From a virus: a stretch of DNA of 64,000 nucleotides. How positions within the stretch are numbered: the stretch's first letter is position 1; the number at the start of each line of letters is the position of its first letter. Below, in pieces: positions 1-64,000 of the stretch. A program made the position numbers and the translations under genes. The notes beneath the pieces were generated by a model that worked only from the letters and a program-made list of their open reading frames with translations, made no database searches and was not told the origin of the DNA. The stretch lies in the IMG/VR virus record IMGVR_UViG_3300017917_001687, positions 10,057-74,056 of that record; one strand, written 5' to 3'.

Positions 1-594
1 ATATTACCCAATGTGATAAATAAAAAATTTGTTAATAAGAATAAAAAAAACAACTCTGATAAAATTATTTTAGGTTGGTTTGGGAATGGTGGTCACATAA
101 GCTCTTTACAACAGATTAATGATATTATCTTAAAAATTTTAAATGAGAATGAAAACGTTTTTTTAAACTTATATTCAGATAATAATAATATTTTTGAGTT
201 ATTTAATCACCCAAAAACGAATAAAATAAACTATGTTTATAATTTTGAAATTTTTCAAGATAGTTTGAATGATGTTGATATAAATTTAGCACCACTAGAT
301 GAAAATTATTTTAATTTAAATAAATCAAACATAAGAATCATTTTACCCGGATATAAAGGTATACCTTCAGTTGCAACCAATTTTGGTGAATATAAAAAAA
401 TAGGAAAGGATAACATACTTTTATGTGATTCTGGTGAAGATTGGTATAATAATTTAATGTTGTTAATAAATGATTCAAACTTAAGAAAAAACATGGGATA
501 CAACATTCAAAAATATGTTGAGGAGTATTTTTCTTTTGAAAAATGGTCAACGATTAAAAGTAAAATGTTTAAAAATCTAATAAACAAAAACTAA
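1..594 (+). CDS. Glycosyltransferase, GT-B/GT4-like C-terminal domain (5'-truncated by window edge)
   Basis: Frame is open from base 1 (ILPNVINKK...). It has IILGWFGN and DINLAPLDENYFNLNKSNIR...GIPSVAT, typical of the GT-B donor-binding domain, and lies directly upstream of the GT polyprotein. Confidence 0.75.
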   Translation: MLPNVINKKFVNKNKKNNSDKIILGWFGNGGHISSLQQINDIILKILNENENVFLNLYSDNNNIFELFNHPKTNKINYVYNFEIFQDSLNDVDINLAPLDENYFNLNKSNIRIILPGYKGIPSVATNFGEYKKIGKDNILLCDSGEDWYNNLMLLINDSNLRKNMGYNIQKYVEEYFSFEKWSTIKSKMFKNLINKN

Positions 595-598
595 TAAT

Positions 599-3500
599 AT
601 GGTAATAGTACAGCTGGGTTCAAACAAGGGTAATGATAAATTAACCGAATACATTAAAAATAACAACATAAATTTAGAACTGGGTTTGTTTGTTGAAGCA
701 ATTCCATTCCATATAGATGAATTAAAAGAGTGTTATAAAGATTATCCTAATGCGGTGATAGAAAATAATGCAATAAAACTACCACGGGATGAAAAAACTG
801 AAATGGTTATTTATTACCACTTAGATGACGGACCAAAATATGAGGTTGCATCTTTTGATAAGAACCATATATTAAAACACTATACAACCGATAATATCGA
901 AAGTATTAAGGTACCATCAATGACCTTGGAAGAAATTTTGGATAAACACAACATAACAAAAATAGATTGGTTATTGATTGATGTTGAAGGTTTGGATGCC
1001 GAAATAGTTGAAACATTTAATTGGTCAAAATACGATATTGATAGAGTTGATGTTGAACATATACATTGGGGTATAAAAAGAGATTATTTATTCCAAAAGT
1101 TTTACGATATGGGGTATAAACATGTAGTGGCGAACGATGATAGATATGATGTTGCGTTTGAAAAAATTATTGTTAATGATCAAAAAATAGAACATTTTTA
1201 TCAAAACATTGGGGAGGATTGGTTTGGACATTCCAATTTTTATAGTGAAATTGTAAATAAATTCCCTGATGACTCACATTTTGTGGAGGTAGGTGTATGG
1301 AAAGGTAGGGGTGCTGCTTATATGGCCACAGAAATTATTAATTCTGGTAAAAAAATAAAATTTGATTGTGTGGATAATTGGGAGTATTCTGATTTACAAA
1401 AGGACATTCCTGAAAATTTATATGAAAATTTATATGAAACATTTTTAGAAAATGTAAAACCTGTTAAACATATGATTAACCCAATTAAGTTATTATCTCA
1501 TGATGCATCTAAATTATATGAAAACAATTCTTTAGATTTTGTCTTTATTGATGCGGCACACGATTATGAAAATGTTAAAAGAGACATTGAATCTTGGTTA
1601 CCAAAAATTAAGGTTGGTGGTATCTTAGCTGGTCACGATTATGAGACATCAATTGATGGTGTTAAAAGGGCTGTTGATGAAGTTTTTAAAAATAAAGAAA
1701 TAACAAATAAAGAAAATTGTTGGATATACGAAAAAAAAAATAATATGAAAAATTATAAAGTAATAGACACCTTTATTTTTGGTGGAGAACTAGAAATTCT
1801 AAAAATGAGATTGGATTATTTATATGATTCAGTTGATTATTTTGTTTTTTCTGAAGCAAATAAAACACATACTGGTGAACCAAAAGAACTAACTTTTTTA
1901 TCAAACATTGAAATGTTTGAAAGTTATAAGGATAAGATTCATTATGTGATTTATGAACCAGACATTACAAATTTAAATCTTAAGGTTACTCCAGAAGATA
2001 TTTTTAAATCTGATCTATGGAAATTAGAAAGAACTCAAAGAAATCAAGTTCATAGTAAAGTTATGGAATTATCCGATCAATCAACTATGATTTTACATTC
2101 CGATTGTGATGAATTTCCTGATAAAACAAAATTTGACGAATTAAGAGAAATGACCAAAGATTTATTTTTAGAGGTCGTATCTCTTGAACAACCAACATAC
2201 TATTACTCCCCTATAAATTTATTAGAAATGAGTTGGTATGGAACGGTTGCTTTCAATCACCAAACATTAATTAATTTATCGGATTATTTTTCTGTTAGAG
2301 AAAATAGATTTCAATCAAAACACCTTGAAAATGCTGGTTGGCACTTTTCATTTTTTGCAACACCAGAAAAAATTAAACATAAAATACAGACGTATACTCA
2401 CCAAGAATATAATACACCAGAAATTGTTAATATAGAAACGATTAAAAATAAAATTTATAATGGTTTAGATGTATTAAATAGATCTGATGTTAAAATTAAC
2501 AAATTAAGTGAAATCAGCTCAGAATTCCCGATGGAATTTCATAGACATGAATTATTTTTTAAAAATACATTTGATAGGGGTTATCTAAAACCGCAACAGG
2601 TTTATAGAAAAAACATATCGATGCAAATACCATTAGAAATTGAAAATCTTCAATTAACTGTTACAAATCATAATCCTAAAGTTATTGTTGAAATTGGTAC
2701 TGCCAATGGGGGTACACTCGCAAGATGGTTAGAAATACCATCATCAGAAACAATAATTTCGATTGATTACCCAGTAGGTATACATGGTGGTCAAGGATTT
2801 GAAGAAAGAACTTATGTAATATCTGATGCTGTAGAACAATCAAATTTGACTAAAAAAGAATTTTATGCGGTAAATGGTAATAGTAAAGATCCATATTTAA
2901 TTAATCGTGTTAACGAATTATTAAACGGAAGAAAAATTGACTTCTTATTCATAGATGGTGATCACACGTATGAAGGTGTAAAAGGTGATTTTGAAATTTA
3001 CAAACAATTTTTATCGGATGATGCTATTGTTGGATTTCACGATATTATCAATAGTGAATACCATATTCAACATAATTGTTATGTATCAAAGTTTTGGAAC
3101 GAACTAAAAGAAGAATACGAGTGTAAAGAATTTATTCATACTGAACATATTGATTTAAAGATGTTACCACATTTGGGACAAACAAAAAAAGATGGTGGAT
3201 TTGGTGGTATCGGTTTAATTGAATATAGAAAAAAAAAAGATTTAACGGATAATTTATCAATCATTGTCCCAATTTATGGAAATGTGGACGACACCATAAA
3301 TAATTTAAATATAACATTATCACACTCAAAAAATGTTGATGATGTTATATTGTATTCAAATGGTACTGATGATGAAGGTGTTAATAAATTAAAAAATTAT
3401 GCATCGTTTGATAGTAGAATTAAATTATTCACTATTGACAAACCAATTGGGTTTGTAAAAGCGGTAAACGAATCATTAAAGAAAACAAAGAATGAATTTA

Positions 3501-6500
3501 TTTTATGTTTAAACTCCGATGCTCATTTGTTTGGTGACTGGGAGAATAGATTACTACCTCTTTTTAAGAACGACAAGTATGGTGTTGTTGGACCAGTTAT
3601 GGCACGTGATTTCATTCTTGGTTGTTGTTTTGGTTTTAAAAAATCGGTAATAAACAAGATTGGTATGTTAGATGAGGGGTTTGGTTTGGGGTATGAGGAT
3701 GATGTTGAGTACTCGGAAAGAGTTAAAAATTGTGGGTATGAGTTAGGGTATTGTGAATATAAAGACGACTTTGGTTGGAATCCCATGATTAATTTTCCAA
3801 TTTACCACAAACAGGGTGACTCATTTAACAAAATAAGTAACAACATAATTGAAGATCTAGTAAACGTAAACTCAGAAAAAAGACTAAAATTTAAAACATT
3901 ACAAAATGTAACGTTATTAAAAAATTTAAATTATGAAGACGTATTACCATATTTAGAGACCAATGATAATTTAATAGTAATTAATAAATCAGGATCCGAA
4001 TTTGAAAAAATTAGAAACGATGAAAATATAATTAGAAAATGTAGAGTGTTTGAAATAACCTCAAGTATGGATATAAACCAAGTTATTGATTCACTTACAA
4101 AAGGAAAATCTTATGAAATAGTTGATTATAATTACGATGAGAAAATATCTTTGGTGGTTCCCATTTTTAATAATGTTGAAATTGCAATTGATAATATCAA
4201 CACAACTCTACAATCTTCAAAAAGAATAAATGAAGTTATTTTATTTTCAAATGGAACTAGTGATGAAGGTAATTCTTTACTAACGGACTTTGCAAATTCA
4301 AATAAAAATATTAAACTTTATTTCTCTAAAAACCCAATTGGTTTTGTTAAAGCAGTAAATGAAAGTTTCAAATTATGCACCAATGAATTAATTTTGTGTT
4401 TGAATAGTGATGCTAATCTATATTATGATTGGGAAGATAAACTAATGATTCTATTAAAAGATAGTTCAAATGGTTTAATTGGTCCTGTTGCTGTTAATTG
4501 TAATACAATATTAGGTTGTTGTTTTATAATAAGAAAAAGTTTATTAAATAAAATTGGAATGTTAAATGAAGGACTTGGAATGGGGTATTTTGATGATGCT
4601 GATTTAAGTTTTAGGGTTACGAATAACGGATTAAATTTAGGTTATCACCATACAATAAACTCATGGGATAATAACACAATGGTAATTGATTTTCCTTTTA
4701 ATCACTCACAAGGATTAAGTTTTTCCCAATTAAATATAGAATCCACCAATAGTGAATTAAAAAGAAATGAAAAAAAATTAAAAAATTATTTTACATCTAA
4801 TAAAGTTTTAATTTTAAAGGATTTAACACAAGATAAAATAAAATCAATTATAGATGAGAATGGTGTCTACTTGGTTGTGAATAATAGCGGAGAAGAGTTT
4901 GAAAAAATTAGATATGATGAAGATATCGTATCAAAAACACATATTTTTGAATGTACAAATGAAATGAATATTGATGTGTTGATAGATTCTCTCACAAAAA
5001 ATAAAGAAAAATTTATTATAGACGATACTAACTACGAATCAATCAAAAGTGAAACAGATAAATTAATAATGAGGTATGATATAATTAACAGTTTAATTAA
5101 AAAAAATAATTATAAATCATATTTGGAAATAGGTGTAAGAATACCTGACAATTGTTTTGATTTGATTGAATGTGAAACTAAACACGGGGTAGACCCTATG
5201 GTTGAAGTGGATTATCCTGTTACATTTAAATTAACCTCTGATGATTTTTTTGATCAGAATACAAACACATATGATATAATTTTTATTGATGGATTACATT
5301 TAGATTATCAAGTAGAAAAAGATATCATCAATAGTTTAAAAATTTTAAATGACGGAGGAACCATTGTTTTACACGATTGTAATCCACCAGATGTTTATCA
5401 CCAGAGAGAAAATTATTATGACATTACAACGCCAGCAAATTGGGGTTGGACAGGAACTGTATGGAAAGCCGTTGTTAAAGTTAAGTCTGAAATTGATAAT
5501 ATAGATCTCTGTGTTGTGGATACGGATTATGGGGTTGGTATATTACAAAAATCAAATAATTCAAATAAAATAATTAATGACAATCCAAATTATTCTTTTG
5601 AAATCTTTGAACAAAATAAAAAATATTATTTAAATTTAATTTCTAGATTAGAGTTTTATCTAAAGTATATTTACGAACCCATAGAATTAAAAAAAAAATT
5701 AACTTGGTTAGCGAAGTATGATGATTATTCATCTATGGGTATTTTATCACAAAAAGTTTTAGAAAATCTTAAAAACACTGATATATCATGTAAAGAGATT
5801 ATTGGTAAAACAGAAACAGATAACAAACTTATCTTAGATTCAATTAAAAAATCAATTAATCATGAGTTGGGTATAATGTTTGCGTACCCTGACATGATAA
5901 ACGAGCTAAACACCTTTAAAACTAAAGTAATTTATACGGGTGTTGATACAACAGGTGGTATTCCAAACTTTGCGGAAAATTGTAATAAGGCAGATTTTTT
6001 ATTAACACCTTCAAATACATCAAAAGTTATGATGGAAAATCTTGGTGTAAAAAAACCAATTTTTGTTTTTCCACATGGTGTTGACACTGATTTATTTAAA
6101 TTTAAAGAAAGAAAAAAATCGGATGTGTTTAAATTCTTATATGTTGGGGAGTGTTCTGACAGAAAAGGTATATTTTCTTTATTATCTGCATTTACATATC
6201 TTTTTACTAATAATTTAAATGTTGAATTACACATAAAATCAAATACTGCAATGTTATTCTATGGTTCAGATAAAATAAACGAAATTATAAACACACATAA
6301 AAACATTATTTGGCGCGTGAGTAACGAAGGTCACGAAAAGGTGATTGAATTATATGACGAATGTAATGCATATGTTTACCCATCAAGAGCAGATACTTTT
6401 GGAATGACCTTAATTGAAGCAATGTCTTGTGGTTTACCGATAATATCAACAAACAACCCGGGTTCAACCGAATTAATTAAGGGTCGTTACTTTGAGGTTT

Positions 6501-7462
6501 CAAGTAAAAATGTTCCAGTTCAAAACCATCCATGGATGTTAGGTGAATGGGGTGAACCAAGTGTCACTGAGTTAATAAGACAAATGAAATATGTTTATAA
6601 TAATTACACCCAAATAGTTGGGTCTAACATTTTACCAAATAATTCAAAACATATTCAGGAAAACTACTCATGGGATAAGGTTGTTTTGAAGTTTGAAAAA
6701 GAAATATTACCAAACCTTAAAAAAAATAGAAAAGTAATTACATTATTAACATCTTTTAACAGACCACACCACATAAAAAATGTAATAAACTCACTAAAAG
6801 ACATTAGAGAAAATGATGTGGAAAATGTTATATATGTTGTGGAAAACTCAAACCAAGAAAATAAAGAAGAAATTTTAAACATAATCAAACAAAATATTGA
6901 TGATTTATTCATGATACATGTTTCTGAATTTAATTTAGGGCAGAGAGGTGCGTTGTTACAACTATTAGAGGATATTAATGTTGATGATTATGATTATATC
7001 CAATTTACCGACCAAGACAACATATTCAACGAACCAATAAGTACGTTTTGTGATATTTTAGATGAAAACCCAGATATGTTCTTCACAACAGGATATATGA
7101 GTAAAGAACACCCTGAACTTGGTTGGAGAAAAACTCGGTTTGGTAATCTTTGTGAAAAAAGGACTTTACGAGCAGGACACATGGTAATGAGAATTAGTGA
7201 TTTAAAATCATTGTTTCCAATACATTTAGACTCACAATATGGTAAAGAACACAACTCAACGTGGAATGCGGGGTTAGACTGGGAATTATCTTGTTGGAAT
7301 GCAAAATCACCAGGTAGAAGATTTGCTGGTAATATTGCTTTGTGTGTTCCAGGTGGTGTGTTACACAAGGGTATTGATAGTACAATGCATGAGTGGAATG
7401 TTGAAGAATATGAATATAAATTAGAAGAATTGATTAATTTAAGAAATAAAACCAACCATTAA
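599..7462 (+). CDS. 2287-aa methyltransferase/glycosyltransferase polyprotein (FkbM-MTase, MTase, GT17-like, MTase, GT2, GT2, MTase, GT4, GT-A-like)
   Basis: Approximate domains: FkbM-like VQLGSNKG...LLIDVEGLD (599-1170); class I SAM MTases with VEVGVWKG/FIDAAHDYE (1180-1740), VEIGTANGG/FIDGDHTYE (2620-3240) and LEIGV/FIDGLH (5069-5690); GT17-like IDTFIF..ELEILKMRL..HSDCDE..GWHFSF (1745-2570); two GT2 domains SIIVPIY/SLVVPIF..CLNSDA (3250-5030); GT4 FLYVGE..RKG..YVYPSRADTFGMTLIEAMSCGLP (5700-6720); GT-A LLTSFNRP..FTDQD (6730-7460). Confidence 0.85.
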   Translation: MVIVQLGSNKGNDKLTEYIKNNNINLELGLFVEAIPFHIDELKECYKDYPNAVIENNAIKLPRDEKTEMVIYYHLDDGPKYEVASFDKNHILKHYTTDNIESIKVPSMTLEEILDKHNITKIDWLLIDVEGLDAEIVETFNWSKYDIDRVDVEHIHWGIKRDYLFQKFYDMGYKHVVANDDRYDVAFEKIIVNDQKIEHFYQNIGEDWFGHSNFYSEIVNKFPDDSHFVEVGVWKGRGAAYMATEIINSGKKIKFDCVDNWEYSDLQKDIPENLYENLYETFLENVKPVKHMINPIKLLSHDASKLYENNSLDFVFIDAAHDYENVKRDIESWLPKIKVGGILAGHDYETSIDGVKRAVDEVFKNKEITNKENCWIYEKKNNMKNYKVIDTFIFGGELEILKMRLDYLYDSVDYFVFSEANKTHTGEPKELTFLSNIEMFESYKDKIHYVIYEPDITNLNLKVTPEDIFKSDLWKLERTQRNQVHSKVMELSDQSTMILHSDCDEFPDKTKFDELREMTKDLFLEVVSLEQPTYYYSPINLLEMSWYGTVAFNHQTLINLSDYFSVRENRFQSKHLENAGWHFSFFATPEKIKHKIQTYTHQEYNTPEIVNIETIKNKIYNGLDVLNRSDVKINKLSEISSEFPMEFHRHELFFKNTFDRGYLKPQQVYRKNISMQIPLEIENLQLTVTNHNPKVIVEIGTANGGTLARWLEIPSSETIISIDYPVGIHGGQGFEERTYVISDAVEQSNLTKKEFYAVNGNSKDPYLINRVNELLNGRKIDFLFIDGDHTYEGVKGDFEIYKQFLSDDAIVGFHDIINSEYHIQHNCYVSKFWNELKEEYECKEFIHTEHIDLKMLPHLGQTKKDGGFGGIGLIEYRKKKDLTDNLSIIVPIYGNVDDTINNLNITLSHSKNVDDVILYSNGTDDEGVNKLKNYASFDSRIKLFTIDKPIGFVKAVNESLKKTKNEFILCLNSDAHLFGDWENRLLPLFKNDKYGVVGPVMARDFILGCCFGFKKSVINKIGMLDEGFGLGYEDDVEYSERVKNCGYELGYCEYKDDFGWNPMINFPIYHKQGDSFNKISNNIIEDLVNVNSEKRLKFKTLQNVTLLKNLNYEDVLPYLETNDNLIVINKSGSEFEKIRNDENIIRKCRVFEITSSMDINQVIDSLTKGKSYEIVDYNYDEKISLVVPIFNNVEIAIDNINTTLQSSKRINEVILFSNGTSDEGNSLLTDFANSNKNIKLYFSKNPIGFVKAVNESFKLCTNELILCLNSDANLYYDWEDKLMILLKDSSNGLIGPVAVNCNTILGCCFIIRKSLLNKIGMLNEGLGMGYFDDADLSFRVTNNGLNLGYHHTINSWDNNTMVIDFPFNHSQGLSFSQLNIESTNSELKRNEKKLKNYFTSNKVLILKDLTQDKIKSIIDENGVYLVVNNSGEEFEKIRYDEDIVSKTHIFECTNEMNIDVLIDSLTKNKEKFIIDDTNYESIKSETDKLIMRYDIINSLIKKNNYKSYLEIGVRIPDNCFDLIECETKHGVDPMVEVDYPVTFKLTSDDFFDQNTNTYDIIFIDGLHLDYQVEKDIINSLKILNDGGTIVLHDCNPPDVYHQRENYYDITTPANWGWTGTVWKAVVKVKSEIDNIDLCVVDTDYGVGILQKSNNSNKIINDNPNYSFEIFEQNKKYYLNLISRLEFYLKYIYEPIELKKKLTWLAKYDDYSSMGILSQKVLENLKNTDISCKEIIGKTETDNKLILDSIKKSINHELGIMFAYPDMINELNTFKTKVIYTGVDTTGGIPNFAENCNKADFLLTPSNTSKVMMENLGVKKPIFVFPHGVDTDLFKFKERKKSDVFKFLYVGECSDRKGIFSLLSAFTYLFTNNLNVELHIKSNTAMLFYGSDKINEIINTHKNIIWRVSNEGHEKVIELYDECNAYVYPSRADTFGMTLIEAMSCGLPIISTNNPGSTELIKGRYFEVSSKNVPVQNHPWMLGEWGEPSVTELIRQMKYVYNNYTQIVGSNILPNNSKHIQENYSWDKVVLKFEKEILPNLKKNRKVITLLTSFNRPHHIKNVINSLKDIRENDVENVIYVVENSNQENKEEILNIIKQNIDDLFMIHVSEFNLGQRGALLQLLEDINVDDYDYIQFTDQDNIFNEPISTFCDILDENPDMFFTTGYMSKEHPELGWRKTRFGNLCEKRTLRAGHMVMRISDLKSLFPIHLDSQYGKEHNSTWNAGLDWELSCWNAKSPGRRFAGNIALCVPGGVLHKGIDSTMHEWNVEEYEYKLEELINLRNKTNH

Positions 7463-7464
7463 AA

Positions 7465-7472
7465 TATTTATA
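7465..7472 (+). promoter_or_regulatory. Putative late promoter TATTTATA
   Basis: Recurrent motif; 4 nt before ATG 7477. Confidence 0.55.
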
Positions 7473-7476
7473 TTTA

Positions 7477-7845
7477 ATGGAATTTTATATTAGACAAGGT
7501 TCTTCTGAACCAATTTTAAAATTAAGACTCGTTGATGATGGTAAAAATGACAAATCATCATTCAATGATAAATTAGAAAATTGTGATATCACCTTTGATA
7601 TGTACGATATTGAAACCGGTGAACCCGAAATATTGAATTCTGCTTGTCAGATAACAACAAGGGATAAAAAATATAATCAAACAACCGATGAATATTACAT
7701 TGTTCATCAGTTTACTGAGACCCAAACATCAAAATTGGGTAAATATGAGGGTAAAGTTACTGTACAATTCCTTGATACTAACCTAAATCCCACAACAAAA
7801 CTGATTTTACCAATCAAAGAAAAATTATTTATCACAATTTTTTGA
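7477..7845 (+). CDS. Virion protein, BppU-N/Ig-like beta-sandwich
   Basis: MEFYIRQG..P.LKLRL start and GKYEGKVTVQF resemble phage baseplate upper-protein N-terminal domains; late-promoter motif 4 nt upstream. Confidence 0.45.
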   Translation: MEFYIRQGSSEPILKLRLVDDGKNDKSSFNDKLENCDITFDMYDIETGEPEILNSACQITTRDKKYNQTTDEYYIVHQFTETQTSKLGKYEGKVTVQFLDTNLNPTTKLILPIKEKLFITIF

Positions 7846-7931
7846 TAATTACATATTTTTTTACTATCATTCTCCTATAAGACTAATTACGGGTGTTCCG
7901 TAAGCTAATGTGTCATTTAATTTAATTAATT

Positions 7932-10829
7932 ATGGGAGAAGTTATTTCACAGGAAGTCATTGAGAACTTTCTTAACGGTTGGGACCCCGAAGAGTACATC
8001 GTGGGTGTTGAGTATGATTACCGAACAAACAAAATCTACAAAATCATTCAAGATCCCGAAAGAGGGAAAATCATCAAAGAGGATTCGTTTACACCATTTC
8101 TATGGGTTTCAGACTTAAATGGTCTTAATTTTTATCAAAAGAACAAGGCCATACAAAAGAAAAAAATGGGTGAGTATGGTATTTTAATTGAAAAATTAGA
8201 AACCCACGGAAATGAAAGGTTAGAATCAGGTATGTCTTACCTTGTTAAATCTATTAAGGGGTATACCGAATTGGTAAATTTCTTTAGACAAGGTGGTATT
8301 GATCCGTGGGGTGAGAATTATAAACAATATTTTACACTATTGTCCCCAGTTGAACAATACCTAATTCAAAAAAAGAAAAGACTATTCAAAGGGATTGATG
8401 AATATTCAGGGGTTTATCGTTTTGTATTCGATATCGAGACCACTGGACTTGAACCTGAAAAGAATGAAATAATTCTTATTGGTGTTAAAGACAACAGAGG
8501 TCTACAAAAAACAATACCAGCATTTGGTGAAGATGGTGAGAAAAAATGTATAGAAGAATTCTTTAAAATCATAAGAGAAAAGAAACCCACAATTATTGGT
8601 GGTTATAACTCAGCCTCTTTTGACTTTCCTTTTATATTAAAAAGAGCAGAAATTCTTGGTGTTGATACTCAAGGAATAACAAATGTGTTTGGTAATGGAG
8701 GTATAAAACAAAAAGAGGGTATATTAAAACTAGCCAATGAGGTTGAACCATATACCCAACACACAATATGGGGTTTTAATACTGTTGATATTGCACATGC
8801 CGTTAGAAGAGCACAAGCAATCAACTCAGAAATCAAGTCGTGGGGTTTGAAATACATCACAAAATATCTTGAAAAAGAAAAACCTAATCGTGTTTATGTT
8901 GATGGTGCTTTCATTTCAAAAATTTATTTGGATAACGAATTACATTATATGAATCCAAAAACCGGTAAGTATAAAAAAATTGGTGAACCGGGTACTGAGA
9001 ACTTATTAGAGAAATACCCTAACAAATATGAAATATGGTCGGGTAAACAAATTGTTGAACAATATCTTGATGATGACTTGTACGAAACAATGATTGTTGA
9101 CGATTCATTCAGTCAATCAACATTCTTACTTTCAAAACTTGTACCAACAACATATGAAAGAATAGCAACAATGGGTACCGCAACATTATGGAAAATTATC
9201 ATGTTAGCGTGGTCTTACGAGAACAATCTTGCAATACCAACCAAAGATGAAAAAAGACCTATTACGGGTGGATTATCTCGTTTATTAAATGTGGGATATG
9301 CCAAGAACATTGTTAAGTTTGACTACGCATCACTTTACCCATCAATCCAACTTGTGTATGATGTGTTTCCTGAATGTGATGTTATGGGTGTACAAAAATC
9401 GATGTTAAAATATTTCCGTAACATTCGTATCAAATATAAACGACTTGCTGGTGAACTTAAAGATAAGGACCCGGTACAAGCGGAGATGTATGATCGTAAA
9501 CAATTACCAATTAAGATTTTCATTAACGCATATTTTGGTTCATTATCCGCACCACATGTATTTCCGTGGGGAGATATGAACAAAGGTGAAACAATCACAT
9601 GTACAGGTCGTCAATGTCTTCGTATGATGATTATGTTCTTTGAGAAAAAGGGTTATGTACCTTTGGTTATGGATACGGATGGTGTTAACTTTTCAACACC
9701 TGACGATATTGATTCTCATACATACATCGGTAAAGGTTTAAACGAATTGGTTGAGGAAGGTAAAGAATATAAAGGAATCGAAGCAGACACCGCTGAGTTT
9801 AACGATATTTTCATGAGAGATGAAATGGGTCTTGACATTGACTATACCGCACCTGCGTGTATTAATGTTTCAAGAAAGAACTACATCATCAAATTACTTA
9901 AGAAAGGTAAAGAAAAGATAAAATTAACCGGTAATACCATTAAGTCTAAAAAGTTACAACAATATGTTGTTGAGTTCTTAGACGAGGGTTTTAAACACCT
10001 TTTAAATGGTGATGGTTTATCGTTTGTTGAACTTTATTATGAATACGTAAATAAGATTTACAATAAAGAAATTCCTTTATCTAAAATTGCTAACAAATCT
10101 CGTGTTAAACAATCTGTGGAGGATTATAGAAAACATATTAAAAAGACAACCAAAGCAGGAACATTAATGTCTCGTCAAGCACATATGGAATTAGTTTTAC
10201 TAAACAACTATCCGGCATCTCTTGGTGAAACGATTTATTATGTGAACAACGGGACTAAGAAGTCTTCAGGTGATGTACAAAAAATAACAAAACCAACAAA
10301 AAAATACCAAGAAGAATATTTCCAAAAACATGGTAAGTCAATACCAAATGATTATTTGGAAATAAATTGTTACATGATTTCAGAAAAGGATATTCAGAAC
10401 AATCCTGATATGACTGGTGATTATAACGTTGCTCGTTACTTAAACATGTTCAACAAAAGGATTGAACCTTTATTGGTGGTGTTTAAACCTGAAATACGTG
10501 AAGATATATTGGTTGAAAATCCTGCCGATAGACAATATTTTACTAAAATACAATGTGATTTAGTTAATGGTTTTCCATTAAAAGAGGATGGTCAGGATAA
10601 ATACGATGAAGTAATGACCTTATCGGATAGTGAGGTATTATTTTGGAATAAAGTAAGTCGTGATCCATTCTATATGTATGTTGAAGATAGTATCAAATAC
10701 GCTGACCCGTATTGGGTTGAACACAATAGAAAGGTGGTTTCTTTAGAAGCGGAAAGTATTCGTAGTAATGAAGACGAAATAATTGAAAATAACGGACATG
10801 ATTATGCTTATCATGCTGTTGAGTCTTAG
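7932..10829 (+). CDS. Family B DNA polymerase with 3'-5' exonuclease
   Basis: ExoI FDIETTG, ExoII GYNSASFDFPFI, motif A KFDYASLYPSI, motif B KIFINAYFG, motif C MDTDG, and RKNY. Confidence 0.95.
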   Translation: MGEVISQEVIENFLNGWDPEEYIVGVEYDYRTNKIYKIIQDPERGKIIKEDSFTPFLWVSDLNGLNFYQKNKAIQKKKMGEYGILIEKLETHGNERLESGMSYLVKSIKGYTELVNFFRQGGIDPWGENYKQYFTLLSPVEQYLIQKKKRLFKGIDEYSGVYRFVFDIETTGLEPEKNEIILIGVKDNRGLQKTIPAFGEDGEKKCIEEFFKIIREKKPTIIGGYNSASFDFPFILKRAEILGVDTQGITNVFGNGGIKQKEGILKLANEVEPYTQHTIWGFNTVDIAHAVRRAQAINSEIKSWGLKYITKYLEKEKPNRVYVDGAFISKIYLDNELHYMNPKTGKYKKIGEPGTENLLEKYPNKYEIWSGKQIVEQYLDDDLYETMIVDDSFSQSTFLLSKLVPTTYERIATMGTATLWKIIMLAWSYENNLAIPTKDEKRPITGGLSRLLNVGYAKNIVKFDYASLYPSIQLVYDVFPECDVMGVQKSMLKYFRNIRIKYKRLAGELKDKDPVQAEMYDRKQLPIKIFINAYFGSLSAPHVFPWGDMNKGETITCTGRQCLRMMIMFFEKKGYVPLVMDTDGVNFSTPDDIDSHTYIGKGLNELVEEGKEYKGIEADTAEFNDIFMRDEMGLDIDYTAPACINVSRKNYIIKLLKKGKEKIKLTGNTIKSKKLQQYVVEFLDEGFKHLLNGDGLSFVELYYEYVNKIYNKEIPLSKIANKSRVKQSVEDYRKHIKKTTKAGTLMSRQAHMELVLLNNYPASLGETIYYVNNGTKKSSGDVQKITKPTKKYQEEYFQKHGKSIPNDYLEINCYMISEKDIQNNPDMTGDYNVARYLNMFNKRIEPLLVVFKPEIREDILVENPADRQYFTKIQCDLVNGFPLKEDGQDKYDEVMTLSDSEVLFWNKVSRDPFYMYVEDSIKYADPYWVEHNRKVVSLEAESIRSNEDEIIENNGHDYAYHAVES

Positions 10830-11944
10830 ATTACGTTATATGGTGATTGGAAAGGTCTGAACTTTAAAGCCTTGTTTAGGTTTTCTGCTTCATTGGCCTT
10901 TCTTTCCATCATTTTATCGGGTCTTAATCTTTCAAGTTTTAAGTTTAATTCTTCCAATAGTTTTAATTTTTCGTCTTTAGCCTCTGTAAGTAAAGAATTA
11001 TAGTCTAATTTTACTTGACTATCAGGTACTTGTAAATCACCAGAGAATTTACCCCAAATACGACCTAATCCTTCTTTAGCATAAGCGATTAGGTATTTTC
11101 TAACCCAATTTTGTGATGGTCTATTCATCATGTCCCATGTCAGTTGCTCTATTTCAACATCAGAAGGTAGTTTTACAATATCTTTATTTTTTTGTAAACA
11201 ATCGTCCCTATCTTCGGTTTCATAATACCAATACCAAACCCTACTTCTATTGTTTTGTATTGAACCGAAATCAAATCTACCACCCGGAACATTATGAAGA
11301 TGTACTATCTTTGTTCCGTTTGGTCCTGCGGTTACTCTATATGTTAATTCACCACCAATCAAACGATTTTTAATATTTCTATCTTGCATCCTTAATAAAA
11401 GGTCAAATGCGGGTAATAAGAAATATGAACCCGACGCACCTTGTTGTGCAAAACCACCCACACCACCAAATGCAACACCACCTAAACCACCGAAACCACC
11501 TAAGAATGGGTCAACAATAGAGTCAGTTAATTCCGCCCTTGTGAACCATAGTATTTCATTTATTTCCCTACCAGCAGGAATAACATAAGTTTGGGTATTC
11601 GCCGATAAAGTAATATAGTCTTTCTTTAACTCGTGTGGTCCAGCTGTTTGTAAACCAACAATTTTTGAATATGCATATGTGTATTGAGTTTCAAAATCTA
11701 AGCTTCTTGTTGTGAATGCTCTTGTTAAAGATTGTGTATCAACATTAATACCAATTAACGATGACCATTGTGATTCAATCAACCAATCGTTAACATGTTG
11801 TTCATATTCAGATATTGCTAGTTCCAAGAAGGTATCCATTTGTTCTTCTGTTAACTCAATACCTCTAACAGGTAATCCTAATAGATGGAAAACCTGTGTG
11901 TATAGTTTTTGTTTTTCGGGGTTTGAAATTACTGTGATTGACAT
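10826..11944 (-). CDS. Neck / head-completion protein (T4 gp13-like)
   Basis: LGLPVRGIELTEEQMD..ELAISEY N-terminus and WVRKYLIAYAKEGLGRIWGKFSG...LLTEAKDEK C-terminus match the T4-like gp13 neck pattern; late-promoter motif upstream on the minus strand. Confidence 0.75.
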   Translation of the reverse strand: MSITVISNPEKQKLYTQVFHLLGLPVRGIELTEEQMDTFLELAISEYEQHVNDWLIESQWSSLIGINVDTQSLTRAFTTRSLDFETQYTYAYSKIVGLQTAGPHELKKDYITLSANTQTYVIPAGREINEILWFTRAELTDSIVDPFLGGFGGLGGVAFGGVGGFAQQGASGSYFLLPAFDLLLRMQDRNIKNRLIGGELTYRVTAGPNGTKIVHLHNVPGGRFDFGSIQNNRSRVWYWYYETEDRDDCLQKNKDIVKLPSDVEIEQLTWDMMNRPSQNWVRKYLIAYAKEGLGRIWGKFSGDLQVPDSQVKLDYNSLLTEAKDEKLKLLEELNLKLERLRPDKMMERKANEAENLNKALKFRPFQSPYNVI

Positions 11945-11956
11945 GTTTCTTTTTGT

Positions 11957-11969
11957 TATAAATATCTTT
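11957..11969 (-). promoter_or_regulatory. Putative late promoter AAAGATATTTATA for the neck gene
   Basis: Motif is on the minus strand, matching the gene; 12 nt from the start codon. Confidence 0.65.
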
Positions 11970-11980
11970 ATATTTGAATT

Positions 11981-12202
11981 ATGGAAAATTCAAGACCCGA
12001 ACAAAAAATAATTCAACTCGCATTGTTTTGTTACAGAAACAAAATTGAGTTCATTTTTCAAAAAGAAGATGAAGGAAATTATGTGAAGTATGAATCTGAA
12101 CCAATTAAAAAAGTCACTTTAAACATTTCTGACCCTGATGATTTGGACTTTGAATCGGTATTAGACGAAAAGATAAATGAATTAAACCAACTCTTTCAGT
12201 AA
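11981..12202 (+). CDS. Hypothetical protein (73 aa)
   Basis: Fills the gap between two minus-strand genes, has normal composition, and is preceded by TATATTTG at 11969-11976. Confidence 0.5.
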   Translation: MENSRPEQKIIQLALFCYRNKIEFIFQKEDEGNYVKYESEPIKKVTLNISDPDDLDFESVLDEKINELNQLFQ

Positions 12203-13936
12203 GGACTCTGCAAAACTTTCAGAGTATTCCCCATCACCCATAACCTGATCAATAACACTCTTTTTCTTTTGTAAAATATTGTAAACTATTCTTTCAACAG
12301 TATTTTCAAAAATAGGATAATAAACAAGTACACTATTTTTTTGTCCGTATCTATATGCCCTATCTTCTGCTTGTGAATGGTCCGCAGGAACAAAAGAAAG
12401 GTCATTCATAATAACAGTTTCGGCTGCGGTTAAGGTAATACCAACACCACCAGCCTTTATGTTAGATATGAATATTTTTATCTTATCTTCGGTTTGAAAT
12501 CTATCAACAGATACTTGTCTTTTTTCTTTTGACATTCGCCCGTCCAATACTACGGAATTCTTTTTATACTTTTCATGTAACATATCCAAGGTCATTGTAA
12601 AGTTTGTAAACACAATAACTTTTTTACCCTGTTCTATGAATTTATCAATCAATTCACATGTGTATGGTACTTTTTCATAAGAAATTATTTGTCTTATTTT
12701 CATTAGACGATTTATAGTTACACTGATAGATTCCTTGTTTTTATTATCTGATGTAATTCTCATAAAGTTTTCAAGTTCCTCATCGTAGAATGTACTTTTC
12801 AAATCCAAAAATACAGGTGTAATAATTTTTTCGGGTAGGTCCAAAATATCCGTTTTCATTCTTCTTAATACAATATTTTTGGTTCTTTCCCTTAACTCAT
12901 CTAAATTACTTGCACCATTAGTGTTCCATATTCTTTTACCACCAACTTTAAACTGATAACCCGCACAATATCTTTTTACATAACTCTGCCAATTTAGTGT
13001 TAAAGGAGAATCAACAATTTTTAACAAATTATAATAATTTATCGGTCTTGATGTCATTGGTGTACCAGTTAGTAACCAAACCTTTGGTATTTTTACAAGT
13101 AAATCATTAATAAGTTTGGTTCTTTGTGCTGTTGGGTTTGAAATATAATGAGCCTCATCAATTATACATAAATCAAATTTTTCATTAACAATTTGTTGGT
13201 TAATTTCTTCACCCAATTCGGATTTTTCCGTTGAGTGGTAGTTCTTTATAATGTCGTAATTAATAATATAGAAATCAAATGTTGACCCCCACTTTCTACC
13301 CTCAACAATTAAACATTTCCTATTTGAATAATTCTCAATTTCCCTTTGCCAGTTAATTTTTAAAGATGCAGGACAAATGATTAATATTTTCTTGGCACCA
13401 CTTTCCAACGCACCGATTACGGCAGATGTTGTTTTTCCCAAACCCATATCATCTGCTAATATAAACCTATCATTTGCAAGTAGTTTTTCAATTGCAATTT
13501 TTTGGTGATCCATTGGAGGTCTTTTGTGGTATGGAGAATAATCAACAACTCTGTTAAGTTTCTTTTCTTCTTGGATTATTGCCGCTTTTGGTAACCACAT
13601 TGCGTAGTTATTCTCGGTATCAACAACCTTACCCCATATATGATATGCTTTATCACTTTCACATAATAACTTTTCACACCAAATTTTTTCTGGTGGTTTG
13701 GTCAAATGTCTATCATCCATTATTTTTTCACCAAAAGTGTTTACGATACTAATATATTTTTTAGCAACTCTTGGTACTATTTCATGATACCTTAATACGT
13801 AATCACATTGTGGGCGTGTTAACTTAAAATTCTTAACTTCTAAGAACTTTTTTTTCCAATCTAATAGTTGGTTATTAAAACCTGTATAGTTTAATAATAT
13901 GTCTCTTGCTTCAATTTCAGGAATTTTTGTTTCCAT
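12182..13936 (-). CDS. SNF2-family (SMARCAL1/HARP-like) helicase/translocase
   Basis: LADDMGLGKT, IICPASL, IIDEAH, LLTGTP, GITLTAA, QAEDRAYRYGQ. Start moved to METKIPE at 13936 because the 14275 start overlaps the + strand head-closure gene. Confidence 0.9.
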   Translation of the reverse strand: METKIPEIEARDILLNYTGFNNQLLDWKKKFLEVKNFKLTRPQCDYVLRYHEIVPRVAKKYISIVNTFGEKIMDDRHLTKPPEKIWCEKLLCESDKAYHIWGKVVDTENNYAMWLPKAAIIQEEKKLNRVVDYSPYHKRPPMDHQKIAIEKLLANDRFILADDMGLGKTTSAVIGALESGAKKILIICPASLKINWQREIENYSNRKCLIVEGRKWGSTFDFYIINYDIIKNYHSTEKSELGEEINQQIVNEKFDLCIIDEAHYISNPTAQRTKLINDLLVKIPKVWLLTGTPMTSRPINYYNLLKIVDSPLTLNWQSYVKRYCAGYQFKVGGKRIWNTNGASNLDELRERTKNIVLRRMKTDILDLPEKIITPVFLDLKSTFYDEELENFMRITSDNKNKESISVTINRLMKIRQIISYEKVPYTCELIDKFIEQGKKVIVFTNFTMTLDMLHEKYKKNSVVLDGRMSKEKRQVSVDRFQTEDKIKIFISNIKAGGVGITLTAAETVIMNDLSFVPADHSQAEDRAYRYGQKNSVLVYYPIFENTVERIVYNILQKKKSVIDQVMGDGEYSESFAESLLKELV

Positions 13937-13974
13937 AGATATTAAATATATACAAATACATTTGATGTTTAAAG

Positions 13975-13982
13975 TATTTATA
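13975..13982 (+). promoter_or_regulatory. Putative late promoter TATTTATA
   Basis: 3 nt before ATG 13986. Confidence 0.6.
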
Positions 13983-13985
13983 AGT

Positions 13986-14498
13986 ATGAAAAACAAGTTA
14001 CCTATTACAAGAATTAGTAAATTTTGGTCTGAAACCGATTTTGACCTTAATGTACAAATAGGACAAGAATATTTACATGGGGATATTGGTATGAAATTGG
14101 TTCTTTTTAGAGTTAATAGACAAACTACCGATACCGATGAAGTATATGCTGAAGTTGGTAAAGACGACATTAAATTTTTATCACCAGTTGAATTTTTTGG
14201 TTTAGTTAAAATAGAGGAACCTAAAAATTCTTCATACACAAAAGGTGTAAATAGGTATTTGGAACCTGGAAACATGACTGTTTCTGTTTATATTACACAT
14301 TTACAAGAATTAGGTGTTGATATTCGATATGGTGACTACATAGGTTACCCTGAGTCAGAAGAAAGAGTTAGGTATTATACTGTCACAAACGATGGAAAGG
14401 TAACTTCAGATAATAAACATAGTATGTTCGGTTATAAACCACATTATAGAACAATAACTTGTGCACCAGCACAGGAAGTTGAGTTTAGAGGAATTTAA
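13986..14498 (+). CDS. Head-closure / neck protein (T4 gp14-like)
   Basis: DEVYAEV...FLSPVE and LGVDIRYGDYI...YYTV patterns; lies between neck and tail-terminator genes. Start at MKNKLP, 3 nt after a TATTTATA motif. Confidence 0.6.
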   Translation: MKNKLPITRISKFWSETDFDLNVQIGQEYLHGDIGMKLVLFRVNRQTTDTDEVYAEVGKDDIKFLSPVEFFGLVKIEEPKNSSYTKGVNRYLEPGNMTVSVYITHLQELGVDIRYGDYIGYPESEERVRYYTVTNDGKVTSDNKHSMFGYKPHYRTITCAPAQEVEFRGI

Positions 14499-14544
14499 TG
14501 TCTAAACAAGATGGATTTATAAAAAAAATTAAATACGGAAAATA

Positions 14545-15696
14545 ATGTCAATACCTAAAAGAAAAAATAATATAAAAGTTTATGGTGTAAATATTGATAC
14601 CGATGGTCCTGCGGTTACCGGTAGAAGGAAAGAATTGCTAGAAAGAATAACAAAATCTGATTCTTTTCTACCTGATTCTATTTTACACGATGATCTTGAT
14701 TTGGGTATGTTAGATTTTGTTAAAGAAAATTTCAAAGTTATTTCTGATGGGAATCAAATACCAATTATACCAAAAATTTTAACAATACAAAGATGGGGTG
14801 AGTTTACAAACAATTGGACTTTTTCGGATGAAGATGGTAATATGAAATTACCATTTGTTGCGGTGGTTAGAAAACCAGACGCACAACCCGGATCAAATCC
14901 AGCAATTCAAAGAACTATACCCGATAGAAGAGATTTCTTCTATGCTTCAGTCCCAACATGGGATGGAAATAAAATGGGTGCGGATGTTTATAAAATTCCA
15001 CAACCCGTAGCAATTGATTTAACTTTCGATGTTACTATTGTTTGTACTAAATTTAGAGATGTAAACAGGTTTAACAAAATCGTTTTACAAAAATTTGCAT
15101 CTCGTCAAGCCTATACAAGTGTTAAGGGTCATTATATTCCTATCGTTTTAGATAGGATTGAGGATAGTACTCCAATGGACACCTTGGATGGAAGAAGATT
15201 TTACATACAAAACTACACATTCACATTATTGGGGTTTTTAATAGATGATGAAGAATTTGAAGTTAAACCCGCAATTTCAAGAATATTGAAAGTTGCGGAA
15301 ACAGATGTAACAACAAAGAAAAAATCACCAATACTTGTAGAAAATGAAATTACAATCCAAAGTCTTTATGGTCCGGGTTCAATTGTTGCTAATTACTCTG
15401 CAACAACAACATTTGCTGCTGATAGATTTGTTGAGGTGTCTTTCGTTGATCAGTTGGGAACACTATCTGGTGATACTATTGACATACCTGTTAAATTATT
15501 TATAGAAAAAAATAGTAGAACAGGATCTACAACAACAACATTAAGTGATGAATATTCAGAATTAAACAAAACCAATCAATTTAGTGGGTTAACAATAACA
15601 ACCAGTAAAAAATCTAAATACGAATATATACCAATTACAACATCGGAATTTTTACCAGAGGTATCACCAACACCAACACACCTACAAACACCATAA
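14545..15696 (+). CDS. Tail terminator / sheath stabiliser (T4 gp15-like) with C-terminal extension; frameshifted relative to downstream PT-linker and propeller
   Basis: KLPFVAVVR, PQPVAIDLTFDVTI, RRFYIQNYTFTLLGFL fit gp15-like proteins; position before the sheath gene; the ORF ends just as a Pro/Thr repeat begins. Confidence 0.65.
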   Translation: MSIPKRKNNIKVYGVNIDTDGPAVTGRRKELLERITKSDSFLPDSILHDDLDLGMLDFVKENFKVISDGNQIPIIPKILTIQRWGEFTNNWTFSDEDGNMKLPFVAVVRKPDAQPGSNPAIQRTIPDRRDFFYASVPTWDGNKMGADVYKIPQPVAIDLTFDVTIVCTKFRDVNRFNKIVLQKFASRQAYTSVKGHYIPIVLDRIEDSTPMDTLDGRRFYIQNYTFTLLGFLIDDEEFEVKPAISRILKVAETDVTTKKKSPILVENEITIQSLYGPGSIVANYSATTTFAADRFVEVSFVDQLGTLSGDTIDIPVKLFIEKNSRTGSTTTTLSDEYSELNKTNQFSGLTITTSKKSKYEYIPITTSEFLPEVSPTPTHLQTP

Positions 15697-16940
15697 CAAA
15701 TACACCAACCAACACATCTACGCCAACACAAACCCCAACCAACACACCCACAAACACCATAACAAATACACCTACAAATAGTGTAACACCGACAGAAACT
15801 CCAACCAACACACCAACAAATAGTGTTACCCCAACACCAACAAGTATAATTCCTTTTGATATTTTAGTCGGCGGTAACTATAATATATATAGTGGTGTTT
15901 CGTCTCAGTGTTTCATTGTATTAAATTCAAATGGTTCAATAAATAAATCACTTAATTTTAATGATGGTTTTGGTAATGTCGTGTTTAATACTGTACAACA
16001 GATTGATAATAAAATAATTGCAGTGGGTAATTTTACATCATTTAGTGGTGTTACAACAAATAGAATTGTTAGGTTAAATTCTGACTTAACAAGAGATAAC
16101 ACATTTAGTATTGGAACTGGTTTTAATGGTTTAGTTCATTCTATACAACTCCAATCTGATGAAAAAATAATAGTCGGCGGTACTTTTACATCATATAGTG
16201 GTGTTACATCGAACAGAATTATTAGATTAAATACTGATGGATCAATAGATAATACATTTAATATTGGTACTGGTTTTGGTGGTACTGTTTATGTCACAAA
16301 AATACAATCTGACGGAAAAATAATAGTAGGTGGTAGTTTTGCATTGTATAGTGGTGTTACATCAAACAGAATTATTAGATTAAATACTGATGGATCAATA
16401 GATAATACATTTAGTGTTGGTACTGGTTTTGGTGACGTATCTCCATGGACATATTCATTTGATGTACAATCTGATGGAAAAATAATAGTTGGTGGAGATT
16501 TTACATCGTATAGTGGGGTTTCATTAAATAGAATTGTTAGGTTAAATACTGATGGGTCAATAGATAATACATTTAGTATTGGAACTGGTTTTGATAATCT
16601 TGTTTATGTCACAAAAATACAATCTGATGGAAAAACATTAGTAGGTGGTAATTTTACATCGTATAGTGGTGTTACATCAAACAGAATTATTAGATTAAAT
16701 ACTGATGGATCAATAGATAACACATTTAATATTGGAACTGGAGTTGATGATTCTATTTATGACATAGTGATTCAATCTGATGGAAAAATAATGCTTGGTG
16801 GAGAATTCATATCTTATAATGGAACAACAAGCAATTACATTATTAGATTAAACACCAATGGTTCAATAGATAATACATTTAGTATTGGTACTGGATTTAA
16901 TGGTACTGTTCGTGAGATAAATTTAATAAGGGAAATATGA
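15618..16940 (+). CDS. Pro/Thr linker plus delta-60-type beta-propeller repeats (probable C-terminal half of the gp15-like gene)
   Basis: Frame is open from 15618 (TAA at 15615-15617) with no ATG near the start. It reads TNTPTNTITNTPT... then about seven repeats of QSDGKIIVGGxFTSYSGVTSNRIIRLNTDGSIDNTFxIGTGF. The track's GTG start at 15981 falls mid-repeat. Confidence 0.75.
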   Translation: MRIYTNYNIGIFTRGITNTNTPTNTITNTPTNTSTPTQTPTNTPTNTITNTPTNSVTPTETPTNTPTNSVTPTPTSIIPFDILVGGNYNIYSGVSSQCFIVLNSNGSINKSLNFNDGFGNVVFNTVQQIDNKIIAVGNFTSFSGVTTNRIVRLNSDLTRDNTFSIGTGFNGLVHSIQLQSDEKIIVGGTFTSYSGVTSNRIIRLNTDGSIDNTFNIGTGFGGTVYVTKIQSDGKIIVGGSFALYSGVTSNRIIRLNTDGSIDNTFSVGTGFGDVSPWTYSFDVQSDGKIIVGGDFTSYSGVSLNRIVRLNTDGSIDNTFSIGTGFDNLVYVTKIQSDGKTLVGGNFTSYSGVTSNRIIRLNTDGSIDNTFNIGTGVDDSIYDIVIQSDGKIMLGGEFISYNGTTSNYIIRLNTNGSIDNTFSIGTGFNGTVREINLIREI

Positions 16941-17164
16941 CAATACAAGAATTTTTAAACGAAAACACATTATCTGCAATTGAAAAGACAGATACTTTAA
17001 TAATCAACTTAGTGGTTGGTGAATCAACTTATGGTTTAGATGTGGACACCTCTTCAATTGAAGCAGGTACACCATTAATCAGAACAACAAATTTCCAAAT
17101 TGATGAAAATTTATTGGTAAGTGAAGAATTATCTTTGGATATAACCACAACAAACATGTTGTAA
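16937..17164 (+). CDS. Hypothetical acidic protein (75 aa)
   Basis: ATGA overlap with the upstream stop suggests translational coupling. Confidence 0.55.
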   Translation: MTIQEFLNENTLSAIEKTDTLIINLVVGESTYGLDVDTSSIEAGTPLIRTTNFQIDENLLVSEELSLDITTTNML

Positions 17165-17344
17165 TTAGTCACCATAGATATCTCTTTTTTTAGGTTCGTG
17201 GGTTGGTTTATTGTTTTTACAATTTTCATCAATCCACTTTTGAACCACCTTATACATTTTAAGTCCATTTACATCACAATACTCTTTTAAAATTTCGTGG
17301 TGTTTTTCACTAATCTTTAGGTTTTTTTTACTATTTGAATTCAT
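17165..17344 (-). CDS. Small ribbon-helix-helix-like DNA-binding protein (59 aa, absent from the ORF track)
   Basis: Translates to MNSNSKKNLKISEKHHEILKEYCDVNGLKMYKVVQKWIDENCKNNKPTHEPKKRDIYGD: a strand (KNLKIS), helix, G turn, helix pattern. It has its own late-promoter motif (TATAAATA on + at 17372-17379). Confidence 0.65.
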   Translation of the reverse strand: MNSNSKKNLKISEKHHEILKEYCDVNGLKMYKVVQKWIDENCKNNKPTHEPKKRDIYGD

Positions 17345-17371
17345 GATGATATTAAAAGATAAACTTTTATC

Positions 17372-17430
17372 TATAAATATCTTTTTTTAAAAAATCAAGG
17401 AAATCTTTGATAAAAACAAAGATATTTATT
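17372..17430. promoter_or_regulatory. Back-to-back putative late promoters (RHH gene / sheath gene)
   Basis: ATAAATATCTTT (17373-17384) and AAAGATATTTAT (17418-17429) form a 12-bp inverted repeat. Confidence 0.65.
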
Positions 17431-17470
17431 AGTAAAGTAATAAAAATCATTTAATAAAAAAAATCAAAAA

Positions 17471-20326
17471 ATGGCAAATTCAAACAGAGTTTTTGTGTCA
17501 CCGGGTGTGTATACATCTGAAAAAGATTTAACATTTGTAGCACAAAGTGTAGGGGTGAGTACGTTGGGATTAGTGGGTGAAACACTAAGAGGTCCAGCTT
17601 TCGAACCAATTTTAATAACAGACTTCGATGAGTTCAAATCATATTTTGGTGGAACTTTACCTGAAAAAGATGGTAATGGCAACCCAAAATATGAATTACC
17701 TTATTTCGCTAAGGCTTATCTTGAAGAATCTAATCAATTATTCGTAACTAGAATACTTGGATTAACAGGTTATAAACCAGTAAAAACATTCGCAATTCAA
17801 ACTATAGGTGGTGTTGAAGTTGATACTACAACGTATACAGGTACAACGTATACAGGTACAACAATGACAGTTACAGGTATTACCGGATCATCATTTTATA
17901 ACATATTATCAGGTGTCACATCTTACGATGGACAATCTATGTTAAATTATTTCACAACCAATTATAGCGGTCTAACCTCGGGTCAAACTGGTACTTGGTT
18001 TGTTATGGGTCTTGTACCTGAAAGTGCAACAAGTGGTTTAACAGCAGGTTTAGAGGTTATTTCACCTTTGACTGGTTTAAATAATGCCGATAATAACAAC
18101 ACCAAAGAATGGTACAATGTATTAGTAAACAGTACATACGATAATGTTTATTCGTATTTGTTTGTTTACAATAGTGGAACCACGTCATTTAATTACACTG
18201 AATTTGAGTATTCAGCAACACAATACACTGAATATAACAATAGAGTAGTTGCGGCTTTAAGATCAAGAGGTTCTTATGCGGGACAAACATTAACTCTTGA
18301 AACGACATCTAATTCTAATTTTAACATTTCAGGTTCAGATTTATCGGTTAATCCACTTTCTGAATTTACACTTAATGTTACAGGTTCAACAAGTAACTCT
18401 AAAACATTTACTTGTAGTTTAGATACATCATCATCAAAATACATTACTAAAGTATTGGGTACAGATGTTTATGATAAATTAAGATCTGAAATTCCTGTTT
18501 ATGTTTACGAAGTTTACCCTAATTACTTAAAAGCAGCATTTGAACAAGGTTTCATAAAAGGTTTAAGTTTAACTGAAGTTTATAACACCGAAAATAATTC
18601 ATTCTTAAGAGGATGGGATACACCGGTATCACCAATGGTGGTATCTGAAGTTAGAGGTGGTGAAGTTTCAGACTTATTTGAAATTGTAACCATATCTGAT
18701 GGTGATGGTGCAAACTACGATGTTAAAGTTTCATTTATTAATATTGATATTGAAACAGGTGAGTTTGATGTAATTGTTCGTGATTTTAACGATACCGATG
18801 ATAACATTGTTGTACTTGAGAAATTTACAAGATGTTCAATGAATCCTGACGTAACTGGTTATGTTGGAAGAAAAATTGGTACTGTTGATGGTGAATATGA
18901 ATTACGTTCAAGATACATTATGTTACAAATGAACGAAAATCACCCGGTAGATGCGTACCCTGCAGGTTTTAAAGGATTTGTTAGTCACACATCATTCGGT
19001 GGTAGTTCACCATTAGGTTCAGTAATGTATAAAACACAATACTACACCGCTGGTGACACTACAGGATATCAAGTGGATGGTACACCTATTTTATCAGGTG
19101 GAGACAAATTGAGAAGAAGTTACTTAGGTGTATCAAGTCAAGTTGGTCTTGATAGAGACTTATTGAAATTCAAAGGTACATCGGCAGTTGGTGTAACCAA
19201 AGGTTTCCACTTATCAACAAATGCTTCAACAATCACAGGAACAACCTTTATTACAACTCCTTACGATTTAGAAGGACAAACAGGAACAGATAATTTCTTA
19301 ACAACTTTAGGTAATCGTAAATTCACAACAGTTGTTTGTGGTGGTTTCGATGGTTGGGACATTTACAGAAATGTAAGGACTTATGGTGACGAATACATTT
19401 ATGGTAAGAAAACTTACGTGAGTGGTGACACCAACAATGGTGGTGTATTTAGTACTTCATCTACAAGTCCTAATTCTGACTACTACGCATACATTAAAGG
19501 TATCGATACGTTCGCTAACCCTGAAGCTGTTGATATTAACATATTTGCAACCGCAGGTATTAACTTCTACGACCATAGTTCATTGACAACATACGCAATT
19601 GACACAATTGAAGAAGATAGAGCGGATTCATTATATGTGATATCTTCACCAAATTACCCAACATCTGATGAAGTGTTAGACGCATTGGACACTGTTGAAT
19701 TGGATAGTAACTATTCAGCAACATACTGGCCATGGATTCAAATCAGAGATGTTGATAATGCAACACAAATATATGTTCCACCAACAGGTGAAGTATTAAG
19801 AAATATTGCATTAACCGACAACGTATCGTTCCCATGGTTCGCAGTGGCTGGTTACTCAAGAGGTTTAGTTAACTCAATCAAAGCGGTTAAGAAATTAACT
19901 CTTGATGAACGTGATGACCTATACAAAGGAAGAATCAATCCAATTGCAACTTTCTCAGATACAGGAACAATTATTTGGGGTAACAAAACTTTACAAGTTA
20001 GAGAATCTGCACTTGATAGAATAAACGTAAGAAGATTGTTGTTAAGAGCAAGAAAATTAATTTCAGCAGTTGCGATTAGATTGTTATTTGAACAAAATGA
20101 TGAGATTGTACGTAACGAGTTCTTGAGATTAGTTAATCCTATTCTTGAATCAATTAAGAGAGAAAGAGGTCTATATGAGTTTAGAGTAACAGTATCTAAC
20201 GATCCGGAAGATATTGACGCTAACACATTAAGAGGTAAGATTTATATTAAACCAACTCGTTCTCTTGAATTCATAGATGTTGAATTTATAATTACACCTA
20301 CAGGTGCATCGTTTGATAATATCTAA
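17471..20326 (+). CDS. Contractile tail sheath protein (gp18-like)
   Basis: FVSPGVYTSEKD N-terminus; YSATYWPW, PWFAVAGYSRG, RINPI, WGNKTLQ, LDRINVRRLL, LFEQND, IYIKPTRSLEFI. Confidence 0.95.
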   Translation: MANSNRVFVSPGVYTSEKDLTFVAQSVGVSTLGLVGETLRGPAFEPILITDFDEFKSYFGGTLPEKDGNGNPKYELPYFAKAYLEESNQLFVTRILGLTGYKPVKTFAIQTIGGVEVDTTTYTGTTYTGTTMTVTGITGSSFYNILSGVTSYDGQSMLNYFTTNYSGLTSGQTGTWFVMGLVPESATSGLTAGLEVISPLTGLNNADNNNTKEWYNVLVNSTYDNVYSYLFVYNSGTTSFNYTEFEYSATQYTEYNNRVVAALRSRGSYAGQTLTLETTSNSNFNISGSDLSVNPLSEFTLNVTGSTSNSKTFTCSLDTSSSKYITKVLGTDVYDKLRSEIPVYVYEVYPNYLKAAFEQGFIKGLSLTEVYNTENNSFLRGWDTPVSPMVVSEVRGGEVSDLFEIVTISDGDGANYDVKVSFINIDIETGEFDVIVRDFNDTDDNIVVLEKFTRCSMNPDVTGYVGRKIGTVDGEYELRSRYIMLQMNENHPVDAYPAGFKGFVSHTSFGGSSPLGSVMYKTQYYTAGDTTGYQVDGTPILSGGDKLRRSYLGVSSQVGLDRDLLKFKGTSAVGVTKGFHLSTNASTITGTTFITTPYDLEGQTGTDNFLTTLGNRKFTTVVCGGFDGWDIYRNVRTYGDEYIYGKKTYVSGDTNNGGVFSTSSTSPNSDYYAYIKGIDTFANPEAVDINIFATAGINFYDHSSLTTYAIDTIEEDRADSLYVISSPNYPTSDEVLDALDTVELDSNYSATYWPWIQIRDVDNATQIYVPPTGEVLRNIALTDNVSFPWFAVAGYSRGLVNSIKAVKKLTLDERDDLYKGRINPIATFSDTGTIIWGNKTLQVRESALDRINVRRLLLRARKLISAVAIRLLFEQNDEIVRNEFLRLVNPILESIKRERGLYEFRVTVSNDPEDIDANTLRGKIYIKPTRSLEFIDVEFIITPTGASFDNI
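17827..17862 (+). repeat. 15-nt tandem duplication TACAACGTATACAGG in the sheath gene (TTYTG x2)
   Basis: Two exact copies plus a partial third copy. Confidence 0.8.
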
Positions 20327-20331
20327 TAAAA

Positions 20332-20366
20332 AAATAAGGGGGGATTTTCGTCCTCCCTTATTTCTT
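20332..20366 (+). terminator. Hairpin / probable intrinsic terminator after the sheath gene
   Basis: AAATAAGGGGGGA-TTTTCG-TCCTCCCTTATTT, a 13-bp stem with one G-U pair. Confidence 0.7.
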
Positions 20367-20374
20367 AAAAAATT

Positions 20375-20480
20375 TACCCAGTATAATACTAGAATATTAT
20401 AAACTAGTATATTTTAATCTAGAACTAGACTAGAAATATTTAATACTAGATTAATTTATTCTGGAACTGGATACTGGGTA
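20375..20480. repeat. CTAG/CTGG motif array bounded by a perfect 10-bp inverted repeat
   Basis: TACCCAGTAT (20375-20384) and ATACTGGGTA (20471-20480); CTAG at 20389, 20404, 20419, 20425, 20430, 20446; CTGG at 20461, 20467, 20474. Confidence 0.8.
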
Positions 20481-20547
20481 TGTAAAAAATAAGAAAAAAA
20501 AATAACAAAGTCAAGCAACACAATAAAAATATTTTTCAAATACGTAG

Positions 20548-20555
20548 TATTTATA
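20548..20555 (+). promoter_or_regulatory. Putative late promoter TATTTATA (tail tube)
   Basis: Recurrent motif downstream of the sheath terminator. Confidence 0.6.
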
Positions 20556-20593
20556 GGAAAAGAAAATAACTAAAAAAATTAAGAAATAAAAAA

Positions 20594-21082
20594 ATGGCAG
20601 ATTTATTAATGAAAATGCCGGTTCCATACGAACCGAAAAGAGTTAACAGGTTTATACTAAGATTCCCTTCAAGTTTGGGTATAAATGAATGGTATGTAGC
20701 ATCAGCAGCTAGACCAAGTGCAAAAATTAATGCGGTTGAAATTCCTTTCATCAACACTTCAACTTTCGTTGCAGGTAGATTTAATTGGAACGAAATTAGG
20801 GTTAAATTCAAAGATCCAATCGGACCTTCGGCCTCTCAAGCGTTGATGGAATGGTTCCGTTTACATGCGGAATCAGTTACAGGACGTATGGGTTATGCTG
20901 CTGGTTATAAGAAAGACATTGAATTGGAAATGTTAGACCCAACAGGTGTTGTGGTTGAAAAGTGGATTCTTCAAGGTACTTTCATTACCGATTTGAACTT
21001 TAATGAATTAGATTACAATAATGATGCGTTGGCGTCTATTGATTGTTCTCTTCGCATGGATCGTTGTATCCAAGTTTACTAA
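20594..21082 (+). CDS. Tail tube protein (gp19-like)
   Basis: EPKRVNRFILRF, AGRFNWNEIRVKFKD, YKKDIELEMLDPTGVVVEKWILQGTF..LDY; follows the sheath gene. Confidence 0.9.
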   Translation: MADLLMKMPVPYEPKRVNRFILRFPSSLGINEWYVASAARPSAKINAVEIPFINTSTFVAGRFNWNEIRVKFKDPIGPSASQALMEWFRLHAESVTGRMGYAAGYKKDIELEMLDPTGVVVEKWILQGTFITDLNFNELDYNNDALASIDCSLRMDRCIQVY

Positions 21083-21110
21083 TATTTACAAAAATACATC
21101 TGTCAACATA

Positions 21111-21143
21111 AAAGGTCTCTCAAAAGGAGACCTTTACTTTTTT
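21111..21143 (+). terminator. Intrinsic terminator after the tail tube gene
   Basis: AAAGGTCTC / GAGACCTTT stem followed by ACTTTTTT. Confidence 0.75.
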
Positions 21144-21189
21144 ATATAAGTTTTGTAAATTGATATAGTTATATAAAAAAATAATCAAT

Positions 21190-21939
21190 ATGGAAGAATA
21201 TAGAATAGATCCAACAATTTCTTATGATGTGGTTGAATTACCAAGTAGAGGTATACACTACCCAAATAACAAAAAATCAGTAAAAGTTTCTTACTTGACA
21301 GCATCCGATGAAAACATACTTTCATCTCAAAATTTAATTGCAACAAATGGTGTAATGGAAGAGTTGTTGAAAAGAAAAGTCTTGGATAAAGATATTGATA
21401 CAAATGATTTGGCGGAAGAAGATAAACAAGCAATTCTTTTATTTTTAAGAAACACCGCATTTGGTCCCGAATATAAATTTTATTTAACCGACCCAAAAAC
21501 CGAAAAAGAATTTACATCCTCGGTTGATTTAAGTGAAGTTAAATTCAAAGATTTCACACTTGTTCCTGATGCGAATGGTGAATTTAATTACCACATGAGT
21601 AAATGTAATGTTGATATTACGTTTAAATTCTTAACACCAAAACAAAAAGAAGATATCAAAAAAATTGAAGAAAGTTGGAATGGTCTTGGTGTTGCACCAA
21701 TTATTACCAAACAACTTGAAATGATGATTAAATCAGTTGCAGGTAATAAAGATATGATGAACATACACAATTTTGTTGAGAAATTACCAATAAAGGACTC
21801 ACAAGATTTTAAAAAATATGTTAAAGATAATACACCAGGTTTAGACCTTAAAAGAACAGTTAAGACCCCGTCAGGAGATGACATCCAAGTTGAAGTTGGA
21901 TTCGGGGTAGAGTTTTTTCGCCCTTTCTACGGATTATAA
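21190..21939 (+). CDS. Baseplate hub assembly / tail assembly chaperone (T4 gp26-like)
   Basis: VELPSRG..Y, YLTASDENIL, AILLFLRNTAFG..Y and a C-terminal FGVEFFRP; lies between tube and tape measure. Confidence 0.75.
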   Translation: MEEYRIDPTISYDVVELPSRGIHYPNNKKSVKVSYLTASDENILSSQNLIATNGVMEELLKRKVLDKDIDTNDLAEEDKQAILLFLRNTAFGPEYKFYLTDPKTEKEFTSSVDLSEVKFKDFTLVPDANGEFNYHMSKCNVDITFKFLTPKQKEDIKKIEESWNGLGVAPIITKQLEMMIKSVAGNKDMMNIHNFVEKLPIKDSQDFKKYVKDNTPGLDLKRTVKTPSGDDIQVEVGFGVEFFRPFYGL

Positions 21940-22072
21940 AAAAGGTCAATTAGACGAAATACTTTTTTTGGTTAAAAGAGGATTCTCTTATGGAGACATT
22001 CTTTCAATGCCCGTCTTTATTAGAAGGTATTATGTTGAGTACATTTTGGAATTGGAAAATGATCCAAGTTAA
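21911..22072 (+). CDS. gp51-like chaperone extension in the +1 frame (probably reached by frameshift; absent from the ORF track)
   Basis: +1 frame opens after TAG 21908-21910 and reads (S)FFALSTDYKKGQLDEILFLVKRGFSYGDILSMPVFIRRYYVEYILELENDPS. FSYGDILSMPVFIRRYY resembles gp51/G-T chaperone C-termini. No ATG at the start. Confidence 0.65.
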   Translation, partial: SFFALSTDYKKGQLDEILFLVKRGFSYGDILSMPVFIRRYYVEYILELENDPS

Positions 22073-22080
22073 TATTTATT
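22073..22080 (+). promoter_or_regulatory. Putative late promoter TATTTATT (tape measure)
   Basis: 3 nt before ATG 22084. Confidence 0.55.
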
Positions 22081-22083
22081 AGT

Positions 22084-23967
22084 ATGCCAGACATTAGTAA
22101 AATAAAAAAAGGTCTAAGTGAAGACGCATTTAAAAACGAATACGACAAACTATTAATACAAGAAAAAGGTACTTTTAACTTAAAAAGTTTTCAAAACTCT
22201 TGGAATATTTATAGAACGCCGTTAGATCGTACAAGCATACCAACAATTAGTAGTGTTACAAGTAGTTTATCGTCTGGTTTTGAAAAGGCGATAGGTGCTG
22301 GAGAAAGTTCAGGATATTTTCCGGATGAGAGTAAGCTATCGGAAAAAGTGGGTGAATTCGTAAAAAATATAGGATTAATAACCCAACCATTAGAACTAGG
22401 TAAAAAACTATTAGGTGATGTGGTTGATGAAACTTTATTTTTTTATAAACAACAATCAGAATTAGTTAGATCTATTAATAGAGAGGCTGGTTTAACTGGT
22501 GATTTTGCAGCCGCTGTTAGAGAAGAATTGACAATGGCAAATCCAGAATTATTAAGATTTGGTATTTCATTTCAAGAATTATCTAACTCAGCTAAAAGTG
22601 TTGTTGATAATAGTGGTAGGTTTTTAGCTCTTAATAGAAGTACATGGAAAGAAACGGGTGTGGCGGCTTCCGCATACGTTGGTACTCTTAGTGAGTTGAC
22701 CGCAATGTTTCCACAATTTGAAAAAATTGGTATTGGTGCAGGTGATGTTTCAAAACAAATTGAAATGGTTGGTAAGAGATCAATAGAATTGGGTTTACAA
22801 TCACAAAAAACAACAAAAGATTTAAGTATGAATTTAAGTAAGTTAAACGAATATGGTTTTAAAAATGGAACACAAGGTTTGGCTGAAATGGTTAGGAAAT
22901 CAACAGAATTAAGATATAACATGGGTGAAGTATTTAAAATTGCTGAAAAAGTGTTTGAACCAGAAGGTGCTATTGATTTGGCCGCAAATTTACAAGCAAT
23001 TGGTGGAGCAATTGGTGACTTTAATGACCCATTAAAACTTATGTATATGGCGACTAATAATGTTGAGGGATTGGGTACCGCTCTTGAGGGTGTTGCTGGT
23101 TCATTGGCGACATATAACGAAGAACAAGGTAGATTTGAGATAACAGGTGTTAATTTAAGAAAAGCAAGAGCATTAGCAAAAGAATTGGGTATAGAATATG
23201 GTGAACTTGCAAATATGGCAACAGCATCTGCCGAAAGAGCGTCAGCTGCTGCTGATTTAATGGCGACTGGTTTATCGTTAGATGAAGATCAAAAAAGATT
23301 TATCACCAACATAGCAACCATGAAAGATGGTAAAATGCAAATAGAATTACAAAGTGATAAATTAAAAGGTATTTTTCAGACAGATAGAATCGCTCTAGAG
23401 GATTTAAGTAAAACACAAGTTGATGAATTAATTAGTTTCCAAAACGAATTTAAAAAATTATCCAAGGAGGAAATTGTACAAAAACAAGCCACGGATATTG
23501 AAAACATTGGTAGAAATATTCAATTTTTGACTGCGGTGGCTAGAGAAAGGTTAGTTAGGGAAAGTAAAGATATCTTAGGAACAATAGTAAAAAAACTTGG
23601 TTACGATCCTGAAACTGTCTATAAAGACATTAATGAAAAACTTAATAAAGGTATTGTTGATTTAGGAAACACAATAAAATCAAAACCCGACTTAAATAAA
23701 GAAAACAATCGTTCAAAATCTGAGATACAACCAACAACCAAATTGACTGAAGATAAAATGAAATCTGGTTATGATCGTTTAAAGGAAACATATGATGAAA
23801 TACGTACATCAATAAACAATAAAGAGACACAACCAAAAAAACTTGATATAAGCTTGAATTACAATTCACCGAATATGTTAGATAATCTTAGTAGAGGGTT
23901 ATTTAGAAGTCCTGAATTTGTTGACACCATTAAAAATGGGATAATTGATGATAAATCATATGTTTAA
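22084..23967 (+). CDS. Tape measure protein (probable)
   Basis: Helical Ala/Gly/Leu/Lys-rich protein directly after the chaperone genes. Confidence 0.65.
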   Translation: MPDISKIKKGLSEDAFKNEYDKLLIQEKGTFNLKSFQNSWNIYRTPLDRTSIPTISSVTSSLSSGFEKAIGAGESSGYFPDESKLSEKVGEFVKNIGLITQPLELGKKLLGDVVDETLFFYKQQSELVRSINREAGLTGDFAAAVREELTMANPELLRFGISFQELSNSAKSVVDNSGRFLALNRSTWKETGVAASAYVGTLSELTAMFPQFEKIGIGAGDVSKQIEMVGKRSIELGLQSQKTTKDLSMNLSKLNEYGFKNGTQGLAEMVRKSTELRYNMGEVFKIAEKVFEPEGAIDLAANLQAIGGAIGDFNDPLKLMYMATNNVEGLGTALEGVAGSLATYNEEQGRFEITGVNLRKARALAKELGIEYGELANMATASAERASAAADLMATGLSLDEDQKRFITNIATMKDGKMQIELQSDKLKGIFQTDRIALEDLSKTQVDELISFQNEFKKLSKEEIVQKQATDIENIGRNIQFLTAVARERLVRESKDILGTIVKKLGYDPETVYKDINEKLNKGIVDLGNTIKSKPDLNKENNRSKSEIQPTTKLTEDKMKSGYDRLKETYDEIRTSINNKETQPKKLDISLNYNSPNMLDNLSRGLFRSPEFVDTIKNGIIDDKSYV

Positions 23968-23983
23968 AATTAGGTATTATACC

Positions 23984-23991
23984 TATTTATT
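23984..23991 (+). promoter_or_regulatory. Putative late promoter TATTTATT
   Basis: 14 nt before ATG 24006. Confidence 0.5.
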
Positions 23992-24005
23992 ATAAAAGAA
24001 TTAAG

Positions 24006-27000
24006 ATGCCAACATATTTAGATTTTGATACAACGAAAACCTTTAGGAATTCTTTAATTGCAAGAACATTACAAAGACCGAATGGTCCACAAACATTCAC
24101 TGCAACAAATTATATAGTTCAAAATTTGAATGATTTATCAAACGTGGATCCTGGAGATGTTGATGACGACAGACCTCAACAACTTCAAAAAACCTCTTCA
24201 ATAAACACATTTAAACCAAATTTCTACAATATAGTAGAAAACTTGAGAGTATTACCAAGAAGAGCTAATTTGGGATTATATCCATATTTTACTTCGGGAA
24301 ATTACAATCTTGTTGGTATAATGTCAAGAAGTGATTACGAAAACGAATCTGAGTTATTTAAGTTTGCGGCTTCAAATATACGTAACAATGAACAAGGACC
24401 AGTATTTGGTAGATTAAGTCAAAATCTATACACTGCAACAGCGGGAAGGGCGAGGTTTTTAGAAATATTTGATAATACGGGTAATCAATTATCAACATTA
24501 ACAAATATAATAACAGGTAGAGAACCATTAGTTGAAAAAAACTATAAAATCACCGTTGCAAGTACGTTACTTGGAAAAGGTGTTGATTTTTTACAAACTG
24601 TTGCGGGTGTAGAATCACCTTTTAGTGAAATACCCGGTGATTATTTAACAAACCCAAGAAACCCTATTAACAACAGACCACCGGCAACAACCGAAGCAGG
24701 TGCTGTTTTACAGGATGTTACTGGTGTGTTGGGTTCACTTATTGGAATACAAAGAAGACCAAAACCAACAAGAAAACCTTCCGATTTATTCATTGAATAT
24801 ATGGGTCAGGGTCAAAGACAAGTGTTGTACGATAACCTTTCATATTCAAGATATGCCCCTAATTACACAACAACGGCAAGGTCACAAAATTCATCTAAAA
24901 TTTTTAATTTTATAGATAAAGCCGCTCAAGGTGTAAAAAACTTTTTAGGATTAGAAGCACCTGAAGGTACTGCATATATTGGTGATGATAGGGCTGAAGA
25001 TGTTAAATACACAATGTCCGATTTTAATGATAATACAGTAAAAAGTAGTTATTATCTTAGTTTATTGTTTGACCCTGTTCAAGCAAATCTATTTGAAAGA
25101 CAAAGAAACGTAAGTCAAGGCGGACCAATATCGGGTAAGTTAACGTGGTTAAGTAAAAACTCAAGAAACAAAATAGGTTTACATAACGAAGAGTTTCAAC
25201 AATTTGAAAGTAATCAATTTAATGATTCTAAATCAACAGATAAAACGTTTAGAGGAGGGTCTATTCTATCAAAAACACAAGAATTACTTGATTCAATGCC
25301 TAAAGATGGTATTGGTTCAAGAACACATGTGGGTAATGCGATAGATCAAACAAGTAGAATCTTCAAAGAAGGGGATTCAATGTTATCAAGAGGTTCTGCA
25401 ATAAAATATGTTGATCAATTTAACCAAGAGACTGGTGCGGAGTTTTGTAGGGTTTGGACAAAAGACAGATCCTACTTCAACTATTCTGACACTATGAAAA
25501 GAACTGCCAATATAAGAAATTTTGATGGTAGTGTTTTAGGTGGTGATAGTAGACCATGGAATATTAACTACGCACCAATGTCAAGCGGTGTGTATGATCC
25601 AACAGGAAAAAATTCGTTTGGTGCAAAAAATTCAACAAACATATTACAAGGTCCCGACCAAGCAACAACATATGGTGGTAATGAGTTTTATGCTAAGAAA
25701 TACATGTTTTCAATTGAAAACTTAGCGTGGAGAACATCAACATCACCCGGATTCACGTATTTTGATTTACCATATTGTGAAAGAGGTTCAAATGGTGGTA
25801 GAGTAATGTGGTTTCCACCATACGATTTAAAAATTAGTGAAAACAATAGTGCTAGATGGACAGATAATACCTTTTTGGGTAGACCTGAACCAATCTACAC
25901 ATATCAAGACACATCAAGAAGTGGACAATTATCGTTTAAAGTTGTTGTCGATCACCCAAGTATTTTGAATTTATTAGTTAGAGAGGTTTTTAAAGGTATG
26001 TCAGACGATGAGGCTGATAACTATATTAATGCTTTCTTTGCTGGATGTGAAGAAGTTGATTTTTATGATTTAATAACAAGATATTCTACGTTATCTGCTA
26101 GTGACGTTCAATTGGTTCAATCCTATTTGAATAGTGGAAAAGACCCACAACAGATTAAAAAGTATAAAGCAACGACAGAGGACGTTACACTACCAAATCC
26201 AAATCAAGATCAATCAAATAATACACCCGACAAGGTAAGTATTAAAAAAGTATCATTAAAGTATGATAATGATTTACCTGGACCAAACCTAACTATTCTT
26301 ACATCACCTATTAAATACACTGATCTATACACAGCATATTCTGGACAACAATCAACACATGTTGTTGGATTAAAAGATGGTTTGATTTTACTTTCAGGTG
26401 CAACAAAAACAGAACAAAGGAAAGAAGAGATTTCACATATTTTTAATAACCCTAATGCCGTAATTGATAACACATCAATAACTGAACAACAAACTAAATT
26501 AACTGATTACTTTTATAGTGCAAACACCTCATATAACACATATTATAGTGGTGTAACAACATTAAAACAAAATTTAGAGAATAAAACGGCACAGAATATT
26601 ACTATAAAAATAGAATCATCAGCTTCTTCGGTTGCAAAAACAGATTATAATGAAAAATTGGCATTAAGAAGAAGTCATAGTGTTATACAAGATGTTTTTA
26701 ATTTATTGGCTAAGAGTGGTACAAAACCACCAACACCAAAATGGATTTCAAGTATTAGTGAGTCTGAAACTAAAGGTAGTGGAAATGATTTAGTTATTGT
26801 TGAAAAGGGTAAACCAATACAAATTACCAAAGAATACTCATTTAAAGATTTTGGTTATGATTATGATGGTAAACTGGTTGTGACATCAACAAATTATGGT
26901 GAGGTCTTCACTGGACCACAACCAGATTCTCAATGTATTAATAAAGAGTTCGAGAATTATGAAAACACCCCAAATCCTTTAAAAATATATGCTCCAATAG

Positions 27001-28835
27001 CTTTCTTTTGTAGACAATCAACATTTGAAATGGATTATGATGTTGCACCACAACCACAACCAACACCTTTACCACAACCAACAATTACTGAAATAAATTC
27101 ACAAACAAGTCCAACAAAAAAACCACCTATAGATGCGTTAAAACGTATTATTATGAAAACGTTGTCGGAGTGTTTTTATTTTAAAAAGTTAGAAGAAAGC
27201 GATCCTGTACAATTTAAATCATTGAGAGATAAATTAAAATATTTTCACCCAGGGTTCCACTCAACAACACCTGAGGGATTAAATGCTCGTTTAACATTCT
27301 TATTACAATGTATTAGACCTGGTGATACAATACCTATTAAGGGTATTGCCGATGATACGGATGTAAATGCAAGAAATACATCATTTGGTCCACCACCAAT
27401 TTGTGTATTAAGAATTGGTGATTTTTATCACTCTAAAGTTGTTATTAGAGATGTTAATATAAGTTATGACGAGAATGTTTGGGATTTAAATCCTGAAGGT
27501 ATCGGTGTACAACCTATGATTGCAACTGTTCAAATGTCATTAAATTTTATTGGTGGTCAAGGATTGGAAAAACCAATTGAAAGACTACAAAATGCATTAT
27601 CATCCAATTTCTTTGGAAATACTGAAATGTATGACGACAGATCAATACCAACAAATACAACATTTAATGGTATTCCTGCGGAGAAGTTTACCCAAGATAC
27701 ATTAAATTCTATTCTGGCTAATAAAGGATTGACGGCAAATCCAAAAGAAGATAATAATAAAAACACTAACAATAAAAATAAAAGTAGTTATATTGGTGAA
27801 CAATCTGGTGATACTTTAAATTACACCAAACTTGTTGATGATGTGTACAAAAAGACTGATGAGTATTTTAAACAATTCCAAAGTACATATAATACTCTTT
27901 ATACTAAATTTGGTAAAGACATAACAACATTACAATTATCTGAAACGTATAGACCAATAAAAGAATATGGAGTATTTACCATACTCTCACCGACACCGGG
28001 TAGAACTATATCGTTATTTGGTGTGCCAAATCAAGGTAGTGAAATACAAACTTTGAATGAAAGATTAAAAACCTCAATAGATTTATATGTTTCTGACAAC
28101 ACAGATAATATTCATTTGACAAAAATATTTGGGTTTGATAAGGTGTTGGATGGTTCTAAACAAGTTAATGCGAACTTATTTTTACAAAAATTCTTTACAA
28201 AATTCACACAAGATAAATTCATTGAGTTGTCTAATACTACAGCAGTAAAAGAACTTGAGACAAAAAGAAATGAATTAATATTGGCAATCGATAAAGTTAA
28301 TTTTGTTGTTAAATATTTTAAAGACTCATCCTTAACTAGTAGTGGTGAAAATGTAAATTCAAGTATTTTAAGTGGATTTACCTCTGACTTTTTGTACAAA
28401 GAATATGAAACCGCCATTGATTATGTGGAAAAAAACACATCAAGAATGTATGAAGATTTGGGTAGTAACATTAATTTTAAATCACCAATAATAGATGCGA
28501 TATCTTTTGAATCTATTATGAGTGAGCTACTTTATAGTGATGTATCTAAATTTGAATCTAGTTTAAAAGTTGAAGACACTAAAATATTTCCTTCGGATGT
28601 TGTAAACAGAATGATGAAAAAAGTTAACAACTTTATTTTAGAACCAAAAAATAAAACATTTAAACTTACTAAATTTAAAAACAGATCAAAAAGTAACCCA
28701 ATAATTTTTGGGTATTCATCAAGAATTAATGAAACCGATAATAATGTTATTATCGATGCAAATCTTTTACATACGGTTAAATCAAATACTGGATTCCCAA
28801 TTAATAATAAACTTAATTTTTATAGGCCAAAATAA
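24006..28835 (+). CDS. Large baseplate / tube-initiator protein with inserted OmpA-like domain
   Basis: MWFPPYDLKISE...FLGRPEPIYTYQDTSRSGQLSF and PPICVLRIGDFY..VVIRDVNISYD..WD resemble tube-initiator (gp48/54-like) folds; IESSASS...YNEKLALRRSHSV is OmpA-C-like. Confidence 0.6.
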   Translation: MPTYLDFDTTKTFRNSLIARTLQRPNGPQTFTATNYIVQNLNDLSNVDPGDVDDDRPQQLQKTSSINTFKPNFYNIVENLRVLPRRANLGLYPYFTSGNYNLVGIMSRSDYENESELFKFAASNIRNNEQGPVFGRLSQNLYTATAGRARFLEIFDNTGNQLSTLTNIITGREPLVEKNYKITVASTLLGKGVDFLQTVAGVESPFSEIPGDYLTNPRNPINNRPPATTEAGAVLQDVTGVLGSLIGIQRRPKPTRKPSDLFIEYMGQGQRQVLYDNLSYSRYAPNYTTTARSQNSSKIFNFIDKAAQGVKNFLGLEAPEGTAYIGDDRAEDVKYTMSDFNDNTVKSSYYLSLLFDPVQANLFERQRNVSQGGPISGKLTWLSKNSRNKIGLHNEEFQQFESNQFNDSKSTDKTFRGGSILSKTQELLDSMPKDGIGSRTHVGNAIDQTSRIFKEGDSMLSRGSAIKYVDQFNQETGAEFCRVWTKDRSYFNYSDTMKRTANIRNFDGSVLGGDSRPWNINYAPMSSGVYDPTGKNSFGAKNSTNILQGPDQATTYGGNEFYAKKYMFSIENLAWRTSTSPGFTYFDLPYCERGSNGGRVMWFPPYDLKISENNSARWTDNTFLGRPEPIYTYQDTSRSGQLSFKVVVDHPSILNLLVREVFKGMSDDEADNYINAFFAGCEEVDFYDLITRYSTLSASDVQLVQSYLNSGKDPQQIKKYKATTEDVTLPNPNQDQSNNTPDKVSIKKVSLKYDNDLPGPNLTILTSPIKYTDLYTAYSGQQSTHVVGLKDGLILLSGATKTEQRKEEISHIFNNPNAVIDNTSITEQQTKLTDYFYSANTSYNTYYSGVTTLKQNLENKTAQNITIKIESSASSVAKTDYNEKLALRRSHSVIQDVFNLLAKSGTKPPTPKWISSISESETKGSGNDLVIVEKGKPIQITKEYSFKDFGYDYDGKLVVTSTNYGEVFTGPQPDSQCINKEFENYENTPNPLKIYAPIAFFCRQSTFEMDYDVAPQPQPTPLPQPTITEINSQTSPTKKPPIDALKRIIMKTLSECFYFKKLEESDPVQFKSLRDKLKYFHPGFHSTTPEGLNARLTFLLQCIRPGDTIPIKGIADDTDVNARNTSFGPPPICVLRIGDFYHSKVVIRDVNISYDENVWDLNPEGIGVQPMIATVQMSLNFIGGQGLEKPIERLQNALSSNFFGNTEMYDDRSIPTNTTFNGIPAEKFTQDTLNSILANKGLTANPKEDNNKNTNNKNKSSYIGEQSGDTLNYTKLVDDVYKKTDEYFKQFQSTYNTLYTKFGKDITTLQLSETYRPIKEYGVFTILSPTPGRTISLFGVPNQGSEIQTLNERLKTSIDLYVSDNTDNIHLTKIFGFDKVLDGSKQVNANLFLQKFFTKFTQDKFIELSNTTAVKELETKRNELILAIDKVNFVVKYFKDSSLTSSGENVNSSILSGFTSDFLYKEYETAIDYVEKNTSRMYEDLGSNINFKSPIIDAISFESIMSELLYSDVSKFESSLKVEDTKIFPSDVVNRMMKKVNNFILEPKNKTFKLTKFKNRSKSNPIIFGYSSRINETDNNVIIDANLLHTVKSNTGFPINNKLNFYRPK

Positions 28836-29161
28836 TGAGTAGACAATATTTTAATAGATACGAGTTTTTTATTGATGATGATAGTTTTAGTATCGTTCCG
28901 GGTATTGAAATACCAATCAAAACAACAGATAAATACCAGTTTTTTAAAAGGGGTAAAGACAGGTTGGATAAAATGTCACAACAATATTATGGAACACCTG
29001 TTTTTGGTTGGTTAATATTGCAAGCGAATCCACAAGCGGGTAGTTTAGAATTTGAAATACCTGATAATTATGTTTTAAGGATTCCATTTCCATTAATCGT
29101 GTCTTTACAAGATTACAAAAGAAATGTAGAATTGTATAAGTTATATTATGGAGAACAATAA
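28835..29161 (+). CDS. LysM-like baseplate wedge protein (gp53-like)
   Basis: DRLDKMSQQYYGTPVFGWLILQANP...LRIP; TAATG coupling to the upstream gene. Confidence 0.8.
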   Translation: MSRQYFNRYEFFIDDDSFSIVPGIEIPIKTTDKYQFFKRGKDRLDKMSQQYYGTPVFGWLILQANPQAGSLEFEIPDNYVLRIPFPLIVSLQDYKRNVELYKLYYGEQ

Positions 29162-32100
29162 GGATTTAACAAATAGTGAAAATATACTTGTCAAAGTTGA
29201 CCAAAATAACTTAATTTTTATTGACCCAAATAGTGTAATTGATCCAGATGGACAAATACAACCAAGAGGTGTCAAACAAGAAAATTTGGTTATGTATGTC
29301 AATTTAGAGGCGGATCTTGTACCTAGAACAACCCTAATTTCAGATAATGACAGGGGAAACACCCTAACACAAATAGCCAAGGGAAACCTCAACTTTTTAA
29401 AAAACCAAACTGGTGATGGTAATTTTGACACTAGTTGGACCGATTCGTTTATTCCAAAACCAAAAGAATCTGAAAATTCGGATACCCTAAATGGAAAAGA
29501 CCTGTCTTTTAGTCAAGGTCAATTTACCGACCCGTCAGCACAAACTTTCGGAATAGAGTCAATTAGTATTGTCGTTAAGGGTGCTAACTTTGTTCCTCAA
29601 GTTAATATTAATTTCGTTGACGTTAGGGGTAAAACATTGTTTGAATCGGGTAATAATTCACCATATAACGCATTTTTTCATATTCCGTGGCCAATATTTT
29701 ATTTAACAGTAAAAGGTTACTATGGTAAAGCAATAAGGTATAGATTACATTTGGTTAAGTTTAGTTCTAAATTTAACGATTCAAATGGTAATTTTGAAAT
29801 CTCAACATCATTTGTTGGATCAACATATGCGTATTTGAATGACATTCCATTGTCCGCTGTTATTAATGCACCCTACATGTATGTAAACGAGGTAAACGAA
29901 GATAAAGAATTTGATGAAAAAAGGGGTCTTTATGTTAAAAAAGCAACACAAAGTTCAAAGGGTTATTCAATATTAAAATCTGTTTATCAACAATATAAAC
30001 AAAAAGGATTAATACCAAACGATTTCCCCGTTAAAACTCTAATGGATTTGGGATACATTGCACAAACATTAGATAAAATTTTGGAACAACAGGTTTTTAG
30101 TTCTGTTGACATGGGGGTTTTTAAAGGTGTAAAAGATCTTGATACTGCACTGAATGGGTTTGAAAATGAAACAAAAGCGTGGGCTAAGAAAAATTTGTCA
30201 AACACCGAATATGCTGTTGTGAACAAAAACGGATCAACAACAAATGAAATAGAACCCGATGAATTAAATAAATGGTATTTTTTAAATGGTTCGAGTGACA
30301 AAAGAACAAGTTTTGACAAAATAACTGGCACAACAAAAACAGGTACTCTTGAATTTTTACTTGAAAATAATAAAACTAAAATAAATAATGCTGTTAACTT
30401 TTTAAAAGAGTATAAAAAAACATCAGATGCCAATTTTACAAAATTATCGGTATCTACAATAAAAGATATAAATGAGTATGTAACGAATAAAACGACAGGT
30501 AAATTTGTTGCAGTTGGTATAAATCAACTATTTGCTGACATTTTTGAGATTAGAAAATCTTTTGAAGAACAAAATCGAAAATTAGAAGATGCTGTTGAAA
30601 AAAGAATGAACGAAATCATTAGAAGTCCAAATGCTTTAGGGTTTGAACCAACAATTAGAAATATTTTTGCCGTTTTATTGGCAAATGCCGAAGTTTATAT
30701 TAGATTAATGAAAGATGTTCATAACAGGGCATTTGAAAAATCAAAAGAAAGGGTTAAACTAATTGGTAACTTATCAAAAGAAAGTAAGGGGGAATCAATA
30801 TACCCATGGCCTGAGGTTAAAAAACCAGTTTCTGCTGGAAAACAAAATGTCATTGCGTATCCAGGAGAACCTGAATTATTAAGTAAGTTAAAATCAACCA
30901 ATAAAAATTTATGGCCAGAGGTTGATTTTGTTGAAACGTATGTTGACACTGTTACAAACAAAATTGAAACAAACGTAAAAGACGAACCAACAAGAAATGA
31001 AGTTACATATGTTTTTGAAACTAATGGTGATTTCAATGCCGTTGAAGATTTATCAACGATGGATTTATTAACAAATTCATTACCATATATTGATAAGTCA
31101 TATGCTGGATTTGTTTATGAAATATACGAAAGAGCGAAGTACGTAACTTTGTTTGATTCTTTTAGTAATGACTTTTTAATTGCTTTAGCTAATGAAGAAT
31201 TCAAAAACATTGAACAAATTATAAAAGAAGATATTGATTTAGTGGATTTTGTTAAAAATATAACAAGTGTAAATTCATTAATCAATACAACATATACAAG
31301 TACGGAATTAGATAATGGAAAGGTTACCTCAAATGTGACTTATGGTGGTTATTTGTATAGTTTATCACCATACGAAAGATTTAGTTACTTTAAAGATAAT
31401 TTACCAACTGTTGATTACATAAGATCAATAATTGATGAACCATTCAAATTTGAACCATATCAATTCACTAATTTAGACAAGTTAACCAAAAAGGGAGATT
31501 TGGGTGATAGTGAAGAAAAGTTTAACAATGAGTTACTAAAATACGAACCAGAAAACTATAGAATGAAAATTTACCCATTTAGTTCAAATACGTATTTGAA
31601 TTATATTGGTAAAGAAAGTTTTACAAGAGATAACTTTAAATTTAATGGTATCTTTAAAATAAATACCTCAGAGGGATTTATCACGACACCAGTTAAAACA
31701 ACTTCTTGGGTAAAAAATGGTTACACAGACAATATGTTCACACAAAACATGACTATTGGTAAAAGTAGTGTAAATGTTTTAAATACACCCTTTTTCCATA
31801 ATCAATTGTTTAGTGATTTCACAAAAACATCAACATACGGAAAATACACTGGTTCTGCTTACCTTTTATTAAATTCATTACCATTTATTGATTTAGATGA
31901 AACTATAACATTTGATGATAAATCAATTTTAACATCGTCTATATTCAGAGAAATATCAGGAACACATTTTGTACCTTACCATTTAATTTTAAAGTGGGGT
32001 TCAATATATCATAGGTATAAAAGATATATCACCGAGGGTGTTGATATTTTAAATGGTTGTTTAAACACTAATGATATTACACAACCAATAACAGGTTCTA

Positions 32101-34970
32101 CATTTTTTGATAATGATAGTGGATTGACATTTACGGTTTTAACTAGAACGGGTACAACCACAGGATCAACTGAGTCTGTAACATATTCTAATAAAAATAA
32201 TGTCGGATTAAATCCATTTTATCATGCAATATTTAATCAGGTGGTAAATGGTTATAATCACTATAACACGTCACTTGGTAACTTATCTTATTCATCACAA
32301 ACAATAACCAATAAGATTATACACAGGGTAAGACAAGAAAATCAAAGAAACCATTGGTCTGTTTTTATTGATAACTCACAATACGTTAGTGGTGATGATA
32401 ATTACACACTTCTACCATCAAACAATTTGGGTACTCTAACAAGGGGCGAATCATTTGATGTTTCAGAACAAAACAATTTTAAAACATTATGGTGGACCAA
32501 TGACACAACAACAGATACTTTATCGGGTTATACTTTTTCATCATATAAAGATTATCTTAGAAGTACTGGAAACACGTTTTCATTAACAACAAACTATAAA
32601 AAAGTAATTGATTTGATAGGTACTTTCAGTCCAAAAATATTAGATACTTTTGAAAGTTACTTCTTAGACTTTGCTTCACAAACATCAAACAATGAAGTTA
32701 ATTACCAAGTTTTTAATGGTACTGTTTATGATAAATTTCAAGACTTGTTAAAAGATTTGTGTGTCGTTCCAAAAGGAAATGATCCTTCAGATATTGAGTT
32801 GTTAATAAACAATTTAAAAACCAAACAAAAAACAAATGCGGAATTTGTTACTTCCTTCCTTTTAAGCAATTCTAATTTGATTAAATTTACATTGGCAAAC
32901 CCAAAAGAATTAGATGCTTACATATTGTATGGGATGGGTAACTATGGTGATTTAACAACATATGGTGTTGAACCATTTAGTATTTCAGATGTAAACACAC
33001 AAACTCAAAATTTAATTGAGTTGTACATTGGTGAAGATATTGATGGTCACTATTTAAATTTCTTCGGTGTTAATGATATTAAACTAACTGAGGAAAATAT
33101 TATAAATTACAGACCGATAGCTCTTATATATGCTGGTTATGTTAACGCCGGAAACACAAACACAAAAACAGCGTTTAGTGATTATTTGAGAAACGAAATT
33201 ATTGCAAGAAGTGTAAACACAACTTCAACTGAAGGTGTGAAAGTACCACAAGCTGGTTCAGATATAAGATTAATAAACTATCTAAACATTTTATTACCAA
33301 AACTAAGTACAATAAGAGTGGCAAACGATACATTCGTGGATCGTAAGTATAGGGGTTATAATACCAGTGACACAAAATTGGAATTATACAATACCTTCAA
33401 GTCATTTAATGATAAGTGGACTGCGGGTAACTCAATTGGACAAAGGTTACTACTTGAAGAATTTTTATTTTTAGATAAAGCAAACAAAGATATTGGTGAC
33501 AATTTTTATCTAAACATTGATAGGATTAAACCTTTACTTGATCCTAAAAATAGTAAAACCAACTTATATGGTGCAATATCTATGTTAATACAGGGAACTG
33601 AATTAGATATGAGGGCACTACCAGCATATGTTAATTTTTACGGAACCCCAATGACGAACAATAGATCAAGAATAACACCATCTAAAAATGTTGCAAAAAA
33701 CATATTTGGTACGTTCTTGGATGTTGATTATCAAGAATCCACACCAAAAATTATTATACAATATGTTGGTGGGGCATCTAAGAGACCCGACATGTCTGAT
33801 AGTAGGGCGTATAAATTTAATGATGATGGTTTTAATATTGGATCAATAAATAACAATCCAATAGTGATAACATCGCTAACTGATTTTAATAATGTTGATT
33901 TAACCAAGTCAAACAGGGCAGTTGCTTTTGAAGTTAGTTTTGGAGATCAAAACCAAGGTATATTCAAAGGATTACAATTAGACCAAGCATCTTTAAAAAA
34001 CACATCTGAAAGTTTTGTAGTAATGGAAAACTTAGCAAGGTCATCGTCTGGTGCAGGTGCATATAATGTTGACGTTGGATTATTTGATTTATATAAAACA
34101 CAATCATATAAATGTGATGTAACATCCATGGGTAATGTTATGATACAACCAACCATGTTCTTTTATTTGAAAAACATACCTATGTTTAGGGGAACATATT
34201 GGATTACTGAAGTTAGTCATAATATTAGGGGTAATAACATCACTACATCATTTACTGGTACAAGAATACCTTTTACTTCATTACCCGATCCAAAAGACTC
34301 TTTTGTTTCAAGTTATAGAGTTTTATTTGATAAAATAGCAGCGAAAGCGGTTGCATTATTTAAACAAAGAGAAGAAGATAGAAAAACAAATACAACTGAA
34401 CCTATTGAATATGATGGTGTGACTTTTATTACTGATAGGGGTCCCGAATCTAACCGAATTACTGGTGAAGAGATTACAAAGACATCACCAAAAGTAGGTA
34501 TAACCGAGTTTGGTTTACCATATAATGGTTATGAAGAAGAAAGATTAATACAAAAAATTGACAATCCAAACTATGGTGGTACATGGTTAAGAGCCGTTGT
34601 TGCAAAAATAAATGGTAAGAACTATAAAATTGAGGATGACAAAACAATGAACATTGTTAACAATTTGACTTGGTCACAATTGAATCCAAAAACAAATAAA
34701 TTTTATAGTACAAGATTTAGAGTATCTCAAAAATACTCGGCAGAAAAGATACGAACTGCAACAACTACATTTTTAAACCCACTAAATAAAAAACAAGTAG
34801 TTTTAACACCAAATTACCAATTAGACCCTACTTTGGGTAATATTCTAACTCAAGGACCTGTTAGTTCGGGACCCGATTCTAAAGAGTATGGTATAACGAT
34901 GTCTGAGTCTTTAATGAGTGAATTGGGATTATTTGATGGTAATGTGGTGTATTTTAGAATGAATAGTTAA
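29148..34970 (+). CDS. Giant baseplate hub protein (gp27/VgrG-like ends with large insertions)
   Basis: FGIESISI..PQVNINFVDVRG..FYLTVKGYYG near the N-terminus and CDVTSMGNVMIQPTMFFYLKNIPMFRGTYWITEVSHNI..TTSFTG near the C-terminus; follows the gp53-like gene. Confidence 0.6.
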   Translation: MENNKDLTNSENILVKVDQNNLIFIDPNSVIDPDGQIQPRGVKQENLVMYVNLEADLVPRTTLISDNDRGNTLTQIAKGNLNFLKNQTGDGNFDTSWTDSFIPKPKESENSDTLNGKDLSFSQGQFTDPSAQTFGIESISIVVKGANFVPQVNINFVDVRGKTLFESGNNSPYNAFFHIPWPIFYLTVKGYYGKAIRYRLHLVKFSSKFNDSNGNFEISTSFVGSTYAYLNDIPLSAVINAPYMYVNEVNEDKEFDEKRGLYVKKATQSSKGYSILKSVYQQYKQKGLIPNDFPVKTLMDLGYIAQTLDKILEQQVFSSVDMGVFKGVKDLDTALNGFENETKAWAKKNLSNTEYAVVNKNGSTTNEIEPDELNKWYFLNGSSDKRTSFDKITGTTKTGTLEFLLENNKTKINNAVNFLKEYKKTSDANFTKLSVSTIKDINEYVTNKTTGKFVAVGINQLFADIFEIRKSFEEQNRKLEDAVEKRMNEIIRSPNALGFEPTIRNIFAVLLANAEVYIRLMKDVHNRAFEKSKERVKLIGNLSKESKGESIYPWPEVKKPVSAGKQNVIAYPGEPELLSKLKSTNKNLWPEVDFVETYVDTVTNKIETNVKDEPTRNEVTYVFETNGDFNAVEDLSTMDLLTNSLPYIDKSYAGFVYEIYERAKYVTLFDSFSNDFLIALANEEFKNIEQIIKEDIDLVDFVKNITSVNSLINTTYTSTELDNGKVTSNVTYGGYLYSLSPYERFSYFKDNLPTVDYIRSIIDEPFKFEPYQFTNLDKLTKKGDLGDSEEKFNNELLKYEPENYRMKIYPFSSNTYLNYIGKESFTRDNFKFNGIFKINTSEGFITTPVKTTSWVKNGYTDNMFTQNMTIGKSSVNVLNTPFFHNQLFSDFTKTSTYGKYTGSAYLLLNSLPFIDLDETITFDDKSILTSSIFREISGTHFVPYHLILKWGSIYHRYKRYITEGVDILNGCLNTNDITQPITGSTFFDNDSGLTFTVLTRTGTTTGSTESVTYSNKNNVGLNPFYHAIFNQVVNGYNHYNTSLGNLSYSSQTITNKIIHRVRQENQRNHWSVFIDNSQYVSGDDNYTLLPSNNLGTLTRGESFDVSEQNNFKTLWWTNDTTTDTLSGYTFSSYKDYLRSTGNTFSLTTNYKKVIDLIGTFSPKILDTFESYFLDFASQTSNNEVNYQVFNGTVYDKFQDLLKDLCVVPKGNDPSDIELLINNLKTKQKTNAEFVTSFLLSNSNLIKFTLANPKELDAYILYGMGNYGDLTTYGVEPFSISDVNTQTQNLIELYIGEDIDGHYLNFFGVNDIKLTEENIINYRPIALIYAGYVNAGNTNTKTAFSDYLRNEIIARSVNTTSTEGVKVPQAGSDIRLINYLNILLPKLSTIRVANDTFVDRKYRGYNTSDTKLELYNTFKSFNDKWTAGNSIGQRLLLEEFLFLDKANKDIGDNFYLNIDRIKPLLDPKNSKTNLYGAISMLIQGTELDMRALPAYVNFYGTPMTNNRSRITPSKNVAKNIFGTFLDVDYQESTPKIIIQYVGGASKRPDMSDSRAYKFNDDGFNIGSINNNPIVITSLTDFNNVDLTKSNRAVAFEVSFGDQNQGIFKGLQLDQASLKNTSESFVVMENLARSSSGAGAYNVDVGLFDLYKTQSYKCDVTSMGNVMIQPTMFFYLKNIPMFRGTYWITEVSHNIRGNNITTSFTGTRIPFTSLPDPKDSFVSSYRVLFDKIAAKAVALFKQREEDRKTNTTEPIEYDGVTFITDRGPESNRITGEEITKTSPKVGITEFGLPYNGYEEERLIQKIDNPNYGGTWLRAVVAKINGKNYKIEDDKTMNIVNNLTWSQLNPKTNKFYSTRFRVSQKYSAEKIRTATTTFLNPLNKKQVVLTPNYQLDPTLGNILTQGPVSSGPDSKEYGITMSESLMSELGLFDGNVVYFRMNS

Positions 34971-34990
34971 CATTTTTTGGGATTACATGA

Positions 34991-34998
34991 TATTTATA
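34991..34998 (+). promoter_or_regulatory. Putative late promoter TATTTATA
   Basis: 13 nt before ATG 35012. Confidence 0.55.
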
Positions 34999-35011
34999 AA
35001 GAAAAAACATT

Positions 35012-35215
35012 ATGAGTAATTATAATTTAAACAAGACGTTAGACAACTTTGTGTCACCAAAACAGGTGAGAAACGTTTCTAATGACGGGATGGAAAGAGA
35101 AGAATGTGACTTACAAACCGGAGAATGTTATGTAATCAGATCTAAAGACGGAATTGTTGAAAGAATCAACAAGAAAGTCATAACCGAAGATGGAAGACAA
35201 CTTTTACAAGACTAA
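35012..35215 (+). CDS. Hypothetical protein (67 aa, CDLQTGEC motif)
   Basis: Late-promoter motif at 34991-34998 and an A-rich leader. Confidence 0.6.
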   Translation: MSNYNLNKTLDNFVSPKQVRNVSNDGMEREECDLQTGECYVIRSKDGIVERINKKVITEDGRQLLQD

Positions 35216-35219
35216 TAAA

Positions 35220-35861
35220 ATGAAACAACTTGAAAAAAAATTATTAGAGGAAGTTAATCGTTTTAGACAGATTAACAAATACACCGCAAACTTACTTAAA
35301 GAACAAGAAGCGGCACCTGCGGGTGAACTACCCCCACCACCAGGTGATGAGGCTTTACCAGCACCAGACGAAGCCTTACCTCCAACAGACGTACCTGCAG
35401 AAACCTCTGCAGACGTACCACCAGTTGAAGAGGATAATACTGAAGAAATCGATATCACTGATTTAGTTAATATGACAAAATCAATTAAGAAAGATATTGA
35501 TGACAACAAAAATGAACATGGTGATGTTTTAAATAAAATGGACGATGTTTTCACCAAACTAAGTGATTTAGAATCAAAACTATCACAAATGGATTCTATC
35601 ATAACTAGAATTGATGACTTAGGTAACAAAGTGGAAAACATGAGGGAAAAAACACCCGAAGAAAAATTGGAACTTCGTTCATTAGATTCATACCCATTTA
35701 ACCAAAACCCTCAAGAGTTCTTTTCACAAAAACAAGGTGAAATGAGAGCTTCAGGAAAAAATGAATACGTTATCAATAAACAAGACATCGGATCGTACTC
35801 ATTAGATACGATTAGAGATACTTTTAATCCTGAAAACGAAGAAGATGAATTTACATACTAA
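35220..35861 (+). CDS. Acidic coiled-coil protein with Pro-rich linker (possible internal head protein)
   Basis: Start at MKQLEKKLLEEVNR avoids overlap with the upstream gene; EAAPAGELPPPPG linker; heptad region LSDLESKLSQMDSIITRIDDL. Confidence 0.55.
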   Translation: MKQLEKKLLEEVNRFRQINKYTANLLKEQEAAPAGELPPPPGDEALPAPDEALPPTDVPAETSADVPPVEEDNTEEIDITDLVNMTKSIKKDIDDNKNEHGDVLNKMDDVFTKLSDLESKLSQMDSIITRIDDLGNKVENMREKTPEEKLELRSLDSYPFNQNPQEFFSQKQGEMRASGKNEYVINKQDIGSYSLDTIRDTFNPENEEDEFTY

Positions 35862-36216
35862 AGTAAACTTATTATTAGGTATCCATGCACAATTGAAGGT
35901 ATTTCATTGGCAAACAAAAGGATATGCAAGACATAATGCATTTGCACAAACCAGAGATGAATTGGAGGACTTAATGGATTCATTTATTGAGGAGGCGATG
36001 GGTAAATATGGTAGATTCACGTTAGATGATGAAACTAATACATTGAAATTGTTTAACTTATCTGAGTTAAAACCTGCCGAAATGGTAGAAACCATATGTC
36101 AATCATTTATTGGTTTTACAGAAGAATTAGACCCCGTTGATACAAATTTATTGAATATTCGAGACGAAATGTTAGGTTTATTCCAAAAATTAAAGTATCT
36201 TTTAACATTGGAATAA
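35845..36216 (+). CDS. Ferritin/Dps-like protein (DUF5856-type)
   Basis: LKVFHWQTKGYARHNAF...DSFIEEAMG and LLNIRDEML...KYLLTL four-helix pattern. Confidence 0.75.
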   Translation: MNLHTKVNLLLGIHAQLKVFHWQTKGYARHNAFAQTRDELEDLMDSFIEEAMGKYGRFTLDDETNTLKLFNLSELKPAEMVETICQSFIGFTEELDPVDTNLLNIRDEMLGLFQKLKYLLTLE

Positions 36217-36243
36217 CCACCGAAAAAATATTTTAAAAAAAAG

Positions 36244-36274
36244 AAAGGTCAGATTTTGTAATCTGACTTTTTTT
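36244..36274 (+). terminator. Intrinsic terminator
   Basis: GTCAGATT-TTGT-AATCTGAC stem followed by T7. Confidence 0.85.
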
Positions 36275-36309
36275 GTTTATACTTTATCTACAATTTAATT
36301 AAATAATAT

Positions 36310-37155
36310 ATGTCAACATTTGATGCAGTACTGGCTCAGTACGAAAAAAACAAAAACGCTGCAAGCAGCAACAAAGTATCTCAAGAAGATAGACTAAAAA
36401 AGTATTTTACAACTCTTTTACCTAAAGGTGCTAGAAGTGGTGAAAAACGTATCCGTATCCTACCTACCAAAGATGGTAGTTCTCCCTTTGCCGAATCTTA
36501 CTTTCATGAAATCCAAGTAGATGGTAATTGGGTAAAACTTTATGACCCTAAACAAGAAGGTAAACGTTCACCATTAAATGAAGTTTATGAGGGTCTTATG
36601 ATGACCGGTGTTGAAGCCGATAAGGTTTTGGCTCGTCAGTATCGTGCTCGTAAATTCTACATTGTTAAAGTTATTGATCGTGAAAACGAACAAGATGGTG
36701 TTAAATTTTGGAGATTTAAACACAATAGTAAAGGTGAGGGTGTTTTAGACAAAATTTTCCCACTTTTCAAAAACAAAGGTGATATTACCGATTTAGAAAA
36801 AGGTCGTGATTTAATTATCACTTTAGGATTAACTAAAGCGGGAAATGGTCGTGAATACACAACAATCACCTCTATTATCCCTGAAGACCAATCACCACTA
36901 CATGTGGACAAGGAAACTGCTCAATCATGGGTTAATGATGAATTAACATGGTCAGATGTTTACTCAAAGAAACCTGAAGAGTATCTTGAAATGATTGCCA
37001 AAGGTGAAGTACCTAAGTGGGATTCTGAAACCAAAAAATGGGTATCAGGATCTACAGAAGAGACAACATTAATGTCTCCTCCAGCATCAAGCACAAAAGT
37101 ACCTGATTACGATCCACAAGAAAATGATTCTGAGGACGATGATCTACCTTTCTAA
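36310..37155 (+). CDS. Single-stranded DNA-binding protein (T4 gp32-like)
   Basis: IRILP...PF...FH, FYIVKVIDR, DITDLEKGRDLII and an acidic tail ending DDDLPF; first gene of the replication block. Confidence 0.8.
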   Translation: MSTFDAVLAQYEKNKNAASSNKVSQEDRLKKYFTTLLPKGARSGEKRIRILPTKDGSSPFAESYFHEIQVDGNWVKLYDPKQEGKRSPLNEVYEGLMMTGVEADKVLARQYRARKFYIVKVIDRENEQDGVKFWRFKHNSKGEGVLDKIFPLFKNKGDITDLEKGRDLIITLGLTKAGNGREYTTITSIIPEDQSPLHVDKETAQSWVNDELTWSDVYSKKPEEYLEMIAKGEVPKWDSETKKWVSGSTEETTLMSPPASSTKVPDYDPQENDSEDDDLPF

Positions 37156-37167
37156 AAAATAACTAAC

Positions 37168-37202
37168 AACTTGGACACTTAGACATAAAAAGTGTCCAAG
37201 TT
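37168..37202. other. Perfect 13-bp inverted repeat between SSB and RecA genes
   Basis: AACTTGGACACTT-(9 nt)-AAGTGTCCAAGTT. Confidence 0.8.
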
Positions 37203-37217
37203 TAAAATTAAAATATT

Positions 37218-38207
37218 ATGGCAATTAAGAAAAAAGAATTTAAACCACTTGATTTTAAGGAAAAGTTTTCCACTAAAACAAAATACAAAGAAACCAATTT
37301 CTACTTCTGTGGTGATGCGGTATTGAAAGCGTGTGGAATGCCAGGTCCGGTTATGGGTGGTGTTAATATGTTATTAGGACATAGTAACTCATCAAAAACA
37401 ACCGCAATGATTTTGGCGGCAGCAGATGCTCAGAGAAAGGGTCACCTTCCGGTATTCATTATTACCGAGAAAAAATGGAGTTGGGAACATGCTGTTGAAT
37501 TAGGATTACAGGCGGAAAAAAATGCGGACGGAGAGTGGGATGGTCATTTCATATTTAACGATAGTTTTGACTATATTGAACAAGCAACCGATTTTATTAA
37601 TGAAATATTGGATACACAAGAAAAGGGTGAATTACCATATTCATTATTATTCTTATGGGATTCTGTTGGTTCAATACCATGTAAGATGACATTTGAAGGT
37701 AAAGGTGGTAAAATGCACAACGCATCTACTTTATCTGACAAAATCGGTATGGGAATTCACTCAAGAATATCAAAGTCTAAAAAGGAAGATTACCCATATT
37801 ACAACACATTAGTCGTTGTTAACCAACCATGGGTTGATTTACCGGATAATCCATTTGGACAACCTGAAATTAAGGCTAAAGGTGGTGAGGCATTATGGTT
37901 GGCGTCTTCAATAATTTTCTTGTTTGGAAATCAGAAAAAGTCAGGTATAAACCACATTACCGCAACCAAAAATGGTAGAACAGTATCATATGCAATCAGA
38001 ACCAAAATATCAATTATTAAAAATCACGTAAATGGTTTACAATACAAAGATGGTAAAATCATTGCGACCCCACATGGTTATATTGATGATGATAAAGACG
38101 CATTGGATGCTTACAAAAAGGAACATTCCGACTACTGGAACGCAATATTATCGGGTACCGGAGAGATGACTTTTGGAGAAACGGCTGACGAGTATATTGA
38201 GGACTAA
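37218..38207 (+). CDS. uvsX: RecA/UvsX-like recombinase
   Basis: Walker A-like GHSNSSKTT, FIITEKK, LFLWDSVGS, VVVNQ, KGGEAL, IIKNHV. Confidence 0.85.
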   Translation: MAIKKKEFKPLDFKEKFSTKTKYKETNFYFCGDAVLKACGMPGPVMGGVNMLLGHSNSSKTTAMILAAADAQRKGHLPVFIITEKKWSWEHAVELGLQAEKNADGEWDGHFIFNDSFDYIEQATDFINEILDTQEKGELPYSLLFLWDSVGSIPCKMTFEGKGGKMHNASTLSDKIGMGIHSRISKSKKEDYPYYNTLVVVNQPWVDLPDNPFGQPEIKAKGGEALWLASSIIFLFGNQKKSGINHITATKNGRTVSYAIRTKISIIKNHVNGLQYKDGKIIATPHGYIDDDKDALDAYKKEHSDYWNAILSGTGEMTFGETADEYIED

Positions 38208-38225
38208 CCTATAAAAACAAACTAA

Positions 38226-39248
38226 ATGTCTAACGTACTATTAGTAGATGGAGATAACTTATTAACGATTGGTTTTTTTGGTTTAAAAAATCATTTTTAT
38301 AAAGGACAACACATTGGTGGACTATTTCATTTTATCAACACAATTCGTAAAATGATTGAAGTCCACCATCTTGATAAAGTTGTTGTTTTTTGGGATGGTG
38401 AAGAAGGATCTGAAACGAGAAGAAAATTTTATCATCATTATAAACAAAACAGAAAATCAAGAATCAGGACCGAAGAAGAGATGAACTCTTATGGTCACCA
38501 AAGAAATAGGGTAAAACAATACTTAGAAGAACTATTTGTTCGACAAGGTGAGTTTGAATTTTGTGAGACAGATGATGCAATCGCATATTACTCACAAAAC
38601 TCACCAAAAGAAAAAAAGATTGTTTTTTCATCAGATGGGGATTTAACACAATTAGTGTCTGAAGATACAAAAATCTATAACCCATCATTTTCAAAAATGT
38701 ATCAACCAAATGATATGTTCGTATATGACCACGAAGAAGTTTTAATTGAGAACATTAAAATTGTTAAAATACTTTGTGGTGATAAATCCGATAATATTGC
38801 TGGCATTAAAAATCTTGGAATAAGAACACTTATAACTAATGTACCTGAAATAAGAACAGAGAGAATAACATTAGAGTATGTTCGTAATAGATTCAATGTT
38901 CTATTCGAGGAAAACAGAGACAATCGTGTTATAAATAACTTCTTAACAGGTGTAACCAAACACGGGGTTTTAGGTGAAGAGTTTTTTGATGTGAACAATC
39001 GTATTGTAAGTTTAGATAATCCTTTTTTAACCGACTATGCAAAATCGTATATAGAGGATTTAATAAACGAAAATATGGACCCGGAGGGTAGGTCATATAA
39101 AAACACAATGAAAATGATGGTGGAAGATGGAATATTCCTTCTATTACCCAAATCTGATGATGCGTGGATTAGATTTTTAAATCCTTTTTTAAGGTTAACA
39201 AGAAAAGAAAAAAATAAAAAAACAATAAAAATTAGAAACAATGAATAA
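38226..39248 (+). CDS. 5'-3' exonuclease / flap endonuclease (T4 RNase H-like)
   Basis: LLVDGDNL, VVFWDG, YKQNR, ETDDAIA, SSDGDLTQL, GDKSDNIAGIKNLG. Confidence 0.9.
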   Translation: MSNVLLVDGDNLLTIGFFGLKNHFYKGQHIGGLFHFINTIRKMIEVHHLDKVVVFWDGEEGSETRRKFYHHYKQNRKSRIRTEEEMNSYGHQRNRVKQYLEELFVRQGEFEFCETDDAIAYYSQNSPKEKKIVFSSDGDLTQLVSEDTKIYNPSFSKMYQPNDMFVYDHEEVLIENIKIVKILCGDKSDNIAGIKNLGIRTLITNVPEIRTERITLEYVRNRFNVLFEENRDNRVINNFLTGVTKHGVLGEEFFDVNNRIVSLDNPFLTDYAKSYIEDLINENMDPEGRSYKNTMKMMVEDGIFLLLPKSDDAWIRFLNPFLRLTRKEKNKKTIKIRNNE

Positions 39249-39684
39249 TCAAGACTTAACAAAATTTGAGTTTATTTTAACTCTACAAAACAACATCGTA
39301 TGTCAACGTTTCTTCAACGTTAGAGAACACAATTTGGTAGCAAAAAAATCTATGGATTTATATTACTACGTAAAAAATATTTGTGACGAAATCAGTGAAG
39401 ATTTGAAAATAAAAACTTTGGATTATCTACATGAAAATCGTGATTATTTTTACGCTTTAGATGAATTGGGTAATAACGAAACAGAAGAAAAAGAAAACTT
39501 TTTGTTGAAGATTAAACTCGGTGACGAAGTATTTATTCAAAGAATGTTTCCCGCAAATATCTATCATCCAAAAGTTAGATATACGGTAGATATTCGTCCC
39601 CACTTGAAAAGATATTTATCAGATCTAACGATCATACTATCTTCTCATGAATTGGAAACAACATATTTAAATTACGAACTATAA
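39241..39684 (+). CDS. Hypothetical protein in the replication operon
   Basis: 147-aa ORF overlapping the upstream stop; no recognisable motif. Confidence 0.65.
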   Translation: MNNQDLTKFEFILTLQNNIVCQRFFNVREHNLVAKKSMDLYYYVKNICDEISEDLKIKTLDYLHENRDYFYALDELGNNETEEKENFLLKIKLGDEVFIQRMFPANIYHPKVRYTVDIRPHLKRYLSDLTIILSSHELETTYLNYEL

Positions 39685-39699
39685 AAAAGGAAAAAACAC

Positions 39700-41076
39700 A
39701 TGGCAGAAAAGAATTTTGGATTTCTCGGGGCATCGTTCCAACAATCACTATTAAAATCAATCATCGAAGATAAAAAATATGGTGAGCAGATTATAGATGT
39801 TATCGAGAGTAAATATTTTGACAACAATTCTTTCAGATTTATAGTTGAAAACATCAAAGAATATTACAACAAATATAACAAAACACCCAACTACGATTCA
39901 TTATCACAAAAAATAATACTTGAAATGGGTTCCAAGGAAGGATCAATGATACACCTTGACACCATTGAAAATATTAAAGAAAACACCCAAGATTCACAAT
40001 TGGTTAGGGATGAGGCGTTAAATTTTTGTAAACAACAAAACCTCAAAAAAGAACTAAAAAAAGTTCAAACAATTATTGACAACGGGGCTTTTCAACAATA
40101 CCACGAAATTGAAGGTATTATTCAAAAAGCATTACAAGTTGGGTTACCGCCACAAGAGTCTATGGACGTTTTTCACGATATTGATGGTGCCCTTGAACCG
40201 GATAATAGAAACCCAATTCCAACAGGTGTCAATGGTTTGGACTTAGCATTAAAAGGTGGTTTAGGTAAGAGAGAGTTAGGTGTGGTTTTAGCACCAACAG
40301 GTACAGGTAAAACAACATTATTGACCTTGTTCTCAAATACTGCATACAATCACAATTTCAGTGTTTTACAGATATTTTTTGAAGACAATCCAGCAAATAT
40401 TAAAAGAAAACACTTTACTATTTGGACTGGAATTGAACCCGATGAACAACCTGAAAGAAAAGAAGAGGTAAAATCTATGGTTGAAGACATTAAACTTAAC
40501 AACCCAGCAACACTGGACATAGTTAAGTTACCGAGTGATTCGGTTACAATATCTGAAATCAAATCAAGAATCAGAAAACATCTTTCTGATGGTAAAAAAT
40601 TAGACCTATTAGTAATTGACTATGTTGATTGTATCTCACCTGAAAGATCCACATTTGGTGAAGAGTGGAAAGGTGAAGGTTCTGTAATGAGAAGTCTTGA
40701 GGCAATGACCGATGAATTCGGAATAGCAATATGGACCGCTACACAAGGAAATCGAGATTCGATTTCATCTGAAGTTGTTACAACAGACCAAATGGGTGGT
40801 TCGATTAAGAAAGCACAAATTGGTCACGTAGTTCTATCTGTTGGTAAGACGTTAGAACAAAAAGAGCACAATTTAGCCACAATGACATTATTAAAATCAA
40901 GAATCGGTCAAGATGGGATTATATGGTCTAATTGTAAGTTTGACAATAAGTTTTTAGTTATTGATACTGAAAGTCAAACAACACTTCTTGGTCATCAAGA
41001 AGAAAAAGAAAAAACCCAAGCAACACGAGCTAGGGACGCATTTATGAATAGACAGAAAATGCTTAATCGTGGATAA
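39700..41076 (+). CDS. Replicative DNA helicase (DnaB / T4 gp41-like)
   Basis: IPTGVNGLD..LKGG, APTGTGKTT, LLVIDYVD, WTATQGNR, LLKSRIG. Confidence 0.92.
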   Translation: MAEKNFGFLGASFQQSLLKSIIEDKKYGEQIIDVIESKYFDNNSFRFIVENIKEYYNKYNKTPNYDSLSQKIILEMGSKEGSMIHLDTIENIKENTQDSQLVRDEALNFCKQQNLKKELKKVQTIIDNGAFQQYHEIEGIIQKALQVGLPPQESMDVFHDIDGALEPDNRNPIPTGVNGLDLALKGGLGKRELGVVLAPTGTGKTTLLTLFSNTAYNHNFSVLQIFFEDNPANIKRKHFTIWTGIEPDEQPERKEEVKSMVEDIKLNNPATLDIVKLPSDSVTISEIKSRIRKHLSDGKKLDLLVIDYVDCISPERSTFGEEWKGEGSVMRSLEAMTDEFGIAIWTATQGNRDSISSEVVTTDQMGGSIKKAQIGHVVLSVGKTLEQKEHNLATMTLLKSRIGQDGIIWSNCKFDNKFLVIDTESQTTLLGHQEEKEKTQATRARDAFMNRQKMLNRG

Positions 41077-41121
41077 TAAACAAAAAAATTTTACTAACTA
41101 AAAAAAAATAAATTTATCACT

Positions 41122-42981
41122 ATGGATGAATCACAAAAAATATTGTCAGACTTAACGGTCTACATGAAGTACGCTAAGTTTGTTCCCGAATTACAGAGAA
41201 GAGAATCTTGGGAAGAATTGGTCACTAGAAACATGGACATGCACATTAAAAAGTACCCTAAATTAAAAGATGAAATAACTAAAGTGTACAAATTTGTGTA
41301 TGATAAAAAAGTATTACCATCAATGAGATCAATGCAATTTGGTGGTAAACCAATTGAAATTTCACCAAATAGAATTTACAATTGTGCTTACTTACCAATC
41401 GACCATATTGATGCGTTTTCAGAAACGATGTTCTTATTATTAGGTGGAACAGGTGTTGGATATTCAGTTCAAAAACACCATGTTGATAGACTACCTGAAG
41501 TAAGAAAACCAAACCCAAATAGGGTTAGAAGATTTTTAATTGGGGATTCAATTGAGGGATGGGCAGACGCAATAAAAGTGTTGTTTAAATCATACTTTGG
41601 TCAACAATCATCAACACCTGAATTTGACTATTCAGACATTAGACCTAAAGGTGCACAATTAGTTACCTCTGGTGGTAAAGCTCCGGGACCTCAACCATTA
41701 AAAGATTGTATCCATAAATTACAAGGAATGTTGGATTCAAAAGAAGATGGTCAAAAACTAACACCAATTGAAGTACATGATATGGTTTGTCATATTGCGG
41801 ATGCGGTTCTTGCTGGCGGTATTCGTAGAGCGGCATTAATTTCGTTATTCTCGGCAGATGACCACGAAATGATTTCATGTAAGTCAGGCGCTTGGTGGGA
41901 ACAAAACCCACAACGTGGTAGAGCAAATAACTCAGCAGTCCTTGTTAGACACAAAGTGACCAAAGATTTCTTTATGGATTTATGGAAACGTGTTGAAGCG
42001 TCAGGAGCGGGCGAACCTGGAATTTATTTAACCAATGACAAAGATTGGGGAACAAACCCTTGTTGTGAAATTGCGTTGAGACCAAATCAATTCTGTAACT
42101 TATGTGAAGTAAATGTATCGGATATTGAATCTCAAGAAGATTTAAACGCTCGTGTTAAGGCGGCTGCGTTTATTGGAACACTACAAGCTGGTTATACTGA
42201 TTTCCATTACTTAAGAGATATTTGGAAACGTACAACAGAAAAAGATGCGTTAATTGGTGTATCAATGACCGGTATCGGTTCTGGTGTTGTTTTAGGTTAT
42301 GATATGAAAGAAGCAGCTAAAATTGTTAAGGAAGAAAACTCAAGAGTGGCTGAATTAATCGGTATTAATAAATCTGCGAGAACAACAACAGTAAAACCAG
42401 CAGGTACCACATCATTAACATTGGGTACATCATCAGGAATACACGCATGGCATAACGATTATTACATTAGACGTGTTAGGGTTGGTAAAAATGAGGCGAT
42501 TTATAATCACCTTGTAACTAATCATCCAGAACTAGTTGAAGACGAGTTTTTCAGACCACATGATACTGCAGTAATATCGGTTCCACAAAAAGCTCCTGAA
42601 GGTGCTATTTTAAGGACAGAAAGCCCATTCCAATTGTTGGAACGTATTAAAAAGATTACACAAGAATGGGTTAAACCTGGACATAGAAGTGGTTCTAATT
42701 CACACAACGTCTCTGCAACTGTTAGTTTAAAACCCGAAGATTGGGAACTAGCTGGTGAATGGATGTGGGAAAATAGAGATTACTACAATGGATTGTCTGT
42801 TTTACCATATGATGGTGGTACATACATACAAGCACCATTTGAGGATTGTACAAAAGAAGAATTTGATAAACTTTATACTAAGTTACACTCAATTGATTTA
42901 ACTAAAGTTGTTGAAATCAATGATGAAACAAATCTTAGTGGTGAATTGGCTTGTGCTGGTGGTGCATGTGAGATTAAGTAA
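41122..42981 (+). CDS. nrdJ: Class II adenosylcobalamin-dependent ribonucleotide reductase
   Basis: RRESWEE, VLPSMR, YNCAY, GTGVG, GGIRRAA, TNPCCEI..FCNLCE, TTVKPAGTTS and C-terminal CAGGACE; no beta-subunit gene adjacent. Confidence 0.88.
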   Translation: MDESQKILSDLTVYMKYAKFVPELQRRESWEELVTRNMDMHIKKYPKLKDEITKVYKFVYDKKVLPSMRSMQFGGKPIEISPNRIYNCAYLPIDHIDAFSETMFLLLGGTGVGYSVQKHHVDRLPEVRKPNPNRVRRFLIGDSIEGWADAIKVLFKSYFGQQSSTPEFDYSDIRPKGAQLVTSGGKAPGPQPLKDCIHKLQGMLDSKEDGQKLTPIEVHDMVCHIADAVLAGGIRRAALISLFSADDHEMISCKSGAWWEQNPQRGRANNSAVLVRHKVTKDFFMDLWKRVEASGAGEPGIYLTNDKDWGTNPCCEIALRPNQFCNLCEVNVSDIESQEDLNARVKAAAFIGTLQAGYTDFHYLRDIWKRTTEKDALIGVSMTGIGSGVVLGYDMKEAAKIVKEENSRVAELIGINKSARTTTVKPAGTTSLTLGTSSGIHAWHNDYYIRRVRVGKNEAIYNHLVTNHPELVEDEFFRPHDTAVISVPQKAPEGAILRTESPFQLLERIKKITQEWVKPGHRSGSNSHNVSATVSLKPEDWELAGEWMWENRDYYNGLSVLPYDGGTYIQAPFEDCTKEEFDKLYTKLHSIDLTKVVEINDETNLSGELACAGGACEIK

Positions 42982-43184
42982 TGAACGATAAGATAAAAAT
43001 AAATGAGGGGGAGGATAATACTTCCCCTTTAGATTTTTACACTGAAAATGGTAATAGGGTTTTTACCGAACATTACCACAAAAAAAGAGGATTTTGTTGT
43101 GGTAATCGATGTCGTCATTGCCCTTACGAACCCAAATATCAAAAATATAACATGACATTATTAGAAAATAAAGAACCACGTTAA
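42981..43184 (+). CDS. Small Cys-rich protein (DUF5522-like)
   Basis: VFTEHYHKKRGFCCGNRCRHCPY motif; TAATG coupling to nrdJ. Confidence 0.75.
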   Translation: MNDKIKINEGEDNTSPLDFYTENGNRVFTEHYHKKRGFCCGNRCRHCPYEPKYQKYNMTLLENKEPR

Positions 43185-43197
43185 TCGTGGTTTTTTT
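43174..43197 (+). terminator. Intrinsic terminator ending the replication block
   Basis: AACCACG-TTAAT-CGTGGTT with a T7 tail. Confidence 0.8.
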
Positions 43198-43200
43198 GTA

Positions 43201-43208
43201 TATTTATA
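43201..43208 (+). promoter_or_regulatory. Putative late promoter TATTTATA (GNAT)
   Basis: Immediately after a terminator and 4 nt before ATG 43213. Confidence 0.6.
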
Positions 43209-43212
43209 GTAT

Positions 43213-43542
43213 ATGAAAAATATTAGTTTTGAACATGAACACTTGGACCACTACGATGGTCAAGATAACTATGAACTTGGAATCTATGAAGATGGTGAAG
43301 TTATGGGCTATGTTCAATATGTTATCTTTGACAACGAAATCACAGTTAGTGATATACTGGTTAGACCAAACAGAAGAAGAGAGGGTTTCGGTTCCATGTT
43401 AATAAAAAAGATGAAACAATTACACCCAGAAGCAACATACAGACCATCACTAAAAACCGATTTAGGATCTAAGTTTATTCATAAAGATGTTGAATTAAAC
43501 GAAGAAGTAGATCGAATAAAGAAACTAATAAATCTATTATAG
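43213..43542 (+). CDS. GNAT-family N-acetyltransferase
   Basis: GEVMGYVQY, ITVSDILVRPNRRREGFGSMLI (acetyl-CoA-binding R/QxxGxG motif). Confidence 0.8.
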   Translation: MKNISFEHEHLDHYDGQDNYELGIYEDGEVMGYVQYVIFDNEITVSDILVRPNRRREGFGSMLIKKMKQLHPEATYRPSLKTDLGSKFIHKDVELNEEVDRIKKLINLL

Positions 43543-43572
43543 TTTTATTCACACCCATTTCGTTATTTCCTA

Positions 43573-43580
43573 TATTTATA
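43573..43580 (+). promoter_or_regulatory. Putative late promoter TATTTATA (gp25)
   Basis: 3 nt before ATG 43584. Confidence 0.6.
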
Positions 43581-43583
43581 TGT

Positions 43584-44039
43584 ATGGCAGTAACATATGG
43601 TATAGATTTTCCTTTTAGGAATAGCTTAAAGGGTGATTTCCTAACAATGACCGAAACACCCGAACAAGAGATCAGGGCGAACCTGATACATCTTTTATTG
43701 ACTCGAAAGGGTTCTAGATATTATTTACCCGATTTTGGTACAAGATTATATGAGTTCATTTTTGAACCTAATGATGCTGTTACTTGGGGTCAAATAGAAG
43801 ATGAAATAAGGACTGCGGTTAAAACTTATATACCAAACTTAGAAATCAAAAAAATTACTGTTGTTGGTGCGGAACAAGATACCGATGGTGAAGGTGTAAG
43901 TGTTAGTGAGGATGAAGATTCTCGCTTATTTAGAATTTCAGACGCATCTAGTAAACCATACACCGCAAAAGTTAGAGTGGATTATGAGGTTAACGACTCA
44001 CCATTTGTATCATCAGATTTTATAATTATAAACATTTAA
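43584..44039 (+). CDS. Baseplate wedge protein gp25 (GPW/gp25)
   Basis: YGIDFPF, IRANLIHLLLTRKGSRYYLPDFGTRLYEFIFEP, IRTAVKTYIP. Confidence 0.92.
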   Translation: MAVTYGIDFPFRNSLKGDFLTMTETPEQEIRANLIHLLLTRKGSRYYLPDFGTRLYEFIFEPNDAVTWGQIEDEIRTAVKTYIPNLEIKKITVVGAEQDTDGEGVSVSEDEDSRLFRISDASSKPYTAKVRVDYEVNDSPFVSSDFIIINI

Positions 44040-44040
44040 T

Positions 44041-45873
44041 ATGGCTAAGAAAATATCATACGCAACAAGAGATTTTGCAGGGTTAAGACAAGAACTTGTT
44101 AATTTAACTAGACAATACTACCCTGATTTAATCAAGAATACAAACGATGCATCAATATATTCTGTATTGTTAGATTTAAACGCTGCGGTTGCAGATAATT
44201 TACATTTTCACATTGATAGGGTTTGGCAAGAAACAATGTTGGATTTTGCACAACAAAGACAATCATTATTTCACATTGCAAAAACATATGGTATAAGATT
44301 ACCTGGTAATCGTCCATCGGTTGCTTTGTGTGATTTTACAATAAAGGTTCCTGTTAGGGGGGACAAAGAAGATGAAAGATACTTAGGTACTATTACCGCA
44401 GGTGCTCAACTATCAGGTGGTGGACAAGTTTTTGAAACAATTGAAGATATTGATTTTTCAAATCCTTTTAATAGTAGAGGTGAACCTAATAGACTTAAAA
44501 TTCCAAATTTTGATGCTAACAATAGGTTGATATCATACTCAATAGTTAAAAGAGAGGCTGTTGTTAATGGTTTAACAAGAATTTATAGAAGAGTAATTAA
44601 TCAAACAGATCAAAAACCATTTTTAAAACTTTATCTACCGGAACAAAACGTATTGGGTGTAACATCAATAATACATAAAGAGGGAACAAACATTGTTGCT
44701 AATCCAAGTAATTCTGAATTTTTATCTTCACCAAATAAGTGGTATGAAGTTAAATCGTTAATACAAGATAAAATTTTTATTCCAGATCCAACAACCGCTT
44801 CAGATAAAGAAAATTTTGTGGCGGGCACATATGTTCCTGTTACAAACAAATTTATTACAGAATACACCCCTGAGGGATATTTCTCAGTTACTTTTGGTTC
44901 GGGAAATGTTAATCCGCTTGATAATTTAGATAACTATAATCAGGGGTCTTTAAGAGTCAGTTTAGGTACCTATCTAAATAATTTATCATTAGGTGCGGTA
45001 CCAGGTCCAAACACAACAATATTTGTAAAATATAGAGTTGGTGGTGGTGCCGATACAAATATAGGTGTTGATGTAATTACAAACGTTGATAATGTTGATT
45101 TTGTAATCAATGGTCCTAATAGTAATATCAATAACCAAGTTCAACAATCATTAACAGTTTCAAACGTAACACCTGCAGTAGGTGGTGCTGACCAACCCAC
45201 AATAGAAGAGATTAGAAATTTAATTGGATATAATTTTGCAGCACAAAACAGGGCGGTTACATTAAACGACTATAAAGTTTTGATTGAAACGATGCCATCC
45301 ACATTTGGTGCACCAGCTAAAGTTAGTGTAATGGAAGAAGATAATAAAATAAAAATTAAACTTCTTTCATATGATGAAAATGGTAATTTAATTGACACCG
45401 TTTCAAACACTTTAAAAAATAATATAGTAACATATCTATCAGAATATAGAATGGTTAATGACTTTCTTGAGATTGAAAGTGCTGAAGTTATTGATATGTC
45501 ATTAGAGATTGACCTTATAATCGATAAAAATAATAATCAAACCGAAATAATTAGAACATGTATACAAGATGTCGTTGATTATTTTTCGGTAGATAAAAGA
45601 AAAATGGGTGACCCATTATTTGTTGGTGATTTAAATAGAATCATTAATGATGTTAATGGTGTTGTCAATGTTGTTGATATAAGAGTTTTCAACATGATAG
45701 GTGGGGAATACTCAACCGCAGAAGTAGCTCAATCATATGTTGATAACACAACAAAAGAAATCCAACAATCAGATATGACTATTTTCATGAAATCAAATCA
45801 AATATATCAAGTAAGATTTCCAGAAAAAGATATTAAAATCAGAGTTAAAACTATAGGAACAACTACATTCTAA
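44041..45873 (+). CDS. Baseplate wedge protein gp6 (baseplate J-like)
   Basis: YATRDFAGLRQEL, ETMLDFAQQRQS, FGSG, YRVGGG, GGADQPTIEEIR, QNRAVTLNDY. Confidence 0.9.
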   Translation: MAKKISYATRDFAGLRQELVNLTRQYYPDLIKNTNDASIYSVLLDLNAAVADNLHFHIDRVWQETMLDFAQQRQSLFHIAKTYGIRLPGNRPSVALCDFTIKVPVRGDKEDERYLGTITAGAQLSGGGQVFETIEDIDFSNPFNSRGEPNRLKIPNFDANNRLISYSIVKREAVVNGLTRIYRRVINQTDQKPFLKLYLPEQNVLGVTSIIHKEGTNIVANPSNSEFLSSPNKWYEVKSLIQDKIFIPDPTTASDKENFVAGTYVPVTNKFITEYTPEGYFSVTFGSGNVNPLDNLDNYNQGSLRVSLGTYLNNLSLGAVPGPNTTIFVKYRVGGGADTNIGVDVITNVDNVDFVINGPNSNINNQVQQSLTVSNVTPAVGGADQPTIEEIRNLIGYNFAAQNRAVTLNDYKVLIETMPSTFGAPAKVSVMEEDNKIKIKLLSYDENGNLIDTVSNTLKNNIVTYLSEYRMVNDFLEIESAEVIDMSLEIDLIIDKNNNQTEIIRTCIQDVVDYFSVDKRKMGDPLFVGDLNRIINDVNGVVNVVDIRVFNMIGGEYSTAEVAQSYVDNTTKEIQQSDMTIFMKSNQIYQVRFPEKDIKIRVKTIGTTTF

Positions 45874-45913
45874 TTTTATTTTTGATTATTATTCTGGAAA
45901 TTATATAAAATTC

Positions 45914-45921
45914 TATTTATA
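45914..45921 (+). promoter_or_regulatory. Putative late promoter TATTTATA
   Basis: 7 nt before ATG 45929. Confidence 0.55.
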
Positions 45922-45928
45922 TAGAAGT

Positions 45929-48900
45929 ATGCAGAAACATAGAATTTCCACAAATATAGGTGTTGACAATAAAGTAGTTGTTGAATTAAAACAAGATTAT
46001 GATTTATTAGAAATCTTGTCACTTAAATTCACCCAAACAGAGGCGTATTCCTCAATGTGCTCCGATTATGGGGTTGTTTGTGGTAGAATATCAGTAAATA
46101 ATGGTTTTGGTGTACCTAACATCCGGGTATCAATTTTTATACCAATACAAGATGAAGATATTGACGATCCTGTCGTTTCTGCTCTTTACCCATACACAAC
46201 CGTTGACGATAAAAATGAAGATGGTTATAGATATAATCTATTACCCGCTAGAAGACAACATGGTGGTCATGCACCGACAGGAACATTTCCTGATCAAACA
46301 GACGTATTAACAAGAGAAGAGGTACTTGAAGTATATGAAAAGTACTACAAATACACAGTAAAAACAAACGAGGCTGGCGACTTCATGATATGGGGTGTTC
46401 CTGTTGGTTCACAAACATTACATGTTGATACCGATCTTTCTGATATTGGTTGTTTCTCATTAAGACCAGATGATTTTATCAGACAGGGAATGGGTGTTGA
46501 TAAATTCAAAAATAACTATGAATTTAAAAACTCTAATGATATTGATTCGTTACCACAAATCGTTTCTTTCAATCAAACAATTGAAGTGTATCCATTTTGG
46601 GGAAATGAAGATTTATGTGAGATTGGGATAACCAGAACCGACTTTGATTTGTCTAGTCGAGGTGTTAAGATTGAACCCAAGGCTTATTTGTTAGGGTCCG
46701 TATATTCCGATCAAGGTAATATAACTGTTAATAAGAATTGTACACCGAAAGGTAAGATGGGTAGAAAGTGTGACCTAACGACTTTTGGGTGTAATGTTGA
46801 AATTATAAGATTTAATAGTTTAAGAGACTCTAAAGGTAGACCTGGTTTGGAATTTTATGAATTTCAAGAAGATGTTGATGATGATGGTTCATTTGTTATA
46901 CCATTACCGATGAATATGGATTATGTGTTCACAAATGAATTTGGGGAAAATGAAGTTACTAACGACCCAAATAAAGGAATACCAACATCTGCATGTTATC
47001 GTTTTAGGATTTCACCAAAAGACCAAGGGGTAACTGATGGATTTTTTGGTAGTAGTAGGGTTTTGGGTAGTTATCTAATACCAAACTTAAGAGAATATAG
47101 CGCAAATGATACCGAAATAAACAAATCATATGCTTGGTCATTAAATTGGGATGATTATCCAACAGCGGCAATAAATGATAGTGTTGTGTTTAAAAACGTT
47201 TTGGGTAGTTATTATCCTGAAGATTATTTTTATAGATTTACCTATAATAAGGTGTATGCGATATCTTCTTTTATGGGTGTACACTTTTCAAAAGGATTTT
47301 TAAGTGGTAGAGACAATTTCTTGGGATTAAAAGACATATCACCAAAAGATGATGAAGATTGTCAAAGTGAGGTTTTAACACCACCGACAAATTGGGGATG
47401 GAGGAAGTTTACTTTTCCAATTTTATTAACATTAGTTATTAATTTCTTTGAGAGGTTAATTTACAAAGCGTTCGTAGGTGCGGTACAGATAATAATAACA
47501 CCATTTCAAATAATGTATGAAGAAGTAAGGTTTACAATTGATTTAGGTTTTACAACATTTACATTCGCACCCTTTAATAGTTGGGATGAATTAATTATTG
47601 AACCATTACAAAGTTTCGGGACACTAAACTTAGGTACGGTTGTTTACCCTGAATGTGAATCTTGTGGTGATGTTGAAATACCAAATCCAGATCCTGTTAC
47701 AGGTTCCGTAATTGATACCGATCCTGCACTTTTATATGAAAAAGTTGGTGAAGGTAAAGCGGTTAGGGATACTGTTGATGTTTATATTGATTGTGAAACT
47801 TGGAGTTTACAACCACCAACAACATCAGGATCAACAATTTTTGCATACAATGATTGTTCGACAAACGCACTAACGAGTGTGACCTTAACTAGTGGTAGTT
47901 CTGTTACAAATGTTTGTATTAGACCACTTTCTTTGTCTATTACTCAGGTGGGTAATGGTGATGGTAGTGGATCGGCAATTGGTCAATGTGATAGTCTTAT
48001 AACACACACACCAATTTACGATCCCGATAATACCAAAGAAGAATTTATACTTAGTGATGTTTACACGGGAGCAACAATTCCGTTAACATCTTATAGTGCC
48101 TTTACCGTTTCGGGTAACACATATACATTTCCATTCATTAAATCTAATCAAAGTGCTTTCCGTAAATTTTTAATAAAATTAACGGGTTATTTACCACACG
48201 GTGATGTTGTTTCTTCTGGATCAACGGCGATATCAAATTTAAACATAACATCGACTGGAAGATCCGATTTATTAAATTTAACCACATATAGTGTTGCGAT
48301 ACCAATCACAATAAATGGATATAAGGGTACTGTAGTAAATAATTTAAATAATTGGGTTAGATACGTTGATGATAACGGCAATGATTTTCCGTGGACAGGA
48401 TTTACATATGAGATATATGATACCTTTTTATTAAAACCATTACCACCAGAAGATTCTTTTAGTTCTGCGGGGTTACCAGATGGTTGTTTATCAAGAAATA
48501 CAATTTACAAAGAAAGCATCGTTAAAGGTAGCTATTGTGGGACCGGTGTAACACAATCATACAATACGTTAACTTATATTGAAGGTGCGAATTCATGTAA
48601 ACCATATAATTTATTAACGGTGGGACAATCCGCATACGAACAAAAAATAAATGGTTGTACTATTGTTTGTTCACAAAGAAGTGGTTTTTCAGAATTAAGA
48701 AACGGAATTTATAGTGTCGTACCAGCGGCAAGTAGTAGTAATTGGAGAATTCAATTTGATTTAATTGATGAGTATGCCAGAACAAAACTTGTTAACAAGT
48801 TATTTTGTGAAGGTATTGTTAGTTATTCGTTTATTGACAATTGGTTAGCCGGATCTTTATATATGTTCCCATTCAAAGCAAAAGTTAGGTGGGACAATGA

Positions 48901-50125
48901 AGAACAATTAGACTTAAATTTTAGATGGACAAAATATTGTCCTAATTTGGTTTATTTCAAAGTAAGTGAATCAACAACAAATTCACCAGTTAAGAGATTT
49001 TATTATAGATCCACAAAGTTTAATGGTTCTGATTTTACTAGATATGATGGTTTTGGGGATGATTATGGAACTTTAGCACATCCAACAACTGTTGTGGATT
49101 TAGGACCAAGAGACGAGTTCATAAAAGAAATTTGTGTTGACCCATCTTTGGATCCTAATTGTTCTGTTGTTAGAAGTGTCAGCTCAACATCATTCCAAAA
49201 TTTTAAAGAATTGTTGGGTTTATATATAAATTATAGGTTGGACACTGGTGGCGACAACTATTCATATAAAAACTTTTTTGACAATACTGGTTTTGTTTTT
49301 AATGACGATAACCGACAAGTTTTAAATGGTGATGTTTTACAATTACTATCAATCAATAATGAAGCAGGCATTGAAGAGTTTGATTTACAAAACAAAAGTT
49401 ATGGAGCGTATTCACCATCTGTTTTAGATCCTGAAGATTATCCTAATTTATTTAAAGATTCATTAGGTGGTTCAAATGGACCACTACCTGTAAACTTTAT
49501 TTTAGACACCGATGGGTTTAGGGTTAGAACTTGTTTAAACGAACCCGGAAGATTAACTGAATCATCACAAATGGTTCCATTTTTTTATTGGGATAAAAAG
49601 GCACCAGGTTTTGGTTCAGGTATTAGTCAATCATGGGATTATGCAACGGTTAGAAGTGAAAAATTACAAGGGATGACATATCAATACTCATTTACGGGTG
49701 ATTCGAGTTACAATTATGTATTATTCCCAATGACAAAAGAATATAGTGGAGAGACAATAACTATAGGTGGTGTACAATTAAACGATGTTGGTTTTGACAT
49801 TGAAACAACAGGTTCAACAGTTTACCTATCTTACAGTAATCAAGAAGAAGGGTTCACTGTGTTATACATTACGTCAGGAACAACCAGTAACCCATTGGCA
49901 GGAACATTATATACAAGAACAGGAAGTACAGGTAATTGGGTTTCAAGATCATGGAACAATGACATTGATTTTATTATTAAACCAACAGGAACCAACTATA
50001 CGGGTAATTTACAAATACTTTCAACTCCGTTCTTATTTTATTTTGGTTTGAGACCCGGTAAAACCGCGGTTGATAAATTTGTTGCTAGGTTTGGACCTGC
50101 AGGTGTTTTTCCAAGTGCTGAATAA
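45929..50125 (+). CDS. Large virion (baseplate/fibre) protein with N-terminal carboxypeptidase-regulatory-like domain and Cys-rich inserts
   Basis: GVVCGRISVNNGFGVPNIRVSIF...KTNEAGDFMIWGVPVG; follows gp6; late-promoter motif upstream. Confidence 0.55.
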   Translation: MQKHRISTNIGVDNKVVVELKQDYDLLEILSLKFTQTEAYSSMCSDYGVVCGRISVNNGFGVPNIRVSIFIPIQDEDIDDPVVSALYPYTTVDDKNEDGYRYNLLPARRQHGGHAPTGTFPDQTDVLTREEVLEVYEKYYKYTVKTNEAGDFMIWGVPVGSQTLHVDTDLSDIGCFSLRPDDFIRQGMGVDKFKNNYEFKNSNDIDSLPQIVSFNQTIEVYPFWGNEDLCEIGITRTDFDLSSRGVKIEPKAYLLGSVYSDQGNITVNKNCTPKGKMGRKCDLTTFGCNVEIIRFNSLRDSKGRPGLEFYEFQEDVDDDGSFVIPLPMNMDYVFTNEFGENEVTNDPNKGIPTSACYRFRISPKDQGVTDGFFGSSRVLGSYLIPNLREYSANDTEINKSYAWSLNWDDYPTAAINDSVVFKNVLGSYYPEDYFYRFTYNKVYAISSFMGVHFSKGFLSGRDNFLGLKDISPKDDEDCQSEVLTPPTNWGWRKFTFPILLTLVINFFERLIYKAFVGAVQIIITPFQIMYEEVRFTIDLGFTTFTFAPFNSWDELIIEPLQSFGTLNLGTVVYPECESCGDVEIPNPDPVTGSVIDTDPALLYEKVGEGKAVRDTVDVYIDCETWSLQPPTTSGSTIFAYNDCSTNALTSVTLTSGSSVTNVCIRPLSLSITQVGNGDGSGSAIGQCDSLITHTPIYDPDNTKEEFILSDVYTGATIPLTSYSAFTVSGNTYTFPFIKSNQSAFRKFLIKLTGYLPHGDVVSSGSTAISNLNITSTGRSDLLNLTTYSVAIPITINGYKGTVVNNLNNWVRYVDDNGNDFPWTGFTYEIYDTFLLKPLPPEDSFSSAGLPDGCLSRNTIYKESIVKGSYCGTGVTQSYNTLTYIEGANSCKPYNLLTVGQSAYEQKINGCTIVCSQRSGFSELRNGIYSVVPAASSSNWRIQFDLIDEYARTKLVNKLFCEGIVSYSFIDNWLAGSLYMFPFKAKVRWDNEEQLDLNFRWTKYCPNLVYFKVSESTTNSPVKRFYYRSTKFNGSDFTRYDGFGDDYGTLAHPTTVVDLGPRDEFIKEICVDPSLDPNCSVVRSVSSTSFQNFKELLGLYINYRLDTGGDNYSYKNFFDNTGFVFNDDNRQVLNGDVLQLLSINNEAGIEEFDLQNKSYGAYSPSVLDPEDYPNLFKDSLGGSNGPLPVNFILDTDGFRVRTCLNEPGRLTESSQMVPFFYWDKKAPGFGSGISQSWDYATVRSEKLQGMTYQYSFTGDSSYNYVLFPMTKEYSGETITIGGVQLNDVGFDIETTGSTVYLSYSNQEEGFTVLYITSGTTSNPLAGTLYTRTGSTGNWVSRSWNNDIDFIIKPTGTNYTGNLQILSTPFLFYFGLRPGKTAVDKFVARFGPAGVFPSAE

Positions 50126-51885
50126 TGAAAAATAAAAATATATTACTTCCATCAAAAAGATTTTTCGGATCAATAGATGAGGATTTAACGTTAAGGGTTG
50201 AACTTGATGAAACAAGAAATTTATTAAGAGAAGGTGATAGAACTATAATTCTCGATAATACAGTATTATTTGATAAAGAAAGAAACGAAAGTAACAACTA
50301 TAAAATACATGGTAAACTAAAAATGGTTTTTAGAAACATGTATAGTGGTAATACCGATTACACGCCATTAAAAGAATTGTTATATTTGGTTGGAGATGGT
50401 AGTGATAATGACTTTACAGGATTTTTACCATACAACGAATTGGCATTACTAAGAAAAGATGTTTTAAGAGAGGTTAACCAAGCGGTACCGACAGACGAAT
50501 TAAATTTCTATCTACCAAACATAGTTGTAAGTGGACAAAGTCAACACATGTCAATAACATCCATTGAAGCACCATACCATAATTGGAACATATATTTGAG
50601 TTATGTTTATTCGGGGGACACACAACACCCTATGAAATATACCTTAAGTGGTGGTACGGTTTTTGATTTTATTGCTGGTGACGGAATACCATTTAGAATT
50701 AGTGACAATGGAAGTACATATCGTTTAACAAGTCCAGTTGAACATGGTTTTACTGATGGTGAATATATCACCATATCGGGAGGAACATTAAACAATACCA
50801 TACCTGTTTCAGGAAGAACTTTTTTAGTAACATCCGTGGGTTCTGAAATTTATAACTCTGAAAAATATGTGTTAGATATCTCAAAATCAGAAGTACCATC
50901 AGGAACAACATTTAGTACTGTGGTGTTTGGGAAAAGGTGTATTGACGTTAGAAATATATCGGGAACAACATCAACATATTATGTACATAAACACAAAACA
51001 CTAACATCTGAAAAAGATTATATTCTTGATAAGGTTGGTTTTGAATCACCTATTTGGGAAAATGAAAGAAAACTAGTGTTTGAAAATAGTTCAGGGGTTA
51101 ACGATTTTTTAGTTGAGAGAAATAGAATGGAGTCATTGATTTATGACTTTAAATCATCGTTTGTTTTGACAGGATTAACCAATAATTTGGGATACACACC
51201 AACAGATGTTTATGTCACTGTTGTTTTCATAAACGGCAATGGATTTTTTGAATATCCACCTAAAGTTGGTTGGAAATTTAATTTTCACGACACATGGATT
51301 GACGAACATTTTGATGGATCAAATAGTATTGAAACAACAATACCAACAACAGCATTCACAAGAACCGATAATGCAATAGTGTATAATTTTACTGGTGGAA
51401 CAGAATTACCATTAGGTACAATATTAAATGGTGCCTTTGTTGAATATAACGAATCTGAATTGAAGGAAAGAATTGTTAGTGAGGCTTTTCATAGAATATC
51501 TAATCCTGTAAACATTTTTGATTATGGTCAAGATGGAAATACGTCTGGTTTCTCGGGAGCATCCCCAACAAACTTATTTGGATTATATTACCAACCACAC
51601 AATAGGATTAAATTAAGACAATTATCACCATACATTGAAACTTCAACAACAAAAGAAGTATATAATTTACCACAAAACGCAAAATATTCTGAAGATGAAA
51701 AACTTTGGAAATGGAGAGATTTGTATGATCATGGATTTATTGACCCTGATGGTTTCGGAACAAATTATCCATTCATTAATAATATTCACTACGTAAAAAA
51801 TGATATTAATTTCTATTTACGTAATGAGAACTTATACACAAATAAACAAGATTTAATCAAAACGGTAACTAGCTTTAAATGTTAA
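50125..51885 (+). CDS. Virion structural protein (586 aa)
   Basis: Coupled to the upstream gene; TSPVEHGFTDGEYITISG beta-barrel insert of the kind seen in phage baseplate proteins. Confidence 0.55.
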   Translation: MKNKNILLPSKRFFGSIDEDLTLRVELDETRNLLREGDRTIILDNTVLFDKERNESNNYKIHGKLKMVFRNMYSGNTDYTPLKELLYLVGDGSDNDFTGFLPYNELALLRKDVLREVNQAVPTDELNFYLPNIVVSGQSQHMSITSIEAPYHNWNIYLSYVYSGDTQHPMKYTLSGGTVFDFIAGDGIPFRISDNGSTYRLTSPVEHGFTDGEYITISGGTLNNTIPVSGRTFLVTSVGSEIYNSEKYVLDISKSEVPSGTTFSTVVFGKRCIDVRNISGTTSTYYVHKHKTLTSEKDYILDKVGFESPIWENERKLVFENSSGVNDFLVERNRMESLIYDFKSSFVLTGLTNNLGYTPTDVYVTVVFINGNGFFEYPPKVGWKFNFHDTWIDEHFDGSNSIETTIPTTAFTRTDNAIVYNFTGGTELPLGTILNGAFVEYNESELKERIVSEAFHRISNPVNIFDYGQDGNTSGFSGASPTNLFGLYYQPHNRIKLRQLSPYIETSTTKEVYNLPQNAKYSEDEKLWKWRDLYDHGFIDPDGFGTNYPFINNIHYVKNDINFYLRNENLYTNKQDLIKTVTSFKC

Positions 51886-52713
51886 ATGGAAATTTTACGT
51901 AAAAATATCGATCAGAATATCACATTATCTCAAGATTTATCGTTTAAAACCGATTTGGGGTGGACGGAAGGTGCTGAACAAATGGATAAAGAAATACTTT
52001 ATTCAATTATAAACCCAACCGAAAACTATGAAACCGTTAGATATATTCATTCGCCTTACACATCAACAACAACAAACATACTTCAAACAGATATTTGGTA
52101 TGAATTTAACTTTTTAGCAAATACAACAACAGCGTCAACATATACCCAAAATTATGAAGTGGTTGGAATTTCATTAACTGAAAATGCTAAGATGTTAAGA
52201 CAATCAACAGAAAGTTTTTTCAGATTAGAATTTTATAAAACCTCTAATGATGAACCACCACTACAAACAAATAGACGATTGGTTTTTACAAAAAACTTAA
52301 CATTACCTCTTGGTGAAAAAGTTTTTTATACCGGAACAACATCTGGCGGAACAATACCAATTAACGATTATATATATTTTCCTGTTTTCACAGGATCCAA
52401 TTATAGAAATACCGAAAATATGTATCTTTTTTGGTTTGCTGACGACACACCTTTTGATGAAACAAATTTAACGGGTAATACTTTTTATATGACTGCCAAA
52501 TTTTATAATGCTAAAGACGGAACTGTTGTTGATTTTGTCAACAAATCTTTGGGATATGGTCAAAATATAAACGAACAAAACGATTTATATTTTAAAGTTA
52601 TAATTGATAGGACGGATTTTTCATATCAGATTTTCAGATTTAATAATTCAACTCTTGGACAAAGAATTGGAGAAAGGGTTGACCCAATAAAATTCTATGA
52701 AAGAAGAAAATAA
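51886..52713 (+). CDS. Virion structural protein (275 aa)
   Basis: Beta-rich ORF contiguous with neighbours in the baseplate operon. Confidence 0.5.
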   Translation: MEILRKNIDQNITLSQDLSFKTDLGWTEGAEQMDKEILYSIINPTENYETVRYIHSPYTSTTTNILQTDIWYEFNFLANTTTASTYTQNYEVVGISLTENAKMLRQSTESFFRLEFYKTSNDEPPLQTNRRLVFTKNLTLPLGEKVFYTGTTSGGTIPINDYIYFPVFTGSNYRNTENMYLFWFADDTPFDETNLTGNTFYMTAKFYNAKDGTVVDFVNKSLGYGQNINEQNDLYFKVIIDRTDFSYQIFRFNNSTLGQRIGERVDPIKFYERRK

Positions 52714-53816
52714 TGCAAAACAAAGAAAAAAATAGTTACCAAATACTTAGAAAAAATATTCAATCGGTTAAGTTAGATTCATTAACCGAACAATATTGGT
52801 ATGATAGTGATGGTGATAAAATATACTGGTCCGGATCAACAACATTACCCCCATCAAATGGGTATGTTATATACAATGATAGTGGTTTACAAACAAATGG
52901 TTACTATAAATGGTCGGGATCAACATGGGTACAAATAACAAAAGCCGAGGCTTATGGGGATTATTATTTACCTGTCTTTTTAGAAACGTCTGTTGATGAA
53001 ATGGGTGTTATGGTTGGTTTTGATGGTGAGATGGAACAAGTGGAACAAATATGTAATTTTAGTTATACACAGACAGGAAATACTGTACAAGTTTACAACA
53101 CGGTTAACACATCAAAAACATCACAAATAAACGATGTTGTTTTTGTTGTTAATTGGGGTGATGGTAGTACGAGTGGTTTATCAACAACAAATATTACAAC
53201 AACACATACTTACGTAAGTTCATCTGGTTATACAGTTTCAATATCTATTGATACACCATGGACACAATTTGTAACCAAAAAAATTATCACAGTACCATCA
53301 AATACGACAGTAACAAACCCACTTGGTACATTTAGTGGTTTTACAATACCATATACTACGATTACAGGACAAACTATAGATTATTTAAATAATTTAGACT
53401 ACACGAATAACACAGGATATACTACTTTTAATTACGCCTCAGTCGGAAAAAGTAGAATTAGTGAAAAGAAATTGTATGGTAGTAACACATATTCAGGTGT
53501 AACAACCGGTACAACTAGTGGTGTTGCATATAGTGCATATACCATAGATGGTTTATACTATCAAGACTTTGAAGATGGAATTACAACAATAACGGGTGCA
53601 ACATCAGGTTACACTAAAGAAGAAGTCTATAATTTGGTGTTAACAAGAAATGAACATTTTATAGGGTTTATAGATGAACCAGTAATTTATTCAGACATTT
53701 TTGTTGAAAGAGGAAAACAAGGTGTTCTTGAGAAAAGTTTAAGATTATCCGAAATAGATAGTACAGGTGAAATAGAAATTTACGGAAATGGATATTTTAA
53801 CATACGAAAACAATAA
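52713..53816 (+). CDS. Virion protein with PKD-like domain
   Basis: VVNWGDGS...THTYVSSSGYTVSI is the PKD signature (WGDG, HTY, G.YTV). Confidence 0.65.
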   Translation: MQNKEKNSYQILRKNIQSVKLDSLTEQYWYDSDGDKIYWSGSTTLPPSNGYVIYNDSGLQTNGYYKWSGSTWVQITKAEAYGDYYLPVFLETSVDEMGVMVGFDGEMEQVEQICNFSYTQTGNTVQVYNTVNTSKTSQINDVVFVVNWGDGSTSGLSTTNITTTHTYVSSSGYTVSISIDTPWTQFVTKKIITVPSNTTVTNPLGTFSGFTIPYTTITGQTIDYLNNLDYTNNTGYTTFNYASVGKSRISEKKLYGSNTYSGVTTGTTSGVAYSAYTIDGLYYQDFEDGITTITGATSGYTKEEVYNLVLTRNEHFIGFIDEPVIYSDIFVERGKQGVLEKSLRLSEIDSTGEIEIYGNGYFNIRKQ

Positions 53817-53822
53817 AATTTA

Positions 53823-53830
53823 TATTTATT
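53823..53830 (+). promoter_or_regulatory. Putative late promoter TATTTATT
   Basis: 11 nt before ATG 53842. Confidence 0.5.
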
Positions 53831-53841
53831 AATAAAAAACT

Positions 53842-54762
53842 ATGGCAATAGGAAGTTACGGAATTATAAGACCAGCAGATGTATCTCCAGAAGATGTAGA
53901 AATATATTACCACTACGTGGCAAATAGAACATCTACCTCTGAAGTTACACTAAAAAGATTAAGTTCTGTCGATATTTTGACACCGGTATTTCACAATTCA
54001 GATACCACGGATGACACATCAGCACCAAATGTTGAGATTTTGGGTGGATTGTATAACCTTAAATTAACTGCTTCGGATTTTTCTGATTTGGGTATATATA
54101 CCCTACACATGAGACCAAAACAGATTAGAACAACAATAACTGATTGTGGTATTTTGGCATCATTACCTTCTGTTAGGGGTCTTGTTATTGATTTATCAAA
54201 CGTTCCTGCTGCTGACAGAAATAAATTCACACCTCAGGGATTGATTGGTTATAGAGTTGAGTATATTAACACTTCAGACAACAAAAAAATACCAAACTTT
54301 TATAGGTTGGTAACATCGTCTTTCTATTGTACACCAATTGTATCAAATTTGACGAGCACGTCTCAAAAGTCAATAAGATACCAATATAGTGAACAACCAA
54401 CAAACCTAATGTTTTTGACGATTACTCCGTCATCAGCACCAACAAACAAACCAAACACGGTTCCGTTTATTGGAACCCCATCACAAAAAATTATTTTAAC
54501 AAATACATTCTTCAACCCAACAACTTTAGAAATTGAAATGGTTGAACACGATGCAAGTACATTGGCAAACGCACTTTATGGTAATCAAAGTAAGGCCGTT
54601 TCTCAAGGTATTTACACAATTTATGACAACAACAACAATATCTATAAACAATACAATCTTTACGAAATTAAAGACGAATTTAATGAGACATTATATGAAA
54701 TTCGTGAAGAGAGAAATGATATTGACGAAACACTAAATTTTGATACAATTAGTACAACATAA
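53842..54762 (+). CDS. Virion structural protein (306 aa)
   Basis: Late-promoter motif at 53823-53830; coupled to the downstream gene. Confidence 0.5.
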   Translation: MAIGSYGIIRPADVSPEDVEIYYHYVANRTSTSEVTLKRLSSVDILTPVFHNSDTTDDTSAPNVEILGGLYNLKLTASDFSDLGIYTLHMRPKQIRTTITDCGILASLPSVRGLVIDLSNVPAADRNKFTPQGLIGYRVEYINTSDNKKIPNFYRLVTSSFYCTPIVSNLTSTSQKSIRYQYSEQPTNLMFLTITPSSAPTNKPNTVPFIGTPSQKIILTNTFFNPTTLEIEMVEHDASTLANALYGNQSKAVSQGIYTIYDNNNNIYKQYNLYEIKDEFNETLYEIREERNDIDETLNFDTISTT

Positions 54763-57700
54763 TGGCAAAAAGGAAGATACCTAATCAAGCAGCAAGCGGC
54801 GCTGAAACATTTAGTGACTTTTTAGTTGGTAGACAAATTACCGATGGAACATCATCGCTTACCAATTCCGTTTTTGCCTTAGATAAATCAATACCCGAAA
54901 AAGACAGTAAAACTTTTAAGACTAATCCTTTTAGTGAATATATCACTTTATCCAATCTTAAACAAGAAACTGTTTCAAATGTTACAACAAGTAATTCATC
55001 TACAAGAAGAAGAACAGATACGGTACAATTTAGAACAAATAAAAAACGTGGAGATAAGTCATTATTTGGTTCTTTAAAAAGTAGAATATTGGTTTCATTA
55101 ACTAATATCATTCAAAACTTTCCTGCGGGTCTACAAATCATTTCAGATCGTCCGATAGGTAGTAACACTTATAGTGCTTTCAACATTACTTATGATGATA
55201 GTTTAAATAGAACAACGTTTTTTGTTGAAAATAGTAAAATATTTAACCCATTTGATATTGGATTTATCCCTCCTTTGAGTGATATTGCACCTACATCAAT
55301 GAACCCTATTAGGGACTTTTATTCGTCATATACAAATTATGTTCTTGATTTATCAAATCAAACATATCCCGTAGTTGGATATACACAACCAGACAACAAC
55401 AATCAAATTAAATTGGTTGTTTTTGGTAAACCATTTACGGGTACAACATATACACCAAATCTATTAATAAGACCAAACGATGGTGTTGTTGAAGAGTTTT
55501 TTGGTTCATTGGACGATTTAGAAGGAGCACTACTAAACAGAGATAGTAATCCAATATATACAACATCGTTTCAAGTACCTAAAGATAATGAGGACACCTC
55601 AAAAACATCATTAATAACTGTTCAATATAGTTGGCCAGTTAGTAGTGATGGTTGGAATATCCAAATTGATGGTTTAGATTATGAAAATTATGTGAATAAT
55701 TTAAGTGATATTGGGGATGAGGTCGATGATTATAAATCAAACTTAACTGTTAGGTTTTTAGCTGCACCACAACTATTTGAATTTGATACCGAAGATAAAA
55801 AAGCGGAAAGTGTATTTCAATTATATGGTCAAAGTTTTGATAGTGTAAAAAAATACATTGACAACATTGCTTACATGAGAAATGTAAGTTACGATGCGGT
55901 TAATAACGTGCCTGATGTACTTTTAAAAAACTTGGCGGAAAATTTAGGTTTATCCACAATTAATCTTTTTGATCAAAAATCATTAGATGAGGTTCTTTAT
56001 TCAAGACTTGAATCGAATTATGATGGTGTGGCAACCGGTACTAACCTTGTAGAAGCAGAATATGAATTTTATAGAAGATTATTAGTAAACTTGGCTTACA
56101 TTTATAAGTCTAAAGGTACTAGAGGATCTATTGATTTCTTTTTAAAGTTTTTGGGGGCTCCTGAACCTTTAATTAGAATTGACGAATACATTTACAGAGT
56201 TACATCAATGCCTTCAAGTTTTGACTTGGAAAAAGATATATATGATGTTATTCAGGGTCAAAAAGTTTACACCTATGGTGAGTTTAATACGACCGCATTT
56301 ACATACAATTCAATATCATATACTGGAACAACAAGTTTTGATAGGGAGGGTTATCCAGTTGACGAATTAACTGGATTACCAAGAAGGGCGTTTAATCAAA
56401 CTGAAGGTATATTTTATGGTGCGGGCGCTGGATGGTATGATGAAACATTATCACATCGTTCACCATTGGTTTTAGATAATGAAAACTCTGTTTTAACGGG
56501 TAGAACAAAAACCATAAAAACTAAAAATAAACCATACACATATGGTGAAGATTATTTTGATGTGTTTAGAACACTCCCTGGTTTAGATACAGGATATGGA
56601 TTAACATCGGAAATTGATAACTCAAAAGGAAAACCAAGGGAAGACGATCCTTCTTTAATTTTAAACAGAAAAAATATTGGGGTATATATTTCACCTGCAA
56701 GAGCACTTGATTACGATATATACAGACAAGGTAGAGATTTATTAATTGCTTTCGGTTCTAATACTTTATATCCACAAACAGGTGCAACATTTGCGGAGTA
56801 TGTCGATAATTTCATACATAAACTTGTAACAAATTCAAATAAAATTCGTTACAAGAAAAATTATATACAATTAGAAGACGTATATAGGGACTACATTAGT
56901 CAAACAGGATTTACACCATACTATCAAATAGATGTAACAGAATTCGTTGAAAGAATATCACCATATTGGATGCAATTAGTTGAACAACTGGTACCATCAA
57001 CAACACAATGGACAGGTGGTAATTTAGTTGATAACAACTTATTCGGTAGACCAAAATATTGGTATAGATTAGGTTGTCAACCAGCACAATTTATTGAAAA
57101 CTTGTATCCTGATTTTGAGTCTGCAATAGAAGAAGATCTTGAAACAATATTGGGTGAGGAAAACAACTTTAGAAACCTAATCAACCTAACAGGGGTAACT
57201 TATTACCCGGTAGTAGAAATAGATGGTATTAAATATGGTGGTCCAACATATAGTGGATATACCAACTCAATGTCAATAGTTGTTAGTGGTACCACAAATA
57301 CAACAAATAGTGCTAAGTTATTCAATGTGTTTCCTATGACTGGTTGTACTAGTTTGAATAGTGGGGACACAACTAACATGGCATTGATTTGTGATTATAA
57401 AGATTACTTATCACCTGACGTAGTTAAGATTAAACAACTTTGGTTATCAGCAATAGAAGAACTAGTTTCAACAATAACATTAACAAGAAATAGTGCGGGT
57501 TATGATGATTATGCACCATACACCGCAACCACTGGACAAACATATTATGTAGAAGAGATTCCTCTTTTGTATTATGAAACATATATCGATAAAGACGGAG
57601 ATGAAAAGATTTTATTCACGTCTGTTAAGTATGGACCTAACCAATGCTCTGTTTCAGACTATCTTGATTATAGGTTTGAAAGTGAATATAGTGTTAGTAA

Positions 57701-59078
57701 AAGTGTTAGTGGAATATGTGTTGAGGTAACTAGTGGTGATGAATATTATTGTGAAACCCCGACTGGTAACACATTTGTTTCTGATGTTTATGTTGAGGTT
57801 ATTGGAACAAAAACAGGTATACAAAGTGATCCTAATGGTTGGCCATTTTACATTTATGCAAATTGTTTAAGTGGTTATAATCAAAATGCGGATGTGTACA
57901 TTGAGAGAGTTGTTGGTGAAGAATGTAAATTTAAAATAACAGGTGTAAGTAGTAACGATGTTATTGATTTCAATATTGTTGATGCTGCCAATAGTGAGGT
58001 TAAATTCAGGATAGATGGACTACAAGTAAAATTTGTTCATGATCCTTGTAATAAAAGCCATGTTGAAATATTTGAAATTGTTGGGTGGCAGGGTACACCT
58101 ATAACTCAAATATCATACAATAAAGGTGTGACGTATTGTGATAATTACACAGGTTATACATTACAACCAATTGTTGAGTATCAAAGTAGTTTTGATTATG
58201 GTATTGGATGTGAAACTAAGGTATTGGTTGTTGAGTCAGGTTTAACGATTAATAGTGGAACAACTGTCCAAGATATTGTTGATTATATAAGTGGTGGAAC
58301 CATAACAGAAAAGAATGTTTGTGATTTAGATGTAAACGAATACATTCTTTCTGTCGAACATATTCCATGTTCTGGATTCACTTTTAGTAACATTCAAAAC
58401 GCACTGAATAATAGTTATAAGTTTTCATTTAATTATGTAAAACTAAAGGTTACAAGTAAAGAGTGTTTAGGTAGTGTAAAAACTAGTTTAATAACCGGAT
58501 TAACAAAGAATGATACATATGAGGTGTTTGAGGTTTTACCAACAACACAACTACGAGTATATACCAATAAAATAATAGAAGATTTTGGTTCTGTAACCAA
58601 CGGTTCTTATTTCTTTGATGATAGATTCCCTGAAGAATTACAACCAAAACCAACAAACTTCATTGAACCTTGCTGTGATCACCCGAAAGAATTATATAAA
58701 AATGGTGATTTCTTAATAACCAAATATGGTGAATTAATTGAGGTTATTAGTGTTGATTTAAATTATTGTGAAACAAACTTATACTACAACTTAAACTTAT
58801 CAAAAAACAATATTCCATTAAACACTCAATTTTTGATTGTTTTAAATGGTAATAATAGTGAACAAATTTTGATGAAGCATAAGTATGAAAAACACTTAAA
58901 TAATGGTTTTTACACGGGTCAATATTACACAACGTCAGGTTGTACATACGAACCAACTTGTGAAGAATTATTACCACCAGTTCCAACACCATCTGTAGAA
59001 ATATTAATAAACCCAATGATAACTGAAAATGATGAATACATTTCCGTTGGGGACAATGAATATTTAAAATATAATTAA
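54762..59078 (+). CDS. Baseplate wedge protein, gp7/P2 gpI-like core with Cys-rich C-terminal half
   Basis: VPDVLLKNLAENLG...YRRLLVNLAYIYKSKGTRGSIDFFLKFLG..IRIDEY matches the gp7/gpI-type motif. Confidence 0.65.
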   Translation: MAKRKIPNQAASGAETFSDFLVGRQITDGTSSLTNSVFALDKSIPEKDSKTFKTNPFSEYITLSNLKQETVSNVTTSNSSTRRRTDTVQFRTNKKRGDKSLFGSLKSRILVSLTNIIQNFPAGLQIISDRPIGSNTYSAFNITYDDSLNRTTFFVENSKIFNPFDIGFIPPLSDIAPTSMNPIRDFYSSYTNYVLDLSNQTYPVVGYTQPDNNNQIKLVVFGKPFTGTTYTPNLLIRPNDGVVEEFFGSLDDLEGALLNRDSNPIYTTSFQVPKDNEDTSKTSLITVQYSWPVSSDGWNIQIDGLDYENYVNNLSDIGDEVDDYKSNLTVRFLAAPQLFEFDTEDKKAESVFQLYGQSFDSVKKYIDNIAYMRNVSYDAVNNVPDVLLKNLAENLGLSTINLFDQKSLDEVLYSRLESNYDGVATGTNLVEAEYEFYRRLLVNLAYIYKSKGTRGSIDFFLKFLGAPEPLIRIDEYIYRVTSMPSSFDLEKDIYDVIQGQKVYTYGEFNTTAFTYNSISYTGTTSFDREGYPVDELTGLPRRAFNQTEGIFYGAGAGWYDETLSHRSPLVLDNENSVLTGRTKTIKTKNKPYTYGEDYFDVFRTLPGLDTGYGLTSEIDNSKGKPREDDPSLILNRKNIGVYISPARALDYDIYRQGRDLLIAFGSNTLYPQTGATFAEYVDNFIHKLVTNSNKIRYKKNYIQLEDVYRDYISQTGFTPYYQIDVTEFVERISPYWMQLVEQLVPSTTQWTGGNLVDNNLFGRPKYWYRLGCQPAQFIENLYPDFESAIEEDLETILGEENNFRNLINLTGVTYYPVVEIDGIKYGGPTYSGYTNSMSIVVSGTTNTTNSAKLFNVFPMTGCTSLNSGDTTNMALICDYKDYLSPDVVKIKQLWLSAIEELVSTITLTRNSAGYDDYAPYTATTGQTYYVEEIPLLYYETYIDKDGDEKILFTSVKYGPNQCSVSDYLDYRFESEYSVSKSVSGICVEVTSGDEYYCETPTGNTFVSDVYVEVIGTKTGIQSDPNGWPFYIYANCLSGYNQNADVYIERVVGEECKFKITGVSSNDVIDFNIVDAANSEVKFRIDGLQVKFVHDPCNKSHVEIFEIVGWQGTPITQISYNKGVTYCDNYTGYTLQPIVEYQSSFDYGIGCETKVLVVESGLTINSGTTVQDIVDYISGGTITEKNVCDLDVNEYILSVEHIPCSGFTFSNIQNALNNSYKFSFNYVKLKVTSKECLGSVKTSLITGLTKNDTYEVFEVLPTTQLRVYTNKIIEDFGSVTNGSYFFDDRFPEELQPKPTNFIEPCCDHPKELYKNGDFLITKYGELIEVISVDLNYCETNLYYNLNLSKNNIPLNTQFLIVLNGNNSEQILMKHKYEKHLNNGFYTGQYYTTSGCTYEPTCEELLPPVPTPSVEILINPMITENDEYISVGDNEYLKYN

Positions 59079-59108
59079 TAATCAAACTTTTTATAATATA
59101 AAAAAACT

Positions 59109-61202
59109 ATGGCACTAACAGGAAAAACAATTGGCGAATTAAACGCATTAGATTACACAACCAATAACCTTTTACTTCCAGTTGAGGAGGCAGGTTTAAC
59201 TTATCACATTCCTTTTTCAGGGATAAACTATACTGAAACGGTGTATTCAGGATTAACACTTGCAATGAGTACTAGTGAATTAACTCCAGGACAATACTAT
59301 TTGATTACTGATTTCAAAACTTGTTATGACCAACCTGACTTTGATTCAACAGGTACTGCAATCACCACTGGAAATTATAAACAAGGTAGTGTTTCACCAA
59401 TACTTGTATTAGCAACAGGAACAGATACAATATCACAACTAGCATACCAACCACAATATTCAGGTGATACGATTTATTATGACCCATATTTCTCAGTAAC
59501 AGAAGTTACAGGTGGCGATGCGTTTGGTAGAATCACATATAGAATTGACGATCAAGGAAACGCCTTTGACTATGACTTTAGGGAAGTTTTATTCAAGAGG
59601 TATAACACCTACAGTGCTAACAGTAGTTATGATGGTACGGTTAGTATTGATGGTTCAGGTAATGTTACAGGTGTGAATACATTCTTTACAAATCAAAGTA
59701 ATGGAAACGTTATAGGTGTTGTAAATTCTAATAGTGCATACGGAGTAGATTTTTATGAAATCGTTTCGATTACTTCAGATACTAGTATGGTTGTTACAGG
59801 AAATACAATTACAGCTATTGACAATACTCTATATACTCCATCAACAAATGAAAGCGGGATGTCCTATAAAAAAAGTAATATAATTTCAAATACAGGTTTT
59901 ACGGAATACAATACTTTTACGAGCTACAGTAGTTGTTTTAATAACACTTGCGGAAACAAAGTAGGAACCACAATAGAAGATGGGTACGATTTTTTATTAT
60001 CAAATAACGTTTTTAGAAGTAGTCCATATATTGATAATTCATTTGGAAGTTATTTTAGGAATAACACATTCAACGATGATTGTACAGGTAACACAATCAA
60101 ATATCGTTTTTATAATAACGTTATTGATAATGATTTTGATAATAATGTTATTACATCAAGATTTCACAATAATATGATTGTTGTTGATTTTAATGACAAC
60201 TATGTTCAAAATAATTTTTACAATAATAATTTAGGTGACGATGACGGAACCAGTTTTACCGATAATATTATAAACGGAAATTTTAATGGTAATTTTTATA
60301 CAGGTTATGATCCTTTTCAATATAATACAATAAACGGAAGTTTTTATAATAACAAAATATTACGTAGGTTTGATAACAATAATATTCAATCATTCTACGA
60401 TAATATATTAGAAGGTTCATTTAATAATAACCAAATTGGTGAGAATTTTTATGGAAACACTATTAAAGGAAGTTTTGGTGATAACGTACTTGGACGAAAT
60501 GTTTATAATAATACTTTCTATGGTAATTTCACAACAAATACTGGTGGACCAAACATTTACGCCAATTATTTTTACAATAATGTTTTAGTGAATAATTTAG
60601 GTTCTGATTTCTATAGTAATGATATAGGAGATATTGATAATATTCAAAACTTTAGTTTTGACCAGAATTCATTTCAGGGTAATTGTCGTAATAACACTTT
60701 TACAGGAAATACTCAATTTAATAAAATCGGACATGAGTTTTACAGTAACATAATAGCAACTAATTTTTCATATAACCAAATTGGTGATTATTTTAATAAT
60801 AATACAATTGCTAGTGATTTTGGTTACGGAGGTGGAAACTATAGGGGTAATGTAATCGGTAACGGATTCCAAGGTAATACTATTGGAGAATATTTCTATG
60901 ATAACACAATTGGTGACCAATTTACTCTTAACACAATTCCAGATTTTTTCATAAATAATAAAGTCTCTTACGGAATGAATTCTACGATGTTTGGAGATTC
61001 CGATTCTTCAGGTCAAACTAGAAATAATAATTTCACATTCACCCAATTTTCAGAAGATTTAAGACTTGCGGGTGGTGTTGGTGGAAATCCAATACTTTAT
61101 ACTGATATACCTGTAAATGTTGTAAAAGACGCATCAATCGGTGGTTCATATGTAACTTTCTTAAGTGGTGGTACTATTGTGGTACAATCAATAACCATAT
61201 AA
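59109..61202 (+). CDS. Tail fibre/spike protein with Asn-rich parallel beta-helix repeats
   Basis: ELTPGQYYLITDF N-terminal module, then repeated N.IG..F..N.I / NN.F units from about 59940 to 61040. Confidence 0.65.
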   Translation: MALTGKTIGELNALDYTTNNLLLPVEEAGLTYHIPFSGINYTETVYSGLTLAMSTSELTPGQYYLITDFKTCYDQPDFDSTGTAITTGNYKQGSVSPILVLATGTDTISQLAYQPQYSGDTIYYDPYFSVTEVTGGDAFGRITYRIDDQGNAFDYDFREVLFKRYNTYSANSSYDGTVSIDGSGNVTGVNTFFTNQSNGNVIGVVNSNSAYGVDFYEIVSITSDTSMVVTGNTITAIDNTLYTPSTNESGMSYKKSNIISNTGFTEYNTFTSYSSCFNNTCGNKVGTTIEDGYDFLLSNNVFRSSPYIDNSFGSYFRNNTFNDDCTGNTIKYRFYNNVIDNDFDNNVITSRFHNNMIVVDFNDNYVQNNFYNNNLGDDDGTSFTDNIINGNFNGNFYTGYDPFQYNTINGSFYNNKILRRFDNNNIQSFYDNILEGSFNNNQIGENFYGNTIKGSFGDNVLGRNVYNNTFYGNFTTNTGGPNIYANYFYNNVLVNNLGSDFYSNDIGDIDNIQNFSFDQNSFQGNCRNNTFTGNTQFNKIGHEFYSNIIATNFSYNQIGDYFNNNTIASDFGYGGGNYRGNVIGNGFQGNTIGEYFYDNTIGDQFTLNTIPDFFINNKVSYGMNSTMFGDSDSSGQTRNNNFTFTQFSEDLRLAGGVGGNPILYTDIPVNVVKDASIGGSYVTFLSGGTIVVQSITI

Positions 61203-61240
61203 ATAAATCTTTTACTAAGGATGTATTATTAGTTTAATGG

Positions 61241-61248
61241 TATTTATA
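61241..61248 (+). promoter_or_regulatory. Putative late promoter TATTTATA
   Basis: 32 nt before ATG 61281. Confidence 0.5.
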
Positions 61249-61280
61249 ATATGTAACAAAAAGAGGTAAAAAAAATAATA

Positions 61281-63368
61281 ATGGCGGCATGTTATAAATA
61301 TAATATAAGTATAAGTAGTACAGATACCGGTTCTGCGACTGGCAATTCGGATCCTGCTAAGGATTATCGTGTTTTTGTGGATTATATCGATTGTGATGGA
61401 AATTCACAAACTCAATCATTTTCAACTGGTAGTTATGAACTATGTTTAGATGACACAAATGGAGCACCATCATTATATTATTTTCAAAACAACACACAAA
61501 ACTCCGCAACAAATAGTTCGGCAACTACGAGTGGTGATGTGTGTACCGCAACATCAAATTTCTATAGTTGTTGTGATACTGGTGGAACAATATATAGTAC
61601 TTTAAGTGGTTTTCAATATGAGGTTGGTAATGTTTATAGTGACGGTGCCGAATGTTATGTTGCTACATCAGATGGACCCGCAACAGAAACAGTTGATGAC
61701 ACTGGTCCAACATGGATTCAACAACCTAGTTGTGAGGCTGAATGTCCAAGTTGTCCAACCCCAACCCCAACGCCAACCCCAACCGAAGAAAAACCCGTTG
61801 TTAGCCCATCTGAAACTCCGACAAATACACCAACACCTACCGAAACTCCAACTGAAACACCAACACCTACCGAAACTCCGACAAATACACCAACTCCAAC
61901 TATAACACCAACAAATACTCCAACTCAAACTCCAACAAATACCCCAACTCAAACTCCAACAAATACACCAACCCAAACCCCAACAAATACTGTCACTAAT
62001 AGTGTTACACCAACCGAAACACCAACAAATACACCAACCAATACGGTTACTCCAACCGAAACTCCAACCCAAACACCAACTAATACTGTCACTCCGACCA
62101 ATACACCTACGAATACTGTTACACCAACAAATACTGTTACCTCTAGTATAACTCCAACTGAAACACCAACCCAAACTCCAACAAATACCGCCACTCCGAC
62201 TAATACACCAACAATTGGTAGTTCTGCAACTCCAACACCAACCATAACTGAAACTCCAACCGAAACCCCTACACAAACACCAACAAATACTATTACACCA
62301 ACCATAACTGAAACACCAACCAATACACCAACCGAAACTCCTACACAAACACCAACAAATACTATTACTTCTAGTGTAACCCCAACCAATACACCTACCG
62401 AAACACCAACAAATACACCAACTTCTAGTGTTACACCAACAGTAACCCCAACCAATACACCTACCGAAACTCCAACAAATACACCAACTTCTAGTGTTAC
62501 CCCAACCGAAACTCCTACACAAACACCAACCTCTAGTGTTACACCAACAAATACCCCTACCCAAACACCAACAAATACCCCTACAAATACTGTTACTTCT
62601 AGTGTTACACCAACCAACACACCAACCAATACTCCTACCGAAACTCCAACTAACACACCAACAAATACTGTTACCTCTAGTATAACTCCAACTGAAACAC
62701 CAACCAATACTCCTACCGAAACTCCTACACAAACACCAACTTCTAGCATTACACCAACAATTGGTAGTTCTGCAACTCCAACACCAACAATAACTGAAAC
62801 TCCAACCGAAACTCCAACCGAAACTCCAACAAATACTCCAACAAACACACCAACAAAAACCCCTACCAACACACCTACTGAAACCCCAACCCAAACCCCA
62901 ACCACAACACCAACAAACACAGTAACACCAACAAATACCCCTACCCAAACACCAACAAATACCCCAACCACAACACCAACAAACACAGTAACACCAACAA
63001 AAACACCAACCCAAACTCCAACAAATTCTGTAACACCAACAAACACAGTAACACCAACAAAAACACCAACAAATACTCCAACAAATTCTGTAACACCTAC
63101 ACATACACCAACAAACACACCTACTCCAACACAAAATTGTACACAATTTGTGATAACTTTAGCCTCGGGGTATACTAACACAGATGCGGGACCATTTAAC
63201 ATATCTGGTGTAACAAGTACATCTGAGATTGTATTATTAGCCGTTGGGGTTACTAAACAAGAGTTGATTAATGGTTACGTTATTAGTGATTGTTTTGGGA
63301 TAATCGGTGGAACGGTTCAAAGTATTGGACCATGTACAAATTCCGTACAGTACACCATACCAACATAA
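61281..63368 (+). CDS. Mucin-like virion protein: Cys-rich head, ~450-aa Pro/Thr stalk, small C-terminal domain
   Basis: TPT(N/E/Q/K)TPT repeats from about 61757 to 63135 flanked by Cys-containing domains; late-promoter motif at 61241-61248. Confidence 0.8.
61757..63135 (+). repeat. Low-complexity Pro/Thr coding repeat
   Basis: Degenerate 12-nt units (e.g. ACACCAACAAAT); a longer block [23 protein letters not shown] occurs twice (about 62205 and 62751). Confidence 0.9.
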
Positions 63369-63389
63369 AAAAATAAATAAAAATTTTGA

Positions 63390-64000
63390 ATGTCTAGTTT
63401 AAATATAAAAATATGTGATATTGTTTCTGATGGTTTATACACGATGAGTTATAAAACAGGAGCAAATCCTTGCCCAACAAATGACGGATTTACAACAATT
63501 GGTACTGGATTGACTGCATCAACAATAACTTTAACGGGTTTAACATTCAATACACAATATTGGATAAAAATGGTTGATGAGACCACTAACAGATATATAA
63601 TAAGAAATATAGAAACAAACCATAGTAAAACATTTCCGTGTTATGATACCATGTGTTTTAATGTTGAGGCTGATTGTGATATTTTTGAGTGCCAATGTAA
63701 AACATTCAACATTGAATTTTCACAAAATTGTGATGAGATACTATATTTCACATCGTGTGATGGAGATCCTATGGCGGTTCAGGCTAATTATTTTCCGGAA
63801 TACTCAACAACAACATTTAGTGGTGGAACATTTGTATATGTTTGTTCATGTACAACACCGGTGATTGATTGTACTGGTGTGACAATAACACAAGTAAGTT
63901 CTACTTGTATTGCCGCACCAACCCCAACCCCAACAGTAACCCCAACAAAGACACCAACCCCAACCCCAACAGTAACCCCAACAAAGACACCAACCCCAAC
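63390..64000 (+). CDS. Second Cys-rich / Pro-Thr mucin-like protein (3'-truncated; absent from the ORF track)
   Basis: MSSLNIKICDIVSDG...TGLTFNTQYWIKM (FN3-like)...FTSCDG...VCSCTTPVIDC...[17 protein letters not shown], open to the window end; 36-nt tandem repeat at 63918-64000. Confidence 0.8.
   Translation, partial: MSSLNIKICDIVSDGLYTMSYKTGANPCPTNDGFTTIGTGLTASTITLTGLTFNTQYWIKMVDETTNRYIIRNIETNHSKTFPCYDTMCFNVEADCDIFECQCKTFNIEFSQNCDEILYFTSCDGDPMAVQANYFPEYSTTTFSGGTFVYVCSCTTPVIDCTGVTITQVSSTCIAAPTPTPTVTPTKTPTPTPTVTPTKTPTP

Follow-up and report, generated by a model that had tools for sequence, protein, structure and literature searches.

We have studied a 64,000-nucleotide stretch of DNA (the window; positions 10,057 to 74,056 of IMG/VR record IMGVR_UViG_3300017917_001687) from an uncultured giant phage, in whose proteins an initial annotation had noted many copies of the tetrapeptide [ST]-G-x-T. 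Are these copies more than a product of composition, and if so, could they mark the proteins for modification by an enzyme of the phage? In the outer virion proteins of this phage and many relatives the motif occurs about 7-fold over expectation. This excess goes with one phage sugar-transferase gene, and [ST]GxT is therefore probably the signal by which a phage-made sugar coat is attached. The phages concerned are T4-like jumbo phages of 27-34% GC. Features given below by nucleotide position in the window all lie on the + strand and are numbered from its start.

The excess of [ST]-G-x-T in virion proteins

The virion proteins (11,494 aa) contain 90 instances of [ST]G.T, against 13.7 expected from shuffling each protein separately. 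There is no excess in the non-virion set (4 observed, 3.1 expected). Our recount reproduced exactly the protein-by-protein numbers of the initial annotation, and the excess survives both local and dipeptide-preserving shuffling. Shuffling limited to windows of 10 residues gave an expectation of 19.5 ± 4.2 for the virion set; over windows of 10, 20, 30 and 50 residues the expectation was 15-20 and the maximum 33; and dipeptide-preserving shuffles gave 19.2 ± 3.9. The six richest proteins are individually enriched 6- to 15-fold, the observed count being reached in 0 of 2000 shuffles of each.

All 8,000 triples of the form 'ab.c' were ranked by z. SG.T and TG.T came first and third, and were the sole recurrent outliers. 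The probability of Thr at +3 is 0.54 after SG and 0.39 after TG, compared with a background of 0.09; with residues other than Ser or Thr before the Gly it is near background, and the excess of G.T is due entirely to [ST]G.T. The grammar of the motif is Ser or Thr at position 0, strict Gly, a free x and strict Thr at +3. Within the virion set there is no enrichment of [ST]G.S (15 versus 12.2 expected) or of the Bacteroidota sequon D-[ST]-[AILVMT] (39 versus 44.7 ± 6.6), and reversed and permuted motifs, [ND]G.T and N-x-S/T are all at expectation. The exclusion of Ser at the strictly Thr +3 position would be unusual if that residue were the acceptor. Tyr, Leu or Ile is preferred at −1 and Ile or Phe at +4, and the sites occur in mixed secondary structure, i.e., strands, helix ends, coil and turns.

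At the level of DNA, frame 0 contains the pattern 90 times and every other frame or strand only 1-3 times; synonymous usage of the motif codons is ordinary. BLAST among the motif-bearing proteins revealed no mutual similarity, i.e., they are non-paralogous. The signal is one of protein sequence and not of paralogy. That it is an artefact of statistics or annotation (composition, low complexity, wrong frames or a DNA-level signal) is extremely improbable: the carriers are somewhat rich in Ser, Thr and Gly, but this reading is refuted by the frame specificity with ordinary codon usage, the local and dipeptide-preserving shuffles (z ~17) and the flat control motifs, and the excess recurs in hundreds of homologues.

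Location of the motif

Motifs are found in the insert domains of the tail sheath, in fibers and in large baseplate proteins. The 951-aa sheath (17471-20326; fold match to T4 gp18, AF2 pLDDT 86.9) contains 11, against 1.85 expected. They lie at residues 123-304, 589 and 651, all N-terminal of the conserved C-terminal core beginning at about residue 670, as had been claimed, and each of 78 sheath orthologues has 4-14 motifs. The duplication said to copy one sheath motif is exact: the 15-nucleotide unit ACAACGTATACAGGT is present twice as a perfect tandem at 17828-17857, adding one TGTT motif. Upstream of the sheath, a 383-aa virion-module protein (14545-15696) has 3 motifs (0.34 expected), all within its C-terminal 80 aa, and its 844-aa orthologue in the relative G001 has 7. 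A 319-aa DUF5122 β-propeller (15981-16940; Pfam PF17164, E = 9.5e-93) has 4.

Downstream, enrichment is weak in a 1609-aa protein (24006-28835; 4 versus 1.4 expected). The 1940-aa protein called a hub in the initial annotation (29148-34970) has 7 (1.7 expected), 4 of them clustered at residues 982-1005; its G001 orthologue has 14. Virion proteins of 1398 aa (45929-50125), 586 aa (50125-51885) and 275 aa (51886-52713) carry 10, 9 and 3 motifs, against 1.6, 0.6 and 0.3 expected. The densest carrier is a 367-aa virion protein (52713-53816) with 11 motifs (1.1 expected); it had been labeled 'PKD', but has no Pfam match. Its 120 homologues together contain 1148 motifs where 108 are expected, and five sites are kept in 77-98% of them, with x varying. 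A 1438-aa virion protein (54762-59078) has 19 (1.4 expected), as does its G001 orthologue, with 14 at shared positions. A 697-aa fiber-like protein (59109-61202) has 9 (1.4 expected). Two Pro/Thr-rich mucin-like proteins (61281-63998) have 4 each, which is no excess for the one of 695 aa (3.6 expected); for the second, of which 203 aa are visible, 0.55 are expected. A gp23-like capsid protein of the relative G002 also bears the motif.

By contrast with these carriers, the motif is absent from the sheath core, from the tail tube (162 aa), a T4_baseplate-family protein (249 aa) and the 627-aa protein in the tape-measure position (together 20594-23967), from the inner baseplate proteins of 151 aa and 610 aa (Baseplate_J; 43584-45873), and from a 306-aa protein (53842-54762) that is 89% identical to its G001 orthologue. 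SNF2 and a 2287-aa protein discussed below have none, and the PolB, DnaB-like, gp32-like and 340-aa proteins have one each, in agreement with the zero- and one-motif proteins originally listed. There is no excess in replication proteins.

The motif among relatives and its possible readers

Do relatives of the phage keep the motif? Between this phage and G001 the orthologues have 81 and 85 sites, of which 50 are shared; at ~65-70% identity the density is the same though ~40% of the sites differ. Conservation is 83% at motif positions, compared with 70% in the bulk and 48% at x. Density is held, although individual sites turn over. The excess is present in G026, of a second divergent clade (genome 88% complete), and in the structural region of the 735-kb phage LR756501.1 (33 versus 11.5 expected), where a 901-aa protein has 8 (0.7 expected) and a 695-aa protein 14 (3.1 expected). 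By contrast, Mel-JY01, the closest cultured relative, has 40 where 39.9 are expected, and none in its sheath; two complete related jumbo genomes lack a comparable excess (G048, 58 versus 48; G045, 74 versus 53), and there is none in a Phapecoctavirus (26 versus 23.8), LR756508.1 (6 versus 4.0) or NCTB (16 versus 11.6). It had been anticipated that relatives with glycosyltransferase clusters would share the enrichment. This does not hold, since Mel-JY01 and the Phapecoctavirus have such clusters without enrichment, so glycosyltransferase content alone predicts nothing.

One glycosyltransferase does follow the motif. A GT4 of 406-410 aa is present in G002, G003, G011, G012, G016, G018, G020, G025, G026 and LR756501.1, all motif-rich wherever checked. 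Mel-JY01, G045 and G048 lack it, and LR756508.1 and NCTB give no GT4 match. Sixteen G026 proteins are shared with G001, G002 or this phage and absent from Mel-JY01, G045 and G048, and the 410-aa GT4 is the sole glycosyltransferase among them. GT4 identity is 42-45% between two clades that the sheath tree places on opposite sides of its main split. A search of cultured and INPHARED phages with the GT4 found LR756501.1 (34.5% identity), and the motif enrichment of that phage was discovered afterwards. On the contig of this phage (~24% of the genome) there is no orthologue of the 406-410-aa enzyme, only a 330-aa relative. The motif excess is co-distributed with the GT4 gene over about three independent contrasts, for which shared ancestry or host could account.

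The same profile is shown by proteins of 717, 342 and 206 aa of no known function, and by a module of LamG ×3-5 and fiber genes, all as specific to motif-rich phages as the GT4. Any argument for a trans-acting reader applies equally to one that phosphorylates, acylates or nucleotidylates the motif, or to the docking of an accessory, chaperone or decoration protein (LamG-like, for example). We consider such a reader improbable. Among the proteins with this profile no kinase or other enzyme that modifies Ser/Thr was seen, a four-residue motif is short for protein docking, these genomes invest heavily in glycosyltransferases and sugar methyltransferases, and extracellular particles are typical targets of glycosylation.

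Could the motif instead be a structural or physicochemical element (a turn, a strand start or a Thr-rich surface) that serves stability, folding or adhesion with no covalent modification? Gly motifs suit turns, and sheath sites 235 and 304 and several sites of the 367-aa protein (a poor model, pLDDT 62) lie exactly between two strands. Together with the hydrophobic or aromatic preference at −1 and +4, these hairpin sites make a structural contribution possible. Some sites are nearly invariant over the 120 homologues of the 367-aa protein, the 4 propeller motifs all belong to the blade consensus YSGVT, and the 15 motifs of the G050 sheath all come from a tandem GG[ST]GYTxP domain, so the tetrapeptide can be structural. 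As an account of the whole excess, however, this is rather unlikely. Mel-JY01, G045, G048 and other controls have the same folds without the motif, which is therefore not a property of the fold. The usual turn formers, [ND]G.T, are at expectation, and the non-virion proteins encoded by this genome are not enriched. The sequon-like rather than repeat-like behavior that had been proposed is borne out by the free x, the choice of Ser or Thr at position 0, the strict Gly and Thr, the non-paralogous carriers, the mixed structural contexts and the turnover of sites at constant density. The motif has the short form, the excess over composition on its targets and the free internal position of a sequon.

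The glycosyltransferase locus and a possible mechanism

The phage's own glycosyltransferase genes, at 1-7462 and upstream of the window, lie outside the range from 14545 covered by the initial annotation, which had nevertheless credited the 1-7462 cluster with building a methylated glycan attached at [ST]GxT. Positions 1-594 encode the C-terminal 197 aa of the 330-aa GT4-like GT-B glycosyltransferase (start at G000:9658, upstream of the window), which shares 23-31% identity with the GT4 (406-427 aa) of relatives and matches viral GT4/RfaG-like clusters (ESM Atlas feature score 0.99, structure TM 0.89). The motif-free 2287-aa protein (599-7462) is a real fusion on the scale of nine domains, with Pfam matches to FkbM MTase, Methyltransf_24 (×3), GT17, RMNT_CmcI, GT2 (×3) and GT4. 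It is a lineage-specific candidate for a glycan-elaborating enzyme, for which IMG/VR yielded a single close relative, and its distribution does not follow that of the motif. Together with the adjacent gene for a GT9-like 423-aa protein it occurs in only 2 of 24 close relatives' records searched, and relatives just as rich in the motif have neither gene at the syntenic site. The GT9-like gene was found only in this phage and G022, and is absent from the motif-rich G001-G003 and G026. The GT9 domain PF01075 matches 44 of 45 members of the 423-aa family (best E = 1.4e-8), but the protein of this phage at E = 0.0011, below the curated cut-off. In the ESM Atlas the phage protein lies beside viral clusters with the automatic name 'Aah/TibC family' (score 0.91), but neither phmmer nor profile searches of PDB sequences gave TibC or any heptosyltransferase at E ≤ 10. 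The family conserves Cys 192, 363, 384 and 405, with no CxxC pair.

It is conceivable, though on balance unlikely, that this locus acts only on the (G-X-S)n fiber and Pro/Thr stalks, or on the host surface, and has no connection with [ST]GxT. It adjoins a 1638-aa collagen-like gene and LamG genes, collagen-like and PT-rich proteins are classical substrates of O-glycosylation (PMC7157674), and among relatives neither the 2287-aa nor the GT9-like gene goes with the motif. Such a restriction leaves the motif itself unexplained, and would fit our best explanation if [ST]GxT were primed by another enzyme. Moreover, the fiber has Ser, not Thr, at Y, so that its S-G-x-S matches the form of the motif save at +3.

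Several known systems resemble glycosylation at [ST]GxT in part. SgtA is a soluble glycosyltransferase that acts on peptides directly from nucleotide sugar, adding O-GlcNAc to Thr of GPT repeats (PMC7157674). The spore-surface acceptor T-G-P-T of SgtA/BclA3 (Clostridioides difficile) and BclA (Bacillus anthracis) is an instance of [ST]-G-x-T, with the acceptor Thr in a G-x-T triplet; in the phage motif Thr is strict and G.T is in excess only after [ST]. In form the tag equals one and a third triplets of the collagen-like kind (Y-G-X-Y, where Y is Thr), and in the phage, too, a collagen-like gene stands beside glycosyltransferase genes. BclA glycans contain rhamnose and methylated sugars, and the 2287-aa protein has a rhamnosyl O-methyltransferase-like domain. 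However, the phage tag is scattered singly over globular virion proteins and not in a triple helix, the phage fiber has Ser, not Thr, at Y, and SgtA, a GT-A plus TPR enzyme, takes both Ser and Thr; no TPR-glycosyltransferase appeared in the Pfam scans.

TibC, with an iron finger of four Cys (339, 342, 358 and 370), acts in the cytoplasm and adds heptose to Ser within ..NSGGAV.. loops (PMC4358343). Like the proposed system, TibC/Aah (BAHT) enzymes hyper-glycosylate many Ser in short loops of a β-rich surface protein in the cytoplasm, and mapped TibA sites include N-S-G-G-A (PMC4358343). The phage encodes the GT9-like 423-aa protein, but this has no sequence match to TibC in the PDB, even by profile, and no CxxC pair, and its gene is missing from most motif-rich relatives; BAHT acceptors are Ser only, in a motif without Thr at +3. 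GtfA/GtfB (GT4) perform O-GlcNAcylation of serine-rich repeat adhesins in Gram-positive cocci. In that system the priming enzyme is a cytoplasmic GT4 of the GT-B type that acts on many Ser/Thr of one surface protein, the glycan being extended by other glycosyltransferases, and the motif-tracking phage enzyme is a GT4; its similarity is generic, however, and their substrate is a low-complexity Ser-rich repeat and not a defined tetrapeptide.

Chlorovirus PBCV-1 encodes its own glycosylation, with the multi-domain GT/MTase A064R and atypical capsid sequons. The likeness lies in virus-encoded cytoplasmic machinery, fused glycosyltransferase and sugar-methyltransferase domains and a non-canonical virion-surface motif; the differences are linkage to Asn, a eukaryotic host, and a phage fusion that is much larger and not conserved in motif-rich relatives. 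General O-glycosylation in Bacteroidota also uses a short defined sequon on many unrelated proteins, albeit one not enriched here. It is a periplasmic, lipid-linked process, to which virion proteins in the cytoplasm would be inaccessible. Freeman et al. reportedly described, in 2023, virion glycosylation of actinobacteriophages by phage-encoded glycosyltransferases. Their glycans are reported on C-terminal extensions of capsid and tail-tube proteins and are not known to have a defined short sequon, unlike the strict tetrapeptide found here over about a dozen outer tail, baseplate and fiber proteins. The likeness is in phage-encoded enzymes, represented here by the Pfam GT2, GT4, GT17 and MTase domains of the 2287-aa protein and by the GT9-like 423-aa and GT4-like 330-aa proteins. 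Phage-encoded glycosyltransferases are proposed to act within the infected cell, on structural proteins of the phage itself (PMC11256854).

Our best reading, to which we give about an even chance, is that [ST]GxT is a modification sequon, most likely for O-glycosylation. Modification of the motif as such, its nature as a sugar, the acceptor residue and the writing enzyme are all inferred. [ST]-G-x-T would be the recognition tag of a phage-encoded cytoplasmic O-glycosyltransferase that modifies Ser/Thr on outward-facing parts of the virion before or during assembly, giving a glycan coat. The conserved priming enzyme would most likely be the 406-410-aa GT4 (GT-B) common to motif-rich phages. Lineage-specific modules, here the GT9-like 423-aa protein, the 330-aa GT4-like protein and the 2287-aa fusion, would extend and methylate the glycan, and may also decorate the (G-X-S)n fiber and the Pro/Thr stalks.

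More tentatively, and at somewhat less than an even chance, a large and abundant group of uncultured low-GC jumbo phages may coat the whole outer virion with glycans by means of a cytoplasmic GT4 that reads [ST]-G-x-T. If this is true, sites would come and go continually, as they do in the glycan shields of viruses, lineages would exchange their glycan-building modules, and [ST]-G-x-T would be a portable signal for cytoplasmic O-glycosylation.

Excess of the [ST]-G-x-T motif in virion proteins

We have studied the occurrence of the tetrapeptide [ST]-G-x-T, with Ser or Thr at position 0 and Thr at +3, in proteins encoded by the 64-kb window, part of a viral contig of 74,056 bp and ~31% GC. Pfam matches were obtained for a family-B polymerase, an SNF2 helicase, a tail sheath, a gp19-like tube, a T4 baseplate protein, Baseplate_J and a gp32-like protein, while the large virion proteins, named here by length, matched no family in Pfam or PHROG.

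An independent ORF set reproduced all the per-protein motif counts of the initial annotation. Using per-protein shuffles, the sheath contains 11 motifs compared with 1.85 expected, the 1398-aa protein 10 (1.6 expected), the 586-aa protein 9 (0.6), the 367-aa protein 11 (1.1), the 1438-aa protein 19 (1.4) and the fibre 9 (1.4). For each of these the observed count was matched by 0 of 2000 shuffles. For the pooled virion proteins the count is 90, where 13.7 are expected; for the non-virion proteins it is 4, with an expectation of 3.1. The initial annotation had proposed shuffling as a check, and the excess survives shuffles of whole proteins, of windows of 10-50 residues and those preserving dipeptides; for the virion proteins the 10-residue windows give an expectation of 19.5 ± 4.2 and the dipeptide-preserving shuffles 19.2 ± 3.9. 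A composition artefact is thereby ruled out.

The signal is highly specific. When 8,000 triples of the form ab.c were scanned, SG.T (49 vs 6.4 expected) and TG.T (41 vs 7.3) were the sole recurrent outliers. Thr occupies the +3 position in 54% of cases after SG and 39% after TG, against a background of 9%; where Gly follows any residue other than Ser or Thr it falls to background, and the G.T excess vanishes on removal of the [ST] predecessors. Ser at +3 is not enriched ([ST]G.S, 15 vs 12.2 expected). The reverse motif, register shifts, [ND]G.T, N-x-S/T and the Bacteroidota O-glycosylation sequon are all flat in the virion set. In frame, the corresponding DNA pattern is found 90 times, compared with 1-3 times for each of the other frames or strands, and the motif codons follow the synonymous usage of the genome. 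The signal therefore lies at the level of protein, ruling out a DNA-level signal or a wrong reading frame. Spread of one paralogous domain is also ruled out, as the carriers share no BLAST similarity at E < 0.01. The observation of the [ST]GxT excess is thus confirmed and strengthened.

Location and turnover of the sites

The motif is concentrated in sheath residues 123-304 (with further sites at 589 and 651), the large baseplate and fibre proteins and the propeller. None occurs in the tube, the T4_baseplate protein, the 627-aa protein, Baseplate_J, the 306-aa protein or the sheath core, for which the joint expectation is 1.3 at the background rate and ~8 at the enriched rate. The gp23-like capsid protein of relatives has 4 compared with 0.6 expected. 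In the close relative G001, a 4248-aa ORF of the structural region (G001:86944-99690) has 1 motif (1.6 expected), and a 1073-aa T-rich protein beside it has 0 (5.9 expected).

The sheath, modeled with AlphaFold (pLDDT 86.9), has T4 gp18 as its fold match. Its 11 sites are placed in one long strand, two hairpin turns, helix ends and coil, so that as modeled they have no single structural context. The AF2 model of the 367-aa protein was too poor for site mapping (pLDDT 62). Flanking residues are preferentially Tyr, Leu or Ile at −1 and Ile or Phe at +4, and there are five adjacent pairs at a spacing of 4. In the propeller (window 15981-16940), where Pfam sees six DUF5122 repeats, four blades read F/Y-SGVT-[ST]NRI[IV]RLN; since here the blade consensus itself contains the motif, these four sites may be structural.

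All 78 of the 78 close sheath orthologues carry the motif, with 4-14 copies each and a total of 707 against 120 expected, and 120 homologues of the 367-aa protein have 1148 against 108. At well-kept sites Ser and Thr alternate at position 0, Gly is present in at least 94%, x is free, and Thr at +3 is replaced by Ser in only 4-6%. The initial annotation had described a 15-nt duplication in the sheath gene that copies one motif. This is indeed a perfect tandem (window 17828-17857, ACAACGTATACAGGT twice), inserting residues TTYTG and so generating one extra TGTT, and is a recent gain of one sheath site. Of the 81 sites in our phage and the 85 in G001, with orthologues 56-79% identical, no more than 50 are at shared positions; density is thus held while positions turn over. 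Such a pattern is expected of a selected number of tags, and not of a fold-determined turn.

A set of control phages lacks the excess. The nearest cultured phage is Microcystis phage Mel-JY01, its sheath being 33% identical across the full length; the whole genome has 40 motifs compared with 39.9 expected, and the sheath and all large virion proteins have 0. The complete related jumbo genomes G045 and G048 have 74 (53 expected) and 58 (48 expected), the Phapecoctavirus genome 26 (23.8), and the structural regions of LR756508.1 and phage NCTB 6 (4.0) and 16 (11.6). Taken together these counts rule out a generic property of the sheath or fibre fold. A scan for some other enriched motif in Mel-JY01 virion proteins was uninformative, being dominated by one internal repeat domain.

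Sheaths 65-78% identical to ours are encoded on >599 IMG/VR contigs. In a tree of 146 sheath representatives the motif trait is clustered, yet it is present on both main branches, the P0058-like clade on the other branch being strongly enriched. Its member G026 (88% complete, 232 kb, 27% GC) has 174 motifs where 49 are expected, and individual proteins reach 34, 21 and 14. The P0100/G050 lineage was rejected as a third motif-rich contrast; tandem domains account for its count, the neighboring genes have 0, and its GT4 match is only 27% identical. The 1832-aa G050 sheath (L218, 10001-15499) contains a tandem domain array of consensus GG[ST]GYTxPxVxIxD, which raises the count with no excess in neighboring genes, a caution for motif scans.

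Could the motif be purely structural or physicochemical, with no modification? The occurrence of sites at turn positions and the hydrophobic flanks would be in keeping with this, but it is hard to square with the control genomes, the mixed structural contexts and the turnover of sites, and we regard it as unlikely.

Candidate glycosyltransferases

The initial annotation attributed a methylated glycan on [ST]GxT to the glycosyltransferase (GT)/MTase cluster at window 1-7462. By Pfam the 2287-aa fusion protein comprises FkbM, three Methyltransf_24, GT17, a CmcI-like rhamnosyl O-MTase, GT2 domains and GT4. Upstream of the window are a 330-aa GT4-like protein and, in locus L100 of the full record (G000), a GT9-like 423-aa protein (G000:8394-9665), LamG-like proteins (G000:5056-8323) and a 1638-aa (G-X-S)n collagen-like protein (G000:135-5051).

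The 2287-aa and GT9-like genes are found only in our record and in the relative G022, and both are missing from the syntenic site of the equally motif-rich G002. The 2287-aa protein was rejected as a clade-wide writer (one close relative only, none in G001-G003), as was the GT9-like protein as a universal writer (absent from G001-G023 bar G022, and from G024-G038 including the 88%-complete G026). Being absent from motif-rich relatives, they are ruled out as a common cause of the motif, and to that extent the attribution to this cluster is not supported. That the locus of our phage acts on the motif is a narrower claim, and a weaker one than that of the sequon. Nor do all GT-bearing relatives share the enrichment, as had been anticipated; Mel-JY01 has several GTs and an FkbM fusion protein, with no excess. 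The GT9-like family is well conserved (80 homologues; 49-92% identity, homologues P0273-P0349), and in many relatives the protein is fused C-terminally to GT2, GT4, Methyltransf_24 or FkbM, giving 630-741 aa; these fusions suggest modular swapping of glycan-building domains.

The collagen-like protein consists almost wholly of (G-X-S) triplets, ~390 of them, where X is T, L, I or Q and Pro is absent, followed by a globular C-terminal domain. The G026 homologue has only that domain in common, and its non-collagen shaft contains 34 motifs. A motif-rich 695-aa protein of the uncultured phage LR756501.1 (586021-588108, L154) has a short G-T-S collagen-like stretch at residues ~50-140 that echoes our fibre.

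We filtered G026 proteins by phylogenetic profile, selecting those with homologues in G001/G002/our phage and none in Mel-JY01, G045 or G048. The 16 that passed include the LamG and fibre module, an FkbM MTase, the RNR small subunit, a few proteins of unknown function and a single glycosyltransferase, a GT4 of 410 aa (PF00534) that is 42-45% identical to a 406-aa protein of G002. Similar proteins are encoded close to polB in 8 of the 23 fragmentary records from our clade. By CheckV-type estimates, near-identical relatives of 155 and 125 kb are 50% and 41% complete and our record 24%, from which we deduce a jumbo phage of ~310 kb; there is no orthologue of the 406-410-aa GT4 on our contig, which covers 24% of the genome.

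In a forward test against cultured and INPHARED phages, the best match to the GT4 was in LR756501.1 (735 kb), with 34.5% identity over 97% of the query. Its structural region, examined after this match, has 33 motifs in diverse contexts compared with 11.5 expected. Weaker GT4 matches of 25-27% identity (Phapecoctavirus, G050) are accompanied by no enrichment. By sequence comparison the association of GT4 with the motif is consistent over about three independent contrasts, falling short of proof.

A second GT4 (357-402 aa) and a GT2 (259-316 aa) adjoining the head genes are common to the G002 and G026 clades; both have homologues in motif-poor genomes too and are not specific. A 618-aa protein (G026:26258-28114, L140) with weak LAGLIDADG/homing-endonuclease matches mid-protein may represent an intein within a conserved gene that G001 also has. 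A tblastn search with the 367-aa protein against cultured and INPHARED phages gave no match, and an exact-word search for loci with the 1438-aa protein found none, its orthologues being obtained from G001 and G002 instead.

The fibre gene is adjoined by 3-5 LamG (concanavalin-like) proteins, which may be lectin-like accessory proteins. This module is common to motif-rich phages (G026:111998-114399 and 186980-188349) and has no homologue in Mel-JY01, G045 or G048. It thus has the same phylogenetic profile as the GT4, as would be expected if the motif had a trans-acting reader other than a glycosyltransferase, a reading to which we give still less credence than to a structural motif. A statistical or annotation artefact is excluded.

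A candidate sequon and its proposed soluble writer

Because synthesis and assembly of virion proteins take place in the cytoplasm, any writer would have to be soluble and to use nucleotide sugars directly. There are two precedents for such an enzyme. SgtA adds O-GlcNAc to Thr of GPT collagen repeats (PMC7157674), and its acceptor context T-G-P-T fits [ST]-G-x-T; in a collagen repeat of the type G-X-T, the Y-G-X-Y unit has exactly this form. In a β-helix, prior to export, TibC attaches heptose to Ser residues of ..NSGGAV.. loops (PMC4358343). We propose that the GT4 would prime [ST]-G-x-T on exposed loops and strand ends, and that variable modules would then elaborate the glycan, these being in our phage the GT9-like and GT4-like proteins and the nine-domain GT/MTase. 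Variable elaboration would account for the low conservation of the glycan genes, the lowest of any part. As read from the alignments, the interchange of Ser and Thr at position 0 suits an acceptor hydroxyl, and the strict Thr at +3 would suit a recognition element, as in N-x-T. The glycosylation interpretation is partly supported, with both the sequon and the enzyme as candidates.

In the literature we found no report of an [ST]GxT sequon and no paper on Mel-JY01. To our knowledge, phage virion glycosylation has been documented so far only for actinobacteriophages, without a defined sequon. Our finding is best placed with virus-encoded virion glycosylation, already known, as a putative case with a defined candidate sequon and a candidate enzyme. 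If true, a strict tetrapeptide tagging the outer virion proteins of jumbo phages on hundreds of environmental contigs would extend self-glycosylation to T4-like phages and provide a concrete enzyme-tag pair in GT4 and [ST]GxT. N-x-S/T with NGT reportedly serves as a short tag for N-linkage glycoengineering, and [ST]GxT could provide one for cytoplasmic O-glycoengineering. Glycan shields are known from animal viruses, and the constant density with turnover of sites resembles these, raising the question of what such a coat would protect the phage from, or bind it to. Whatever the mechanism, the motif would offer a simple marker for telling exposed from buried virion proteins, useful in genomes whose structural proteins can hardly ever be assigned to a family.
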